From assembly GCA_964468795.1 (NCBI GenBank), contig CAYXWL010000001.1, positions 232,246 through 296,245 of the forward strand: a DNA stretch of 64,000 nt, written 5' to 3'. The notes under the pieces were generated by a model, which saw nothing but the letters and a program-made list of their open reading frames with translations, made no database searches and was not told the origin of the DNA. The position numbers were made by a program, and so were the translations under genes. The DNA is from an uncultured Candidatus Saccharibacteria bacterium. Lineage in GTDB: Bacteria > Patescibacteriota > Minisyncoccia > Phycocordibacterales > DATDWN01. Positions 1 through 64,000 of the stretch are shown piece by piece; within the stretch, counting starts at the first letter, position 1; each line of letters opens with the position of its first letter.

Positions 1-524
1 GGAGAAAACATGTCGAACAAGTCAGCATTTTCAATATAGCCTTTTATATAAAAGAAAAGACCAAGCTTAATTACGCTCAGAGCTATAAATGCATAAACAA
101 AGCTATTTGGTATGACCTTGTGCCTTATATCGTAAACAACTATGACGAGGAGAATTGAAAAAACGATTGCATAGTAAAAGAAAAACAGCACTGAATATAA
201 CATGCCATGCTGAAACTGCCCGTATATTGACCACAAGGACAGCTGTCTTAGATATATCCCAACAAATATTAAACCTGTTATAAATTCAATTACTGGATAC
301 TGTGCTGAAATCGGACTCTTGCAGGTAGCGCATTTCCCCCTTAATGACAGGTAGCTGAAAAGAGGAATAAGCTCGTACCACTTTAAAGGAGAATTGCATG
401 TCGGACACCTTGATCTATCGTTATATATTGATAAGCCGGTGTTGTACCTTAATGCTACAACATTTAAAAAACTTCCAATGATTATTCCAATAATGAAAAT
501 AAATGCTATAGAAATGATATCCAT
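1..524 (-). CDS. pilD: Prepilin peptidase PilD (A24 family), partial (C-terminus beyond window edge)
   Basis: Not in ORF track (runs off the edge). Manual minus-strand translation from ATG ~524: [72 protein letters not shown].., the N-terminal CxxC..CxxC Zn-binding region typical of PilD. Adjacent to pilin genes. Confidence 0.55.
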
Positions 525-560
525 AAAATAATTATATCAGAGCGATCAGCCTTATAGCTA

Positions 561-980
561 TTAACAAGGTATGGTAGCACCAACTCCAGGGTCGTTATCC
601 AAGATTTTCACATTTCCTGAAGTGTCTGTGCAAAGCCAATCAACTCCTGATGTTGAATTGAATTGATTTTGAACTTTTAACTGTACTTTTACCTTATAAC
701 CCAATGCCGCGTTATAGCATAAATTAGTTATGCCTGAATATATATCTTGAAAATGAGTAGTCGGGTTGGTGTCATTACATATACCGCCATAGCTACCCTG
801 ATTTTCATAATAAAGTAAAGCAGCGCCTGCAAGATTTCTAAACGCAGCTTTTGCTGCAGCATCGGAAGCGCTTTTCCTAGCCGAATTAAGCTGTGACATA
901 ACTATAGAAGACAAAACGCCAATTATAGCAATAACCACAAGCAGTTCAATAAGAGTGAAACCTTTCTTATAAGAGTTCAT
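561..980 (-). CDS. Type IV pilin/pseudopilin (prepilin-type N-terminal cleavage/methylation domain)
   Basis: N-terminus KKGFTLIELLVVIAIIGVLSSIV = class III signal peptide + hydrophobic helix. Confidence 0.8.
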   Translation of the reverse strand: MNSYKKGFTLIELLVVIAIIGVLSSIVMSQLNSARKSASDAAAKAAFRNLAGAALLYYENQGSYGGICNDTNPTTHFQDIYSGITNLCYNAALGYKVKVQLKVQNQFNSTSGVDWLCTDTSGNVKILDNDPGVGATIPC

Positions 981-1094
981 AAATTGTGTAATTATAATTA
1001 TATCAATCCATTGTCTTTATACAATAAAAACATGGTGATAACTCATTAAAAAAACGCCATACGGCGTTTTTTTAATGATATAAACTTAAATATA

Positions 1095-1511
1095 CTAGCA
1101 ACTTGTTGCGGCTCCTACGCCAGCAGCCTTTTCAGTTGATGTTCCTGTTGAGTCAACACACCAGAATTTTGTTGTGTCACTCTTTAGCTGAGCTGACATT
1201 GCCCATGCAGTATTTGCACCTCCCGTATCATTACATACAACTGCTGCTGAACCTGCATTTGTAGCACCATTCTTCATGTTTAGGATACCTGCTGTATCAG
1301 TACATACGTTTTGGTATGAATTTGAGTGTCCATCGTAGTATAGCTCAGCCTGTGCTCGTGCGTTTGCCAAGCTAGCCTTGATTGCAGCATCTGAACCCTT
1401 TCCTCGTGCTGTGTTAAGAGATGCCAAAACTACTGATGATAGAATACCGATAATTGCAATAACCACTAGAAGCTCGATAAGTGTAAAACCTCGATTGAAC
1501 TTGTCTTTCAT
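1095..1511 (-). CDS. Type IV pilin (major pilin candidate); start moved to internal Met MKDKFNRGFTLIELL
   Basis: FNRGFTLIELLVVIAIIGILSSVVLASL motif; ORF-track N-terminal extension unlikely. Confidence 0.8.
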   Translation of the reverse strand: MKDKFNRGFTLIELLVVIAIIGILSSVVLASLNTARGKGSDAAIKASLANARAQAELYYDGHSNSYQNVCTDTAGILNMKNGATNAGSAAVVCNDTGGANTAWAMSAQLKSDTTKFWCVDSTGTSTEKAAGVGAATSC

Positions 1512-1667
1512 ATTTAAATTAATTTTAATTATTACTATTTTCTTATAATCAAATTTATTTTTCCGTTCTCTCGACCGCCCAATCTCCTTATAGAGACGCC
1601 CGTTTTCCAAACGAATAACTACATTATAGAACCGAAAACAAAGACTGAAAAGGCACTATGTGGATAA

Positions 1668-2879
1668 TTATGCCGTTCCTGCCGCAATGTTATATATAGG
1701 CATAAGTACGGCAGATAGCAGGATTCCCACTCCCAAGCCCAGTCCCACTATCATCACAGGCTCAATAAGGCTCACCAAAGTATCCACAGCCGTACTAACT
1801 TCCCTTTCGTAGAACTTGGCTAGCGAGTTTAAAATATTGCCCAATTCTCCTGTTTCCTCTCCGACTTTTGTCATTTGAGTAAGGAGGTTTGGAATTTCTT
1901 TGTGTAGAGAAAGTGCATCTGAAAGCGAAGTACCTTCCCTTACCCTCATCAATGTATCGTCTAGAATCTTCTTGTAAACTCTGTTATCAACTACGCTTGA
2001 TGTAATATCCAGCGCTCTCAATATAGGGATACCGCTGATTATCATAGTGTGCAAGTTGTCGGCGATTCGAGAAAGATAGAGCTTCTTGTACAGATCTCCG
2101 ATATAAGGCAATTCTAGCTTTAAAGTGTCAAAGTAAAGTCCCCCCTCGTCTGTTCTTGAGTATCTCCAAGTAAAGAAACCTGCGACAACCAAAGTAACAC
2201 CCATGTAAAGACCATAGTCCGTAAACAGCTTGCTAATCCACAAAACGATCTGGGTATATATAGGAACTTGCTGTCCAGAGTCAGTAATCATTAGAGCAAT
2301 TTTCGGAATAATAACCGTAAGCATAAGAATCATCACGCTAATGAAAGTGAATACCACGAAAGCAGGATAAATAAGGGCGCTTTTTGCCTTTGAAGTAACC
2401 TCGTAAGTTCTATCCATATAGTCAGCTAGGTAGATGAATATATCCTCAAGTTTTCCAGACTCTTCTCCTGATCTAACCATGTTTACATAAAAAGAAGAGA
2501 ATGCGTCAGGATACTTGCTCATTGCCACCGATATAGGGCTTCCGCCTTGAATATCATCAGCAATTGCTGTGAGGTACTTTCGCAATACAGCATTATCTAT
2601 CTGATTACCAAGAAGCCTGAAGATTCTCAATGCTGGAACTTTTGCTGAAAAAAGCGTTGACATCTGCCTCGAAAGAATCACGATGTCCTTGTTAGAAACT
2701 CCATTAAACAAGGAAATCATGAGAGGGAAATTTCCAGGAGCATCCTCCTGCATGTGGATCTGGGAAATGACTAGACCCTTTTTTTGAAGAGTATTTATGG
2801 CGATATCAACATTAAAAGCCTCGATTGTTCCTTGTGTTTCTTGTCCTGTGCTTGTTATAGCCTTGTAGTTGAAAATCAT
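1668..2879 (-). CDS. pilC: Type IV pilus assembly platform protein PilC (GspF family)
   Basis: 403 aa, tandem GspF-domain architecture with three TM segments; operon context. Confidence 0.85.
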   Translation of the reverse strand: MIFNYKAITSTGQETQGTIEAFNVDIAINTLQKKGLVISQIHMQEDAPGNFPLMISLFNGVSNKDIVILSRQMSTLFSAKVPALRIFRLLGNQIDNAVLRKYLTAIADDIQGGSPISVAMSKYPDAFSSFYVNMVRSGEESGKLEDIFIYLADYMDRTYEVTSKAKSALIYPAFVVFTFISVMILMLTVIIPKIALMITDSGQQVPIYTQIVLWISKLFTDYGLYMGVTLVVAGFFTWRYSRTDEGGLYFDTLKLELPYIGDLYKKLYLSRIADNLHTMIISGIPILRALDITSSVVDNRVYKKILDDTLMRVREGTSLSDALSLHKEIPNLLTQMTKVGEETGELGNILNSLAKFYEREVSTAVDTLVSLIEPVMIVGLGLGVGILLSAVLMPIYNIAAGTA

Positions 2880-2883
2880 ATTT

Positions 2884-3948
2884 TTATTTTAACATCCTAT
2901 CCAGACCCTTTGCATTATTACTGTATTGATATGCACTCTCGATAGTAATCTCGCCATTTCTAACAAGCTCACTTAAGTACCTGTTTAGATCAATCATGCC
3001 TTCTCCTGAAGATGTTTCTATTATCGAATTAATCTCATGAACCCTGTTCTCTCTGATAAGGTTGGCCACTGCGCTGTTATTTATTAAAAGCTCTACAGCA
3101 GGAATAAGTCCGCCTGATATCCTAGGAATGAGCCTTTGTGACAAAATTCCAATCAAGCTTCCAGAAAGCTGAGTCCTTATCTGCTCCTGCTGGATAGCAT
3201 CAAAGGAATCAAGAATTCTTTCGATGCTTCTGGCTGCATCGTTGGTGTGCAGAGTTGAAAAGACCAAATGTCCTGTTTCCGCGGCAGTAACAGCTGTTGA
3301 CATATCTTCAGGTGAACGCATTTCTCCAATCATGATAACGTCAACGTCTTGCCTGAATGTTCCCCTGAGGCCAGCGTGGAAATCTGGCGTGTCCTGCAAG
3401 ACTTCTCGCTGATCAATGATTGATTTTTTTGATTCAAAAATATATTCGATCGGATCTTCAATTGTAATAATATGCTCGAATCTGTCTTGATTGATCCTTT
3501 CAATCATGGAGGCGAGAGTAGTGCTTTTGCCCTGTCCTGTAGGACCTACAACCAAAAAGAATCCCTGCTGTTTGGCTGTAAATGTTTCGATAATAGAAGG
3601 CAGGTTAAGCTCTGCAAAAGTCTTTATCTGCTTAGGAATGAGCCTCAAGGCTACGCTCATTTTCCCTACTTGAAAATATGCATTTCCTCTGAATCTCGTG
3701 CCGGTCTGATCATAAGCAAAATCCACCTCTTTCTTATCAATAAAAATTTCCTTTTTGGAATCGTCGAGCAAAACATCTAAAATGCCTTTCATGTCCTGCT
3801 TTGTCAGGACATGGCTGTTCGTCATAGGAATAAGTGTGCCGGATACTCGAATAATAGGCTGTCTGCCTTCAGACAAATGAAGGTCGGATGCATTTTCAGA
3901 AATCAAAATTGAAATCAGGCTTTCGATTGTTTTTTTGTAATCCGACAT
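2884..3948 (-). CDS. pilT: Type IV pilus retraction ATPase PilT
   Basis: Walker A GPTGQGKSTT, Asp box, His box; 354 aa typical PilT size. Confidence 0.85.
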   Translation of the reverse strand: MSDYKKTIESLISILISENASDLHLSEGRQPIIRVSGTLIPMTNSHVLTKQDMKGILDVLLDDSKKEIFIDKKEVDFAYDQTGTRFRGNAYFQVGKMSVALRLIPKQIKTFAELNLPSIIETFTAKQQGFFLVVGPTGQGKSTTLASMIERINQDRFEHIITIEDPIEYIFESKKSIIDQREVLQDTPDFHAGLRGTFRQDVDVIMIGEMRSPEDMSTAVTAAETGHLVFSTLHTNDAARSIERILDSFDAIQQEQIRTQLSGSLIGILSQRLIPRISGGLIPAVELLINNSAVANLIRENRVHEINSIIETSSGEGMIDLNRYLSELVRNGEITIESAYQYSNNAKGLDRMLK

Positions 3949-4340
3949 TATTTTTTCTTATTCTTATAAATGTTCAGCACCTGATCTACAACTTCAGACG
4001 GAATGGTCATGGCTTTTATAATATATCCGTCAACTCCCATACTTTTTGCTTTATCCAGATCGTCTGCTTGGTTTGTGAGCATTATTATGGCTGCTTGCGG
4101 TGCAAGATTTTCAGTTCTAATAAATTTAAGGAGTTCTAAGCCATCAATGCCAGGCATAATTATATCCAAAACAATGATGTCAAAAGACTTGTCGTTTCTC
4201 AGCTTATCTAGGGCATTTTGACTGCTTGATGACGTATCAATTTCTAATCCGCTTTTTTTGAACTTCAAAGAATACATATCTAGCAGAAACTTGTCATCAT
4301 CAACCAACAGAATTTTTAATGCCTTTTTTTCTTGTATCAT
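3948..4340 (-). CDS. Stand-alone response regulator receiver domain (CheY-like) embedded in pilus operon
   Basis: ILLVDDDKFLL...DIIVLDIIMPGIDGLELL...phospho-acceptor Asp context; 130 aa. Confidence 0.75.
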   Translation of the reverse strand: MIQEKKALKILLVDDDKFLLDMYSLKFKKSGLEIDTSSSSQNALDKLRNDKSFDIIVLDIIMPGIDGLELLKFIRTENLAPQAAIIMLTNQADDLDKAKSMGVDGYIIKAMTIPSEVVDQVLNIYKNKKK

Positions 4341-4349
4341 GTTTGTAAA

Positions 4350-6065
4350 TTATACCATGTTAACTTCTTCGAAAGGAATTACTTGATTCATTGATTTGAT
4401 AATTGCATCTTCTTTCATAGACAACATTCCTTTTGATCTTGCTATCTTGGCTATTTCTATCTCATCGAGATTTTTTAGAATTGCAGTTTCAATATCCTTA
4501 TCCATTTCAAGCACTTCCATAACCGCAATTCTCCCTCGAGTTCCGTTAGGACAATCCTGCGTTTGTCCTGCTTTGTAAACTTTGTCTGTAAACTCAAGAT
4601 CTTTTTTGTATTGAGGAGGAAGATCGCTGAACTGCTTGTCTATCATAGCCTTGATGCTTCCTTCTACCTCTACAGGCACTCCGGCATTAGGACAGAGTTT
4701 TGATGCAAGTCTTTGAGCAATCGCCAATACCAAAGTCGGAGCAATAAGATACGGATCAACACCCATATCCAAAAGCCTTGGTATCACTCCTACGGCTCCG
4801 TTGGTGTGGATAGTTGAAAACACCAAGTGTCCAGTAAGGGCAGCTTGAATAGCCAGCTGAGCTGTTTCCTTGTCTCGAATCTCACCCACCATGATAATGT
4901 CCGGGTCCTGCCTCAATGTTGTTCTAAGACCTGAAGCAAAGGTGTAACCTATATCAGGCTGAACTTGAGACTGTGAAAGTCCTTCGATGTTGTATTCGAT
5001 AGGGTCTTCAAGCGAAAGCACGTTTTGATGTTCCCTATCAAGCTCGTTGAGCATAGAATACAAAGTCGTGGTTTTTCCCGATCCAGTAGGACCAGAGATT
5101 AGGACTAGGCCGTATGGCTTCTTGATAGCTTCCTTGATGAGCTTTAGATTTCGCTTGCTCAAGCCAAGCTCATCCAGCTTCTTAACGCCTTTCTCCTGAT
5201 CCAAAAGTCGCATCACAACCTTTTCTCCGAAATAAGTTGGAAATGTGGAGACTCGAAAGTCGATTTTTCTGTCCTCCACCTTTGTCGTAAATCTTCCGTC
5301 CTGAGGCTTCCTTTTTTCGTCTAACCTCATGTTAGAAAGAATTTTAATTCTGGCTACCACAGCAGCATGCACTCTCGAAGGAAGTGTGAGGCTGGTGTTC
5401 ATTTCACCATCAACTCGGAATCTCACTTTGACCTGCTCTCTCCATGGTTCAATATGGATGTCTGAGGCATTGCCGTCAGTAGCATATCGCAAAATTGTTG
5501 CTACGATTTTTGTTACGGGAGCATCCTCGGAAATCTGATTTCCTTGTATAACCTCCTGCTCAAGCTCAGCCTGTTCAGCCTTGTCTTTTTCCGACTTAAG
5601 CTCAACTTCAAGTTCGGAAAGGGATTTTGAGACTTCAGCTGTAAGACCTTTGTATAGTGAAAAAACTTTTGTAAAATCATCTTCGCTGACCAGATATATC
5701 TTAAAAGGCATCTGAACCTTTGAAGCAATAAAGTTCAAAGCGTCTCTCGCTTCCATGTCATCTGGATCAACCATGCCAACCTCCAGCACGCCCTTTTTTA
5801 CTCCGATCGGAACAAACTTGTAGTGGGAAGCGGAATCTTCTGGAATATAGTGCAATATCTTGTCGCCAATCTCATGCTCATTGACTGTTCTAGTTGGTAT
5901 GTCGAAATATTCGCCCTTGGCTAGCAAAATTTCCTGAGGAGATACTCCTTTTTTAATTAAAGCCTCTTCAATAGTTACATTAGACGAAACAGACTCATTT
6001 GTAATAAGCTCTGCTGTTTTTTGATCTATTATTCCTTTTTCTGCCAGTATCTTTAATATATCCAT
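4350..6065 (-). CDS. pilB: Type IV pilus assembly ATPase PilB (GspE family)
   Basis: N-terminal GSPII domain, Walker A GPTGSGKTTTLYS, tetracysteine Zn motif region; 571 aa. Confidence 0.9.
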   Translation of the reverse strand: MDILKILAEKGIIDQKTAELITNESVSSNVTIEEALIKKGVSPQEILLAKGEYFDIPTRTVNEHEIGDKILHYIPEDSASHYKFVPIGVKKGVLEVGMVDPDDMEARDALNFIASKVQMPFKIYLVSEDDFTKVFSLYKGLTAEVSKSLSELEVELKSEKDKAEQAELEQEVIQGNQISEDAPVTKIVATILRYATDGNASDIHIEPWREQVKVRFRVDGEMNTSLTLPSRVHAAVVARIKILSNMRLDEKRKPQDGRFTTKVEDRKIDFRVSTFPTYFGEKVVMRLLDQEKGVKKLDELGLSKRNLKLIKEAIKKPYGLVLISGPTGSGKTTTLYSMLNELDREHQNVLSLEDPIEYNIEGLSQSQVQPDIGYTFASGLRTTLRQDPDIIMVGEIRDKETAQLAIQAALTGHLVFSTIHTNGAVGVIPRLLDMGVDPYLIAPTLVLAIAQRLASKLCPNAGVPVEVEGSIKAMIDKQFSDLPPQYKKDLEFTDKVYKAGQTQDCPNGTRGRIAVMEVLEMDKDIETAILKNLDEIEIAKIARSKGMLSMKEDAIIKSMNQVIPFEEVNMV

Positions 6066-6084
6066 ATGTTCTTTCGGAAATTAC

Positions 6085-6414
6085 CTATCTTTTAGATTGC
6101 GATGAATTTGAGTTAGAAGTTGGTTTAGGATAATTTTGGAAAGGATTCGTCTTTCCCTGCTCTTCAGTAGATAGAACTACGCTATAATCCACCAAACTCT
6201 GAAAGACAGTGGATGTAAATACAGATTTATCAATTGAAATATTTTCAAGCTTATTTATCAGTCCAGTTATCTCCTGTCCAACAGCATCGCCCTGTGAAGT
6301 CATCGTTAGGCCGTCTGGAGTAGGTTCAGTATTTACGAGCCTATAGCCAAGGTACACTATTAGAAGTGCGACGCTCAGGTATATAAGAATTTTTTGTACT
6401 GATTGTGGCAACAT
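6085..6414 (-). CDS. Small TM/periplasmic protein in PilP position (hypothetical)
   Basis: N-terminal TM helix, Ser/Asn-rich tail; position between pilO-like and pilB. Confidence 0.4.
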   Translation of the reverse strand: MLPQSVQKILIYLSVALLIVYLGYRLVNTEPTPDGLTMTSQGDAVGQEITGLINKLENISIDKSVFTSTVFQSLVDYSVVLSTEEQGKTNPFQNYPKPTSNSNSSQSKR

Positions 6415-6415
6415 G

Positions 6416-6967
6416 TTATTGAAGTGAATAAGTTTGTATTTGAATGCTGTAATCAAGCGTATCCCCCGTCGATCCGGTCGGCTTTGATATTGTGACTTTT
6501 ACAACATCTAGAAGCTGAAGGCTGTTCTCTATGTCGGAAAGGAAATTTATAAAATTTCCATACTGGCCTGTAACTTTAAAGCTGATTGTGTTTGTCTTGT
6601 ATCCTGTTTCTCCAGTCTGTGTATCATCTTGGTTTTTGTTCGCATAGTCAGCAACGTCAAATTTATAATCTGACATGCTCAAGGCGTTTCTCGCAGAAAG
6701 ATTATAAAGGTCGTTCATAAGAGGTATAGGATTGAACTTGGTAGGAACCAATTTCTGAAGTTTGGAAACTTCTTCCTCGCTCAAGCTGTTGTATTCGCTT
6801 AAAGCCTTGTCTCTTTTTGCGGCTATATCCTGAGTGCTGTTCAAAAGACTTACATACTTTGAGTTTTCAGCAATCATGTTCTTTACCACCAAAGTCTGAG
6901 GAGAAATGTACATTGTGTACATTGCGATTGAGAGCAGTATTAACAATATTGGTATGAGTACTTTCAT
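6416..6967 (-). CDS. PilO-like pilus alignment protein
   Basis: Single N-terminal TM helix + coiled coil, 183 aa, operon context pilM-N-O. Confidence 0.5.
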   Translation of the reverse strand: MKVLIPILLILLSIAMYTMYISPQTLVVKNMIAENSKYVSLLNSTQDIAAKRDKALSEYNSLSEEEVSKLQKLVPTKFNPIPLMNDLYNLSARNALSMSDYKFDVADYANKNQDDTQTGETGYKTNTISFKVTGQYGNFINFLSDIENSLQLLDVVKVTISKPTGSTGDTLDYSIQIQTYSLQ

Positions 6968-6969
6968 GT

Positions 6970-7653
6970 TTAATTTGTATTATTGGAAGTGGTGGTGCTG
7001 TTTTCTGTAACTGGTTGCTCACCTTCTGCAGTGCTGTTGCTCTTATCTTTTCCTTCTATAAATCTCCTATACGAAGTAAGTACAGGCATTATTTCAGCAG
7101 TAAGCGTATACCCGACCCCGCCGTTTTTTGTAACTGCAACATCCGTAATTAGTGGGTTTTTTATGTATTCTGTGCTTTCAAATATTTCCTGCTGTTTTAC
7201 CAAAGCATTAAAGGACTGAGTCTCTCCTTTTATGATAATCTGAGGCTTGTTTGTTTTCTTTGTGAACTCAAAGTTGTCGAACTGAGACTTTTTTACGATA
7301 GACTGTTCAAGTAAAGCCAAGACTCTGGAAGAAGCTATATGGTTTTCAAGCAAATTCTTTGTTAGCTCGATTTTCTTATCAGCAAGTATAAGTTCATTTA
7401 TTTTTTCAACATCAAATGCCTTCTTGGCATCATCCAAGTTTGCAACAGACTGCTTAATTTGGTTTTTTAGATAATACTCGTATCCAAAAAGCCCCCCCAT
7501 AGCAAAAAGAGCGACCACAAAAAGAGTTATGGCAACGACTGAAAACAGATCAACGTTCTGGATAGCGACAGGATTTATCGGAATCGAACTAGGAGTATAT
7601 ATTCCCGTATCTGATTTCTTTGGAATGAACGATGTTTGAAACTTTGGTTCCAT
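6970..7653 (-). CDS. PilN-like pilus alignment protein
   Basis: Short cytoplasmic N-terminus, TM helix (LFSVVAITLFVVALFAMGGLF), coiled coil; follows pilM. Confidence 0.5.
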   Translation of the reverse strand: MEPKFQTSFIPKKSDTGIYTPSSIPINPVAIQNVDLFSVVAITLFVVALFAMGGLFGYEYYLKNQIKQSVANLDDAKKAFDVEKINELILADKKIELTKNLLENHIASSRVLALLEQSIVKKSQFDNFEFTKKTNKPQIIIKGETQSFNALVKQQEIFESTEYIKNPLITDVAVTKNGGVGYTLTAEIMPVLTSYRRFIEGKDKSNSTAEGEQPVTENSTTTSNNTN

Positions 7654-7745
7654 AATATATGCATAAATTATATTACAGATAAAAATAAAAAACTATTTAT
7701 TATGTGTAAAACTTTTTTACTATCTTCTAAAACAAAATAATCTTC

Positions 7746-8864
7746 TTAAGAGAATTCCTGAAGCTTTCTTAGAGCTACTCCTACAGCTACAGCAAACTCT
7801 GGTCCAGTTTCCTTTAGGACTTTTTCTAGAAACGCAGGAGAAACCACCTTGCCGAAAGGATCACCAGCTACAACTTCTGTTTGAAAATTCTTTTTTGCCA
7901 CATCAACTACCCCTTTTAAGGCACTGCCTCCTCCAACAAGTACTACCTTGGCAACATTTTTGGCATATTTTTTCTGATAAGCCAATAGAACCTTGCTAGC
8001 TTCTGAGAAAATGTAGCTTAGGGTAAATGTTCCAACGTCACTGAGCTTTATTCCGTTTATTTCTCCTAACAAGCCCTGTTCTCTTTTTAAGTATTCGGCA
8101 TCTTCCATTGAAATGCCTAGAGATTTTGAAATTTCGTCTGTAACTTTGTGTGCGCCTTTTTCAATAAGATGAGTTGATCTTAGTATGCCTTTTTCAACAA
8201 TATACAGCTTTGTGCTGGCAGCCCCCATATCAACTATCATAATAGGAGCAACTTCCTGATCAAGGATTGATCTTATTGTGCTGAATATTTCGATTTCAAA
8301 GAAACTAGCGTCAAGGTTTGTCTTTGTAACAATGTCCTTGTAGCGATTGATAGTGTCATTATGCAGTGCAACCATAAGAACCTCTATTTTCTCAAAAGGA
8401 TTGCTGGTATTGGCAACTGGAGACGGCTCCGTATCGCTGTTTTTATCTTTGGGAATAATGTACCAATCGAGAGTAACTTCTGAAATTGGAACTGGAACAT
8501 ATTTTCTAGCTTCTAGAGGGACCATCTCCGCCAATTGCTTCTTGCCGACGACAGGAAGCTCGATTACAGCCATGAGGCTAGATGAAAACGGTATTGCCAC
8601 ACCGCAAGACCTAGTTGTAATATTTACCTCTTTCTCTGAAAGCATGTCGTTCAGAGCCTCAACTATTTTTTCTATAGGCAGATTTGTTGCCTCTCCTACC
8701 CCTTTTCCTGCATACGGACCTAAAGCAAGCTCTCCATAAGTTTCAAGCACAGGATGTTCGTTTTTTTGACTAAGCTGTACTAATTTTATAGAAGAAGAGC
8801 CAATATCTATTCCAACAACGCTAGGAATCTGCTTATTTAGTAATCTGGTAAGAAAATTAGCCAT
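7746..8864 (-). CDS. pilM: PilM (actin-like ATPase, FtsA/PilM family)
   Basis: VGIDIGSSSIKLVQL N-terminal phosphate-1 motif, 372 aa. Confidence 0.8.
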   Translation of the reverse strand: MANFLTRLLNKQIPSVVGIDIGSSSIKLVQLSQKNEHPVLETYGELALGPYAGKGVGEATNLPIEKIVEALNDMLSEKEVNITTRSCGVAIPFSSSLMAVIELPVVGKKQLAEMVPLEARKYVPVPISEVTLDWYIIPKDKNSDTEPSPVANTSNPFEKIEVLMVALHNDTINRYKDIVTKTNLDASFFEIEIFSTIRSILDQEVAPIMIVDMGAASTKLYIVEKGILRSTHLIEKGAHKVTDEISKSLGISMEDAEYLKREQGLLGEINGIKLSDVGTFTLSYIFSEASKVLLAYQKKYAKNVAKVVLVGGGSALKGVVDVAKKNFQTEVVAGDPFGKVVSPAFLEKVLKETGPEFAVAVGVALRKLQEFS

Positions 8865-8918
8865 AACTATGTAAGTTGTTAATTAGTATAACACAGCGCC
8901 AATTTATATAATATATCT

Positions 8919-9575
8919 ATGTTGAAAAGTTTATTGGATTTTCTGAAAAAAATAGCGGATGAAATTGCTCCAAAAAGGAAGGATTTTGAAATTGTAAAAA
9001 ATTTATCAGAAAATGAAATCGAAAATCTGCCTAAAAGCCCTTCGCCTCTTGGAATGGACTGGATAAAACCTTTATTTAAGTACAAAAATAGAATTGTCCA
9101 AGCCATTATTTGGGAACTTAAATACAAAGAAAATACATTGCCATTAGGTGTTATTGGAAAAATGATGTATGAGGAAATAATTGAGCTGATGTCAGAAATC
9201 ATGATGTTTGACAGCGATGCTGAGTTTTTGTTAATACCGATACCTATTACGCCCGAGAGAAGAAGCGAAAGGGGCTACAACCAAAGCGAATATATTGCCA
9301 AAGCCATATTGGAAAATGATTCCGGTCATTTCCTACTATACGCTCCGCAATGGTTTGAAAAAATAAAAGAGACTCATAGGCAAAGCCACAGCCGAAACAA
9401 GGAGGAAAGAATGCATAACCTGATGGATTGCTTTAGGGCTGATAACAGAGTCTCCGGAAAATATGTTATTTTAATTGACGACGTTACCACAACCGGAAGC
9501 ACTCTGTATGAAGCAAAGAAATCTATTATTTCTGGAGGAGCAAAAAATGTCTACGCATTTACCATTGCTCATTAA
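8919..9575 (+). CDS. comF: ComF family protein (phosphoribosyltransferase-domain competence protein ComFC)
   Basis: C-terminal PRTase motif VILIDDVTTTGSTLYEA; divergent from pilus operon. Confidence 0.8.
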   Translation: MLKSLLDFLKKIADEIAPKRKDFEIVKNLSENEIENLPKSPSPLGMDWIKPLFKYKNRIVQAIIWELKYKENTLPLGVIGKMMYEEIIELMSEIMMFDSDAEFLLIPIPITPERRSERGYNQSEYIAKAILENDSGHFLLYAPQWFEKIKETHRQSHSRNKEERMHNLMDCFRADNRVSGKYVILIDDVTTTGSTLYEAKKSIISGGAKNVYAFTIAH

Positions 9576-9576
9576 A

Positions 9577-10134
9577 TTAAAAAGCCTTGAAGTTGCTTTT
9601 ATCCTGCAATATCCGATCCACCTCCTCATAGCCCTTAAGGTATGAAAAATTGTACCTTGCAGGAAGAGCAAAAACATAATTTGCATTTCTTCCGAGCTCA
9701 GAAGGATTCACGGGTGCTGCCCCAATATGGAATTTATCAGCTTTCATTTCGTTCCACTGATCAGTTGTAAATACCATGACTGGAATATCTTGTCGTGGAG
9801 TAGTAGTACTCCATTCTGGATGCCTTATTGAAATCATAGGGCCGGACACTGTTCCCAAAACCAGATTCCCCTTCGAGTTCAAGCTATCTCCAGACCACTT
9901 ATTTTCCACTACCGAGTACCCCGACCAGCTTTTCGGCACATCAATGCTAAATCCATACTTTTCATTTCGATATGTTATGGAATTTGAATTCTGAGTTGTT
10001 GTACCTGCTGATCCATTATTACCAGTAATAGTACCAGGAGACGGTATCTGCCTACTTCCTAAAAAGTAATACATTAGCCCGCCAACAAAAGCTACTGCAA
10101 TAATTATTACAGCTATTTTTGATGAATTTTTCAT
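9577..10134 (-). CDS. Secreted/membrane-anchored hypothetical protein (YRNEKYGF..P.SW family, paralogs at 44238 and 46129)
   Basis: N-terminal TM/signal; shared motif with two other ORFs in window. Confidence 0.5.
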   Translation of the reverse strand: MKNSSKIAVIIIAVAFVGGLMYYFLGSRQIPSPGTITGNNGSAGTTTQNSNSITYRNEKYGFSIDVPKSWSGYSVVENKWSGDSLNSKGNLVLGTVSGPMISIRHPEWSTTTPRQDIPVMVFTTDQWNEMKADKFHIGAAPVNPSELGRNANYVFALPARYNFSYLKGYEEVDRILQDKSNFKAF

Positions 10135-10646
10135 ATATTTAATTATACCACTTACTTTAAGCTACAACCTTAATATGAAAGAGAGATTAAGAGCATTGAA
10201 AAGTGTTTAGTATAGGGAGTAGGAAGTGCTACTTCCACATCTCAAAACTCGCCGTCGCTCGTTTTGGTAGTGTCAGTAGCTCGCGACCCATTCTGCTGAA
10301 TGGGTACACCGCTTCGTTTTTTGAATCCGCACGAAAGCTGTCCCACAGCTTTCTCCTAAAACCAAACTTCGTTAGATTTTCTCCTGCGGGCTAGTCGGGT
10401 TAAGTACCCGTGAGGTGAGACCCCATAAGGGTATTTTAGCACATTCTCCACTCTCAATTTGAGGTACTCGGGTCGGGGTCAAAAAGCCAAAAAATGCCAA
10501 AATTTTAATAAGCGAGATTTCTCAATAACTTTACAAAAAAGTAAATCTATTGTCTGGTATGTAAAATTAGGGTTTATCCACACCCTTACTATACTGCACA
10601 CGCTTGCCGTGTGTGGTATACTTTATCCATATTAAAAAATATAAAA

Positions 10647-10997
10647 ATGAAAATAAACAATAAATTAAATAATGTAATAAAAGATATTAGAGAAGATAAA
10701 AAAATGACACAAGAACAATTAGCAAAAGAGTCAAAATTAACAAGAGGATACATATCCCGCTTGGAAAATGGTGACTACCCTGAGGATTCACCTTCAATTA
10801 AGACATTGAAGAAAATCGCAGAAGGATTGAAGGAACCACTTGAGCTTCTACTCGCTAAAGCAGGTATTACTCAAGAGGATTACATCAATTCAGCAACACC
10901 CCAGACATTCTTTCGAGCACAATACAACTTGAATGAAAGTCAGATCCAGGCAGTCGAATCATTTATCCAGGGCGTTAAGAAACAAATTAAAAATTAA
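10647..10997 (+). CDS. XRE-family HTH transcriptional regulator
   Basis: MTQEQLAKESKLTRGYISRLENG helix-turn-helix; start taken at MKINNK. Confidence 0.8.
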   Translation: MKINNKLNNVIKDIREDKKMTQEQLAKESKLTRGYISRLENGDYPEDSPSIKTLKKIAEGLKEPLELLLAKAGITQEDYINSATPQTFFRAQYNLNESQIQAVESFIQGVKKQIKN

Positions 10998-11008
10998 CAA
11001 ACAAACAT

Positions 11009-11545
11009 ATGAGACCCTCTCCCGAATGGCAGGCCAAGGCCAAATACAAGGCAAATGCGATTTTAAAAGAGTACTTTGAGATTCATTCTCTAGTACTACC
11101 GATACCAATTCAAGATGTCATTGAATTTTACATGCAAGATGTAAATTTCATCACAAGCGATGACTACGATTTTCCAGAAGGCGTATCGGCATTGGCGAGA
11201 AGAGATATATCTATTGGGTGGATGGTTATTGTAAATGGAAATGAATGTAAGGAAAGACAGAGATTTTCTTCAGCTCACGAGTTTGGGCATATGGCTCTCA
11301 TGACGAACACCTCCAAAGAGGTACATTGTTCAACTGATAAAGGAAGTTGGGAAGAAAAACTCTGTGATATGTTTGCGGGGCATCTTCTCATGCCTGAAGC
11401 ATTTGTGAGGTCATACTACGAGCTTCACCCTTCTCCATACGTTGAGGATATTGCAAGAGCGTTTAAGGTTAGTCAGCAAGTCGCAGAAATTGAACTTGAG
11501 TATTTGGGACTTCCGGTAAAAAGCAAGTTTTCAGTTGAATTTTAA
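11009..11545 (+). CDS. ImmA/IrrE family metallo-endopeptidase
   Basis: HEFGHMAL (HExxH) motif; immediately follows XRE gene (ImmR/ImmA-like pair). Confidence 0.8.
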   Translation: MRPSPEWQAKAKYKANAILKEYFEIHSLVLPIPIQDVIEFYMQDVNFITSDDYDFPEGVSALARRDISIGWMVIVNGNECKERQRFSSAHEFGHMALMTNTSKEVHCSTDKGSWEEKLCDMFAGHLLMPEAFVRSYYELHPSPYVEDIARAFKVSQQVAEIELEYLGLPVKSKFSVEF

Positions 11546-11589
11546 TACATAAATTTTTTTATCAAAAATAGTTACTATACATTACATAT

Positions 11590-12873
11590 ATGATAACCAC
11601 AGGAAACAACATAAAAATAGAGCAAGTGAAAATATCGGAGTTAAGACCATCTGTATACAATCCGAGGAAATGGGATGATAAAATCATTTCCGATATGACC
11701 GAGAGTATCAATCGTTTCGGACTTTGCGACCCTCTCCTTGTAAATGGAGCACCGGAAAGAAAAAATATTCTCATCGGCGGTCACTTGAGACTGAAAGTCG
11801 CAACAAACTTAGGATTTACAGAAGTTCCAGTTGTGTATCTCAACATTCCAGACATTGAAAAAGAGAAGGAATTAAACTTGAGACTTAATAAAAATCTGGG
11901 CAACTGGGATGAGGAGTTACTTAAGGCATTTGATGTGGATTTACTCTTAGATGTTGGCTTTACGCCAGATGAATTGAACTTTCATTTTGATGATGTGCTT
12001 AGCATTACTGACGATGATTTCAATGTAAAAGAAGAACTGGAGAAAATCACTACTCCTACCACTAAACCAGGTGACCTATTTCAACTTGGAGATCACAGAT
12101 TACTTTGTGGAGACTCTCTCAAACCAGATGATGTGAAGAAACTCATGGGTTCTGAGAAAGCTCATATGATTTACTGTGATCCTCCATACAACATTGGACT
12201 TGATTATAGGAAAGGTATCGGGACAAAGGGAAAATATACTCAGGAGAAGTTGATAAATGACAGTAAGAAACTTGGTGAGTATGAAAAGTTTTTAGAAAAG
12301 TCTTTGCAAAATGCTTTAAGTGTAAGTAGAGAGAATGTTCATGTCTTCTACTGGTGTGATGAGAAATATGTCTGGCTTGTTCAGAAGCTATACAATCAAC
12401 ATGGAGTTACCAACAGACGTATTTGCTTTTGGATAAAGAACAATTTTGATCCAACACCGCAAGTTGCATTCAATAAAGTGATCGAGCCGTGTGTATATGG
12501 AACTCTTGGTAGTCCAAAACTCAATCCAAGTTTGCAGAATATATCCGAGATTCTAAACATGGATGTTAATTCCATCGGCTCATACGATGACATCATGTCT
12601 ATTGTCCAGATGTGGTTAGTCAAAAGAGACAACACACTTGAATACGAACATCCAACACAGAAACCAATCACTCTAAACGAAAAACCTATGAAGCGCTGCT
12701 CTTCCCCAGGAGAGATTATTCTCGACTTATTCGGCGGAAGCGGATCGACTTTAATCGCCGCAGAACAATTAAAGCGCCGTGCATTCCTAATGGAAATTGA
12801 TCCAACATTTTGCGATTTAATTATTAAACGATATGAACACTTCACAGGAAACCATGTCAAAAAACTCAACTAA
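11590..12873 (+). CDS. ParB-like N-terminal domain fused to beta-class N6A/N4C DNA methyltransferase
   Basis: N-term ISELRPSVYNPRKWD..(ParB/Srx fold); MTase motif IV MIYCDPPYN then motif I DLFGGSGSTLIAAEQ (permuted beta order). Confidence 0.8.
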   Translation: MITTGNNIKIEQVKISELRPSVYNPRKWDDKIISDMTESINRFGLCDPLLVNGAPERKNILIGGHLRLKVATNLGFTEVPVVYLNIPDIEKEKELNLRLNKNLGNWDEELLKAFDVDLLLDVGFTPDELNFHFDDVLSITDDDFNVKEELEKITTPTTKPGDLFQLGDHRLLCGDSLKPDDVKKLMGSEKAHMIYCDPPYNIGLDYRKGIGTKGKYTQEKLINDSKKLGEYEKFLEKSLQNALSVSRENVHVFYWCDEKYVWLVQKLYNQHGVTNRRICFWIKNNFDPTPQVAFNKVIEPCVYGTLGSPKLNPSLQNISEILNMDVNSIGSYDDIMSIVQMWLVKRDNTLEYEHPTQKPITLNEKPMKRCSSPGEIILDLFGGSGSTLIAAEQLKRRAFLMEIDPTFCDLIIKRYEHFTGNHVKKLN

Positions 12874-13621
12874 AATCTGGGAACTTGGAAATCATAGACT
12901 GCTTTTAGGTGACTCCACTCTAAAAGCAGATATCAATTTGCTTGTTGGTAAAGACAAGGCAAATCTTCTTTTAACTGACCCTCCATATGGAGTCGGATAT
13001 GTTGAAAACAAAGAAGAATTTCTGGAAGCAATCAATGGGAAAAGTAATCCTCAGAAATTTTCTTCCATAAAAGGAGACGGAATCAAAGAAGATTATTACG
13101 ATTTCTCTAAAAAGTGGCTTGGGATACTCAAACCGCATCTCGCAGATAAGAATTCCTTCTATATTTTCAATGGTGACGCAAAACTCAGAGAGTTCCTCAA
13201 TTCTTTGCACGATCTTAGTTACACTAAATCAGCTATTTTAATCTGGATCAAAAATCACGCAGTCATCGGTCGCAAAGACTATCACCCACAGCATGAACTC
13301 ATCATATACGGTTGGCTAGGCAAACATGAATTCTTTGGGAATAAGGGCAAAACTACTTTGTTTTATCCTAAACCCAACAAAAACAAACTTCACCCCACCA
13401 TGAAACCACCGATGCTTTTGCGTAGACTCATCTATCACAGCACAAAGCCCGGCGATGTTGTACTTGATCCGTTTGGTGGATCAGGTTCAACACTAATCGC
13501 TTGTGAGGAACTAGGTCGAAAATGTCTCATGATCGAGAGTGACGAGAAATATTGCGAGACAATCATTGAAAGATGGCAGAAACTTACAGGAAAAACTGCG
13601 AAGTTAATTAATCATGCGTAA
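12833..13621 (+). CDS. Beta-class N6A/N4C DNA methyltransferase (second, tandem; overlaps upstream gene by ~40 nt)
   Basis: LLLTDPPYGVGY then DPFGGSGSTLIACEE; shares HRLLxGDS motif with upstream MTase. Confidence 0.8.
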   Translation: MNTSQETMSKNSTKIWELGNHRLLLGDSTLKADINLLVGKDKANLLLTDPPYGVGYVENKEEFLEAINGKSNPQKFSSIKGDGIKEDYYDFSKKWLGILKPHLADKNSFYIFNGDAKLREFLNSLHDLSYTKSAILIWIKNHAVIGRKDYHPQHELIIYGWLGKHEFFGNKGKTTLFYPKPNKNKLHPTMKPPMLLRRLIYHSTKPGDVVLDPFGGSGSTLIACEELGRKCLMIESDEKYCETIIERWQKLTGKTAKLINHA

Positions 13622-13627
13622 GAAAAT

Positions 13628-14017
13628 ATGGACAATGATGCCGACAAATCACAAACAATTTCTGTCTATAAGCGACAAGAGTTCGAGTCGTATGTTCTTT
13701 GGAGATCTATGCCATCAATTCTCCGAGGCCAACCGAGACACGTCATTGAAAAACTTGGTGTCGATGATGAATTGGCTATGTCACTTTTGGAAATCAAAAA
13801 TCAAACAGAATTTGCCAAACGTTTCGGCATCAAAGACCTCGGCACACTTACAGAGTGGAATAAAAAGATTGAAAAAGAAGGAGGACTTCTCAAGCACATC
13901 AACTCTTGGGCACGAAAACTTACACCAAATGTTGTCTCTGCTTTGTATCGAGAAGCCACAAAGACTGGCAAAGCAGCCGAGGTGAAAGCATGGATGGAGA
14001 TAGTTGAAGGAATGTAA
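13628..14017 (+). CDS. Hypothetical protein (island gene)
   Basis: 129 aa ORF, no recognisable motif; overlapping alternative frame 13614..13985 judged spurious. Confidence 0.4.
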   Translation: MDNDADKSQTISVYKRQEFESYVLWRSMPSILRGQPRHVIEKLGVDDELAMSLLEIKNQTEFAKRFGIKDLGTLTEWNKKIEKEGGLLKHINSWARKLTPNVVSALYREATKTGKAAEVKAWMEIVEGM

Positions 14018-14026
14018 AACAAATAT

Positions 14027-14233
14027 ATGAACAATGAGAAAAAATATCTAACAACAGAAGAAGCAACCATTATCTTGTCGGAGGCTCTTCAAGATGTGGC
14101 TCAAAGAAAAACAACACTTAAGCGAGCCCTCGTAATTTCTCGTTTAGCTTTGGCCTTATCGAAAATGATTGAAGTAAATGACCTCAAAGATCGAGTCGAG
14201 TTTCTTGAACAGACCTTAAAGAAAAGAAAATAA
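14027..14233 (+). CDS. Small coiled-coil hypothetical protein
   Basis: 68 aa, tightly spaced with flanking genes. Confidence 0.3.
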   Translation: MNNEKKYLTTEEATIILSEALQDVAQRKTTLKRALVISRLALALSKMIEVNDLKDRVEFLEQTLKKRK

Positions 14234-14234
14234 T

Positions 14235-16073
14235 ATGAAACAAGTTACAAGCAACATGCTACTAAAAGGAAACCTTACTCCGACAGAGAAATTCATTCTC
14301 CTTATTCAAGATGAGGTAAATAGAATCAAAACTGGAAAAGAAATACTGACTCCTGCCGACAGAGATGCGTTAGAAAATTGGAAAGCACAGACTAATAAAG
14401 AAGCTCATGAGTGGAACAGATTAAATGATGGATTTAAACAGACAGCAAAGATGAACGTTGAAGTGGAGTTTACTTACAAAGATGCTCAAGTAGCATACCT
14501 GGCCCAACTACCAATTACTTCACAGCTTCTATTCTATCCATACTATAGGGAGATGCGAGGTTGTATTAAAACCCTCAAAAATATCAAGAAAGCAACTCCA
14601 AAAGAAGTAATGGAGGCCGCAGAAAAACAAAAACAAGTCAAACTAAAGGAAGGAATGGATTTTGACTATGCAATATATCAACTAGCTTTCGAACTTCTAT
14701 CTGAGAAAGACAAGAAACAAATGAAAGATCTGTATGAGGAAATAGAATATGAACACCAATATTTAGACCAAGAAGAAATCATCGCTAATTTGTTTAATGG
14801 GAAAGAAACTCTAACTCAGAAAGCTAAAGAAAAGCTAGCGACTCTTGTTGCTGAAAGAAGCTACAATGTATTTGCTAAAGAGTACCAGTTCTTCCATTAT
14901 TTTGCCTGTATCCCAATAGCTGAAGTAGCGCGATATTTCCTCAAATCCAAAGGAGTGGAAGTTAAAGGAAAAAATTTATCCAAAAATCAGGAATCAGATG
15001 ACGAGGACTCAGTTACGCATGATAAAATCGATGATGTTGTAAAGAAATATGCGCAAGAAAATAAAATTTCTGTTGAAACACTACTTAAAGAAGGGTGTTT
15101 ACAGTGGTTAGATGACGGGCTCTTGGATGAATACACCCCTCTTGTCATTAGCACTAGTGCAGAGTTATTTGAAAGATGGCTTAAGACAAAAGTAAAAGCT
15201 AAGAGTATTTTACTTAAACACATAGAGAATAAGGAATTAACTCTTAGAAAAAGAAGTGAAAACGAGACATTCAAACACAAACTGCGCAGTAAAGACTTAT
15301 ATGATATTGAGCTAAATGTCGCCCGAAAAGTACTAGAAAATCTTGATCTGGAACTGAGAGTAGAAAAAGCAGAAGGAGATGAAAGAGTTGCTTTTGAGGA
15401 ATTCAATGAATCAATAATTACAGGAGAAAGTTTGTATACCTTTAAAGGAGAATATGGATTTGTTAAGAAATTCAAAGAAAGAGCAGATGAATATGATGCC
15501 AACCTTGGTATTGTATATGCAGATGATGACCCAGAACATACAGGAGAGCACTTGGATCAAGAATTCATTGTCTGTAGCCAAAACGGTAAAGGTGACGCTA
15601 GCTTCTTTAGCTTGTATGGGATGTCAATTTCAATGCTCTCCTCTTTCTTTGATGGAAAACTGCTTTTCAAAGAAAAAGTTAAAGATAAGAAGACATATAT
15701 TGAATTCAAAGATCCAATGATAGAAGCAATTTTTAAAGAAAGAAGAAAACTAATGATTGATGGGTATGCAAAACTTCTAGCTTTTGAGAAACTTTTTAAG
15801 AAGCTGGGTAGGATATACCAATCAGATCTGGAGTGGAACGTCAGAGAAAGAATTAAAAGGATGAAAGAACATATTGATCAATTTAACGAAACGATTAGAG
15901 TGGCAACAAATACGAGTGAAGAAGAGAGAAAATATAAAGAAGGGATATTTAGGAGAAAGGAGGTTCTGTATTTCGAGGAAGAGCAAATAATCGACACAGA
16001 AAAGATCCTGCCAGATGAAACAGTGATTGAGGAATACAGAAAGAAATTTGAGGATTTGTTTGAGGAGTTTTGA
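14235..16073 (+). CDS. Large charged hypothetical protein (612 aa), function unknown
   Basis: Long ORF, K/E-rich, no motif recognised by eye; operonic with upstream genes. Confidence 0.5.
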   Translation: MKQVTSNMLLKGNLTPTEKFILLIQDEVNRIKTGKEILTPADRDALENWKAQTNKEAHEWNRLNDGFKQTAKMNVEVEFTYKDAQVAYLAQLPITSQLLFYPYYREMRGCIKTLKNIKKATPKEVMEAAEKQKQVKLKEGMDFDYAIYQLAFELLSEKDKKQMKDLYEEIEYEHQYLDQEEIIANLFNGKETLTQKAKEKLATLVAERSYNVFAKEYQFFHYFACIPIAEVARYFLKSKGVEVKGKNLSKNQESDDEDSVTHDKIDDVVKKYAQENKISVETLLKEGCLQWLDDGLLDEYTPLVISTSAELFERWLKTKVKAKSILLKHIENKELTLRKRSENETFKHKLRSKDLYDIELNVARKVLENLDLELRVEKAEGDERVAFEEFNESIITGESLYTFKGEYGFVKKFKERADEYDANLGIVYADDDPEHTGEHLDQEFIVCSQNGKGDASFFSLYGMSISMLSSFFDGKLLFKEKVKDKKTYIEFKDPMIEAIFKERRKLMIDGYAKLLAFEKLFKKLGRIYQSDLEWNVRERIKRMKEHIDQFNETIRVATNTSEEERKYKEGIFRRKEVLYFEEEQIIDTEKILPDETVIEEYRKKFEDLFEEF

Positions 16074-16115
16074 GAGGATTGATACATTACAAGGTAAGAG
16101 ATACTATATACATCA

Positions 16116-16508
16116 ATGAAAAAAGATTTTAAAAAGTGGCACACAAAGAAAGAGTTTCTGCACAATGAGAAGGATATTTCAAATATATTCTTCAAAGAGC
16201 GAGAAGTCTGGTGGGTAGCACTTGGAGCAAATATAGGATTTGAACAAGATGGTAAAGGTGAAGAGTTCAGAAGACCAGTTTTGATTTTGAAGAAGTTTAA
16301 CCAATTTGTACTCTTGACTGTGCCTCTCACTACCAAGATTAAGAAGAATAAATACTATGTTCCTCTTGATATTGGAGATGGAACACCACGTATGGCTATC
16401 ATTTCTCAAATAAGGCTTATAGATACGAAAAGACTTATCGACAAACTGGCAACTCTTGAAGAGGATTCTTTTACTCAAATCAAAAACGCAATCAAAGCTA
16501 TGCTCTAA
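16116..16508 (+). CDS. PemK/MazF-like toxin-fold protein (putative type II TA toxin / mRNA interferase)
   Basis: WWVALGANIGFEQDGKGEEFRRPVLIL...LTVPLTTK pattern resembles solitary MazF/PemK family; no obvious antitoxin. Confidence 0.5.
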   Translation: MKKDFKKWHTKKEFLHNEKDISNIFFKEREVWWVALGANIGFEQDGKGEEFRRPVLILKKFNQFVLLTVPLTTKIKKNKYYVPLDIGDGTPRMAIISQIRLIDTKRLIDKLATLEEDSFTQIKNAIKAML

Positions 16509-16628
16509 TTGCGTCTTTGCTTGTCTGCTCCCTTGCGAGAGCGAGCCCGAAGGCCATTTGTACCTACAGTATATATCGATTTAAGTGAAAGTCAAATGAA
16601 GTTATCTACAGTATAATATAAGAAAAAT

Positions 16629-17651
16629 ATGCAAATAAAATCCCAATTTGACCACAGAGGAAAAACTTACAAAGTTACATATACTGATGGAGTTCCGGAA
16701 GTAGAAAATCTTGAAACTCAAGATGGTGTTCATTCGTATTGTTTCTATGGAGATAAATTAGTTATCGTTGGACATGGAGCAGACAACAATTGGACTCCTC
16801 CAGGTGGAGCTATCGAAAAAGGAGAAACTTACACTGAAGCAGCTATACGAGAAATCAAGGAAGAATCAAATATGAAAGTCCTTCATATTGAATGTATTGG
16901 ATATCAAGATGTAGAAGTATCATACGGTACTGGAATGGTTAGACAATTCAGAATGATGGCTATTGTTAAACCATATGGAGAATTTGAAAAAGACCCAGAT
17001 GGAGATATTTTGGAGATAAAGCTGATTGATCCAAAAGATTACAAAGAATATATAAAATGGGGAGAGATCGGAGATTACTTAATGAAAAGAGCCTTGGAGA
17101 TGAAGGAGTATAACTTTGAAGATGTCACCAAAGATGCAGTTGTAAATCCAATTGAACTAGCAAAAAGATTTGCGAGTAAAAAGTTTGCAGAGATACAAAC
17201 AGGAAATCACTTTCTAGATGTATATAGAATTCTTAAAGAAGAGTTTGGGGTTAATGATGAAGAAGTTTTAATCGCTGGACTATTGCACGATACACTTGAA
17301 GATACTTCTGCTACATATGATCAAATTGAAAGAATTTTTGGGAAGAGAGTTGCGGATTTAGTAGAGGAAGTGTCTCATCCAAAAAATTACAATAATGAAC
17401 AGAAGAAAGAATACTATGAGAAACTAAAGCATATTTCTGATGGAGGGAAAATGATAAAACTAGCTGATTTTAAATCACACTTAGTTAATTTCATCGGAGC
17501 TTTTACAGGAAAAAACAATTTGAAGAAATTTACATACACAGAGTACACAGATAATATTCTTAGTTTTCTAGAAAATTATCCTGAATCAGCAGCAAAAAAT
17601 ACTGTATATAATTTATCAAAAGAGTTAGAAGGTCATATTTTAGGAAAATAG
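16629..17651 (+). CDS. Nudix hydrolase fused to HD-domain (RelA/SpoT-type (p)ppGpp hydrolase-like) protein
   Basis: Nudix box GGAIEKGETYTEAAIREIKEESN; C-terminal LLHDTLEDTSATYDQIERIFGKRVADLVEEVSH = HDxxED hydrolase motif. Confidence 0.75.
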   Translation: MQIKSQFDHRGKTYKVTYTDGVPEVENLETQDGVHSYCFYGDKLVIVGHGADNNWTPPGGAIEKGETYTEAAIREIKEESNMKVLHIECIGYQDVEVSYGTGMVRQFRMMAIVKPYGEFEKDPDGDILEIKLIDPKDYKEYIKWGEIGDYLMKRALEMKEYNFEDVTKDAVVNPIELAKRFASKKFAEIQTGNHFLDVYRILKEEFGVNDEEVLIAGLLHDTLEDTSATYDQIERIFGKRVADLVEEVSHPKNYNNEQKKEYYEKLKHISDGGKMIKLADFKSHLVNFIGAFTGKNNLKKFTYTEYTDNILSFLENYPESAAKNTVYNLSKELEGHILGK

Positions 17652-17652
17652 T

Positions 17653-18414
17653 ATGAAATTAATTACCTTAAATGCGTGGGGTGGAAAAATATATGAACCA
17701 CTCATTTCTTTCCTTAAGGAACACTCAAAAGATGTGGATATTTTTTGCTTTCAAGATGTATTATTCGGGTCAAAACCAGAGTTTACTCCAATTCAAAAAG
17801 GAAGAGTAAACTTATTTTCAGAAATTGAAAATATTTTAAGTGATTTTAATTCATTTATCTTTAGAGATAAAAATGAGTCATTTATTCATGGCGAGATGTT
17901 GCCTCTCGAGGTGGGGTGCGGGCAAGCTATTTTTGTAAGAAAAAATTTAAAAGTTCTAGATAACGGCGCATTTCGTGCTTTAGACAGAGAAACAGACGAT
18001 GACATTGCTCCTGGAAGATGCCAGTGGATTAAAATTAAATTACATAACGAAGAAAACCTGGTTGTTATGAATTTACATGGAATGTGGCAAAAAGGTTCTC
18101 AAAAGAAAGACACTCCAGAAAGAATAGTACAATCACAAAAAGTTAAGGAGTTTTTCTCTCAACACAATTCCAAGCAAATAATATGTGGTGATTTTAATAT
18201 GGTAAAAGATGGGAATGCAATGAGTATGTTGGAAGAAGGAATGGTAAATTTAGTGAAAGAATACGGCATTCAATCAACCCGAAGCAGCCATTACCCAAAA
18301 GAAGAAAAATTTGCAGACTATATACTCGTATCAAAAGATATAAAAGTAAATGATTTTAAAGTTTTGCAGAATGAGGTATCAGACCATTTGCCTTTATTTG
18401 TGGATTTTGAATAA
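17653..18414 (+). CDS. Endonuclease/exonuclease/phosphatase (EEP, DNase I-like) family protein
   Basis: MKLITLNAWGG...CFQDV...CGDFNM...SDHLPLFVDFE conserved EEP motifs. Confidence 0.75.
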   Translation: MKLITLNAWGGKIYEPLISFLKEHSKDVDIFCFQDVLFGSKPEFTPIQKGRVNLFSEIENILSDFNSFIFRDKNESFIHGEMLPLEVGCGQAIFVRKNLKVLDNGAFRALDRETDDDIAPGRCQWIKIKLHNEENLVVMNLHGMWQKGSQKKDTPERIVQSQKVKEFFSQHNSKQIICGDFNMVKDGNAMSMLEEGMVNLVKEYGIQSTRSSHYPKEEKFADYILVSKDIKVNDFKVLQNEVSDHLPLFVDFE

Positions 18415-18416
18415 AG

Positions 18417-18446
18417 AAAAGCACCACGATTTTTTGTGGTGCTGGA
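18417..18446 (+). terminator. Rho-independent terminator after EEP gene (GCACCAC-loop-GUGGUGC, T-run in loop/after)
   Basis: aaagcaccacgattttttgtggtgctgg directly after stop; marks left edge of GC-rich element. Confidence 0.5.
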
Positions 18447-18704
18447 AGTGGTGTGCAGTCCAGATCTTTAGCATTGCGAGCGTTGGCCACCTCCTTGGTT
18501 TTCAACTTAGCCGCTCGCGTAGCGATCTGGTTACGGCTTGTGCCGTCATCCGTTCCCACTTAGGGAACGACTCAATTAGTCCTCTGGCCTCTGCACATGC
18601 CTGGACCGCGATATGTTGGGAACTCCATGCAACATGAGTGCGCACTCCGCCTTTGTTACAGCGCCCTCCGCTAGAGGGTAACGTGCCGTCTTCATGGTGG
18701 AGCT

Positions 18705-18772
18705 CCCATCAAAAGTTTCAAATTATTTTAAAATCTTTGATGGGAGGGCGAACAAATTTCGTTGCTCACCCA
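18705..18772 (-). promoter_or_regulatory. X-type UTR module copy a (CCCAUCAAAAG..CUUUGAUGGGA palindrome + GC hairpin)
   Basis: cccatcaaaag-N22-ctttgatggga-gggcgaacaaatttcgttgctcaccc; upstream of possible 40-aa mini-ORF. Confidence 0.5.
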
Positions 18773-18885
18773 TTGCACTGCGGTCTCGCCCTGCCTTATC
18801 AGCAAACGAAGTGTCTAGCTTCGTTGCTCGCTTAAGTCATTTCTGACATCAGCGAATTCGCGCAGGATCCCCGCTCAAGTTTGTG

Positions 18886-19386
18886 CTAACTCAGTCGACC
18901 CAATAAGGTTTGCCCTGTCGATACCAATCTGGCGTATGACCACCACTGACTGTAATCAGTGAGGATTTCCATACGCCAATGGCTGTCGACTCTGCCGGGA
19001 ATGGGCGGACACAATTCGATGAACGGAGATTGCTGATTGCGCAACTCCTCGTCCCTCGAAACGCGCCTCGCACACACCGGCAAAGTGACACCACTCGCAT
19101 CTTTGACGAATGCGACATTGGCACTGAGCCTCGACGAAAGTTTCCCACTGCATACTCGACCGTCTTTCTTTGGCGCAAGTAAGTTGAGAAAACTGTCGAT
19201 CGAGATAGGGCGATACCTCGTCAGGATCCGCTGCGCGTCGACGTATGTCCCGAGGTCCCAGAGAAGCAAATTGCTCTTCTCTTCGTTCCGGCGCACTTCC
19301 ATATTGCTAAAGTGACGCTCGAAAGTCTCACAAACCTCGAGGACGTTGACACTCACAAGGCGATCCCGAACGATGTAGTTTTCCAT
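18886..19386 (-). CDS. Hypothetical protein (GC-rich element)
   Basis: Start at MENYIVRDRL preceded by AAAGGAGGG SD; 166 aa; no motif recognised. Confidence 0.5.
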   Translation of the reverse strand: MENYIVRDRLVSVNVLEVCETFERHFSNMEVRRNEEKSNLLLWDLGTYVDAQRILTRYRPISIDSFLNLLAPKKDGRVCSGKLSSRLSANVAFVKDASGVTLPVCARRVSRDEELRNQQSPFIELCPPIPGRVDSHWRMEILTDYSQWWSYARLVSTGQTLLGRLS

Positions 19387-19454
19387 GAGCCCTCCTTTGG
19401 GCAAAATACAGACTATTTTTAAAGAACTTTGGAACAATTTTGTTCCTTCAGAAT

Positions 19455-19500
19455 ACTTAACCTAGGTTAAACCCTCTGAAGGAAGTCCGAGGATATATGA
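19455..19500 (-). promoter_or_regulatory. Y-type structured module (CGUCCGAGGAAGUC..GACUUCCUCGGACG alternative hairpins), copy 1
   Basis: ggaagtccgaggatatatgacttcctcggacg; near-identical inverted copy at 26186-26232. Confidence 0.5.
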
Positions 19501-19544
19501 CTTCCTCGGACGATACCGGGCTGACGCGCCGATAGACGTTATTG

Positions 19545-35366: not shown

Positions 35367-36597
35367 AAATCTCATCGGGCCGACTACCTTTTTCATAGCA
35401 AACAAAATGCGAGGTGTGCATTTTATTTAAGATAGGAGTGATGTATTTCCACTCCGCCATAACTTCCCTAGTGCTTATAAACACAGTCTGATCGCCAACC
35501 ATGCAATCACGCAGAATTTTTTGGTATGCCCTGCCCGAATCCTCGCTTGGCACCGGAATTGTGAGCGTAGTTTTATTTTTAAAATAAATTGAAATTTGGC
35601 TATTTTTTTCGGAAAGAGCTTTGCCGTATCTGAGAACGAATGGCACCTTCCTGAAATTTTGCTTGTCTAAAAACAAAGTCACCTCAAAAAGCGTCTCTGT
35701 GCGGGACGAATTTTCCACCCCTGGCTCAAGCAAATATCCGTCATACTGGCCGAATTTCATTTTTTCCAAATCATCTTCTGAAGGAGGAACAATCTTCTCG
35801 AGCACCTCTGCCCGATTATTCTGAATTTGAGAAGGATCTTTGTTTACAGGCAAATCCATTGCAATAAGCGCCACCATTTGAAGCATGTGATTTTGGCCGA
35901 CATCTCGCAAGGCACCGATACCATCATAAAAGGTTCCTCTCAATCCGACTGTAGCTGTCTCAAAAATATCTATTTCAACCTTTTCAATATTTTCACTATT
36001 CCATATGTTGCCATGCTGTTCTGAAACCCTGTGAACCTTCAAAATATCAATCAGAGAATCCTTTGCAAGATAATGGTCAATTCTGTATATCTGCTCTTCT
36101 TTGAATAATTTTCCCAGAAGAGAATCCAAGCGTATAGCTGTATCCAAGTCCTTGCCGAACGGCTTCTCTATAAGCACTCGAGCGAATCCTTGGTCGCCTC
36201 CGCATGGAACAGAAAGTCCAGAAATTGAAATATTTGTGCATATGCTCTCATACATGCTGGGAGGAGTTGCCAGAAAAAAAAGCTTGTTACTGCATTCCCC
36301 CAGCTCCTTGTCTATTTTATCGAGCAGATAATGCGAGAGATTTTTATATGCAGAAACTTCGTCAAAATTACCGCTTACATAAGAAATTATGTTCAAAAAT
36401 GATTCAGTTGATGATGGCAAATTTTCCTTGATAAAGCTTCTTATTTCACTTTCTGAAAATTGCCTTCTTGAAAAACCTACTATTCGAGTATTTGGGAGTT
36501 CTCCACGCCCATGCATCAGAAGGAGTGCTGGCAAAAGCTTTTTTAAAGAAAGATCCCCCGTAATCCCAAACAATATGCAGACAGTCGGTCGGTTCAT
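35356..36597 (-). CDS. zwf: Glucose-6-phosphate 1-dehydrogenase
   Basis: N-terminal NADP-binding ILFGITGDLSLKKLLPAL; active-site RIDHYLAK. Confidence 0.85.
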   Translation of the reverse strand: MNRPTVCILFGITGDLSLKKLLPALLLMHGRGELPNTRIVGFSRRQFSESEIRSFIKENLPSSTESFLNIISYVSGNFDEVSAYKNLSHYLLDKIDKELGECSNKLFFLATPPSMYESICTNISISGLSVPCGGDQGFARVLIEKPFGKDLDTAIRLDSLLGKLFKEEQIYRIDHYLAKDSLIDILKVHRVSEQHGNIWNSENIEKVEIDIFETATVGLRGTFYDGIGALRDVGQNHMLQMVALIAMDLPVNKDPSQIQNNRAEVLEKIVPPSEDDLEKMKFGQYDGYLLEPGVENSSRTETLFEVTLFLDKQNFRKVPFVLRYGKALSEKNSQISIYFKNKTTLTIPVPSEDSGRAYQKILRDCMVGDQTVFISTREVMAEWKYITPILNKMHTSHFVCYEKGSRPDEIFKS

Positions 36598-36656
36598 GGT
36601 ATGATGATTATATCACTAATGAAAATAATTATTCACTTGGCTGATACCAACCAATT

Positions 36657-37124
36657 ATGAGAGGATTTACACTTATCGAAGTACTTGTAGTAATAGCAAT
36701 CATCGGAGTCATGTCGGCAATAATCCTTCCGAACCTGCACACTGTCCGGGACAGAGGTTTTCTAAGTACAACTCTCATGCAGATGAGAGAAATAGCCAAA
36801 GCTGCACAGATATATCAGATAGATAAAGGCTCATATCCGATTGGCTCTGGATTAATAAAAGATCGGCGTCCACTAAGTACCTTACCTGCCGAATTCTCAA
36901 AATATATCGCCGTTCCTACTCCTCAGTGCCACTACTGGGGTTACGGAATTGTCCTAATCAATCAATCAACATTGGTCACGCTCAGAAAAATAATACCTCT
37001 ACAAGGAGGGTTTCAGAATGTTGATATCGCATACTATTGCCTTGACGGGGGGGTAAACTGTATCGACGTTCCTAATTTCGCTTTATATGATATCACTAAA
37101 ATGACAAGCCTTGTTTGCCAGTAA
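36657..37124 (+). CDS. Type IV pilin-like protein (prepilin-type N-terminal methylation domain)
   Basis: MRGFTLIEVLVVIAIIGVMSAIILPNL. Confidence 0.75.
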   Translation: MRGFTLIEVLVVIAIIGVMSAIILPNLHTVRDRGFLSTTLMQMREIAKAAQIYQIDKGSYPIGSGLIKDRRPLSTLPAEFSKYIAVPTPQCHYWGYGIVLINQSTLVTLRKIIPLQGGFQNVDIAYYCLDGGVNCIDVPNFALYDITKMTSLVCQ

Positions 37125-37365
37125 AGCCTGGACAACTGGTAGTTTAATTATTACAGTATTGCTACAATATGAAATAAAAGCGGACTTTAATTATCTTCAT
37201 AAGGTATTAATAGCAGAAAGTTCCTCAAATACAACTAGCGACAATGCCATAAAAAGACAAAGGAAAATTTCTAGATTCAGATAGCTCTACTCGAATCATC
37301 TAAATAATAAATTAAAAGACCACAATCAAAGGTGGTTTTTTAATTGTGGTATCATTCATTTAATT

Positions 37366-39522
37366 ATGGAACTAAAAGACAAGCTGTCGGCACACTTTAG
37401 ACTATCAGAACCGCATAAAAAAGCCCTCTCAAAACTTGGCTTAACAACAATTGAAGACATTCTATACCACTTCCCTGCACGCTATGGCGATACGAACCAA
37501 ATTAAAAATATTTCTTCTCTGATCAAGGGAGATGAGGCTGTCATATTTGGAAGGATTTCAAATTTAAAAACTAGCAAGGCGTTTATAAAAAAAATACCTA
37601 TGTCAGAGGGAGCAGTAGCAGACGAAACCGGATCCCTAAAGCTTGTATGGTTCAACCAACCTTACATTGCAAAAATGATATTTGAAAATTCGCTAGTGAG
37701 AGTAGAAGGCAAAGTGGTAGAAAGAAAAGGAGAGCTATATATGAGCAATCCAAAAATTGAAATGACCAAATCCGTTCCGACCGGAGTTGGCAATTCATTG
37801 TTTGGAGAAAGCGCTGATGACCCCACGCTCTATCCAGTTTATCCGGAAAGCAAAGGCGTATCTTCAGAGTGGATTTATTACACCATACAGAAAATATTTT
37901 CTTCAGGAATACTCGATAAGATTCAAGATCCGATTCCTGAAACAATACTTGAAAAATATAAATTGCCTGGAATTCGGACAGCCTTAATATGGATCCACAC
38001 TCCAAAAAAGCAGGAAAATGCCTTGTCAGCAAGAAAGAGATTTGCTTTTGAAGAGATATTTTTTATTCAGCTGGAAAAGCAGAGAGAAAGAAAACTGTGG
38101 TCAATGCAGAGTTCTTTCTGCATTGATACGAAAGAAAAAGATATAAAAGAGTTCATTTCAAATTTTCCTTTCAAGCCCACCCAATACCAGCTTTCAGCAA
38201 TTGACTCAATAACTTCTGACTTGAAGCGTGGCTACCCAATGTCGAGACTGCTCGAAGGCGACGTGGGATCAGGAAAGACGGCTGTTGCTGCCACCATTAT
38301 ATATGCCGTTACTAACACGAGACCTTTTGGAAAGGATTTTGGGAACTTGCAATGCGCGTACATGGTGCCTACAGAAATTTTGGCAAAACAGCATTACGAA
38401 AATTTTATCTCCTTCTTTAGGCACTTGCCAATAAAAATAGGCTTGGTTACTGGAAGCGAATGCAGAATATTTCCTTCAAAGCTGAATCCGGCAAAATCTA
38501 CTCACATTTCAAAAAATCAGCTTTTAAAATGGGTTGCTAACGGCGAAGTGCCAATACTTATCGGTACGCACACTTTGATACAAAAGTCAGTAACATGGAA
38601 GCATCTGGCGTTTGTGGTGATAGACGAACAGCACAGATTTGGCACTCTCCAAAGACAGAAGCTTACAAGCAAAAGCGGTGTAACCCCACATCTTCTTTCA
38701 ATGACAGCTACTCCTATTCCAAGAACGTTGGCGCTTACGCTTTATGGAGACTTGGACCTTACTGTTCTGGAAGGCATGCCTCATGGAAGAAAGCCTATCA
38801 TTACAAGGATAATTTTGCCTAACGAAAGAGAAAATACATATAACGAAATCAAAAAAGAAATGGCACAAGGCAGACAACTGTATGTCATATGTCCTCGAAT
38901 AGATGAGCCGGACCCAACAAAAGAAATGGCTGTCCTTGCCAAATCTGTAACCTTGGAAGCTGAAAGGCTGAAAAAAGAAGTCTTTAGGGATGCGAAAATA
39001 GCCATCCTCCACTCAAAAATGACTCCCGCAGAAAAAGAATCGGTCATGAGCAAATTTGCCAGCGGAGAAACTGACATACTGGTAGCAACCAGCGTGGTTG
39101 AAGTTGGAGTAAACGTGCCAAACGCTACAATGATAATTATAGAGGGTGCCGAGAGATTTGGACTTTCACAACTGCATCAGCTCAGAGGACGAGTAATAAG
39201 GTCAAACCATCAGGCATACTGCTATGTATTCAGCGAATCTAACAGCCAGAAAACTCGCGATAGGTTAAAAGCCTTAACTACTGCAAAAAATGGATTTGAA
39301 TTGGCTGAGTTTGATCTGGCCCAAAGAGGGGCTGGAGAACTTTACGGCAGAAAGCAGTGGGGCATTTCAGATATTGCCATGGATGCAATTAAAAATATAA
39401 AGCTTGTAGAAGCTTCAAGAGAAGAAGCTGTGAGAATTCTGGAGAAAGATCCGGAATTTAGGAATTATCCTTTAATCCGAGAATATTTTAAGAACAGGAC
39501 TGAAAAAATTCACTTCGAATAG
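37366..39522 (+). CDS. recG: ATP-dependent DNA helicase RecG
   Basis: Wedge domain, helicase motif I DVGSGKTAVAA, DEQHRFG (motif II), 718 aa. Confidence 0.85.
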   Translation: MELKDKLSAHFRLSEPHKKALSKLGLTTIEDILYHFPARYGDTNQIKNISSLIKGDEAVIFGRISNLKTSKAFIKKIPMSEGAVADETGSLKLVWFNQPYIAKMIFENSLVRVEGKVVERKGELYMSNPKIEMTKSVPTGVGNSLFGESADDPTLYPVYPESKGVSSEWIYYTIQKIFSSGILDKIQDPIPETILEKYKLPGIRTALIWIHTPKKQENALSARKRFAFEEIFFIQLEKQRERKLWSMQSSFCIDTKEKDIKEFISNFPFKPTQYQLSAIDSITSDLKRGYPMSRLLEGDVGSGKTAVAATIIYAVTNTRPFGKDFGNLQCAYMVPTEILAKQHYENFISFFRHLPIKIGLVTGSECRIFPSKLNPAKSTHISKNQLLKWVANGEVPILIGTHTLIQKSVTWKHLAFVVIDEQHRFGTLQRQKLTSKSGVTPHLLSMTATPIPRTLALTLYGDLDLTVLEGMPHGRKPIITRIILPNERENTYNEIKKEMAQGRQLYVICPRIDEPDPTKEMAVLAKSVTLEAERLKKEVFRDAKIAILHSKMTPAEKESVMSKFASGETDILVATSVVEVGVNVPNATMIIIEGAERFGLSQLHQLRGRVIRSNHQAYCYVFSESNSQKTRDRLKALTTAKNGFELAEFDLAQRGAGELYGRKQWGISDIAMDAIKNIKLVEASREEAVRILEKDPEFRNYPLIREYFKNRTEKIHFE

Positions 39523-39777
39523 CTATTTCCCCCACCTCCACCTTGGTCTTTCGCCTTTGGCATAGCAAATAATCAATAGGAAAATTGTGTTTATTACGAA
39601 AGGCAAAGAAAAATTAATTAGGGTATCGCTAATAGAATGAGTAAGCCTGTCTACGTTTATAAAATTCAGAACTGTGCCCAACAAATACATGGCCAAAATC
39701 AGATAACCTTCCCAAGATACCGGATACCAGCCCCATCCGAACATTTTTGCTTTGAACCAAAGTTTTCCTTTTTTCAT
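39523..39777 (-). CDS. Small membrane protein (hypothetical)
   Basis: 84 aa, two TM helices. Confidence 0.35.
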   Translation of the reverse strand: MKKGKLWFKAKMFGWGWYPVSWEGYLILAMYLLGTVLNFINVDRLTHSISDTLINFSLPFVINTIFLLIICYAKGERPRWRWGK

Positions 39778-39805
39778 AAAAATATTTTGCTTTTATTTAT
39801 AAATG

Positions 39806-39879
39806 TGCGCCTGCCTGGACTCGAACCAGGGACCCCAGAGGTATAAGCTCTGTGCTCTAACCAACTGAGCTACAGGCGC
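39806..39879 (-). tRNA. tRNA-Ile (anticodon UAU) candidate
   Basis: GCGCCUG UA GCUC AGUUGGUUA GAGC A CAGAG CUUAUAC CUCUG GGGUC CCUGG UUCGAGU CCAGG CAGGCGC A; clean cloverleaf. Confidence 0.7.
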
Positions 39880-39965
39880 AGTGGATGATTTCTATAAATT
39901 AGCATATTTCTTGAAAAATAGAAATTGAAAGGTATTACAAAGGCCGGAGAATAAATCTCCGGCCT

Positions 39966-40175
39966 TCATGCAGCATCCTTCTTGCGAAGGGTGTAGGTGC
40001 CGGTCTTGGCGTCATGCGATAAAACTTCATATCGCCTTCCGCATATTGCACAGGAGAATTCTTTTCTAAAGCCAGAAGCAAGAACTGGCAAAAGTTTCCC
40101 TTTGCACCATAACTCCTTGCCACCTTTGAGAATTTTCCCCGTGCACAGCTCGCTAGCGGTAGTCGTGTTCGACAT
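39966..40175 (-). CDS. GC-rich small Cys-containing ORF (start at MSNTTTASELCTGK), low confidence
   Basis: CTGK..C..CAICGRRY zinc-ribbon-like; GC-rich patch adjacent to tRNA-Ile. Confidence 0.3.
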   Translation of the reverse strand: MSNTTTASELCTGKILKGGKELWCKGKLLPVLASGFRKEFSCAICGRRYEVLSHDAKTGTYTLRKKDAA

Positions 40176-40383
40176 GGCCAAGCTGTCTGAAAACTCCGGC
40201 ATCAGCCCCGATACGCATGAGCTCCGCCTCGCAAACCTCCGGATCGCCATTTACGCGATCTTTCAGCCTGCTGAGCACAGCATCTACCAGTGCAACTTTC
40301 GGATCCTGTGCTCCGTTCTTTCGACAAATCTGGTCCCTGATCCCCGCCCCCAGACTTTCAACCATGTGATGCGAGACCATTTG
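40153..40383 (-). CDS. GC-rich small ORF (start at MVSHHMVES, AGGAGGAG SD)
   Basis: Strong SD, overlaps downstream small ORF by 23 nt. Confidence 0.35.
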   Translation of the reverse strand, partial: QMVSHHMVESLGAGIRDQICRKNGAQDPKVALVDAVLSRLKDRVNGDPEVCEAELMRIGADAGVFRQLGHVEHDYR

Positions 40384-40429
40384 GCTCCTCCTGTCCTGCA
40401 TTCTACAACAAATGGAAATAAATTCAATA

Positions 40430-42367
40430 CTAGGCTTGATGCTCAATGTCCAGCTTCTGCTTTGGAGTAACTCCATGAGCTACAAGTATATTTTCAAATT
40501 CTGCCCTCTCAATTGTTTCGACTTCCATAAGCCTTCTTGCAATTGCTTCTAGCAAATTCATGTTTTGAGAAATAGTAGCCTCGGCTCTCTGCATTGCTTC
40601 GTTCATTATCCGAGAAACTTCTCCATCAACTTCGGCCGCTACCCTTTCAGATATTTCTGTTTCTTCAACACCTCTGCCAAATAAAACTTTTCCTCCTTGG
40701 CCCTCAAGAGCAATAGGTCCGAGCTTATCTGACATTCCGTATTTTGTAACCATGTCTCTAGCTAAAGCTGTCGAAACCTGCAAATCATTTGATGGGCCAG
40801 TAGTCAGATCGCCAAACTTCATTTTTTCAGTAACATATCCGCCAAGCGAAACAACAATATCATCCAAAAATTCCTTCTTTGACTGTAGCTTTTTATCCTC
40901 CAGTGGAAGATGCAGAACGTATCCCGCTGCCCTGCCTCGGGAAATGATAGAAATCTTGTGAACAGGATCTGCATACGAAAGAAGCGACGCTAGGACTGCA
41001 TGGCCAGCTTCGTGATAAGCAGTAATCTCTTTTTCCTTCTTTGAAAGCACATGGCTCTTTCTCTCTGGACCGAGCATAACTTTTTCAATAGAGCGTATAA
41101 GATCGTACTGAGAAACTTTTGTCCTATTTTCTCGCGCAGCCAAGATAGCTCCTTCATTCATGAGAGAATAAAGATCTGCTCCGGAAAAACCCGGCGTTCT
41201 TTCAGCAATAACTTTCAAATTAACATCTTCGGCAAAAGGCTTTCTGTTGCTGTGGACTTTAAGTATCTCTTCTCTGTCTTTCCTATCTGGAAGTTCAAGA
41301 GTTACCCTCCTATCAAACCTGCCTGGTCGCAAAAGAGCAGGGTCTAGAACGTCTGGCCTGTTCGTTGCCGCCATGACAATCACCTTTTCATTCGGCTCGA
41401 AGCCATCCATCTCAACCAAGATCTGATTTAAAGTCTGTTCTCGCTCATCGTTTCCTCCTCCAGCACCAACTCCTCGCACTCGTCCAACCGCATCTATTTC
41501 ATCCACGAAAATAATGGACGGAGAATTCCTCTTTGCCATTGTAAACAAATCTCGCACTCGAGAAGCACCGACTCCGACAAACATCTCGACGAATTCCGAA
41601 CCGGAAATGGAGAAGAAAGCTACCCCCGCCTCACCAGCAACTGCTCTGGCCAGCAAAGTTTTTCCAGTTCCAGGTGCACCCATGAGCAATATTCCTTTTG
41701 GAATTCGAGCACCAATGTCCAAAAACTTCCTCGGGTTTCGAAGAAAATCTACAATTTCAGTCAATTCTTCTTTTGCTTCTTTTGCACCTGCAACATCCTT
41801 GAAGGTTACTCTCTGATTTTTGTCATTTGGATCAATCATCCTAGCCTTCGATTGTCCAAAAGTTAAAGCCTGCATGCCCGCTCCCTTTACCTGCCTTGTA
41901 ATGAACCAGATGAAAACCAAAATGAAAAGTATCGGGAAAATAATCGGAGAAAGATTTATAAACCAGTATCCAAGCCCCGTCTCGTTTTTTATATCAACCT
42001 CGATTGCTGACAACTGCTCTTTTGTAACTCCATAGTTCACCAGCGTCTGTGAAAGTGCTTCGCCAGCTTCTTTCTTTGACGTTTTCTTGTCGCCCGACTT
42101 GTATTCTATATCCAAGCTTTCGCCTCTGACTACGATATTTTTTACAAGACCGCCTTTGATGTCAGAAGATAGAGTAGAGATAGGTATGTCTACTGTCTTA
42201 TCGTTTTTTAAGCCAGTCAAAGCTGAGTAAGCGAAAGAAAGTATGAGAAAAATGGCCAAAACAGAAACTACGTATCCGATAATAGAATTATCCTCCGGGC
42301 CCTTGCCTCCCTTTGGTCTTTTCTTGATTATTATTTTTGTTTTTTCTGGCTGTTCTGGTTTGTTCAT
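40430..42367 (-). CDS. ftsH: ATP-dependent zinc metalloprotease FtsH
   Basis: Walker A GPPGTGKT-like ([13 protein letters not shown]), SRH, HEAGHAV zinc motif; start at MNKPEQ. Confidence 0.9.
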
Positions 42368-42492
42368 AGCTACGCACAGTATACATGAAAGCATACAAAA
42401 TAAAAGATGAAGATTAATGGAATAGACATGAAGAGTCATCCTCCTAAATTTGCCTTTTTATGTTAGTCTGTGGTTCTGCTACAATAAAACAG

Positions 42493-42936
42493 ATGTCGCT
42501 TATCACCAACCGAAAAGCCGGCTTTAATTACGAATTCCTAGAAAAATATACTGCAGGTATAGAGCTTTTTGGTTATGAAGTAAAATCGTTGAAAGAAAGC
42601 CATGGGTCTATCGAGGGTGCGCACATAACAGTGAGGGGTGGTGAAGCCTTTATTGTGGGCATGTTTATACCACCATACCAGCAAAACAACACACCAAAAG
42701 ATTACGACCCTTACAGAACTCGAAGATTACTTCTCAATAAAGAAGAAATCGTAAAAATAGCTAAAACCGAAGCCACAAAAGGCTTGACAATTGTCCCTAT
42801 TTCGGTGTATAATAGTAATGGTAAAATTAAGCTCGAGATAGCAGAAGTGCGTGGAAAGAAAAAGTTCGACAAAAGAGAGACTCTGAAGAAAAAGGATTCT
42901 CTCCGCGATGTTGCACGAGAGCTTAAAGATCGATAG
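42493..42936 (+). CDS. smpB: SsrA-binding protein SmpB
   Basis: NRKAGFNYEFLEKYTAGIELFGYEVKSLK conserved SmpB N-terminus; followed by tmRNA. Confidence 0.85.
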   Translation: MSLITNRKAGFNYEFLEKYTAGIELFGYEVKSLKESHGSIEGAHITVRGGEAFIVGMFIPPYQQNNTPKDYDPYRTRRLLLNKEEIVKIAKTEATKGLTIVPISVYNSNGKIKLEIAEVRGKKKFDKRETLKKKDSLRDVARELKDR

Positions 42937-43015
42937 TTTTTTGAAATCACAAACCTGCCTCAATAAGAGAGATTAAACCTTGTTTGAGGATTTTATTTTT
43001 TAGAGCATACGCAGG

Positions 43016-43125
43016 CTTCTAGCATGGGTTCGTCAAGGTACCCTGCCTTGACGAATAGAAGCCGAGGACCGAGCAAACTTTTCGCAGGAAAAGCGAGCGT
43101 CTCTAAGAAATAAGATCCTCAATAA
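43016..43125 (+). repeat. Structured ~110-nt repeat element, copy 1 (long hairpin CUUCUA..UUCGUCAAGG-uacccug-CCUUGACGAA..UAGAAG)
   Basis: About 70 nt nearly identical plus ~40 nt similar to inverted copy at 51600-51737. Confidence 0.5.
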
Positions 43126-43146
43126 AAAGGTTTATACTTCCCTATT

Positions 43147-43536
43147 GGGGATGACAGGTTTTGACATAAGGACGACATTGATTCGTGCAATGCGGAGCTT
43201 CGATAACTCCTGAAACTGTCGAAAACAATAAGTGTAAAAAACTTATCTAAGGGCATTGCGTCTCCTTTTGGAAACGCATTCGCTTTCTCACCAGCACTAG
43301 CATAAGCTAACTCGGTAAGACGGTCATTTCCATGATACCTCTATATGGAAAATGATTGATATAAAACGAGGTTAGGATAAAAGACTGTTCCGACTCTTGT
43401 CCGAAAAATAGGAACTCGATCACAATGTATTTTGTTTGTTCCAAGCATTGTGGTTTAACACACTAAACAATCTACGCACTGTAGAAACGCTTCAATTCTC
43501 TTTATGGACGTGGTTTCGATACCACCATCTCCACAA
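43147..43536 (+). ncRNA. ssrA: tmRNA (ssrA)
   Basis: 5' GGGGAUGACAGGUUUUGACAUAAGGACG (tmRNA 5' consensus GGGG.UGA..GG.UUCGAC..GGA), 3' tRNA-like T-arm GUGGUUUCGAUACCAC + acceptor CAUCUCC; candidate tag reading frame ..GNAFAFSPALA-stop (tentative). Confidence 0.75.
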
Positions 43537-43594
43537 AAAAACAGAACGCCATTTATGGCATTCATCAAAAAACTCCCGTTCGGGAGTTTTTTGA

Positions 43595-44158
43595 TTAGTT
43601 AAAATTTACGTAACTTGGCTTCTGCAAAAGCGAAGCGTCTTTTGCCCATGGGTGGCAGATCCAGCTTGCGCTGTTTGTCCCTGACCCTAATACAGTTCCG
43701 TTTGTGAAATCCTTTGGAACGATTGCAGGGAAATCTGAAATTGATTTTGGCACTGAAAGAGTTCCTGTGCCTCGTCCTTCAGTCCAAATATACATATATC
43801 GTCCGTCATAGACCATGATATTTGATGATCCCCCCAAAGTCCTAAACTCCCCTCTCATTTTTCCATCAGCAAAGAAAATTGTATTTGTCGTTCGCTTTGA
43901 TGGCGTAACCTCTTCGTATGTACATTCATAACTTCCCTTCTGCGGGAAAATATTTGTAAATACATCTGTCTTTACCGTATTTGCAACTTTTGCAGAATTC
44001 TTTTTTTGCTGTGAGTTATTTACAGCTGACTTAGAAGTTGAAGTGCTTGTGGAAGGATAGTTTGTCTCGTTTGATCGAGGCAAGAGTGCAAATACCACAA
44101 GGATGACCCCGACGGCGATGGCAGCTCCATATACCCACATTGGGTGTTTTAATTTCAT
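43595..44158 (-). CDS. Secreted hypothetical protein
   Basis: N-terminal TM/signal, 187 aa. Confidence 0.45.
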   Translation of the reverse strand: MKLKHPMWVYGAAIAVGVILVVFALLPRSNETNYPSTSTSTSKSAVNNSQQKKNSAKVANTVKTDVFTNIFPQKGSYECTYEEVTPSKRTTNTIFFADGKMRGEFRTLGGSSNIMVYDGRYMYIWTEGRGTGTLSVPKSISDFPAIVPKDFTNGTVLGSGTNSASWICHPWAKDASLLQKPSYVNFN

Positions 44159-44237
44159 CTTATTTTAAAAATAATCTAATAGTATATTAATTATAAGGAC
44201 ATGCCTTTATAAAAACAACAAGTCCTGATATACTTAG

Positions 44238-44888
44238 GTGGATAAAAAAATGAAAAAAACTCTTGCTCTCATATTGGTCATACTGGTTGCATCACTCGGC
44301 TACTTTTATTTTATAAAAAAGGAAAAAGCTCCTGCCCCTAGCAACACAAAGACATATAGGAACAGCACGCTCGGCCTATCTTTCATCTACCCCAACATGC
44401 TAACAGCAAGCACTACTGGGTCTTCCGTCGTAGTGCACCACGAAGTTCCGTTCGAGCATCCTGATTACTGTGATTTTCGTGGAGACAATGCCGGCACACA
44501 GAAAAATCTTACTGATTTCAATATTGCTATCAGTCTTTCTGACAAGGATATTGTTGAAACAATAAAACAAAAAAGCCCATATATATCTCCGGAAAACTTC
44601 GTGAATGGAAAAGTAGTAACATCTCCCGGCTTTATTGACGAAGTTGTGATTGGCAATCTTTCCGGATACAAAATAATTGAGGGTGTAGAAGGTTGTGGTC
44701 ATACCACTTACTTTTTCAAAATATCCGACAACAAAACTCTTGTGGTTGTGAGCGATATGATAACCATATTTACAGGCGCTATCCCAGAAGAAACAGCAAG
44801 CAGGGCCAAGGCTGTACCAGGCATTATTACAAGCGAGGAGGCAGACCAGATACTGAAATCTATTATTAGCACATTAAAGGCCAGCTAG
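44238..44888 (+). CDS. Secreted hypothetical protein (YRNSTLGLSFIYP family paralog)
   Basis: Signal/TM then motif shared with 9577..10134 and 46129..47100. Confidence 0.45.
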   Translation: MDKKMKKTLALILVILVASLGYFYFIKKEKAPAPSNTKTYRNSTLGLSFIYPNMLTASTTGSSVVVHHEVPFEHPDYCDFRGDNAGTQKNLTDFNIAISLSDKDIVETIKQKSPYISPENFVNGKVVTSPGFIDEVVIGNLSGYKIIEGVEGCGHTTYFFKISDNKTLVVVSDMITIFTGAIPEETASRAKAVPGIITSEEADQILKSIISTLKAS

Positions 44889-44950
44889 CTTTGCAAAATC
44901 CATAAAATGTGCTATATTTTTACTACTTTTAGAAGTTATCAATAAATTAT

Positions 44951-45460
44951 TTGTCACAAAGCATACGAATAAACAACCAGATAACAGCGCCTGAACTTCG
45001 GGTGATTATGGAAAACGGCGATAATCTTGGTGTCCTCTCCTTTAGAGAAGCTCTGGATAAGGCCAGGGAGGCTGGTTTGGACCTCATAGAGATATCGCCA
45101 AAGGCCATGCCTCCAGTTGCAAAAATCATGGATTATGGTAAATTTCAGTATGCTGAAAACAAGAAGCTAAAAGTGGCTAAAACCAAGGCCAAAAACGTAG
45201 AAGTTAAGAACATTCAAATCAAAGTAGGCACCGGAGACCACGATCTTGAACTCAAGGCTAAAAAAGCCTCAGAATGGCTAAAGGAAGGAAACAGGATAAA
45301 AATTGACCTATTTCTACCCGGCCGAGCTAAGTTTATGGATATTAAATTCTTGGAAGAAAGGATGTCTAGGGTACTTAAGCTGATTACAGAAGAATTCAAA
45401 ATAGCAGACCCAGCCAAAAAGTCACCAAAAGGCCTTAGCATTATTATTGAGAAAGCCTAG
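44951..45460 (+). CDS. infC: Translation initiation factor IF-3
   Basis: ITAPELRVI..GDNLGVLSFREALDKAREAGLDLIEISPKAMPPVAKIMDYGKFQY conserved IF3 N/C domains. Confidence 0.85.
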   Translation: MSQSIRINNQITAPELRVIMENGDNLGVLSFREALDKAREAGLDLIEISPKAMPPVAKIMDYGKFQYAENKKLKVAKTKAKNVEVKNIQIKVGTGDHDLELKAKKASEWLKEGNRIKIDLFLPGRAKFMDIKFLEERMSRVLKLITEEFKIADPAKKSPKGLSIIIEKA

Positions 45461-45478
45461 AGCGGTAAGGAAAATAAC

Positions 45479-45664
45479 ATGTCAACAAAAACAAACAAAT
45501 CATTCACAAAGAGACTGAAAGTCAGCAAGAATGGCAAAATAAAGGCCCGAAAGACTGGTCAGAACCATTTTAACGCAAAGGAGTCTCGACGATCACAGCT
45601 TTCAAAGAAGAAGGATGTTAATTTCCCTATTAGCAACAAGGACCGAGCTTTTTATATAAAGTAA
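45479..45664 (+). CDS. rpmI: 50S ribosomal protein L35
   Basis: KTNKSFTKRLKVSKNGKIKARKTGQNH; infC-rpmI-rplT order. Confidence 0.8.
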   Translation: MSTKTNKSFTKRLKVSKNGKIKARKTGQNHFNAKESRRSQLSKKKDVNFPISNKDRAFYIK

Positions 45665-45745
45665 AGCATAGAGAAATAAGAAAAGAGGTATGAAGAATTC
45701 AAATTCATAACTCAAATCTCAAATCACATAATTCAAATCAAAATC

Positions 45746-46096
45746 ATGACAAGAGTAAAGAAAGGAGTAAATGCTCTAAAATCAAGAAAGAATATCCTAC
45801 GAAAGACAAAAGGCTTTCGACATGGACGAGGTTCAAAGGAAAGACAGGCAATGGACGCCTTGCTTCACGCTGGTGCATATGCATTTGCGCACAGACGAGA
45901 CAAGAAAAGCGATGCTCGAAAGAACTGGAATGTAATGATTTCATATGGAGCAAAGGAGCTTGGAACATCATACTCAAAGCTAATGGGAGCACTAAAGAAG
46001 AAAGGAGTGATGATAGACCGAAAGATCCTCGCGACACTTGTTGCAGAGCATCCAGAAACATTTAAGAAAGTAGTAGCCCTAACATCATCTAAATAA
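45746..46096 (+). CDS. rplT: 50S ribosomal protein L20
   Basis: MTRVKKGVNALKSRKNILRKTKGFRHGR. Confidence 0.85.
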   Translation: MTRVKKGVNALKSRKNILRKTKGFRHGRGSKERQAMDALLHAGAYAFAHRRDKKSDARKNWNVMISYGAKELGTSYSKLMGALKKKGVMIDRKILATLVAEHPETFKKVVALTSSK

Positions 46097-46128
46097 CTAA
46101 AAACTCCGGAGATTACCGGAGTTTTTAG

Positions 46129-47100
46129 TTATTTAATGAATTTTATAGCATTAAAATTACACATAGTTTTATCTCCCCCATCTATAAGTCGAGGTAGGAC
46201 TGTACCACTTAATGCTTGTTCATATAATTCATTTGCCGCGATCCTATCAGGTGTATTGATAATAATTTTTTCAATATTATCAATTATCTTATCTGCTTCT
46301 TCATTTGATCTAATATAACGAAGACAATTCCATAAGTTAACTTCAGCTATAATGTTTTTAACTTGCTTCTGTTGTGACAAACCATCCTTTAAACTTTTTT
46401 CTCTGGTAGCAACATATGACTTTATAGCAGTAATGGTGGATTCATCTTTGTAATTATCTAGAATGTACTGCTGAATATCTGAAGTTGTGGAGTTTAGGAA
46501 TTTAAAGGTTGAAAGAATTTTATAGGCTTCCTCTGTCATTACAGAAAAGCTAAACATTTTACCTGCATTTGAGGTTCTATATACATCATAACTATACATA
46601 CCAGCCATGTTATAAACATTAAAATCTACACCGTTTATTTTGGTGGTAGAAGTAGAAAGTATATAATCATATTTTGAACTATCCCTATTATCAAAAATCA
46701 TATCTACACTAACTCCATCTCCAGCAAACTCACCTTTTCTCCAAAAATCATATCTCTCTTTTGATGTAAAACTAATTTTTCCTTCGTCCACACCAACCTC
46801 TTCAACAACCCAGTCTGGAGGCATTTTTAACTCAAATCCATACTCCTCGTTGCGATATGTTTTCCATCCAGAGTGTTTATCCTGTACTTCCACCTGCTTT
46901 TCAAAAGACTTTCCTAATTTGTAGCTTTCGTATGCCTTGTATTTAAAATAACCTGCCAGAGAAAGTCCGATTAAAATTAGAACTCCGCAAAACATCAAAA
47001 ACCAAGGAGTAAAATTTTTCTTTGGATCAGTTTCAAAAAAATTAAAGGGTGGTTTAGGGACAGGAGTCTGTGGAATTTGATTTTGCTCTTGTGGTTCCAT
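46129..47100 (-). CDS. Membrane-anchored hypothetical protein (WKTYRNEEYGF family paralog)
   Basis: Start at MEPQEQ, one TM helix, shared motif with two other ORFs. Confidence 0.45.
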   Translation of the reverse strand: MEPQEQNQIPQTPVPKPPFNFFETDPKKNFTPWFLMFCGVLILIGLSLAGYFKYKAYESYKLGKSFEKQVEVQDKHSGWKTYRNEEYGFELKMPPDWVVEEVGVDEGKISFTSKERYDFWRKGEFAGDGVSVDMIFDNRDSSKYDYILSTSTTKINGVDFNVYNMAGMYSYDVYRTSNAGKMFSFSVMTEEAYKILSTFKFLNSTTSDIQQYILDNYKDESTITAIKSYVATREKSLKDGLSQQKQVKNIIAEVNLWNCLRYIRSNEEADKIIDNIEKIIINTPDRIAANELYEQALSGTVLPRLIDGGDKTMCNFNAIKFIK

Positions 47101-47226
47101 ATGTTTATTTATTATACAACAAACTTTCATAATTGGATGCAGTTCTAGGCGGACAAAAAAATACCGCGAGCCTTATATAGATAAGGTGAGCGGTATTTTT
47201 TGAAGTCCAACAACGAAATGCGTCAA

Positions 47227-48630
47227 TTATGAAAGTTTGTAAATTTTACCACGTTCGGGGTATATAGCATCCACCTCAAGCTCATCCCTAAGCCTCTGAG
47301 TTAGATATGTTGAAGATTTTGGTTCGCCCATGACCACGAACACTTTTTTGACTTTCTTTGCAGTATTGGAAACCATGTCTACTATTCCGTTCGAATCCTT
47401 GTGGGAAGAATAGCCAGATATCATTTCTATCCTAGCTTTTACCGGAACAATTTCTCCATTGATTTCAATTTCTCTTGGCTTTTCCTGTATTCTCCTTCCC
47501 AGCGTTCCTAGAGCCTGATAGCCCATGAGCAAAATCGTGCTTTTTGGATCCGGCAGGTACCTTATTTCATGCGCTACTACCCTTCCACCAGAGGACATGC
47601 CCGAACCTGCAATGATGATTTTTGGGTTTGAAATATTTTCTATCTCGTTCGACTCTCTTGAACCATGCGTAATAGTAAGTTTTGGAAAATTGAAGATATT
47701 GTCACCGCCTTTTATCTCATCATTTACGCCCTTATTAAAATCTTTTGTTTTTTTAGCATAAACTTCTGTGACCTTGAGCCCCAAGGGAGAGTCCAGAAAA
47801 ACCGGCACGGAAGGGATCTTGCCGTCTTCTACCATATTGTTGAGTTCATACAGAATAACTTGCGTTCTTTCTATCGAAAAAGCTGGTATTACCAGAGCTC
47901 CTCTTGAAGCGATAGTCTCTTTTACAACGCTTATAAACCTTTTGTCTCTAACATCTTTTGGCTCATGATTCCTGTCCCCATATACGCTATCTACCACCAA
48001 ATAATCCGCATCGGTTATTTCCTCTGTTTGCTTGAGCAAAGGAGACGGCGAGTTTCCAGAGTCGCCAGTAAAAACTATTTTTCTGCCGTCGTATGAAAAC
48101 TCATACATTGATGAGCCTAGAATATGCCCTGCGTCTTTTAAGTAAACTGAAAGATCATCTGTAATTTTTGTATTTTCGTTATATGGGATAGTTCTCCATA
48201 GGGCGAAGGCAGTATTAGCATCGTTGGCATCATATAGAGGCGGAATCTTGAAACCGTCTTCTATCTCTTTTTCCTTGGACTTCATATCCATAACCTTTAT
48301 GGCATCCTCTATCATCAAAATGGCTAGGTCTTTTGTCTCCGGAGTTGAATATATGATTCCTCGAAAGCCGTCCTTTACCAGCTTGCCCACTCTGCCTATA
48401 TGATCCATGTGAGCATGAGTGATAAACAGAAAATCAATTGTTTTCGGATCATACGGGAAAGGCTTTGCGTTTTCTTCTTCTGCCGTTGGAGTTCCTTGAA
48501 CCAGTCCGCAATCTACCAAAAACCTTTCATCCTGAGTCTCCACCAAAAAGTTTGCCCCTGTCACAGTCCCTACTCCGCTCCAAAATGTCACTTCAAGTTT
48601 TTTTGCCATTTTTATTTTATTAATTTCCAA
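47227..48630 (-). CDS. Beta-CASP / MBL-fold ribonuclease (RNase J-like)
   Basis: Metallo-beta-lactamase HAHMDHIG motif, beta-CASP region, 467 aa. Confidence 0.7.
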   Translation of the reverse strand: MEINKIKMAKKLEVTFWSGVGTVTGANFLVETQDERFLVDCGLVQGTPTAEEENAKPFPYDPKTIDFLFITHAHMDHIGRVGKLVKDGFRGIIYSTPETKDLAILMIEDAIKVMDMKSKEKEIEDGFKIPPLYDANDANTAFALWRTIPYNENTKITDDLSVYLKDAGHILGSSMYEFSYDGRKIVFTGDSGNSPSPLLKQTEEITDADYLVVDSVYGDRNHEPKDVRDKRFISVVKETIASRGALVIPAFSIERTQVILYELNNMVEDGKIPSVPVFLDSPLGLKVTEVYAKKTKDFNKGVNDEIKGGDNIFNFPKLTITHGSRESNEIENISNPKIIIAGSGMSSGGRVVAHEIRYLPDPKSTILLMGYQALGTLGRRIQEKPREIEINGEIVPVKARIEMISGYSSHKDSNGIVDMVSNTAKKVKKVFVVMGEPKSSTYLTQRLRDELEVDAIYPERGKIYKLS

Positions 48631-49010
48631 GAGTATAGTGATGCCAAAAGTCCTCCCAAAAGATCCATGGATAAATCACCCATTGTGTCTTTGTAGTAAA
48701 GCCAGCCATCAGACAAAGTGGTAATGCCAAAGTGCAGTTCGAATATTTCCCACAATATTCCGATAAGGAGCGTCCCAAGAACACCTATTATAATGACTTT
48801 TTTCTGCGAATTTTCAATTTCTGAATAGAGACAAGATACCAGCCATATTGTACCCATGCCCACGCAGGCCCCTCCCAAAAGATGCATAGGTTTATCTAAG
48901 CCCGATACAGTCCAATAGTAATAGAATTTATTGTTTATATAATCGGCTACTCCTATGAAAGCTAAAATAGCAAAGGCCCGAAAAAATAGATTTGAGTTTC
49001 TATATTGCAT
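48612..49010 (-). CDS. Small polytopic membrane protein (VanZ-like?)
   Basis: 132 aa, four TM helices. Confidence 0.35.
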   Translation of the reverse strand: MQYRNSNLFFRAFAILAFIGVADYINNKFYYYWTVSGLDKPMHLLGGACVGMGTIWLVSCLYSEIENSQKKVIIIGVLGTLLIGILWEIFELHFGITTLSDGWLYYKDTMGDLSMDLLGGLLASLYSWKLIK

Positions 49011-49337
49011 TAAATTATTGTAGCAAATTCAATTAAGTACTAAAACACCCACGAAACCGTGGGTGTTTTAGTATGGATACGCTGATATTCCCCTAGCTTA
49101 ACGCCAGGTGGGTGCCCGCAAGTGCGCAAGTCAGAACGAATGAACGCTCATCGTAGTGCAAAGATATGAGGCTCCCAAAAAATTGTTTAGGAGGAAAATA
49201 TCTAACGTATCCTGAAATCATTATACTCTCAACTGAAGGCTCTTCAACTTGTATATTTTTTAAAATGGGTTATAGGAAAGCCAAATCAAAAAACCGCCAA
49301 GTTTCAAGGCGATTTTCTTTATTTAACCTTCACAAAG

Positions 49338-49943
49338 CTACTCCATGATGCCGTCTAAATTTACGTCGTAGAGAATGGATTCTTGAATCAGCTTATAATC
49401 AATTATTTCTTCTGCTGAGAACCAATGCGCTATCTCCATTTCTGCTTCTTTTGGTGAACCTGACGCATGAACAAGGTTTCTGACAGATCTGTCGTCATTG
49501 TCTGCCATATTGTATGAATCCAAAACATAATCACCTCTAATAGTTCCGACATCTGTAGATCTCGGCTCCGTTCCTCCGGTTATTTTTCTGACAATTTCAA
49601 CAGCGTGTGCGCCTTCCAACACAATTGCGATAACAGGACCAGCTGTCATGTATTTCTTCAGCCTCTCCAAAACCACAGCAGTAATTTCGTAAGGATCTTC
49701 TGTGTGAAGCTGTTCGCCTTTTTCCTTTGCTGCCTTTATTCTTTTCTCTCCCGTAATTCTTCTCCATTCTGGATCTAGAGTATAGTGCTTTTCTACATGC
49801 TCAGGAGTTGCGACTAGCATTTTCATCGCGACAAGCTTTAGGCCTACTCTCTCGTATCTTTCAATAATCTCACCGACAAGAGTTCTCTGCACTCCGTCGG
49901 GCTTTATTATTACCAATGTTCTCTCCTTTTTTGGATGTGACAT
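49338..49943 (-). CDS. ndk: Nucleoside diphosphate kinase (with C-terminal extension)
   Basis: ERTLVIIKPDGVQRTLVGEIIERYERVGLKLVAMK; active-site His region. Confidence 0.8.
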   Translation of the reverse strand: MSHPKKERTLVIIKPDGVQRTLVGEIIERYERVGLKLVAMKMLVATPEHVEKHYTLDPEWRRITGEKRIKAAKEKGEQLHTEDPYEITAVVLERLKKYMTAGPVIAIVLEGAHAVEIVRKITGGTEPRSTDVGTIRGDYVLDSYNMADNDDRSVRNLVHASGSPKEAEMEIAHWFSAEEIIDYKLIQESILYDVNLDGIME

Positions 49944-50140
49944 AAAGTTTAGTTAGATAGTTAATAAGTTTAATAGTTGATGAGTTTGATAGTTTATAAG
50001 TGAAGGATATCACCATTTTAGAAGTTTTCAAATATGGATGAAGTTCAAGGCGAAATGAAAAAATGAGAGAAGCCTTACAAGTAGTAAGGTGACGAACATT
50101 TTTGAAATTTCAACGCAAAAATTCGCCAGTTTTGAAAGTT

Positions 50141-50908
50141 CTACTTAGTAAGTATGATAGGGTCCATCTCAGTAATAGCAATAGTATGTTCGCAATGAGC
50201 AGCATTTGAACCGTCTGCTGTTTTGTATGTATATCCATCTTTTGCTAAAACTATTTTGCTTGTGCCAAGGGTAATCATGGGTTCTATAGCAATAACCATG
50301 CCAGGCTTCAAAACTTCTCCTGTGCCTTTTCTGCCTTGATTTGGTACAAATGGATCCTCGTGAACTTTGTAACCAACCCCATGCCCTGCCAAACCCTCGC
50401 ACAAGCCATATCCAAGAGGCTTTATAAATGACTCGATTGCGTATCCTATATCACCTACCCGCGCCCCGCCCCTTGCTACTTTTATTCCCAAAGCCAATGC
50501 TTCCTTGCAATGCTCTATCATCTTCCTGTCTTCTTCTAAAATATTTCCAACCCCGACTGTTATCGCACTATCAGTTATCATGCCCTTATGAACAAGTCCC
50601 AAATCCAAAGTTACGACGTCGCCATCTTGTAAAATAAGTGGGTCCTCGTTTGGTATGCCGTGAACTATTTCATTGTTTACTGAAACACATAGGCTTGCCG
50701 GATAAGGCCTCTTTGCCCCTCTAGGTGTATAGTTCAAAAAAGCAGCCTTGTCTCCGCCTTCCTTTATGAGCTCTGACGCAAAGTCATCGAGTTCCTTGGT
50801 AGAAATTCCAGGTGCTACTTTCTTTGCAATTTCCTGCAAAATAAAGGCGTGGCGCTTTCCACCCTCTTTTAATATTTCTATTTCCTCCTGAGTCTTAATA
50901 TTTATCAT
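50141..50908 (-). CDS. map: Methionine aminopeptidase type I
   Basis: Conserved metal ligands context (HGIP.., D..D, H, E, E), 255 aa; follows adk. Confidence 0.85.
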   Translation of the reverse strand: MINIKTQEEIEILKEGGKRHAFILQEIAKKVAPGISTKELDDFASELIKEGGDKAAFLNYTPRGAKRPYPASLCVSVNNEIVHGIPNEDPLILQDGDVVTLDLGLVHKGMITDSAITVGVGNILEEDRKMIEHCKEALALGIKVARGGARVGDIGYAIESFIKPLGYGLCEGLAGHGVGYKVHEDPFVPNQGRKGTGEVLKPGMVIAIEPMITLGTSKIVLAKDGYTYKTADGSNAAHCEHTIAITEMDPIILTK

Positions 50909-50909
50909 T

Positions 50910-51497
50910 TTAGAGACCGATCTCTTTCATTATATCGGCATGGACTTCTTCTATAGATTTCTCGCCGTCAATCGAGATGAAGTTATAGTATGTGTTGTTC
51001 CTAAAATATTCAAGTGCCGGCACGACATTTTCATAGTACCAAGCTATTCGCTTTTCTATGTCATGCTCATTGTCGTCTGTTCTACCTCTTCCCAAAAGCC
51101 TGTCTTTTGCCCATTCCTTGCTCACTGCCATAGAGATGACATAAGGCTTTTCTCTCTTGTAAAACTTCATTGCCGAGTCCAAAATAGGCGCTTCATGGGC
51201 TCGTCTTGAAAGTCCGTCGAGAACCATGTGTTCGTCTCCAGAAACGTGCTTTATGAGATATTCTGTCCAAATCCAAATCGGCAAAAATTCTGGCAGTAGG
51301 CCTCCTTTTGACATTATTTCCTTGGTCATCTGTGCAGTAACAGATGCTTCTGTAGAAAAATCTCTAAATCTTTGACCTGTCTCTATGTACAAAACTTCTC
51401 TATTATCTTTTTCTTTTAGCTTATCAATAAGTAGCTTTGCCTGTGTTCCCTTTCCGGCGCCTGATGGCCCGAAGAATATGAATGTTTGTGGAGTCAT
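50910..51497 (-). CDS. adk: Adenylate kinase
   Basis: P-loop GPSGAGKGTQA. Confidence 0.85.
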   Translation of the reverse strand: MTPQTFIFFGPSGAGKGTQAKLLIDKLKEKDNREVLYIETGQRFRDFSTEASVTAQMTKEIMSKGGLLPEFLPIWIWTEYLIKHVSGDEHMVLDGLSRRAHEAPILDSAMKFYKREKPYVISMAVSKEWAKDRLLGRGRTDDNEHDIEKRIAWYYENVVPALEYFRNNTYYNFISIDGEKSIEEVHADIMKEIGL

Positions 51498-51599
51498 GAA
51501 TAAAGTATACCAGATTTAACTCACATATGAATCATTTGCATACCAAAACCCCATTATAACTTTTTAGAAACAAAAAATTTCCCAACGGGAAATTTTTCT

Positions 51600-51737
51600 C
51601 TCTCCTTACAGGAGCAGTACACCTTTCGCAAAGTTTTGCTCAAGATCTTGCGAAGCAATAATATTGCTTCTCACCTCGGCTTCTATTCGTCAAGGCATGG
51701 TACCTTGACGAAACCATGCTAGAAGCCTGCGTATGTT
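51600..51737 (-). repeat. Structured repeat element, copy 2 (secY-adk intergenic)
   Basis: Reverse complement aligns with 43016-43125 (core ~70 nt with 3 substitutions). Confidence 0.5.
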
Positions 51738-51758
51738 CTAAAAAGTTATAATGGGGTT

Positions 51759-53030
51759 TTAGTACTCGCGGATTGAAACCTGAGCGTCTATTTTCTTGAT
51801 CAGATCGATTACCACAGATACCACAATAAGGAGAGCTGTACCACCTACAGAAACAGCTGTAATTCCTGTAAAACCTCTGATAATGAGAGGAAGAACAGCA
51901 ATGAATCCTAGGAAGATGGCGCCTACCAAAGTCAATCGAGTAAGTATTCGTGAAATATGATCTGCTGTAGATTTTCCAGGTCGTACTCCAGGTATGAATG
52001 CTCCGTTTTTCTGAAGATTGGTAGAGATCTGATCTGGATCAAATGTAACTGCTGTATAGAAGTATGTGAAGATAAACACAAGCAGGAAGTATGCTATTCC
52101 GTAGAACCAGCCATTTGCCAAAATTGCTAGGATTTTTGAAGAGACTGTCTGGATCCATGCATGGCTTGAATTCTGCAAGAACCTTAGAATCATCTGAGGG
52201 AACAAAAGGATAGATAGAGCAAAGATGATTGGAATTACACCTGCTTGATTGATTCGTAGAGGAAGGTATGTAGATGTTCCTCCGTAAACTCTGTTTCCCC
52301 TTACCTGCTTTGCGTATGTTATAGGGATTGGCCTTTCAGCTTCTGTAATGACAACCACTCCAACAATAACTAAAGTGGCAATGACAATGAAAGCCAAGTA
52401 AACTGGAAGCTGAGCTGTGCTAAATGAGAATGCCAGCTGTCCTGCAGCAGATGGAAGAGCTGCTACGATACCTGAAAAGATGATAAGGCTTATTCCGTTT
52501 CCAATTCCATATTCAGTGATAAGCTCTCCGATCCACATAAGCAGAACTGAACCCGCGGTGATAACTAAAAGGTTTGTCGTAAGCTGAAGTCCTGACAAAT
52601 GAGTAATGACTCCCTGATTCTCCAAAAGTTTTATAAAGCTGAAAGCCTGTAAAAGCGCTAGAGGAACTGTAATCATTCGTCCGTACTGGGCAAATTTTCT
52701 CCTGCCCACCTCCCCGTCTTCCTGATACATTTCTTTTAGCTTTGGAGAAAGTATAGTCAAAAGTTGCATGATGATAGAACCTGTAATATAAGGTCCTACT
52801 CCAAGCATCACGATAGAAAGCTGTGAAAGGCCTCCTCCTGAGAAAATATTTAGCAATCCTAGAAATTCGTTGCTAGAAAAAAATTGTGCAAGCCTTCCAT
52901 GATCAACTCCTGGAACAGGAACAGATGCCAGCACTCGGAACAGTGCCAAAGCAAAAAGTGTAAAAAGTATTCGCTTTCGCAGGATGCTGTCCTGGAAAAC
53001 GAGTTTGAATTTGTTCATGAAGTTGCTCAT
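51759..53030 (-). CDS. secY: Preprotein translocase subunit SecY
   Basis: 10 TM helices, conserved SecY segments. Confidence 0.9.
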   Translation of the reverse strand: MSNFMNKFKLVFQDSILRKRILFTLFALALFRVLASVPVPGVDHGRLAQFFSSNEFLGLLNIFSGGGLSQLSIVMLGVGPYITGSIIMQLLTILSPKLKEMYQEDGEVGRRKFAQYGRMITVPLALLQAFSFIKLLENQGVITHLSGLQLTTNLLVITAGSVLLMWIGELITEYGIGNGISLIIFSGIVAALPSAAGQLAFSFSTAQLPVYLAFIVIATLVIVGVVVITEAERPIPITYAKQVRGNRVYGGTSTYLPLRINQAGVIPIIFALSILLFPQMILRFLQNSSHAWIQTVSSKILAILANGWFYGIAYFLLVFIFTYFYTAVTFDPDQISTNLQKNGAFIPGVRPGKSTADHISRILTRLTLVGAIFLGFIAVLPLIIRGFTGITAVSVGGTALLIVVSVVIDLIKKIDAQVSIREY

Positions 53031-53034
53031 AGGA

Positions 53035-53475
53035 TTATTTTACTGTACCTCCGGCCTTCTCGATAATAGATTTTGCTGATGCAGAAACTAGGCAACCTTC
53101 GAATGAAAGCTTCTTGTCCAGCTCTCCTGTTCCAAGTATCTTAACTTTTGGAATCACTCCGCTCTTTGAAGTTAGAAGATTGTGCTTTATAAGCGTCTCT
53201 GGAGAAACAACATCGCCATTTTTGCAAAGCTTGTTGAAAACAGAAAGGTTGAACACTACAGGTTTATCCTTTATTGATGTGTTGATATTCTTGCCTCGTC
53301 CTCGTAGCTTTGGAATTCTCTTGATGAAATCTCTGATCTCTGGTCGCTTCTTGTGTCCGGCTCGGGCGTTCTGTCCCTTTGTTCCTCGTCCAGAAGTTTT
53401 TCCATGAGTTCCCCCTCGGCCAACTGTTTTTGGCTTCTTGTTCGGATTTTTTCTTTTTAAGTTATTGCTCTGCAT
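53035..53475 (-). CDS. rplO: 50S ribosomal protein L15
   Basis: Gly/Arg-rich N-terminus GRGGTHGKTSGRG..; position before secY. Confidence 0.85.
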   Translation of the reverse strand: MQSNNLKRKNPNKKPKTVGRGGTHGKTSGRGTKGQNARAGHKKRPEIRDFIKRIPKLRGRGKNINTSIKDKPVVFNLSVFNKLCKNGDVVSPETLIKHNLLTSKSGVIPKVKILGTGELDKKLSFEGCLVSASAKSIIEKAGGTVK

Positions 53476-53485
53476 GGTATTTATG

Positions 53486-54055
53486 TTACTTTGCTGCCTT
53501 CATTTTAGAAAGTGCTTTTATTGCAGCTTTTGCATTGTTTATCTTATTCTTACTTCTTGAAAAGATTTTTGATGAAACTTCCTTGATTCCTGCGAATTCA
53601 AGAACTGTTCTCACAGATGATCCAGCCAAAACTCCCTTTCCTGGAGCTCTCATTATAAGAACTCGTGAGCTAGAGTATTTTGCTTCTGCTTCGTGCGGAA
53701 CTGATGATGCCTTTGTAAGGTTCACCTTTATCATATTCTTTCGAGCGTCTCGCACTGCCTTGTCGATAGCAACAGGAGTGTCTCCGGCCTTGCCTAGTCC
53801 TACTCCAACTCTTCCCTTTCTGTCTCCGATAACTACAGCAACAGAGAAAGCAAATCGTCGTCCTCCAGTTACCACTCGTGTTACGCGCCTTATGCTGATA
53901 ATTTTCTGATCAAATTCAGGCTTTACTCTTGCTTCTCTTCGAGGAGCAGGCTTTCGAGAATTCTTTCGGAACTCCCTCTGCTGTGGCATAGAAGTAGCTG
54001 GCTGTGCTTCAGCCTCTACCGCAACATCTTCAACTTTTATTTCTTCGTTTTCCAT
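53486..54055 (-). CDS. rpsE: 30S ribosomal protein S5 (no L30 gene between S5 and L15)
   Basis: VTRVVTGGRRFAFSVAVVIGD..conserved S5 dsRBD and C-domain. Confidence 0.85.
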   Translation of the reverse strand: MENEEIKVEDVAVEAEAQPATSMPQQREFRKNSRKPAPRREARVKPEFDQKIISIRRVTRVVTGGRRFAFSVAVVIGDRKGRVGVGLGKAGDTPVAIDKAVRDARKNMIKVNLTKASSVPHEAEAKYSSSRVLIMRAPGKGVLAGSSVRTVLEFAGIKEVSSKIFSRSKNKINNAKAAIKALSKMKAAK

Positions 54056-54063
54056 ATGTTTGA

Positions 54064-54414
54064 TTAAAACTTAAGTCCGCCTTTTCTTGCCCCTTCTGCA
54101 AGCGCCTTTACGTTTCCTGTATAAATAAATCCTCCTCTGTCGAAAACGACCCTTGAAATCTTGCCTGCCAATGCTTTTTCAGCAATAGCTACTCCAACAT
54201 TCTCTGATTTCTCCATCATTGTCTTGCCTTTTACATCGCTTGAATGAACACCTACAATTGTAACTCCTTTTACATCGTCAATTATCTGAGCAGATATGTA
54301 TCGGTTTGATTTGAAAATAGAAAGTCGAGGCATTTCGCTTGTGCCAGAAATCTTTGCTCTTATTCGAGCATGTCGTCGTGTTCTCTTTGCAACTTTTGAT
54401 TGATTCTTTTTCAT
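54064..54414 (-). CDS. rplR: 50S ribosomal protein L18
   Basis: Conserved L18 C-terminus GGFIYTGNVKALAEGARKGGLKF. Confidence 0.85.
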   Translation of the reverse strand: MKKNQSKVAKRTRRHARIRAKISGTSEMPRLSIFKSNRYISAQIIDDVKGVTIVGVHSSDVKGKTMMEKSENVGVAIAEKALAGKISRVVFDRGGFIYTGNVKALAEGARKGGLKF

Positions 54415-54425
54415 GGCCGTTTGAA

Positions 54426-54959
54426 TTATGCAGTCTTCTTACCCTGCTTTCGCTTGATAACCTCGCCTTCGTATCGCATACCCTTGCCCTTGTATGGTTC
54501 AGGCTTCTTCAAAGCTCTAACTTCAGCAGTAAACTGACCAACAAGCTCCTTGTTAGACCCGCTTACAGTAATAACGTTCTTCTCTGCAGTAACTTTTAAT
54601 CCTTCAGGAATTGCTACGTTTACTGGGTGTGAAAATCCTAGAGCCAAAACAAGGTTAGTTCCCTTTACATCTGACTTATATCCGATTCCTTCAAGAATAA
54701 GCTTCTTCTCGAAAGGCTTATTTACACCAGAAATCATGTTCATGATGTGAGATGCGTATGTCCCCCACAACGCTCTGTTCTCTAGATTAAGAACTTTTGG
54801 ATTGAGAGTTATTTCATCTCCAGCAATTTTTATTTCAATATCTTTCTTAAATGTTCGTGAAAGAGTTCCGAGAGGACCCTTTACAGTCAGAACATCCCCA
54901 GCAAGCGATACTTCTGTTTTTGGAGCGATCTTTATTATTTTTTTTCCTATTCGTGACAT
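54426..54959 (-). CDS. rplF: 50S ribosomal protein L6
   Basis: MSRIGKKIIKI..two-domain L6; start moved to MSRIGKK. Confidence 0.85.
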   Translation of the reverse strand: MSRIGKKIIKIAPKTEVSLAGDVLTVKGPLGTLSRTFKKDIEIKIAGDEITLNPKVLNLENRALWGTYASHIMNMISGVNKPFEKKLILEGIGYKSDVKGTNLVLALGFSHPVNVAIPEGLKVTAEKNVITVSGSNKELVGQFTAEVRALKKPEPYKGKGMRYEGEVIKRKQGKKTA

Positions 54960-54994
54960 GTTATTTTCCAGATTTGCTATGTAATGATTCAAAT

Positions 54995-55387
54995 TTACCA
55001 AATTTTGAATAGCGCCTCGCCTCCAATGTTAGCTTCCTTTGCTGCTTTGTCTGTCATGATTCCTTTTGGTGTTGAAAGGATTAGGCTTCCTAGTCCGTTC
55101 TTAACCTTCTTTATATCCTTTGCCTTCTGGTATACCCTCTTTGAAGTCTTTGAAACTCTGTCTACTCCAGAGATCTTTGGCATTCCGTCTGCATCGTACA
55201 AAAGTCCTACTTCGATAAACTTAGCGACCTTCTTTCCCTTCTTTCCGAAAGACTTTATAAATCCGTCTTTTAGAAGAACATCGAGAATAGCAAGCTTTAG
55301 CTTTGAATGCGGAAATACAACAGATTCCTTCTTTGAATCTGAAGCGTTCTTTATTCTCACTATCATATCTGCGATTGGATCTGTCAT
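54995..55387 (-). CDS. rpsH: 30S ribosomal protein S8
   Basis: MTDPIADMIVRIKNA. Confidence 0.9.
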   Translation of the reverse strand: MTDPIADMIVRIKNASDSKKESVVFPHSKLKLAILDVLLKDGFIKSFGKKGKKVAKFIEVGLLYDADGMPKISGVDRVSKTSKRVYQKAKDIKKVKNGLGSLILSTPKGIMTDKAAKEANIGGEALFKIW

Positions 55388-55463
55388 GTGTATTTATGAT
55401 ATCTGGACAGTATCTCTCATCTAGCGACTTGAGACTTGTCCGGACGTCTTCTGTGCTAGCAGA

Positions 55464-55649
55464 CTACCAGCTAGACTTCTTAACGCCAGGGATTTTACCC
55501 TCGTTGGCAAGCTCTCGGAAGCAGATTCTGCAGAGACCAAAATCTCGCATGAATGCCCTTCCTCGTCCACACTTAAAGCATCGGTTTGTTGCCCGAGTAG
55601 AGAATTTTGGCTTTTTAGCCGCTCTTGCTTTAACTGATGTTTTTGCCAT
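55464..55649 (-). CDS. rpsN: 30S ribosomal protein S14 type Z (zinc-binding)
   Basis: 61 aa, [25 protein letters not shown]. Confidence 0.85.
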
Positions 55650-55717
55650 TGTTATTAAAAAAGCTTTTTCAAGCTCAAACTACACTATCAAAACTCGTGT
55701 ATAAAGTCAAACAAAAT

Positions 55718-55750
55718 GCCCGGGTCTCCTTTCGGAGACCCGGGCACAGA
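55718..55750 (-). terminator. Strong hairpin terminator (GCCCGGGUCUCC-UUUC-GGAGACCCGGGC) downstream of inserted gene 55756..56412
   Basis: Perfect 12-bp GC stem. Confidence 0.5.
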
Positions 55751-55755
55751 CAGAA

Positions 55756-56412
55756 CTACAAGCCCACACGAAGTACGAGTCTTGCTTCTTCGAGCTTGTG
55801 CCGAGCAGGACCATTCCCAAACTTCTCGACCTGCTCCTCGAGGTTCATGCCTGTGTTAAATGACATGACGAATGGGACATTCAGACGGGAATCCCGTTCG
55901 ACAATGTACCGGAAGGCATTGTCGAAGGTCTCGCGAGAGATCTGATTCGCACTAATCTTGGTGATCTTAAAAGCAACTTCCGCCAAGATATTACGAAGCT
56001 CATAGTCTGTTCCTGTAAATGCAGGCACCAGATCCTTGCGCTTGGAAAAAGTGAAGGTCTGATCTACCCACACTTGCGGTCGCGTTGTTTTGTATTTTGC
56101 GACCATTCCGGGTTCAGACAAATTATCCTGAATATACCGGTAAGCATCAAGAGCTTCGACAAATGCTGAGTAGAGGGTAATTGCTGTAACCCCCTTCACC
56201 TCATTCATAACGAAGAGTGGATTATGCTCGCAAGCATATCGGAACATGCGCTTCTCGAAAAGATTTTCACGCCATCTTCGAGGAAGACGACGCAAATACC
56301 TGATCCCTTTCGGAACCGCCCACATCACGGAAAGGAACAGCCCCGTGCTCCAGAAGAGCAGACCGAAGTAAATAACAAGCCAGCCAGCCCTGTACAAGTT
56401 GTAAAGGTCCAT
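55756..56412 (-). CDS. GC-rich inserted ORF between rplE and rpsN: N-terminal TM helix + soluble domain (hypothetical)
   Basis: 218 aa; compositionally distinct from flanking r-protein genes; own terminator. Confidence 0.5.
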   Translation of the reverse strand: MDLYNLYRAGWLVIYFGLLFWSTGLFLSVMWAVPKGIRYLRRLPRRWRENLFEKRMFRYACEHNPLFVMNEVKGVTAITLYSAFVEALDAYRYIQDNLSEPGMVAKYKTTRPQVWVDQTFTFSKRKDLVPAFTGTDYELRNILAEVAFKITKISANQISRETFDNAFRYIVERDSRLNVPFVMSFNTGMNLEEQVEKFGNGPARHKLEEARLVLRVGL

Positions 56413-56700
56413 ACTGCCTCCATCTGTACCAATCCTAGTCCTACGCTCCTCAAAATGAGGAGTGTGGCTGGTAGTACAGATTTGTAATATATTATATCAC
56501 TATTTGTACTGTAGTGTCAATATATCCCTGATAAAGAAAAAACTCCATTTATGGAGTTTTTTCTTTACACGAGTTTGTCGTTCTGAGGATTTTTGCTAGA
56601 GTTCGAGGTGGGAGTGCGGATTGCGACCAAGCTGTACAAGTAGTATTGCGCGGGAGCAAACGCAAGCGACAAACAAAGAAATCGAGCAAAAAGACCAGAA

Positions 56701-57234
56701 CTACTTTTTGAATGGGAATCCTAGGTGCCGTAGATAGGCCTCAGTCTCTTTCTTATCCTTTATATTTGTAACAATTGTTACCGCAAGTCCGAACACATCT
56801 TTTAGTTCTTCATCTCCTGTTTCTGGGAAGATAGTGTGCTCTCTTATTCCTAAAGTGTAGTTTCCCATCTGATCAATGCCATTTGTAGAAATTCCTCTAA
56901 AGTCTTTTGTTCGTGGAAGAGCAATGTTTACAAGTCTGTCTAGAAAATCATACATTCTCTGACCTCGCAATGTTACCTGCATTCCAATAGTGTCTCCCTG
57001 TCGTACCTTGAAAGCTGCGATAGAAATCTTTGCTCCTCTTCGTGATGGCTTCTGGCCTGTAATTTTTGCAATTCTGTCTGCAACAAGTTCGATTTTCTTC
57101 TTATCAAATCTAGAACCAGTTCCAACAGAAACAACCACCTTTTGGATCTTTGGTGCCTGCATTACGTTCTTGTATCCAAAATCAGACTTTAGAACATCGA
57201 AACTCTTTTTTGTTTTTGCTTTTATTGATTCCAT
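56701..57234 (-). CDS. rplE: 50S ribosomal protein L5
   Basis: Conserved L5 sequence NVMQAPKIQKVVVSVG. Confidence 0.9.
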   Translation of the reverse strand: MESIKAKTKKSFDVLKSDFGYKNVMQAPKIQKVVVSVGTGSRFDKKKIELVADRIAKITGQKPSRRGAKISIAAFKVRQGDTIGMQVTLRGQRMYDFLDRLVNIALPRTKDFRGISTNGIDQMGNYTLGIREHTIFPETGDEELKDVFGLAVTIVTNIKDKKETEAYLRHLGFPFKK

Positions 57235-57244
57235 GACAGTTTTA

Positions 57245-57463
57245 TTACTTTGCCTTAGCTACATTTGAAGCGTGGATAGGCATAGTCTTCTCTATGATCT
57301 GTCCCTTCTCTCCGCCCTTTCGTGCTTTCTGGTGTACCTTTAATACATTTACTCCAGAAACAATAACCTTGTTCTCTTTTGGAAGAGCTTTAACAACAGT
57401 TCCAGACTTTCCTTTGTCCTTTCCTGTTAACACTATTACTTTGTCGTCTTTCTTTATATGCAT
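57245..57463 (-). CDS. rplX: 50S ribosomal protein L24
   Basis: MHIKKDDKVIVLTGKDKGKSG (KOW motif); start moved to internal Met. Confidence 0.8.
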   Translation of the reverse strand: MHIKKDDKVIVLTGKDKGKSGTVVKALPKENKVIVSGVNVLKVHQKARKGGEKGQIIEKTMPIHASNVAKAK

Positions 57464-57473
57464 ATTAGTTTTG

Positions 57474-57851
57474 TTATACAACTTCTGGTGCAAGTGAGAT
57501 TATTTTTTGGTATCCAACATCTCCAATCTCTCGTGGAATAGGACCGAATACTCTTCCCGCAACTGGCTCCTTCTTCTTTTTATCTTTCATTACTATAACA
57601 ACTGCGTTTTCATCAAATCGTACGTATGATCCGTCTTTTCTTCTGAAAGGAGCCTTTTGTCGTACAACTATTGCTCGCACAACATCCTTCTTCTTTGTTG
57701 TCTTTCGAGGCTCTGCCTTTTGTATTGAAATAACTACAAGCTCGCCGATAGATGCGTATCGCTTCTTTGATGAGCCAAGCACCTTGAATACTCGTCCGAT
57801 CTTTGCTCCGGAGTTGTCAGCTATTTTAACGATTGATCGTGGTTGTATCAT
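57474..57851 (-). CDS. rplN: 50S ribosomal protein L14
   Basis: MIQPRSIVKIADNSGAK. Confidence 0.9.
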   Translation of the reverse strand: MIQPRSIVKIADNSGAKIGRVFKVLGSSKKRYASIGELVVISIQKAEPRKTTKKKDVVRAIVVRQKAPFRRKDGSYVRFDENAVVIVMKDKKKKEPVAGRVFGPIPREIGDVGYQKIISLAPEVV

Positions 57852-57861
57852 GGCTTTTAAA

Positions 57862-58113
57862 TTATGCTATTACTTTAAATCTCTTATCCTTTGAGATAGG
57901 TGCGCACTCTTCGATAACCACCTTGTCTCCTATCTTCTTTGTATTTCCAGCATCATGTGCCTTTATCTTCTTGTCTATTGAAATGTACTTGTCGTACTTT
58001 GGATGCTTTACAAATCGAGAAACAAGAACAACAACCGTGTCCTTCATTTTGTCTGAAGTCACTGTTCCTTTCATTGTCTTTCGTGATTTCTTTGTTTCTG
58101 TTGTCTTGTTCAT
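57862..58113 (-). CDS. rpsQ: 30S ribosomal protein S17
   Basis: KGTVTSDKMKDTVVVLVSRFVKHPKY. Confidence 0.85.
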   Translation of the reverse strand: MNKTTETKKSRKTMKGTVTSDKMKDTVVVLVSRFVKHPKYDKYISIDKKIKAHDAGNTKKIGDKVVIEECAPISKDKRFKVIA

Positions 58114-58123
58114 GGTTTATAAA

Positions 58124-58309
58124 TTATTTTGCTCGGTTGATTACTGTTAGGATCTGAGCGATATCCTTTCTTAGTGCCTTTCCCTCCTTTACGTTTCTGG
58201 CATTGCTTCCGCTTACTTGGAATCGGAAAGCTGAAAGAGCTTGTCGTTTCTCAGACAACATTGTATTTAACTCTTTTATGCTCTTGTTTGCAAGGTCTTT
58301 CATTTTCAT
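58124..58309 (-). CDS. rpmC: 50S ribosomal protein L29
   Basis: 61 aa, ELNTMLSEKRQALSAFRFQ. Confidence 0.8.
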   Translation of the reverse strand: MKMKDLANKSIKELNTMLSEKRQALSAFRFQVSGSNARNVKEGKALRKDIAQILTVINRAK

Positions 58310-58318
58310 AGCTTTTTA

Positions 58319-58744
58319 TTATGCGTGTACAGATGAAACAATCTTTGTCTTCAAAGGAAGCTTTGTTCCAGCTTTTCGAAGAGCCTCCTTTGCAACTGCC
58401 TCTGACACTCCGTCTACCTCGAACAAAACTCGTCCAGGCTTTACTGGTGCGCAATATCCAAACAGGTCTCCCTTACCTTTTCCAAGCTTTACTTCAGCAG
58501 GCTTTTTTGTAAGAGGCATGTCTGGGAAAATTCGAATCCACACTCTTCCAGTCTTTCCAACCTCTCGTGAAAGGGCCTTTCGAGCAGCTTCTATCTGGTT
58601 AGACATGATTCTTGCGCCCTGCATAGCCTTTAGACCATGTGAGCCGAAAGCAACTGTTGCACCTCGAGTAGCCACGCCGACTTTCTCTGCGTTCTTTCTC
58701 ATTGTATGCCACTTTCTGTATTTTACTTTCTTAGGTAACAGCAT
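58319..58744 (-). CDS. rplP: 50S ribosomal protein L16
   Basis: [18 protein letters not shown]-like. Confidence 0.9.
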
Positions 58745-58754
58745 GGTAGTTTAA

Positions 58755-59411
58755 TTACTTATTGAAAATATCTCCCTTGTATATCCAGACCTTTACGCCG
58801 ATTGTTCCGTATGGAAGTCGTGCTTCGTACTTTGTAAAATCAACATCAGCTCTGAATGTCTGAAGAGGAATTCGTCCTCGCTTCATTTTTTCCTGTCGTG
58901 CCATTGTTGCTCCTCCAAGTCGTCCTGAAAGTTCTATTTTTACTCCCTGAACATCTCGGTTAGCCATAACCTTTTCCATAACCTGCTTTGCAACTCGTCT
59001 GAAAGGAAGTCGCTTTTCAAGACCGTCAGCGATCATCTGAGCAACGATAGTTGAGTTTGATTCCGGAGACTTAACCTCCTTTATATCAACCTTGACTTCG
59101 CCTCCCATTGAAAGCTTGTTCTTTGTTAGGAACGCAATGATGTCGTTCTTTAGCTTTACAGCTCCGTCTCCAGATCGGCCGATAATTACTCCAGGTCTTG
59201 AAGTTTCGATAATGATTCGAAGAACCTTCTCTCCTCTTTCCATCTCGATATTGCTTACATACATTCCTCGGAATCTCTTCTCCAAGTACTGTCGCAAAAG
59301 TACATCGCTCTTTAGGAATTCTTTGTACTTATTCTTTACGCCGAACCATCGAGATTTCCAATCTCTTATGATGCCTAGCCTATGTGAATATGGATGGACT
59401 GTATGTGTCAT
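58755..59411 (-). CDS. rpsC: 30S ribosomal protein S3
   Basis: KH domain and C-terminal S3 domain, 218 aa. Confidence 0.9.
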   Translation of the reverse strand: MTHTVHPYSHRLGIIRDWKSRWFGVKNKYKEFLKSDVLLRQYLEKRFRGMYVSNIEMERGEKVLRIIIETSRPGVIIGRSGDGAVKLKNDIIAFLTKNKLSMGGEVKVDIKEVKSPESNSTIVAQMIADGLEKRLPFRRVAKQVMEKVMANRDVQGVKIELSGRLGGATMARQEKMKRGRIPLQTFRADVDFTKYEARLPYGTIGVKVWIYKGDIFNK

Positions 59412-59434
59412 AAATTTAGTTTGAAAGTTAAAAG

Positions 59435-59854
59435 TTATTTAGTTTTTTTAGTAACCCTTGTCTTTTTTGCTACAGTTGTTTCCTCTACTTCCTTTTTAAC
59501 TTTCGACTTTCTACTTGTTACTTCTTTTGTTCCAAGCTCAATGTAAACAGAGCTTGTTCTCTTTCGAATAGGATGAGATGAGCCTCGTGCTGCAGGTCGT
59601 CGTCGGTAGATTATAGCACCGCCATCTACTTTTATAGTTTTAATTATCAAATCCTCAGTTGGAATCTCTAGTGCCTTTGCGTTAGCAAGAGCCGAAAGGA
59701 TAAGGTTCTTTATAGGAGCTGCAGCTCTCTTTGCAACGAAATCCAAGTTGATAAGAGCCTCCTCAACCTTCTTTCCTCGTACAGAATTAGCAACCAATCG
59801 CATTTTTCGAGGTGCCTGTCTGAAATTTGAAAGTGTAGCTTTTGCTGTTGCCAT
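59435..59854 (-). CDS. rplV: 50S ribosomal protein L22 (with K-rich C-terminal tail)
   Basis: Conserved L22 core; between S19 and S3. Confidence 0.85.
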   Translation of the reverse strand: MATAKATLSNFRQAPRKMRLVANSVRGKKVEEALINLDFVAKRAAAPIKNLILSALANAKALEIPTEDLIIKTIKVDGGAIIYRRRPAARGSSHPIRKRTSSVYIELGTKEVTSRKSKVKKEVEETTVAKKTRVTKKTK

Positions 59855-59871
59855 GGTAGTTCAATAAAAAA

Positions 59872-60210
59872 TTATTTCTTATCTGCTGTAGTTTTAGCAG
59901 CCTGTGCAGCAGAAATTTCAGCCTCTTTCTTCTTCTGCTCTAGCTCCTTCTGCATCTTTCCTCCGTGCTTTATGAATTTCTTTGTTGGAGAAAATTCGCC
60001 TAGTCTGTGGCCTACCATATCTTCTGCCACCAAAACTTCTAGGTGAGTCTTTCCGTTGTGCACTCCGAATGTAAAGCCGATCATCTCTGGAGAGATAACA
60101 CATGCTCTTGACCATGTCTTAATAACCCCTGTCTCTAGAGGCTTCTTTCCTTCAATTTTCTTGAGCAATCGCTCGTCCACGTATGGACCTTTTTTTGATG
60201 ATCGTGTCAT
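59872..60210 (-). CDS. rpsS: 30S ribosomal protein S19
   Basis: [20 protein letters not shown]; extended C-tail. Confidence 0.9.
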
Positions 60211-60368
60211 TTTTGTCTATTTTAATTCCCTCGCCATTTGGCAAGAAGAAAACCACTCAGTAAATTTAAATCGCGTGGTACTGACTTACTTAATAATTCA
60301 AAAAGAATGTAAATACCTCAGTGGCGTCTATACTATACAAAATGCTTAAATATGTCAACAACAAAGCT

Positions 60369-60395
60369 AAAGGGCGGAATACTCCGCCCTTTCCA
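60369..60395. terminator. Hairpin terminator (GGGCGGAAUACUCCGCCC) flanking the inserted Zn-ribbon gene
   Basis: aaagggcggaatactccgccctttcc. Confidence 0.5.
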
Positions 60396-60400
60396 CCTCT

Positions 60401-60646
60401 CTAGGTGGGATCATAAATCCTTACAAGTGCAGTACACCGCGTACAATGCACCTCGCCTAGCCTAGTTACTGGATCTACATTTACTATCTTGTGCTCTTGA
60501 GGAGTAGACGAGCATACGGGACAGTTCTTTCCATCAATCGGAATGGCCTGCGTACCGAACTCTGTTCTCCATATGGCAACAAACCCAGCTTCACCAACTG
60601 CTCTTGCAAGAGCTTCGAGCATCCTGCCTCTCTTGGTTTCTTCCAT
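60401..60646 (-). CDS. GC-rich inserted zinc-ribbon small protein between rplB and rpsS
   Basis: 81 aa, CPVC..CTRC, GGAGG SD; compositionally distinct. Confidence 0.5.
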   Translation of the reverse strand: MEETKRGRMLEALARAVGEAGFVAIWRTEFGTQAIPIDGKNCPVCSSTPQEHKIVNVDPVTRLGEVHCTRCTALVRIYDPT

Positions 60647-60832
60647 GATTCCTCCGATTATTAATTTAATTCTATTATGGAAATAAAGTCAAAGGCCATC
60701 TTGCATTCGTAAAACTTCCCAATTTGGGTGAGATACGACGGGAGAAAACAAAAAATGCACCGAGGTGTACATATAGTACATTGAGGTGCATTTTTGGTTT
60801 TTGGACCGAGTAGGTCGCCAAATTTGGAAGTT

Positions 60833-61675
60833 TTACTTGTTCTTTCCAACTCGTCGTCGTGACACAATAAATTTGTTTGAATACTTCTTTGGAGTTCGTG
60901 TCTTCTGTCCCTTTCCTGTTGGCTTTCCGTAAACTGAGATTGCTCGTCTTCGTCCTCTTCCTTGTCGTCCTTCTCCTCCTCCGTGTGGGTGATCCACTGG
61001 GTTCTGAGCTGTTCCCTTTACTGTAGGCCTGATACCCAACCATCGTGATCGTCCGGCCTTTCCTAGGTTTACTAGTCGGTTCTCATCGTTTGATACATCA
61101 CCGATAGATGCCCACGCAGTATCTTTTACCTTTCGAACTTCTGTTGAAGGGAGCTTTAGGTCAACATATCCGTTGTCCTTTGAAATAACTTCAACATAGT
61201 TTCCGGCAGATCGAGCAAGCTTTGCTCCACCGTTCGGTTTTAGTTCAACGTTGTATACAAATGTACCAATGTTGATGTTTTTTAGAGGAAGTCTGTTTCC
61301 AGGCTTCTGCTCTGCATTCTCACCTGTAACTAGAACATCTCCAACTCGTACTGCCTTTGGAAGAAGAACATATCGCTTCTCTCCGTCGTGATACTGAGCA
61401 AGACCGATAAATCCTGTTCTGTTTGGATCATACTCAACTGTCTTGATAGTGTAAGGAATATTTATTTTGTCGTATCGAAAATCAACAGCTCGGAAAAGTC
61501 TCTTGTGGCCACCTCCCTTATGTCGCGTTGTGATGATGCCTGAGTTGTTTCGGCCCATGTCTCGCTTGTAGCCATGTGTCAAAGACTTTACAGGTTCTGA
61601 TGCAGTAATGAAGTTGCCATATGAGATGGTCGTCATTCCTCGTCGTGATTTTGATGTTGGTCGGTATCGCTTCAT
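60833..61675 (-). CDS. rplB: 50S ribosomal protein L2
   Basis: HKGGGHKRLFR and C-terminal GGEGRQGRG-rich region. Confidence 0.9.
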   Translation of the reverse strand: MKRYRPTSKSRRGMTTISYGNFITASEPVKSLTHGYKRDMGRNNSGIITTRHKGGGHKRLFRAVDFRYDKINIPYTIKTVEYDPNRTGFIGLAQYHDGEKRYVLLPKAVRVGDVLVTGENAEQKPGNRLPLKNINIGTFVYNVELKPNGGAKLARSAGNYVEVISKDNGYVDLKLPSTEVRKVKDTAWASIGDVSNDENRLVNLGKAGRSRWLGIRPTVKGTAQNPVDHPHGGGEGRQGRGRRRAISVYGKPTGKGQKTRTPKKYSNKFIVSRRRVGKNK

Positions 61676-61684
61676 GTGTTTGTA

Positions 61685-61966
61685 TTAGATGACTTCTACC
61701 TTCTCCCCCTTCTTAAGGTATACATATGCCTTCTTGTAACCAGACTTTACACCTCGCTTGCCTCGAACAAAAACATTCTTTGCAGGAATTGTGACTGTTG
61801 AGATCTTGACCGGAGTTGCCTTGTACTTCTCTACGAATGCCTTTCGAATAGCCTGCTTTGTTGCATCCTTTGATACCTCGAATACATACACTGAAGACTC
61901 GGACTTCAAAGCTGCTTTTTCCGTTATGTGTGGCTTTACTAAAAATGTTGCAAGGTCTTTTCTCAT
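61685..61966 (-). CDS. rplW: 50S ribosomal protein L23
   Basis: 93 aa, conserved position between L4 and L2. Confidence 0.85.
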   Translation of the reverse strand: MRKDLATFLVKPHITEKAALKSESSVYVFEVSKDATKQAIRKAFVEKYKATPVKISTVTIPAKNVFVRGKRGVKSGYKKAYVYLKKGEKVEVI

Positions 61967-61976
61967 ATTGATTTAA

Positions 61977-62642
61977 TTACTTTGAAAGCTTCGTTGCTAT
62001 CTGAGGGAGACCCTTCTCAGGGTTTGAGATAACGACGTACTTGTACTTCATAAGGTCGACCGGATTCATGTTTCGGATCTCATCTACGACAAGATTGCCG
62101 AAATTTCGAAGACTCTTCTCAGTGTTCGCATCCTTGCTTGAAAGAGCGATCAATGCTGAGTTCTTTCGCTTGCTGACGAGGTCAGTAAAGCCCTTTACTT
62201 TTGCGAGTGTAGACAGAGCTACCTTTGCATCCTTTGTCTTTGGAGCCTTAAATGAAATATCATCAACAAAGAGCACCTTCCCATCCTTGTACTTTGCAGA
62301 CAAGATAGTATAGAGGGCCTTAGCCTTCATCTTCTTGTTTACCTTTCGAGTATAGTCCTTGTCGTTTCGAGGGCCATGTGTAATACCTCCGTGTCGCCAG
62401 AGTGGAGATCGTGTAGAACCGTGTCGCGCTCGGCCTGTTCCTTTCTGCTGCCATGGCTTCTTTCCTCCTCCAGATACTTCTCCTCGAGTCTTTGTGTGAG
62501 CAACGTTTGTTCTGCTTGATGATTCCATTGAAACAACAACCTGGTGCACCAAGTCAGCATTCCAAGGTAGTCCGAAAACAGACTCAGGTAGCTTTACTTT
62601 TCCTGCCTCCTTTCCTTGTAGATTGTAGATTACGCTTTCCAT
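61977..62642 (-). CDS. rplD: 50S ribosomal protein L4
   Basis: GGGKKPWQQKGTGRARHGS. Confidence 0.9.
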   Translation of the reverse strand: MESVIYNLQGKEAGKVKLPESVFGLPWNADLVHQVVVSMESSSRTNVAHTKTRGEVSGGGKKPWQQKGTGRARHGSTRSPLWRHGGITHGPRNDKDYTRKVNKKMKAKALYTILSAKYKDGKVLFVDDISFKAPKTKDAKVALSTLAKVKGFTDLVSKRKNSALIALSSKDANTEKSLRNFGNLVVDEIRNMNPVDLMKYKYVVISNPEKGLPQIATKLSK

Positions 62643-62656
62643 AGTTATGTATTTAA

Positions 62657-63268
62657 TTAGCCTCGCACTTCTACGACTGTTCCTCGTCGTCCTGGAACTG
62701 CACCTCGGATAAAGAGTTCTCCTGTCTCCTTGTTTATTGAAACAATAGTGAGATTCTTTGTGGTGATCTTCACCCCTCCCATTCGGCCGGCCATTCTCTT
62801 TCCTTTAGCAACTCGGCCTCCGTCTCGTCCAGCACCTCCAATAGATCCTGGCTCTCGCTCTGAGTGCTTCTGACCGTGCGATCGTGGTCCTCCTGCGAAA
62901 CCATGTCGCTTAACCACACCCTGGAATCCCTTTCCCTTTGAGATGCTTGAAACTGTTACCTTGTCTCCAGCAGCAAAAGCAGATAGGTCAACCTTGTCTC
63001 CAAGATTAAGGGTAGAGTCACCTTCAACTCGCATCTCCTTTAGATGAGCGAACTTTCCCTCTTTCATGTGGCCAGAAAGCGCCTTGTTGATGTTCTTAGC
63101 AGAACGAGTACCGAAACCAAACTGCACAGCAGAATAGCCATCTTTTGCAGATGTCTTCACCTGAGTCACTGTCATTGGACCAGCCTTAACGACAGTTACA
63201 GGATGCACAACTCCCTCAGCATCGAAGATCTGAGTCATGTTTACTTTTGTTCCGAGGATGAATTTCAT
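62657..63268 (-). CDS. rplC: 50S ribosomal protein L3
   Basis: MKFILGTKVNMTQIF..GFAGGPRSHG. Confidence 0.9.
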   Translation of the reverse strand: MKFILGTKVNMTQIFDAEGVVHPVTVVKAGPMTVTQVKTSAKDGYSAVQFGFGTRSAKNINKALSGHMKEGKFAHLKEMRVEGDSTLNLGDKVDLSAFAAGDKVTVSSISKGKGFQGVVKRHGFAGGPRSHGQKHSEREPGSIGGAGRDGGRVAKGKRMAGRMGGVKITTKNLTIVSINKETGELFIRGAVPGRRGTVVEVRG

Positions 63269-63454
63269 TGTATTTCTGGTGACGGTTTGCGGACAGTAAT
63301 GCGAGGAGAATCCTCACAACATTGCTCTTTACTAGCCACCCATTTAAAAAAGCCTTTTCGGCGTTTGCCTACTGTAGCAGATATCGTTTTTTATTTCAAG
63401 TGCTATTTGACTCAATCTGTAAAAATCTATATTGTTCTGCCAGAGGTATCGAAC

Positions 63455-63730
63455 ATGCTTGGTAATCTGTTCTTTTGGAGCTACCTTCTTTTGGGAGCTC
63501 TCATGGCTCTCGTATGCTTCTTTATCCTAAGAGATGACTTTGCCCTCCAAGAGGAGCTGGAAACGATCCGGGCTTCCAGCCTCATTGCCGGATTCAGCTT
63601 CGTTCTGGCAGGCCTTGCAATTGCATTCTGGCTCCGAAATCTAGCCTCCTTTACAGTTTGGGGGTCCGCTACCGCATGCTACTGGATGCATATCTTGCTT
63701 GTACTCAGAGCACGGGCATCGAAAAAATAA
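63455..63730 (+). CDS. GC-rich small membrane protein gene upstream of rplC (where rpsJ would normally sit)
   Basis: 91 aa, two or three TM helices; followed by two hairpin terminators (63744-63762, 63778-63802). Confidence 0.4.
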   Translation: MLGNLFFWSYLLLGALMALVCFFILRDDFALQEELETIRASSLIAGFSFVLAGLAIAFWLRNLASFTVWGSATACYWMHILLVLRARASKK

Positions 63731-63965
63731 ACGTTACTCAATCGTCCGGAACGCCCGGACGATTTCTCGTACAATAAAACCACCGAGAATGGTGGTTTTT
63801 TGATTAGATTATCTTTACGTCGATGTTGACTCCTGACGGAAGCGATGCTTATACACACGTTCTCTATCTAAGGCAGTGTCACATAACGTCAATTGACATT
63901 TATAAGTAAATAGAGTATAATTATAAAAGATAAAATTTCGATCTTTCTCAAGAAAGGAGAGAAGG

Positions 63966-64000
63966 ATGGCTCAATCTGCCCATGATTTTGACAGTCAATT
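63966..64000 (+). CDS. 5' end of an ORF (MAQSAHDFDSQ..) with AAGGAGAGAAGG SD, truncated by window edge
   Basis: SD + ATG; too short to assign. Confidence 0.25.
   Translation, partial: MAQSAHDFDSQ

Follow-up and report, generated by a model that had tools for sequence, protein, structure and literature searches.

The gene order of the S10-spc cluster is a textbook case of near-invariance; no string of genes in bacteria is normally broken up less than its S10 and spc ribosomal operons, and both concatenated-marker phylogenies and the binning of contigs from uncultured bacteria are built on it. Why, then, do small genes occur inside it? In the 64,000-nucleotide stretch of DNA analysed here (the window), part of a Paceibacteria/Zambryskibacteria-like genome of the Patescibacteria, small ORFs with Shine-Dalgarno (SD) sequences and hairpin terminators were found at four places, rplB|rpsS, rplE|rpsN, rpsJ|rplC and ftsH|tRNA-Ile, all of them located as the first-pass annotation had claimed (Table 1). 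We consider it probable that these places mark where one transcription unit ends and the next begins, instead of lying in the interior of an operon, and that the insulated spacers there are hot spots for accessory genes.

The gaps between neighbouring genes were compared at 19 junctions in 80 related genomes. The rplB/rpsS and rplE/rpsN pairs, which had been taken to be otherwise universally contiguous, proved not to be so in this lineage and lay apart in most relatives. The rplB|rpsS gap had a median of 1457 bp and a maximum of 9.7 kb, and exceeded 250 bp in 49 and 1 kb in 32 of 55 gaps; rpsS was unlinked in 9 further loci, with none within about 10 kb. The rplE|rpsN gap exceeded 250 bp in 19 of 41 cases. 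The other 17 junctions were tight, with medians of 30 bp or less and just two cases above 250 bp, and the two wide intervals thus showed the variability of hot spots of horizontal gene transfer flanked by core genes. Their cargo was also of that kind, non-homologous and rich in mobile or selfish functions: 110 of the 222 gap ORFs were singletons, the toxins HicA, YafQ/ParE and PemK and a reverse transcriptase were among the contents, and homologous cassettes of a diversity-generating retroelement (DGR) lay in different gaps in two genomes. These toxins and reverse transcriptase (DGR) cassettes, whose selfish nature is not in doubt, bore out the earlier proposal that foreign or accessory genes accumulate at the operon junctions. 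The rplB|rpsS gap was the sole location of a small-protein family with the motif AWE[YH], which immediately followed rplB in about 9 genomes and was present in four tandem copies in one genome (L017), and in a more distant subclade the gap was occupied by rplJ-rplL and three conserved genes. The arrangement in the window is no assembly artefact, since DNA 99.8-100% identical to it was present in contigs from independent samples.

A promoter of the form TTGACA-17-TAtAGT was found directly upstream of rpsS and rpsN, also in relatives with gaps of 59-120 bp. Promoters scoring at least 10/12 preceded rpsS in 62% of the relatives, rpsN in 29% and other genes in 0-6%, where promoter and terminator calls are consensus matches whose regional total was 25 against 20.7 expected from shuffling. 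Because the conserved sigma-70-type promoter is present even at gaps of 59-120 bp, rplB|rpsS and rplE|rpsN appear to be old transcription-unit boundaries that tolerate insertions. The hairpin after rplB had a minimum free energy (MFE) of -47.4 kcal/mol (z -6.9) and 19-nt inverted arms, and the first 136 nt or so past the rplB stop codon, hairpin included, were about 90% identical in a relative (L014). The leader of rpsS contained an invariant ACCAC-N-GUGG-U-run hairpin. We propose that transcription divides the S10-spc cluster into separate blocks (...rplB | rpsS...rplE | rpsN...secY). A terminator would follow rplB and rplE, and rpsS and rpsN would each start from a conserved sigma-70-type promoter and a leader of their own, so that DNA arriving between the two signals need not interfere with the expression of ribosomal proteins. 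The spacers may therefore have turned into persistent hot spots for accessory genes, and those at rpsJ|rplC and ftsH|tRNA-Ile would do likewise, though less markedly. Each spacer in the window contains a self-contained cassette, insulated by its predicted signals and made up of promoter, SD sequence, ORF and GC-rich terminator. Transcription of the cassettes as part of the operon fits poorly with this layout, in which each is flanked by a terminator on one side and a conserved internal promoter on the other and has a predicted promoter of its own. Arrival and swapping of the cargo would be brought about by recombination, with the conserved ribosomal genes as homology arms, and not by functions encoded in the cassettes.

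Table 1. Cassettes and transcription signals at the four spacers, in window coordinates.
Feature	Position	Strand	Details
Two-ORF cassette between ftsH and tRNA-Ile(UAU)	39938..40391	-	GAGGAG before first ORF
70-aa Cys-rich ORF	39966-40178	-	26-nt overlap with 75-aa ORF; predicted terminator hairpin over stop codon
75-aa ORF	40153-40380	-	First ORF of ftsH|tRNA-Ile cassette
Predicted conserved internal promoter and short hairpin+U leader of rpsN	55650..55710	-	TTGACT-17-TAGTGT
Predicted GC-rich terminator of ORF218	55716..55747	-	14 pairs, 10 GC
ORF218, 218 aa	55756..56412	-	N-terminal TM helix, basic linker, ~150-aa domain; Patescibacteria family
Structured 5' leader of ORF218	56410..56487	-	Single long interrupted hairpin, ends just before SD
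Predicted ORF218 promoter	56491..56520	-	TTGACA-18-TATAAT with TG, 12/12, perfect consensus
Predicted terminator hairpin closing rpsS-rplE unit	56532..56567	-	17-nt perfect arms, T-run
Predicted conserved internal promoter and rpsS leader	60211..60358	-	TTGACA-17-TAGTAT at 60330-60358
Predicted intrinsic terminator of ORF81	60369..60392	-	10 pairs, 6 GC, T-rich tail
ORF81, 81 aa	60401..60646	-	CPVC...CTRC (zinc-ribbon-like); GGAGG SD at 60651-60655
Promoter-like site of ORF81	60663..60692	-	TTGACT-18-TAAATT, 9/12 matches
Hairpin after rplB, putative end of rplC-rplB unit	60709..60836	-	126 nt, begins at rplB stop codon
Cassette divergent from rplC	63407..63802	+	Promoter-like site 63407-63435, then 91-aa ORF 63455-63730
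Predicted hairpins after 91-aa ORF	63742-63762, 63776-63801	+	Two
Predicted perfect promoter and fragmented GC-rich ORF series	63893..64000	+	Promoter 63893-63921; series starts at 63966, runs off window

ORF218, in the rplE|rpsN spacer, is a true gene that evolves fast and belongs to an uncharacterised family, which comprised 35 clusters at E<=1e-3 with its motifs present in the alignment and with members 23-35% identical to one another at the protein level. The protein was predicted by AF2 with a pLDDT of 91.3; its fold had no match in PDB or BFVD, and its sequence had none in Pfam, PHROG, PADLOC or phages. The basic stretch after the TM helix suggests that the domain is tethered to the membrane on the cytoplasmic side. 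Homologues were found at rplE|rpsN in at least 7 lineages and also away from ribosomal genes, beside unrelated genes, while among the close relatives ORF218 was present only in the window species and L014 out of 41 genome loci with both rplE and rpsN. Its GC and GC3 were 0.48 and 0.55, compared with 0.39 and 0.32 in the neighbouring rplE, and in all 11 members with DNA the gene exceeded the genes around it by 6-20 GC points. Such an excess should not have survived simple old vertical inheritance, given how far the members have diverged, and simple recent transfer provides no explanation for the conserved position. ORFs conserved in place and host-like in composition had been named beforehand as a sign of lineage-specific genes instead of insertions; the positional part of this was observed for ORF218, but its distribution was patchy and its composition never host-like.

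A covarying 5' leader hairpin is common to the ORF218 members in the rplE|rpsN gap. Independent MFE folds were concordant in 7 members, compensatory changes occurred in 15 of 24 pairs, and 84.7% of the cells were paired, compared with 20-40% under slid pairing. When 4 members were used to build a covariance model, it recovered 2 further members and nothing more in 1.4 Mb, and a comparison with Rfam gave no match at the gathering threshold and only chance-level matches at E<=1. The hairpin leaves the SD sequence free and most likely acts in mRNA stabilisation or protein binding. Of the 10 members scanned, 8 had a promoter scoring 10-12/12 at 96-108 nt from the start codon, and two of these 8 lie outside the operon. 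GC-rich inverted repeats were also seen by eye after the stop codon of the ORF218 homologues inspected.

These properties raise the possibility that the cassettes, at least those of the ORF218 type, are autonomous mobile genes that copy themselves into ribosomal spacers in the style of homing endonucleases. The promoter at its fixed distance, the ORF and the GC-rich terminator move as a block, both at rplE|rpsN and at unrelated sites, and the unit is compositionally foreign in every case and patchy among close relatives, all as such an element would be. However, no motif of a nuclease, an integrase or a transposase was recognised, there was no Pfam, PHROG, PADLOC or phage match, neither terminal nor direct repeats were found, the N-terminal membrane anchor of ORF218 is unusual for a DNA enzyme, and the low identity among the members gave no sign of recent spread; we regard such self-copying as unlikely. 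A bolder proposal, which we hold to be doubtful and offer tentatively, is that the ORF218 unit, with its near-consensus promoter, covarying hairpin of about 60 nt, membrane-tethered protein of new fold and GC-rich terminator, is an undescribed self-contained cassette that circulates horizontally among Patescibacteria, stays 6-20 GC points above every host and prefers rplE|rpsN. In its wider form, the same proposal has the ultra-conserved ribosomal genes act as universal homology arms in these symbionts, which depend on natural competence, and the S10-spc interior would be a cross-species exchange site for accessory genes.

The remaining cassettes encode proteins of a more obscure kind. ORF81 had no homologue among 5.8 billion proteins, related loci or phages, and its zinc-ribbon matches in Pfam were weak and sub-threshold only; a single-sequence AF2 prediction (pLDDT 66.5) gave one helix and beta strands. 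An 81-codon ORF at such GC is statistically unremarkable by itself, and ORF81, which has no homologue, could be non-coding. The 91-aa ORF showed three hydrophobic helices by eye and had no homologue in the 80 relatives; since it lies on the plus strand, it is divergent from rplC. The first-pass annotation was right about this membrane ORF and its two terminators upstream of rplC, but not in taking rpsJ to be absent, as this gene was located past the window edge, 1641 bp upstream of rplC. The fragmented ORF series in the same spacer is a probable pseudogene and had no Pfam match. The distance from ftsH to tRNA-Ile was 0-90 bp in 6 and 312-4397 bp in 11 of 17 relatives, and the two ORFs in this spacer had no homologue in 80 ftsH loci; their small size and overlap would fit a toxin-antitoxin pair, although no Pfam, PADLOC or PHROG match was obtained. 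The GC-rich composition ascribed to all four cassettes was confirmed for ORF218, the ftsH|tRNA-Ile pair (0.52-0.55) and the DNA surrounding the 91-aa ORF (about 0.50), but not for ORF81, whose GC was 0.48 but whose GC3 of 0.41 was within the range of the ribosomal genes (0.38-0.47).

It could accordingly be asked whether ORF81, the ftsH|tRNA-Ile pair and the 91-aa ORF are genes at all, or chance reading frames in spacers that are decaying remnants of insertions. Their lack of homologues, the host-like GC3 of ORF81 and the fragmented frame in GC-rich DNA in the neighbouring rpsJ|rplC spacer are consistent with chance frames. Every one of these ORFs, however, had a well-placed SD sequence, a promoter-like site and a hairpin terminator no more than about 10-25 nt from its stop codon, and the paired CxxC motifs and moderately confident single-sequence fold of ORF81 and the three clean hydrophobic helices read by eye in the 91-aa ORF also argue against chance, which makes this reading quite unlikely. 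Very unlikely, finally, are lineage-specific ribosome- or translation-associated accessory proteins retained in the cluster for co-regulation, as the first-pass annotation had also suggested: ORF218 homologues do keep their position in 7 lineages, the AWE[YH] family does follow rplB directly, and small zinc-ribbon-like proteins are frequent among ribosomal proteins, but the genes are separate transcription units by their predicted promoters and terminators, are missing from many close relatives, evolve very fast and have non-host composition, while ORF218 relatives also occur off the ribosomal loci and ORF81, without any homologue, is confined to one species.

The four window cassettes had no mutual similarity in DNA or protein and none to the GC-rich region at 18.4-27.8 kb, which speaks against the single family of selfish cassettes, and the kinship with that element, proposed earlier. 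No mobility gene or recombinase was found in them, nor any flanking direct repeat or target duplication, the only repeats being of 11-14 nt, probably due to chance and not bracketing the cassettes. Pfam and PHROG scans of the cassette ORFs, together with a few ORFs from the GC-rich regions at 18-32 kb, gave no match to an integrase family. Several known classes were considered and rejected: a transposon, insertion sequence or MITE, given the lack of bracketing repeats and of a transposase in the Pfam scans; a free-standing homing-endonuclease gene, no nuclease domain being recognised by Pfam, PHROG or fold comparison; an integron cassette, the units being single, with their own predicted promoters, hairpins unrelated in sequence and no integrase match; and a ribosomal or ribosome-associated protein, given the patchy or single-species distribution and the predicted promoters and terminators.

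Returning to the reading of the spacers as insulated hot spots, the S10-spc cluster is split at two fixed internal points throughout a branch of the Candidate Phyla Radiation, and these splits act as landing sites for genes of fast turnover such as orphans, toxins and retroelements. Insulation by terminator and internal promoter would explain how insertions are tolerated in an essential, highly expressed locus. The spots are easily located and PCR-addressable for sampling the accessory genes of unculturable organisms, they bring forward a new protein family (ORF218) and a new leader RNA for study, and they give warning that synteny-based assumptions on ribosomal clusters break down in this lineage.

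Among known systems, integron gene cassettes are likewise small single-ORF units each followed by a hairpin, but they are promoterless and arrayed, with a hairpin-forming repeat, whereas the present cassettes are single and have their own predicted promoters, with no IntI seen and no attC-like hairpin consensus. The ftsH|tRNA-Ile spacer resembles tRNA-adjacent genomic islets in being variable in relatives, but has no integrase and no detected repeat of the tRNA 3' end. The free-standing homing-endonuclease genes of T4-like phages are small and self-contained, with their own promoter and terminator, and are wedged between conserved genes; the present cassettes share this insulated placement, the patchy distribution and the odd composition, but no endonuclease family was recognisable in their proteins and ORF218 is membrane-anchored. 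The chromosomal 'hotspot' model of Oliveira, Touchon and Rocha, 2017, reportedly describes hot spots of horizontal transfer flanked by core genes. As in that model, a few fixed core-gene intervals hold most of the variable genes, the cargo varies from genome to genome, with toxin-antitoxin genes among its mobile functions, and the many spots without an integrase are put down to homologous recombination in the flanks; here, however, the flanks are adjacent genes within the S10 and spc operons, and the islets are tiny and often of a single gene. Small insertions into the conserved translation cluster have been described, with both sides fully separated in some descendants, and were interpreted as relaxing selection for linkage (PMC6735719, 2019). 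The insertions analysed in detail there lie between operons, e.g., rpoBC|str and str|S10, whereas the breaks described here interrupt the two operons themselves, S10 at rplB|rpsS and spc at rplE|rpsN, and persist throughout the lineage.

The ribosomal-protein cluster of the window (GC about 39%) is read on the minus strand in the order rplC-rplD-rplW-rplB, an 81-aa ORF (ORF81), rpsS to rplE, a 218-aa ORF (ORF218), rpsN to rplO, and secY, and contains no L30 gene. Among 185,579 species genomes, its rplB was matched best by Minisyncoccia/Parcubacteria/Zambryskibacteria MAGs, at 67-88% identity. A chimeric assembly is excluded, because independently assembled contigs from several samples hold the same DNA at 99.8-100% identity; at such identity, strain polymorphism gave no dN/dS signal. 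Samples with this species include ERZ17987536, SRR13612670 and SRR6837569. Positions 1-641 of one contig, L003, match the window at about 62650-63300, in the rplC region, with 94.7% identity over 643 bp and elsewhere mostly with 99.9%, which suggests a local recombination tract. Every ORF, Shine-Dalgarno (SD) sequence and hairpin listed in the first-pass annotation was found in place. The distinct GC-rich composition ascribed there to the inserts held for ORF218 (GC3 0.55) and for the two overlapping ORFs beside tRNA-Ile (GC3 0.57-0.59), but ORF81 was no clear outlier (GC 0.48 and GC3 0.41; ribosomal genes, 0.38-0.47).

Features of the window and their positions; promoters and terminators are consensus matches
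Feature	Position	Strand	Description
GC-rich region	18450-27800		two GC-rich blocks (~0.50)
TrmB-type gene	23653-24393		host-like, GC 0.32, between the two blocks
Palindromic repeats of GC-rich region	near 18704, 19440, 20117, 22430, 25688, 26170, 26534, 27172 (examples)		~50-100 bp
Probable diversity-generating retroelement	30849-33231		
311-aa ORF	30849-31784	-	GC-rich
Repeat pair	about 30855-30972 and 32114-32231		118 nt, 86% identity
Avd-like ORF	32278-32628	-	116 aa
RT-like N-terminus	32629-33231	+	only 200 aa
tRNA-Ile	39805-39879		anticodon UAU
Two overlapping ORFs	39966-40380	-	ftsH/tRNA-Ile spacer
Inverted repeat at secY stop codon	51541-51764		29-nt arms 166 nt apart
rpsN-leader hairpin	55650-55681		short hairpin and U-run right after rpsN promoter
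ORF218	55756-56412	-	218 aa
rplE/rpsN spacer, order			terminator at 56532-56567 (17-nt perfect arms), 12/12 consensus promoter, leader, ORF218, 14-pair GC hairpin at 55716-55747
rplE/rpsN spacer, after 14-pair hairpin			TTGACT-17-TAGTGT and short hairpin leader, then rpsN
rpsS leader	60211-60329		internal promoter to rpsS
ORF81	60401-60646	-	81 aa
Long hairpin directly after rplB stop	60709-60836		126 nt, -47.4 kcal/mol, z -6.9
rplB/rpsS spacer, order after long hairpin			promoter-like site, GGAGG, ORF81, terminator at 60369-60392, TTGACA-17-TAGTAT, ~120-nt leader, rpsS
91-aa ORF	63455-63730	+	near rplC

By the anatomy of the two spacers, each insert therefore reads as a transcription unit of its own, insulated and with a ribosomal-protein unit on either side. 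Downstream of its rplB stop, the locus L014 matches the window at about 90% identity; there a Cys-rich 99-aa ORF follows the same conserved hairpin, and it showed no significant similarity to ORF81. Another long inverted repeat starts at the secY stop codon, and those at the rplB and secY stops may represent terminators of unusual length or else small palindromic elements.

We placed 20 cluster genes by tblastn in 80 related genomes and measured all junctions. The rplB/rpsS gap had a median of 1457 bp (maximum 9692 bp) and exceeded 250 bp in 49 of 55 cases, and in 9 further loci rpsS was not found within ~10 kb of available sequence downstream. The rplE/rpsN gap had a median of 202 bp (maximum 2943 bp; above 250 bp in 19/41), and the remaining 17 junctions had medians of at most 30 bp, with two cases above 250 bp altogether. 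The rpsJ/rplC gap fell from 168-784 bp among the nearest relatives to near zero in more distant ones. Of 17 related contigs, 6 have ftsH and tRNA-Ile(UAU) side by side (0-90 bp), and in the other 11 the two are separated by 312-4397 bp. This survey thus showed the places flagged in the first-pass annotation to be variable spots lineage-wide rather than features particular to this genome. In 17 of the 22 related contigs scanned, a tRNA-Ile(UAU) gene followed ftsH within a few kb (same strand in 12, inverted in 5).

Practically every relative with a spacer of at least ~59 bp, cargo-free ones included, has a predicted sigma-70-type promoter directly 5' of rpsS and rpsN, and a terminator after rplB and rplE was also predicted in most cargo-free relatives, from which the internal promoters look older than the cargo. 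A promoter match of at least 10/12 preceded rpsS in 62% of loci and rpsN in 29%, compared with 0-6% for the other 18 genes. Insertions into a spacer bracketed by such a terminator and promoter would leave co-transcription intact. The rpsS leader is conserved among relatives over ~100-120 nt (leader alignment A8), with an invariant UACCAC-N6-GUGGUUUUU hairpin and U-run in all 12 near relatives; it matched no Rfam family and may serve as an attenuator or a ribosomal-protein leader. The rpsN-leader hairpin (consensus CCnAGCUU-loop-AAGCUUUUUU) is kept even in distant relatives; in the loci L019 and L022, an identical ~40-nt palindromic insertion lies in its loop. Relatives with short gaps have a similar motif 5' of rpsS. 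These two conserved leaders are a by-product worth following up.

The gaps contained 222 ORFs of at least 60 aa, 110 of them singletons. In a subclade at ~73-75% rplB identity, rplJ, rplL, the gene of a mechanosensitive-channel-like protein and two more conserved genes lie inside rplB/rpsS. The nearest relatives have a family of small proteins with a C-terminal AWE[YH] motif, whose 11-12 members are all in rplB/rpsS, with four tandem copies in one locus (L017); the family had no Pfam match and is not found in the window, and its member in one 56%-GC genome is host-like in composition. In the nearest clade, the cargo exceeded the ribosomal genes in GC3 by a median of 0.13. Other gaps held HicA, YafQ/ParE and PemK toxins and pilin-like genes. 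Diversity-generating retroelement cassettes (target gene, reverse transcriptase and VR/TR repeats) were also among the cargo, and homologous ones occupy rplE/rpsN in L018 (14816-17432) and rplB/rpsS in L027 (11950-14737), with 69% nucleotide identity over ~2.1 kb in two aligned segments. The window itself probably has such a retroelement outside the cluster.

A word-indexed search with ORF81 and ORF218 returned self matches only. The apparent orphan status of ORF218 was overturned by a profile search and a full HMMER run over 1.84 billion representatives; the run gave 35 clusters at E<=1e-3 (154-260 aa, 23-35% identical to ORF218). The family alignment exhibited a hydrophobic N-terminal helix, a basic linker and the motifs GVTAVC, PTFTFA, AHTG, VTG and RDxRLxVPF, and AlphaFold run on it reached a pLDDT of 91.3. 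No Pfam, PHROG or PADLOC match was found for ORF218. Membership of a defence system was rejected on the lack of a PADLOC match, and phage origin of ORF81 and ORF218 on an empty tblastn of 50,697 phage records and the lack of PHROG and BFVD fold matches.

Among the eleven family members with DNA, the gene lies between rplE and rpsN in seven lineages and elsewhere in three, and each of the eleven exceeds its neighbours in GC (0.46-0.58 versus 0.30-0.46). ORF218 is present in only the window species and L014 among 41 genome loci having both rplE and rpsN. Promoters scoring 10-12 of 12 were located 96-108 nt before the start codon in 8 of the 10 members scanned, and GC-rich inverted repeats were seen by eye after the stop codons. 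The lasting GC excess could come from recurrent re-entry of the gene from GC-rich relatives, from a recombination hot spot with GC-biased conversion, or from selection. A cytidylate-kinase gene in L181 (3061-3750) has a GC of 0.58 among neighbours of 0.30-0.43; therefore, housekeeping genes too can be compositional outliers in these genomes. The seven leaders from ribosomal-protein gaps, folded independently, gave the same long interrupted hairpin, ending just 5' of the SD sequence. A covariance model from four leaders retrieved two more members (E 2e-7 and 1e-4) and nothing else in 1.4 Mb. In the six-sequence alignment, which was fitted to the model, compensatory changes occurred at 15 of 24 pairs, and 84.7% of cells were paired versus 20-40% in slid controls; the leader had no Rfam match. 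The family and its leader RNA likewise merit follow-up.

ORF81 had no homologue in any search, including related loci and the phage records, and its single-sequence model was moderately confident (pLDDT 66.5). No homologues of the 91-aa ORF or of the pair beside tRNA-Ile were found in related loci. The 91-aa ORF had been placed upstream of rplC where rpsJ is expected; it is present, but on the plus strand, divergent from rplC, and rpsJ is displaced, not missing: in L001, a contig running beyond the window end, rpsJ lies 1641 bp upstream of rplC. The rest of this spacer (GC 0.53-0.58) contains same-strand fragmented ORFs, probably a decaying gene, for which an alpha/beta-hydrolase identity was discarded as a visual impression without Pfam support. 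Just beyond the window, the tuf/rpsJ spacer has a GC-rich patch (L001 4900-5300, 0.52-0.55), and its length differs among relatives, from about 140 to 2000 bp.

No recombinase, terminal repeats or convincing target-site duplication was found in the cassettes. Their proposed kinship with the 18.4-27.8 kb GC-rich region was not borne out, as no sequence is common to the four cassettes or to them and that region, which harbours a separate family of short palindromic repeats. One ORF of the region gave a sigma-factor/HTH PHROG match. The most economical reading of cassette arrival is that cargo would passively accumulate and be exchanged at permissive spacers, probably with help from homologous recombination in the flanking genes, which are highly conserved.

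Hot spots flanked by core genes are an established concept, and for Patescibacteria our literature search returned no description of S10 and spc being broken at fixed internal points. The broken ribosomal-protein cluster with accessory genes is a real, moderately surprising feature. Insertions in the conserved translation cluster are known from Gammaproteobacteria and Bacilli, and the insertion events analysed in detail lie between operons, with descendants sometimes losing linkage later (PMC8046335).
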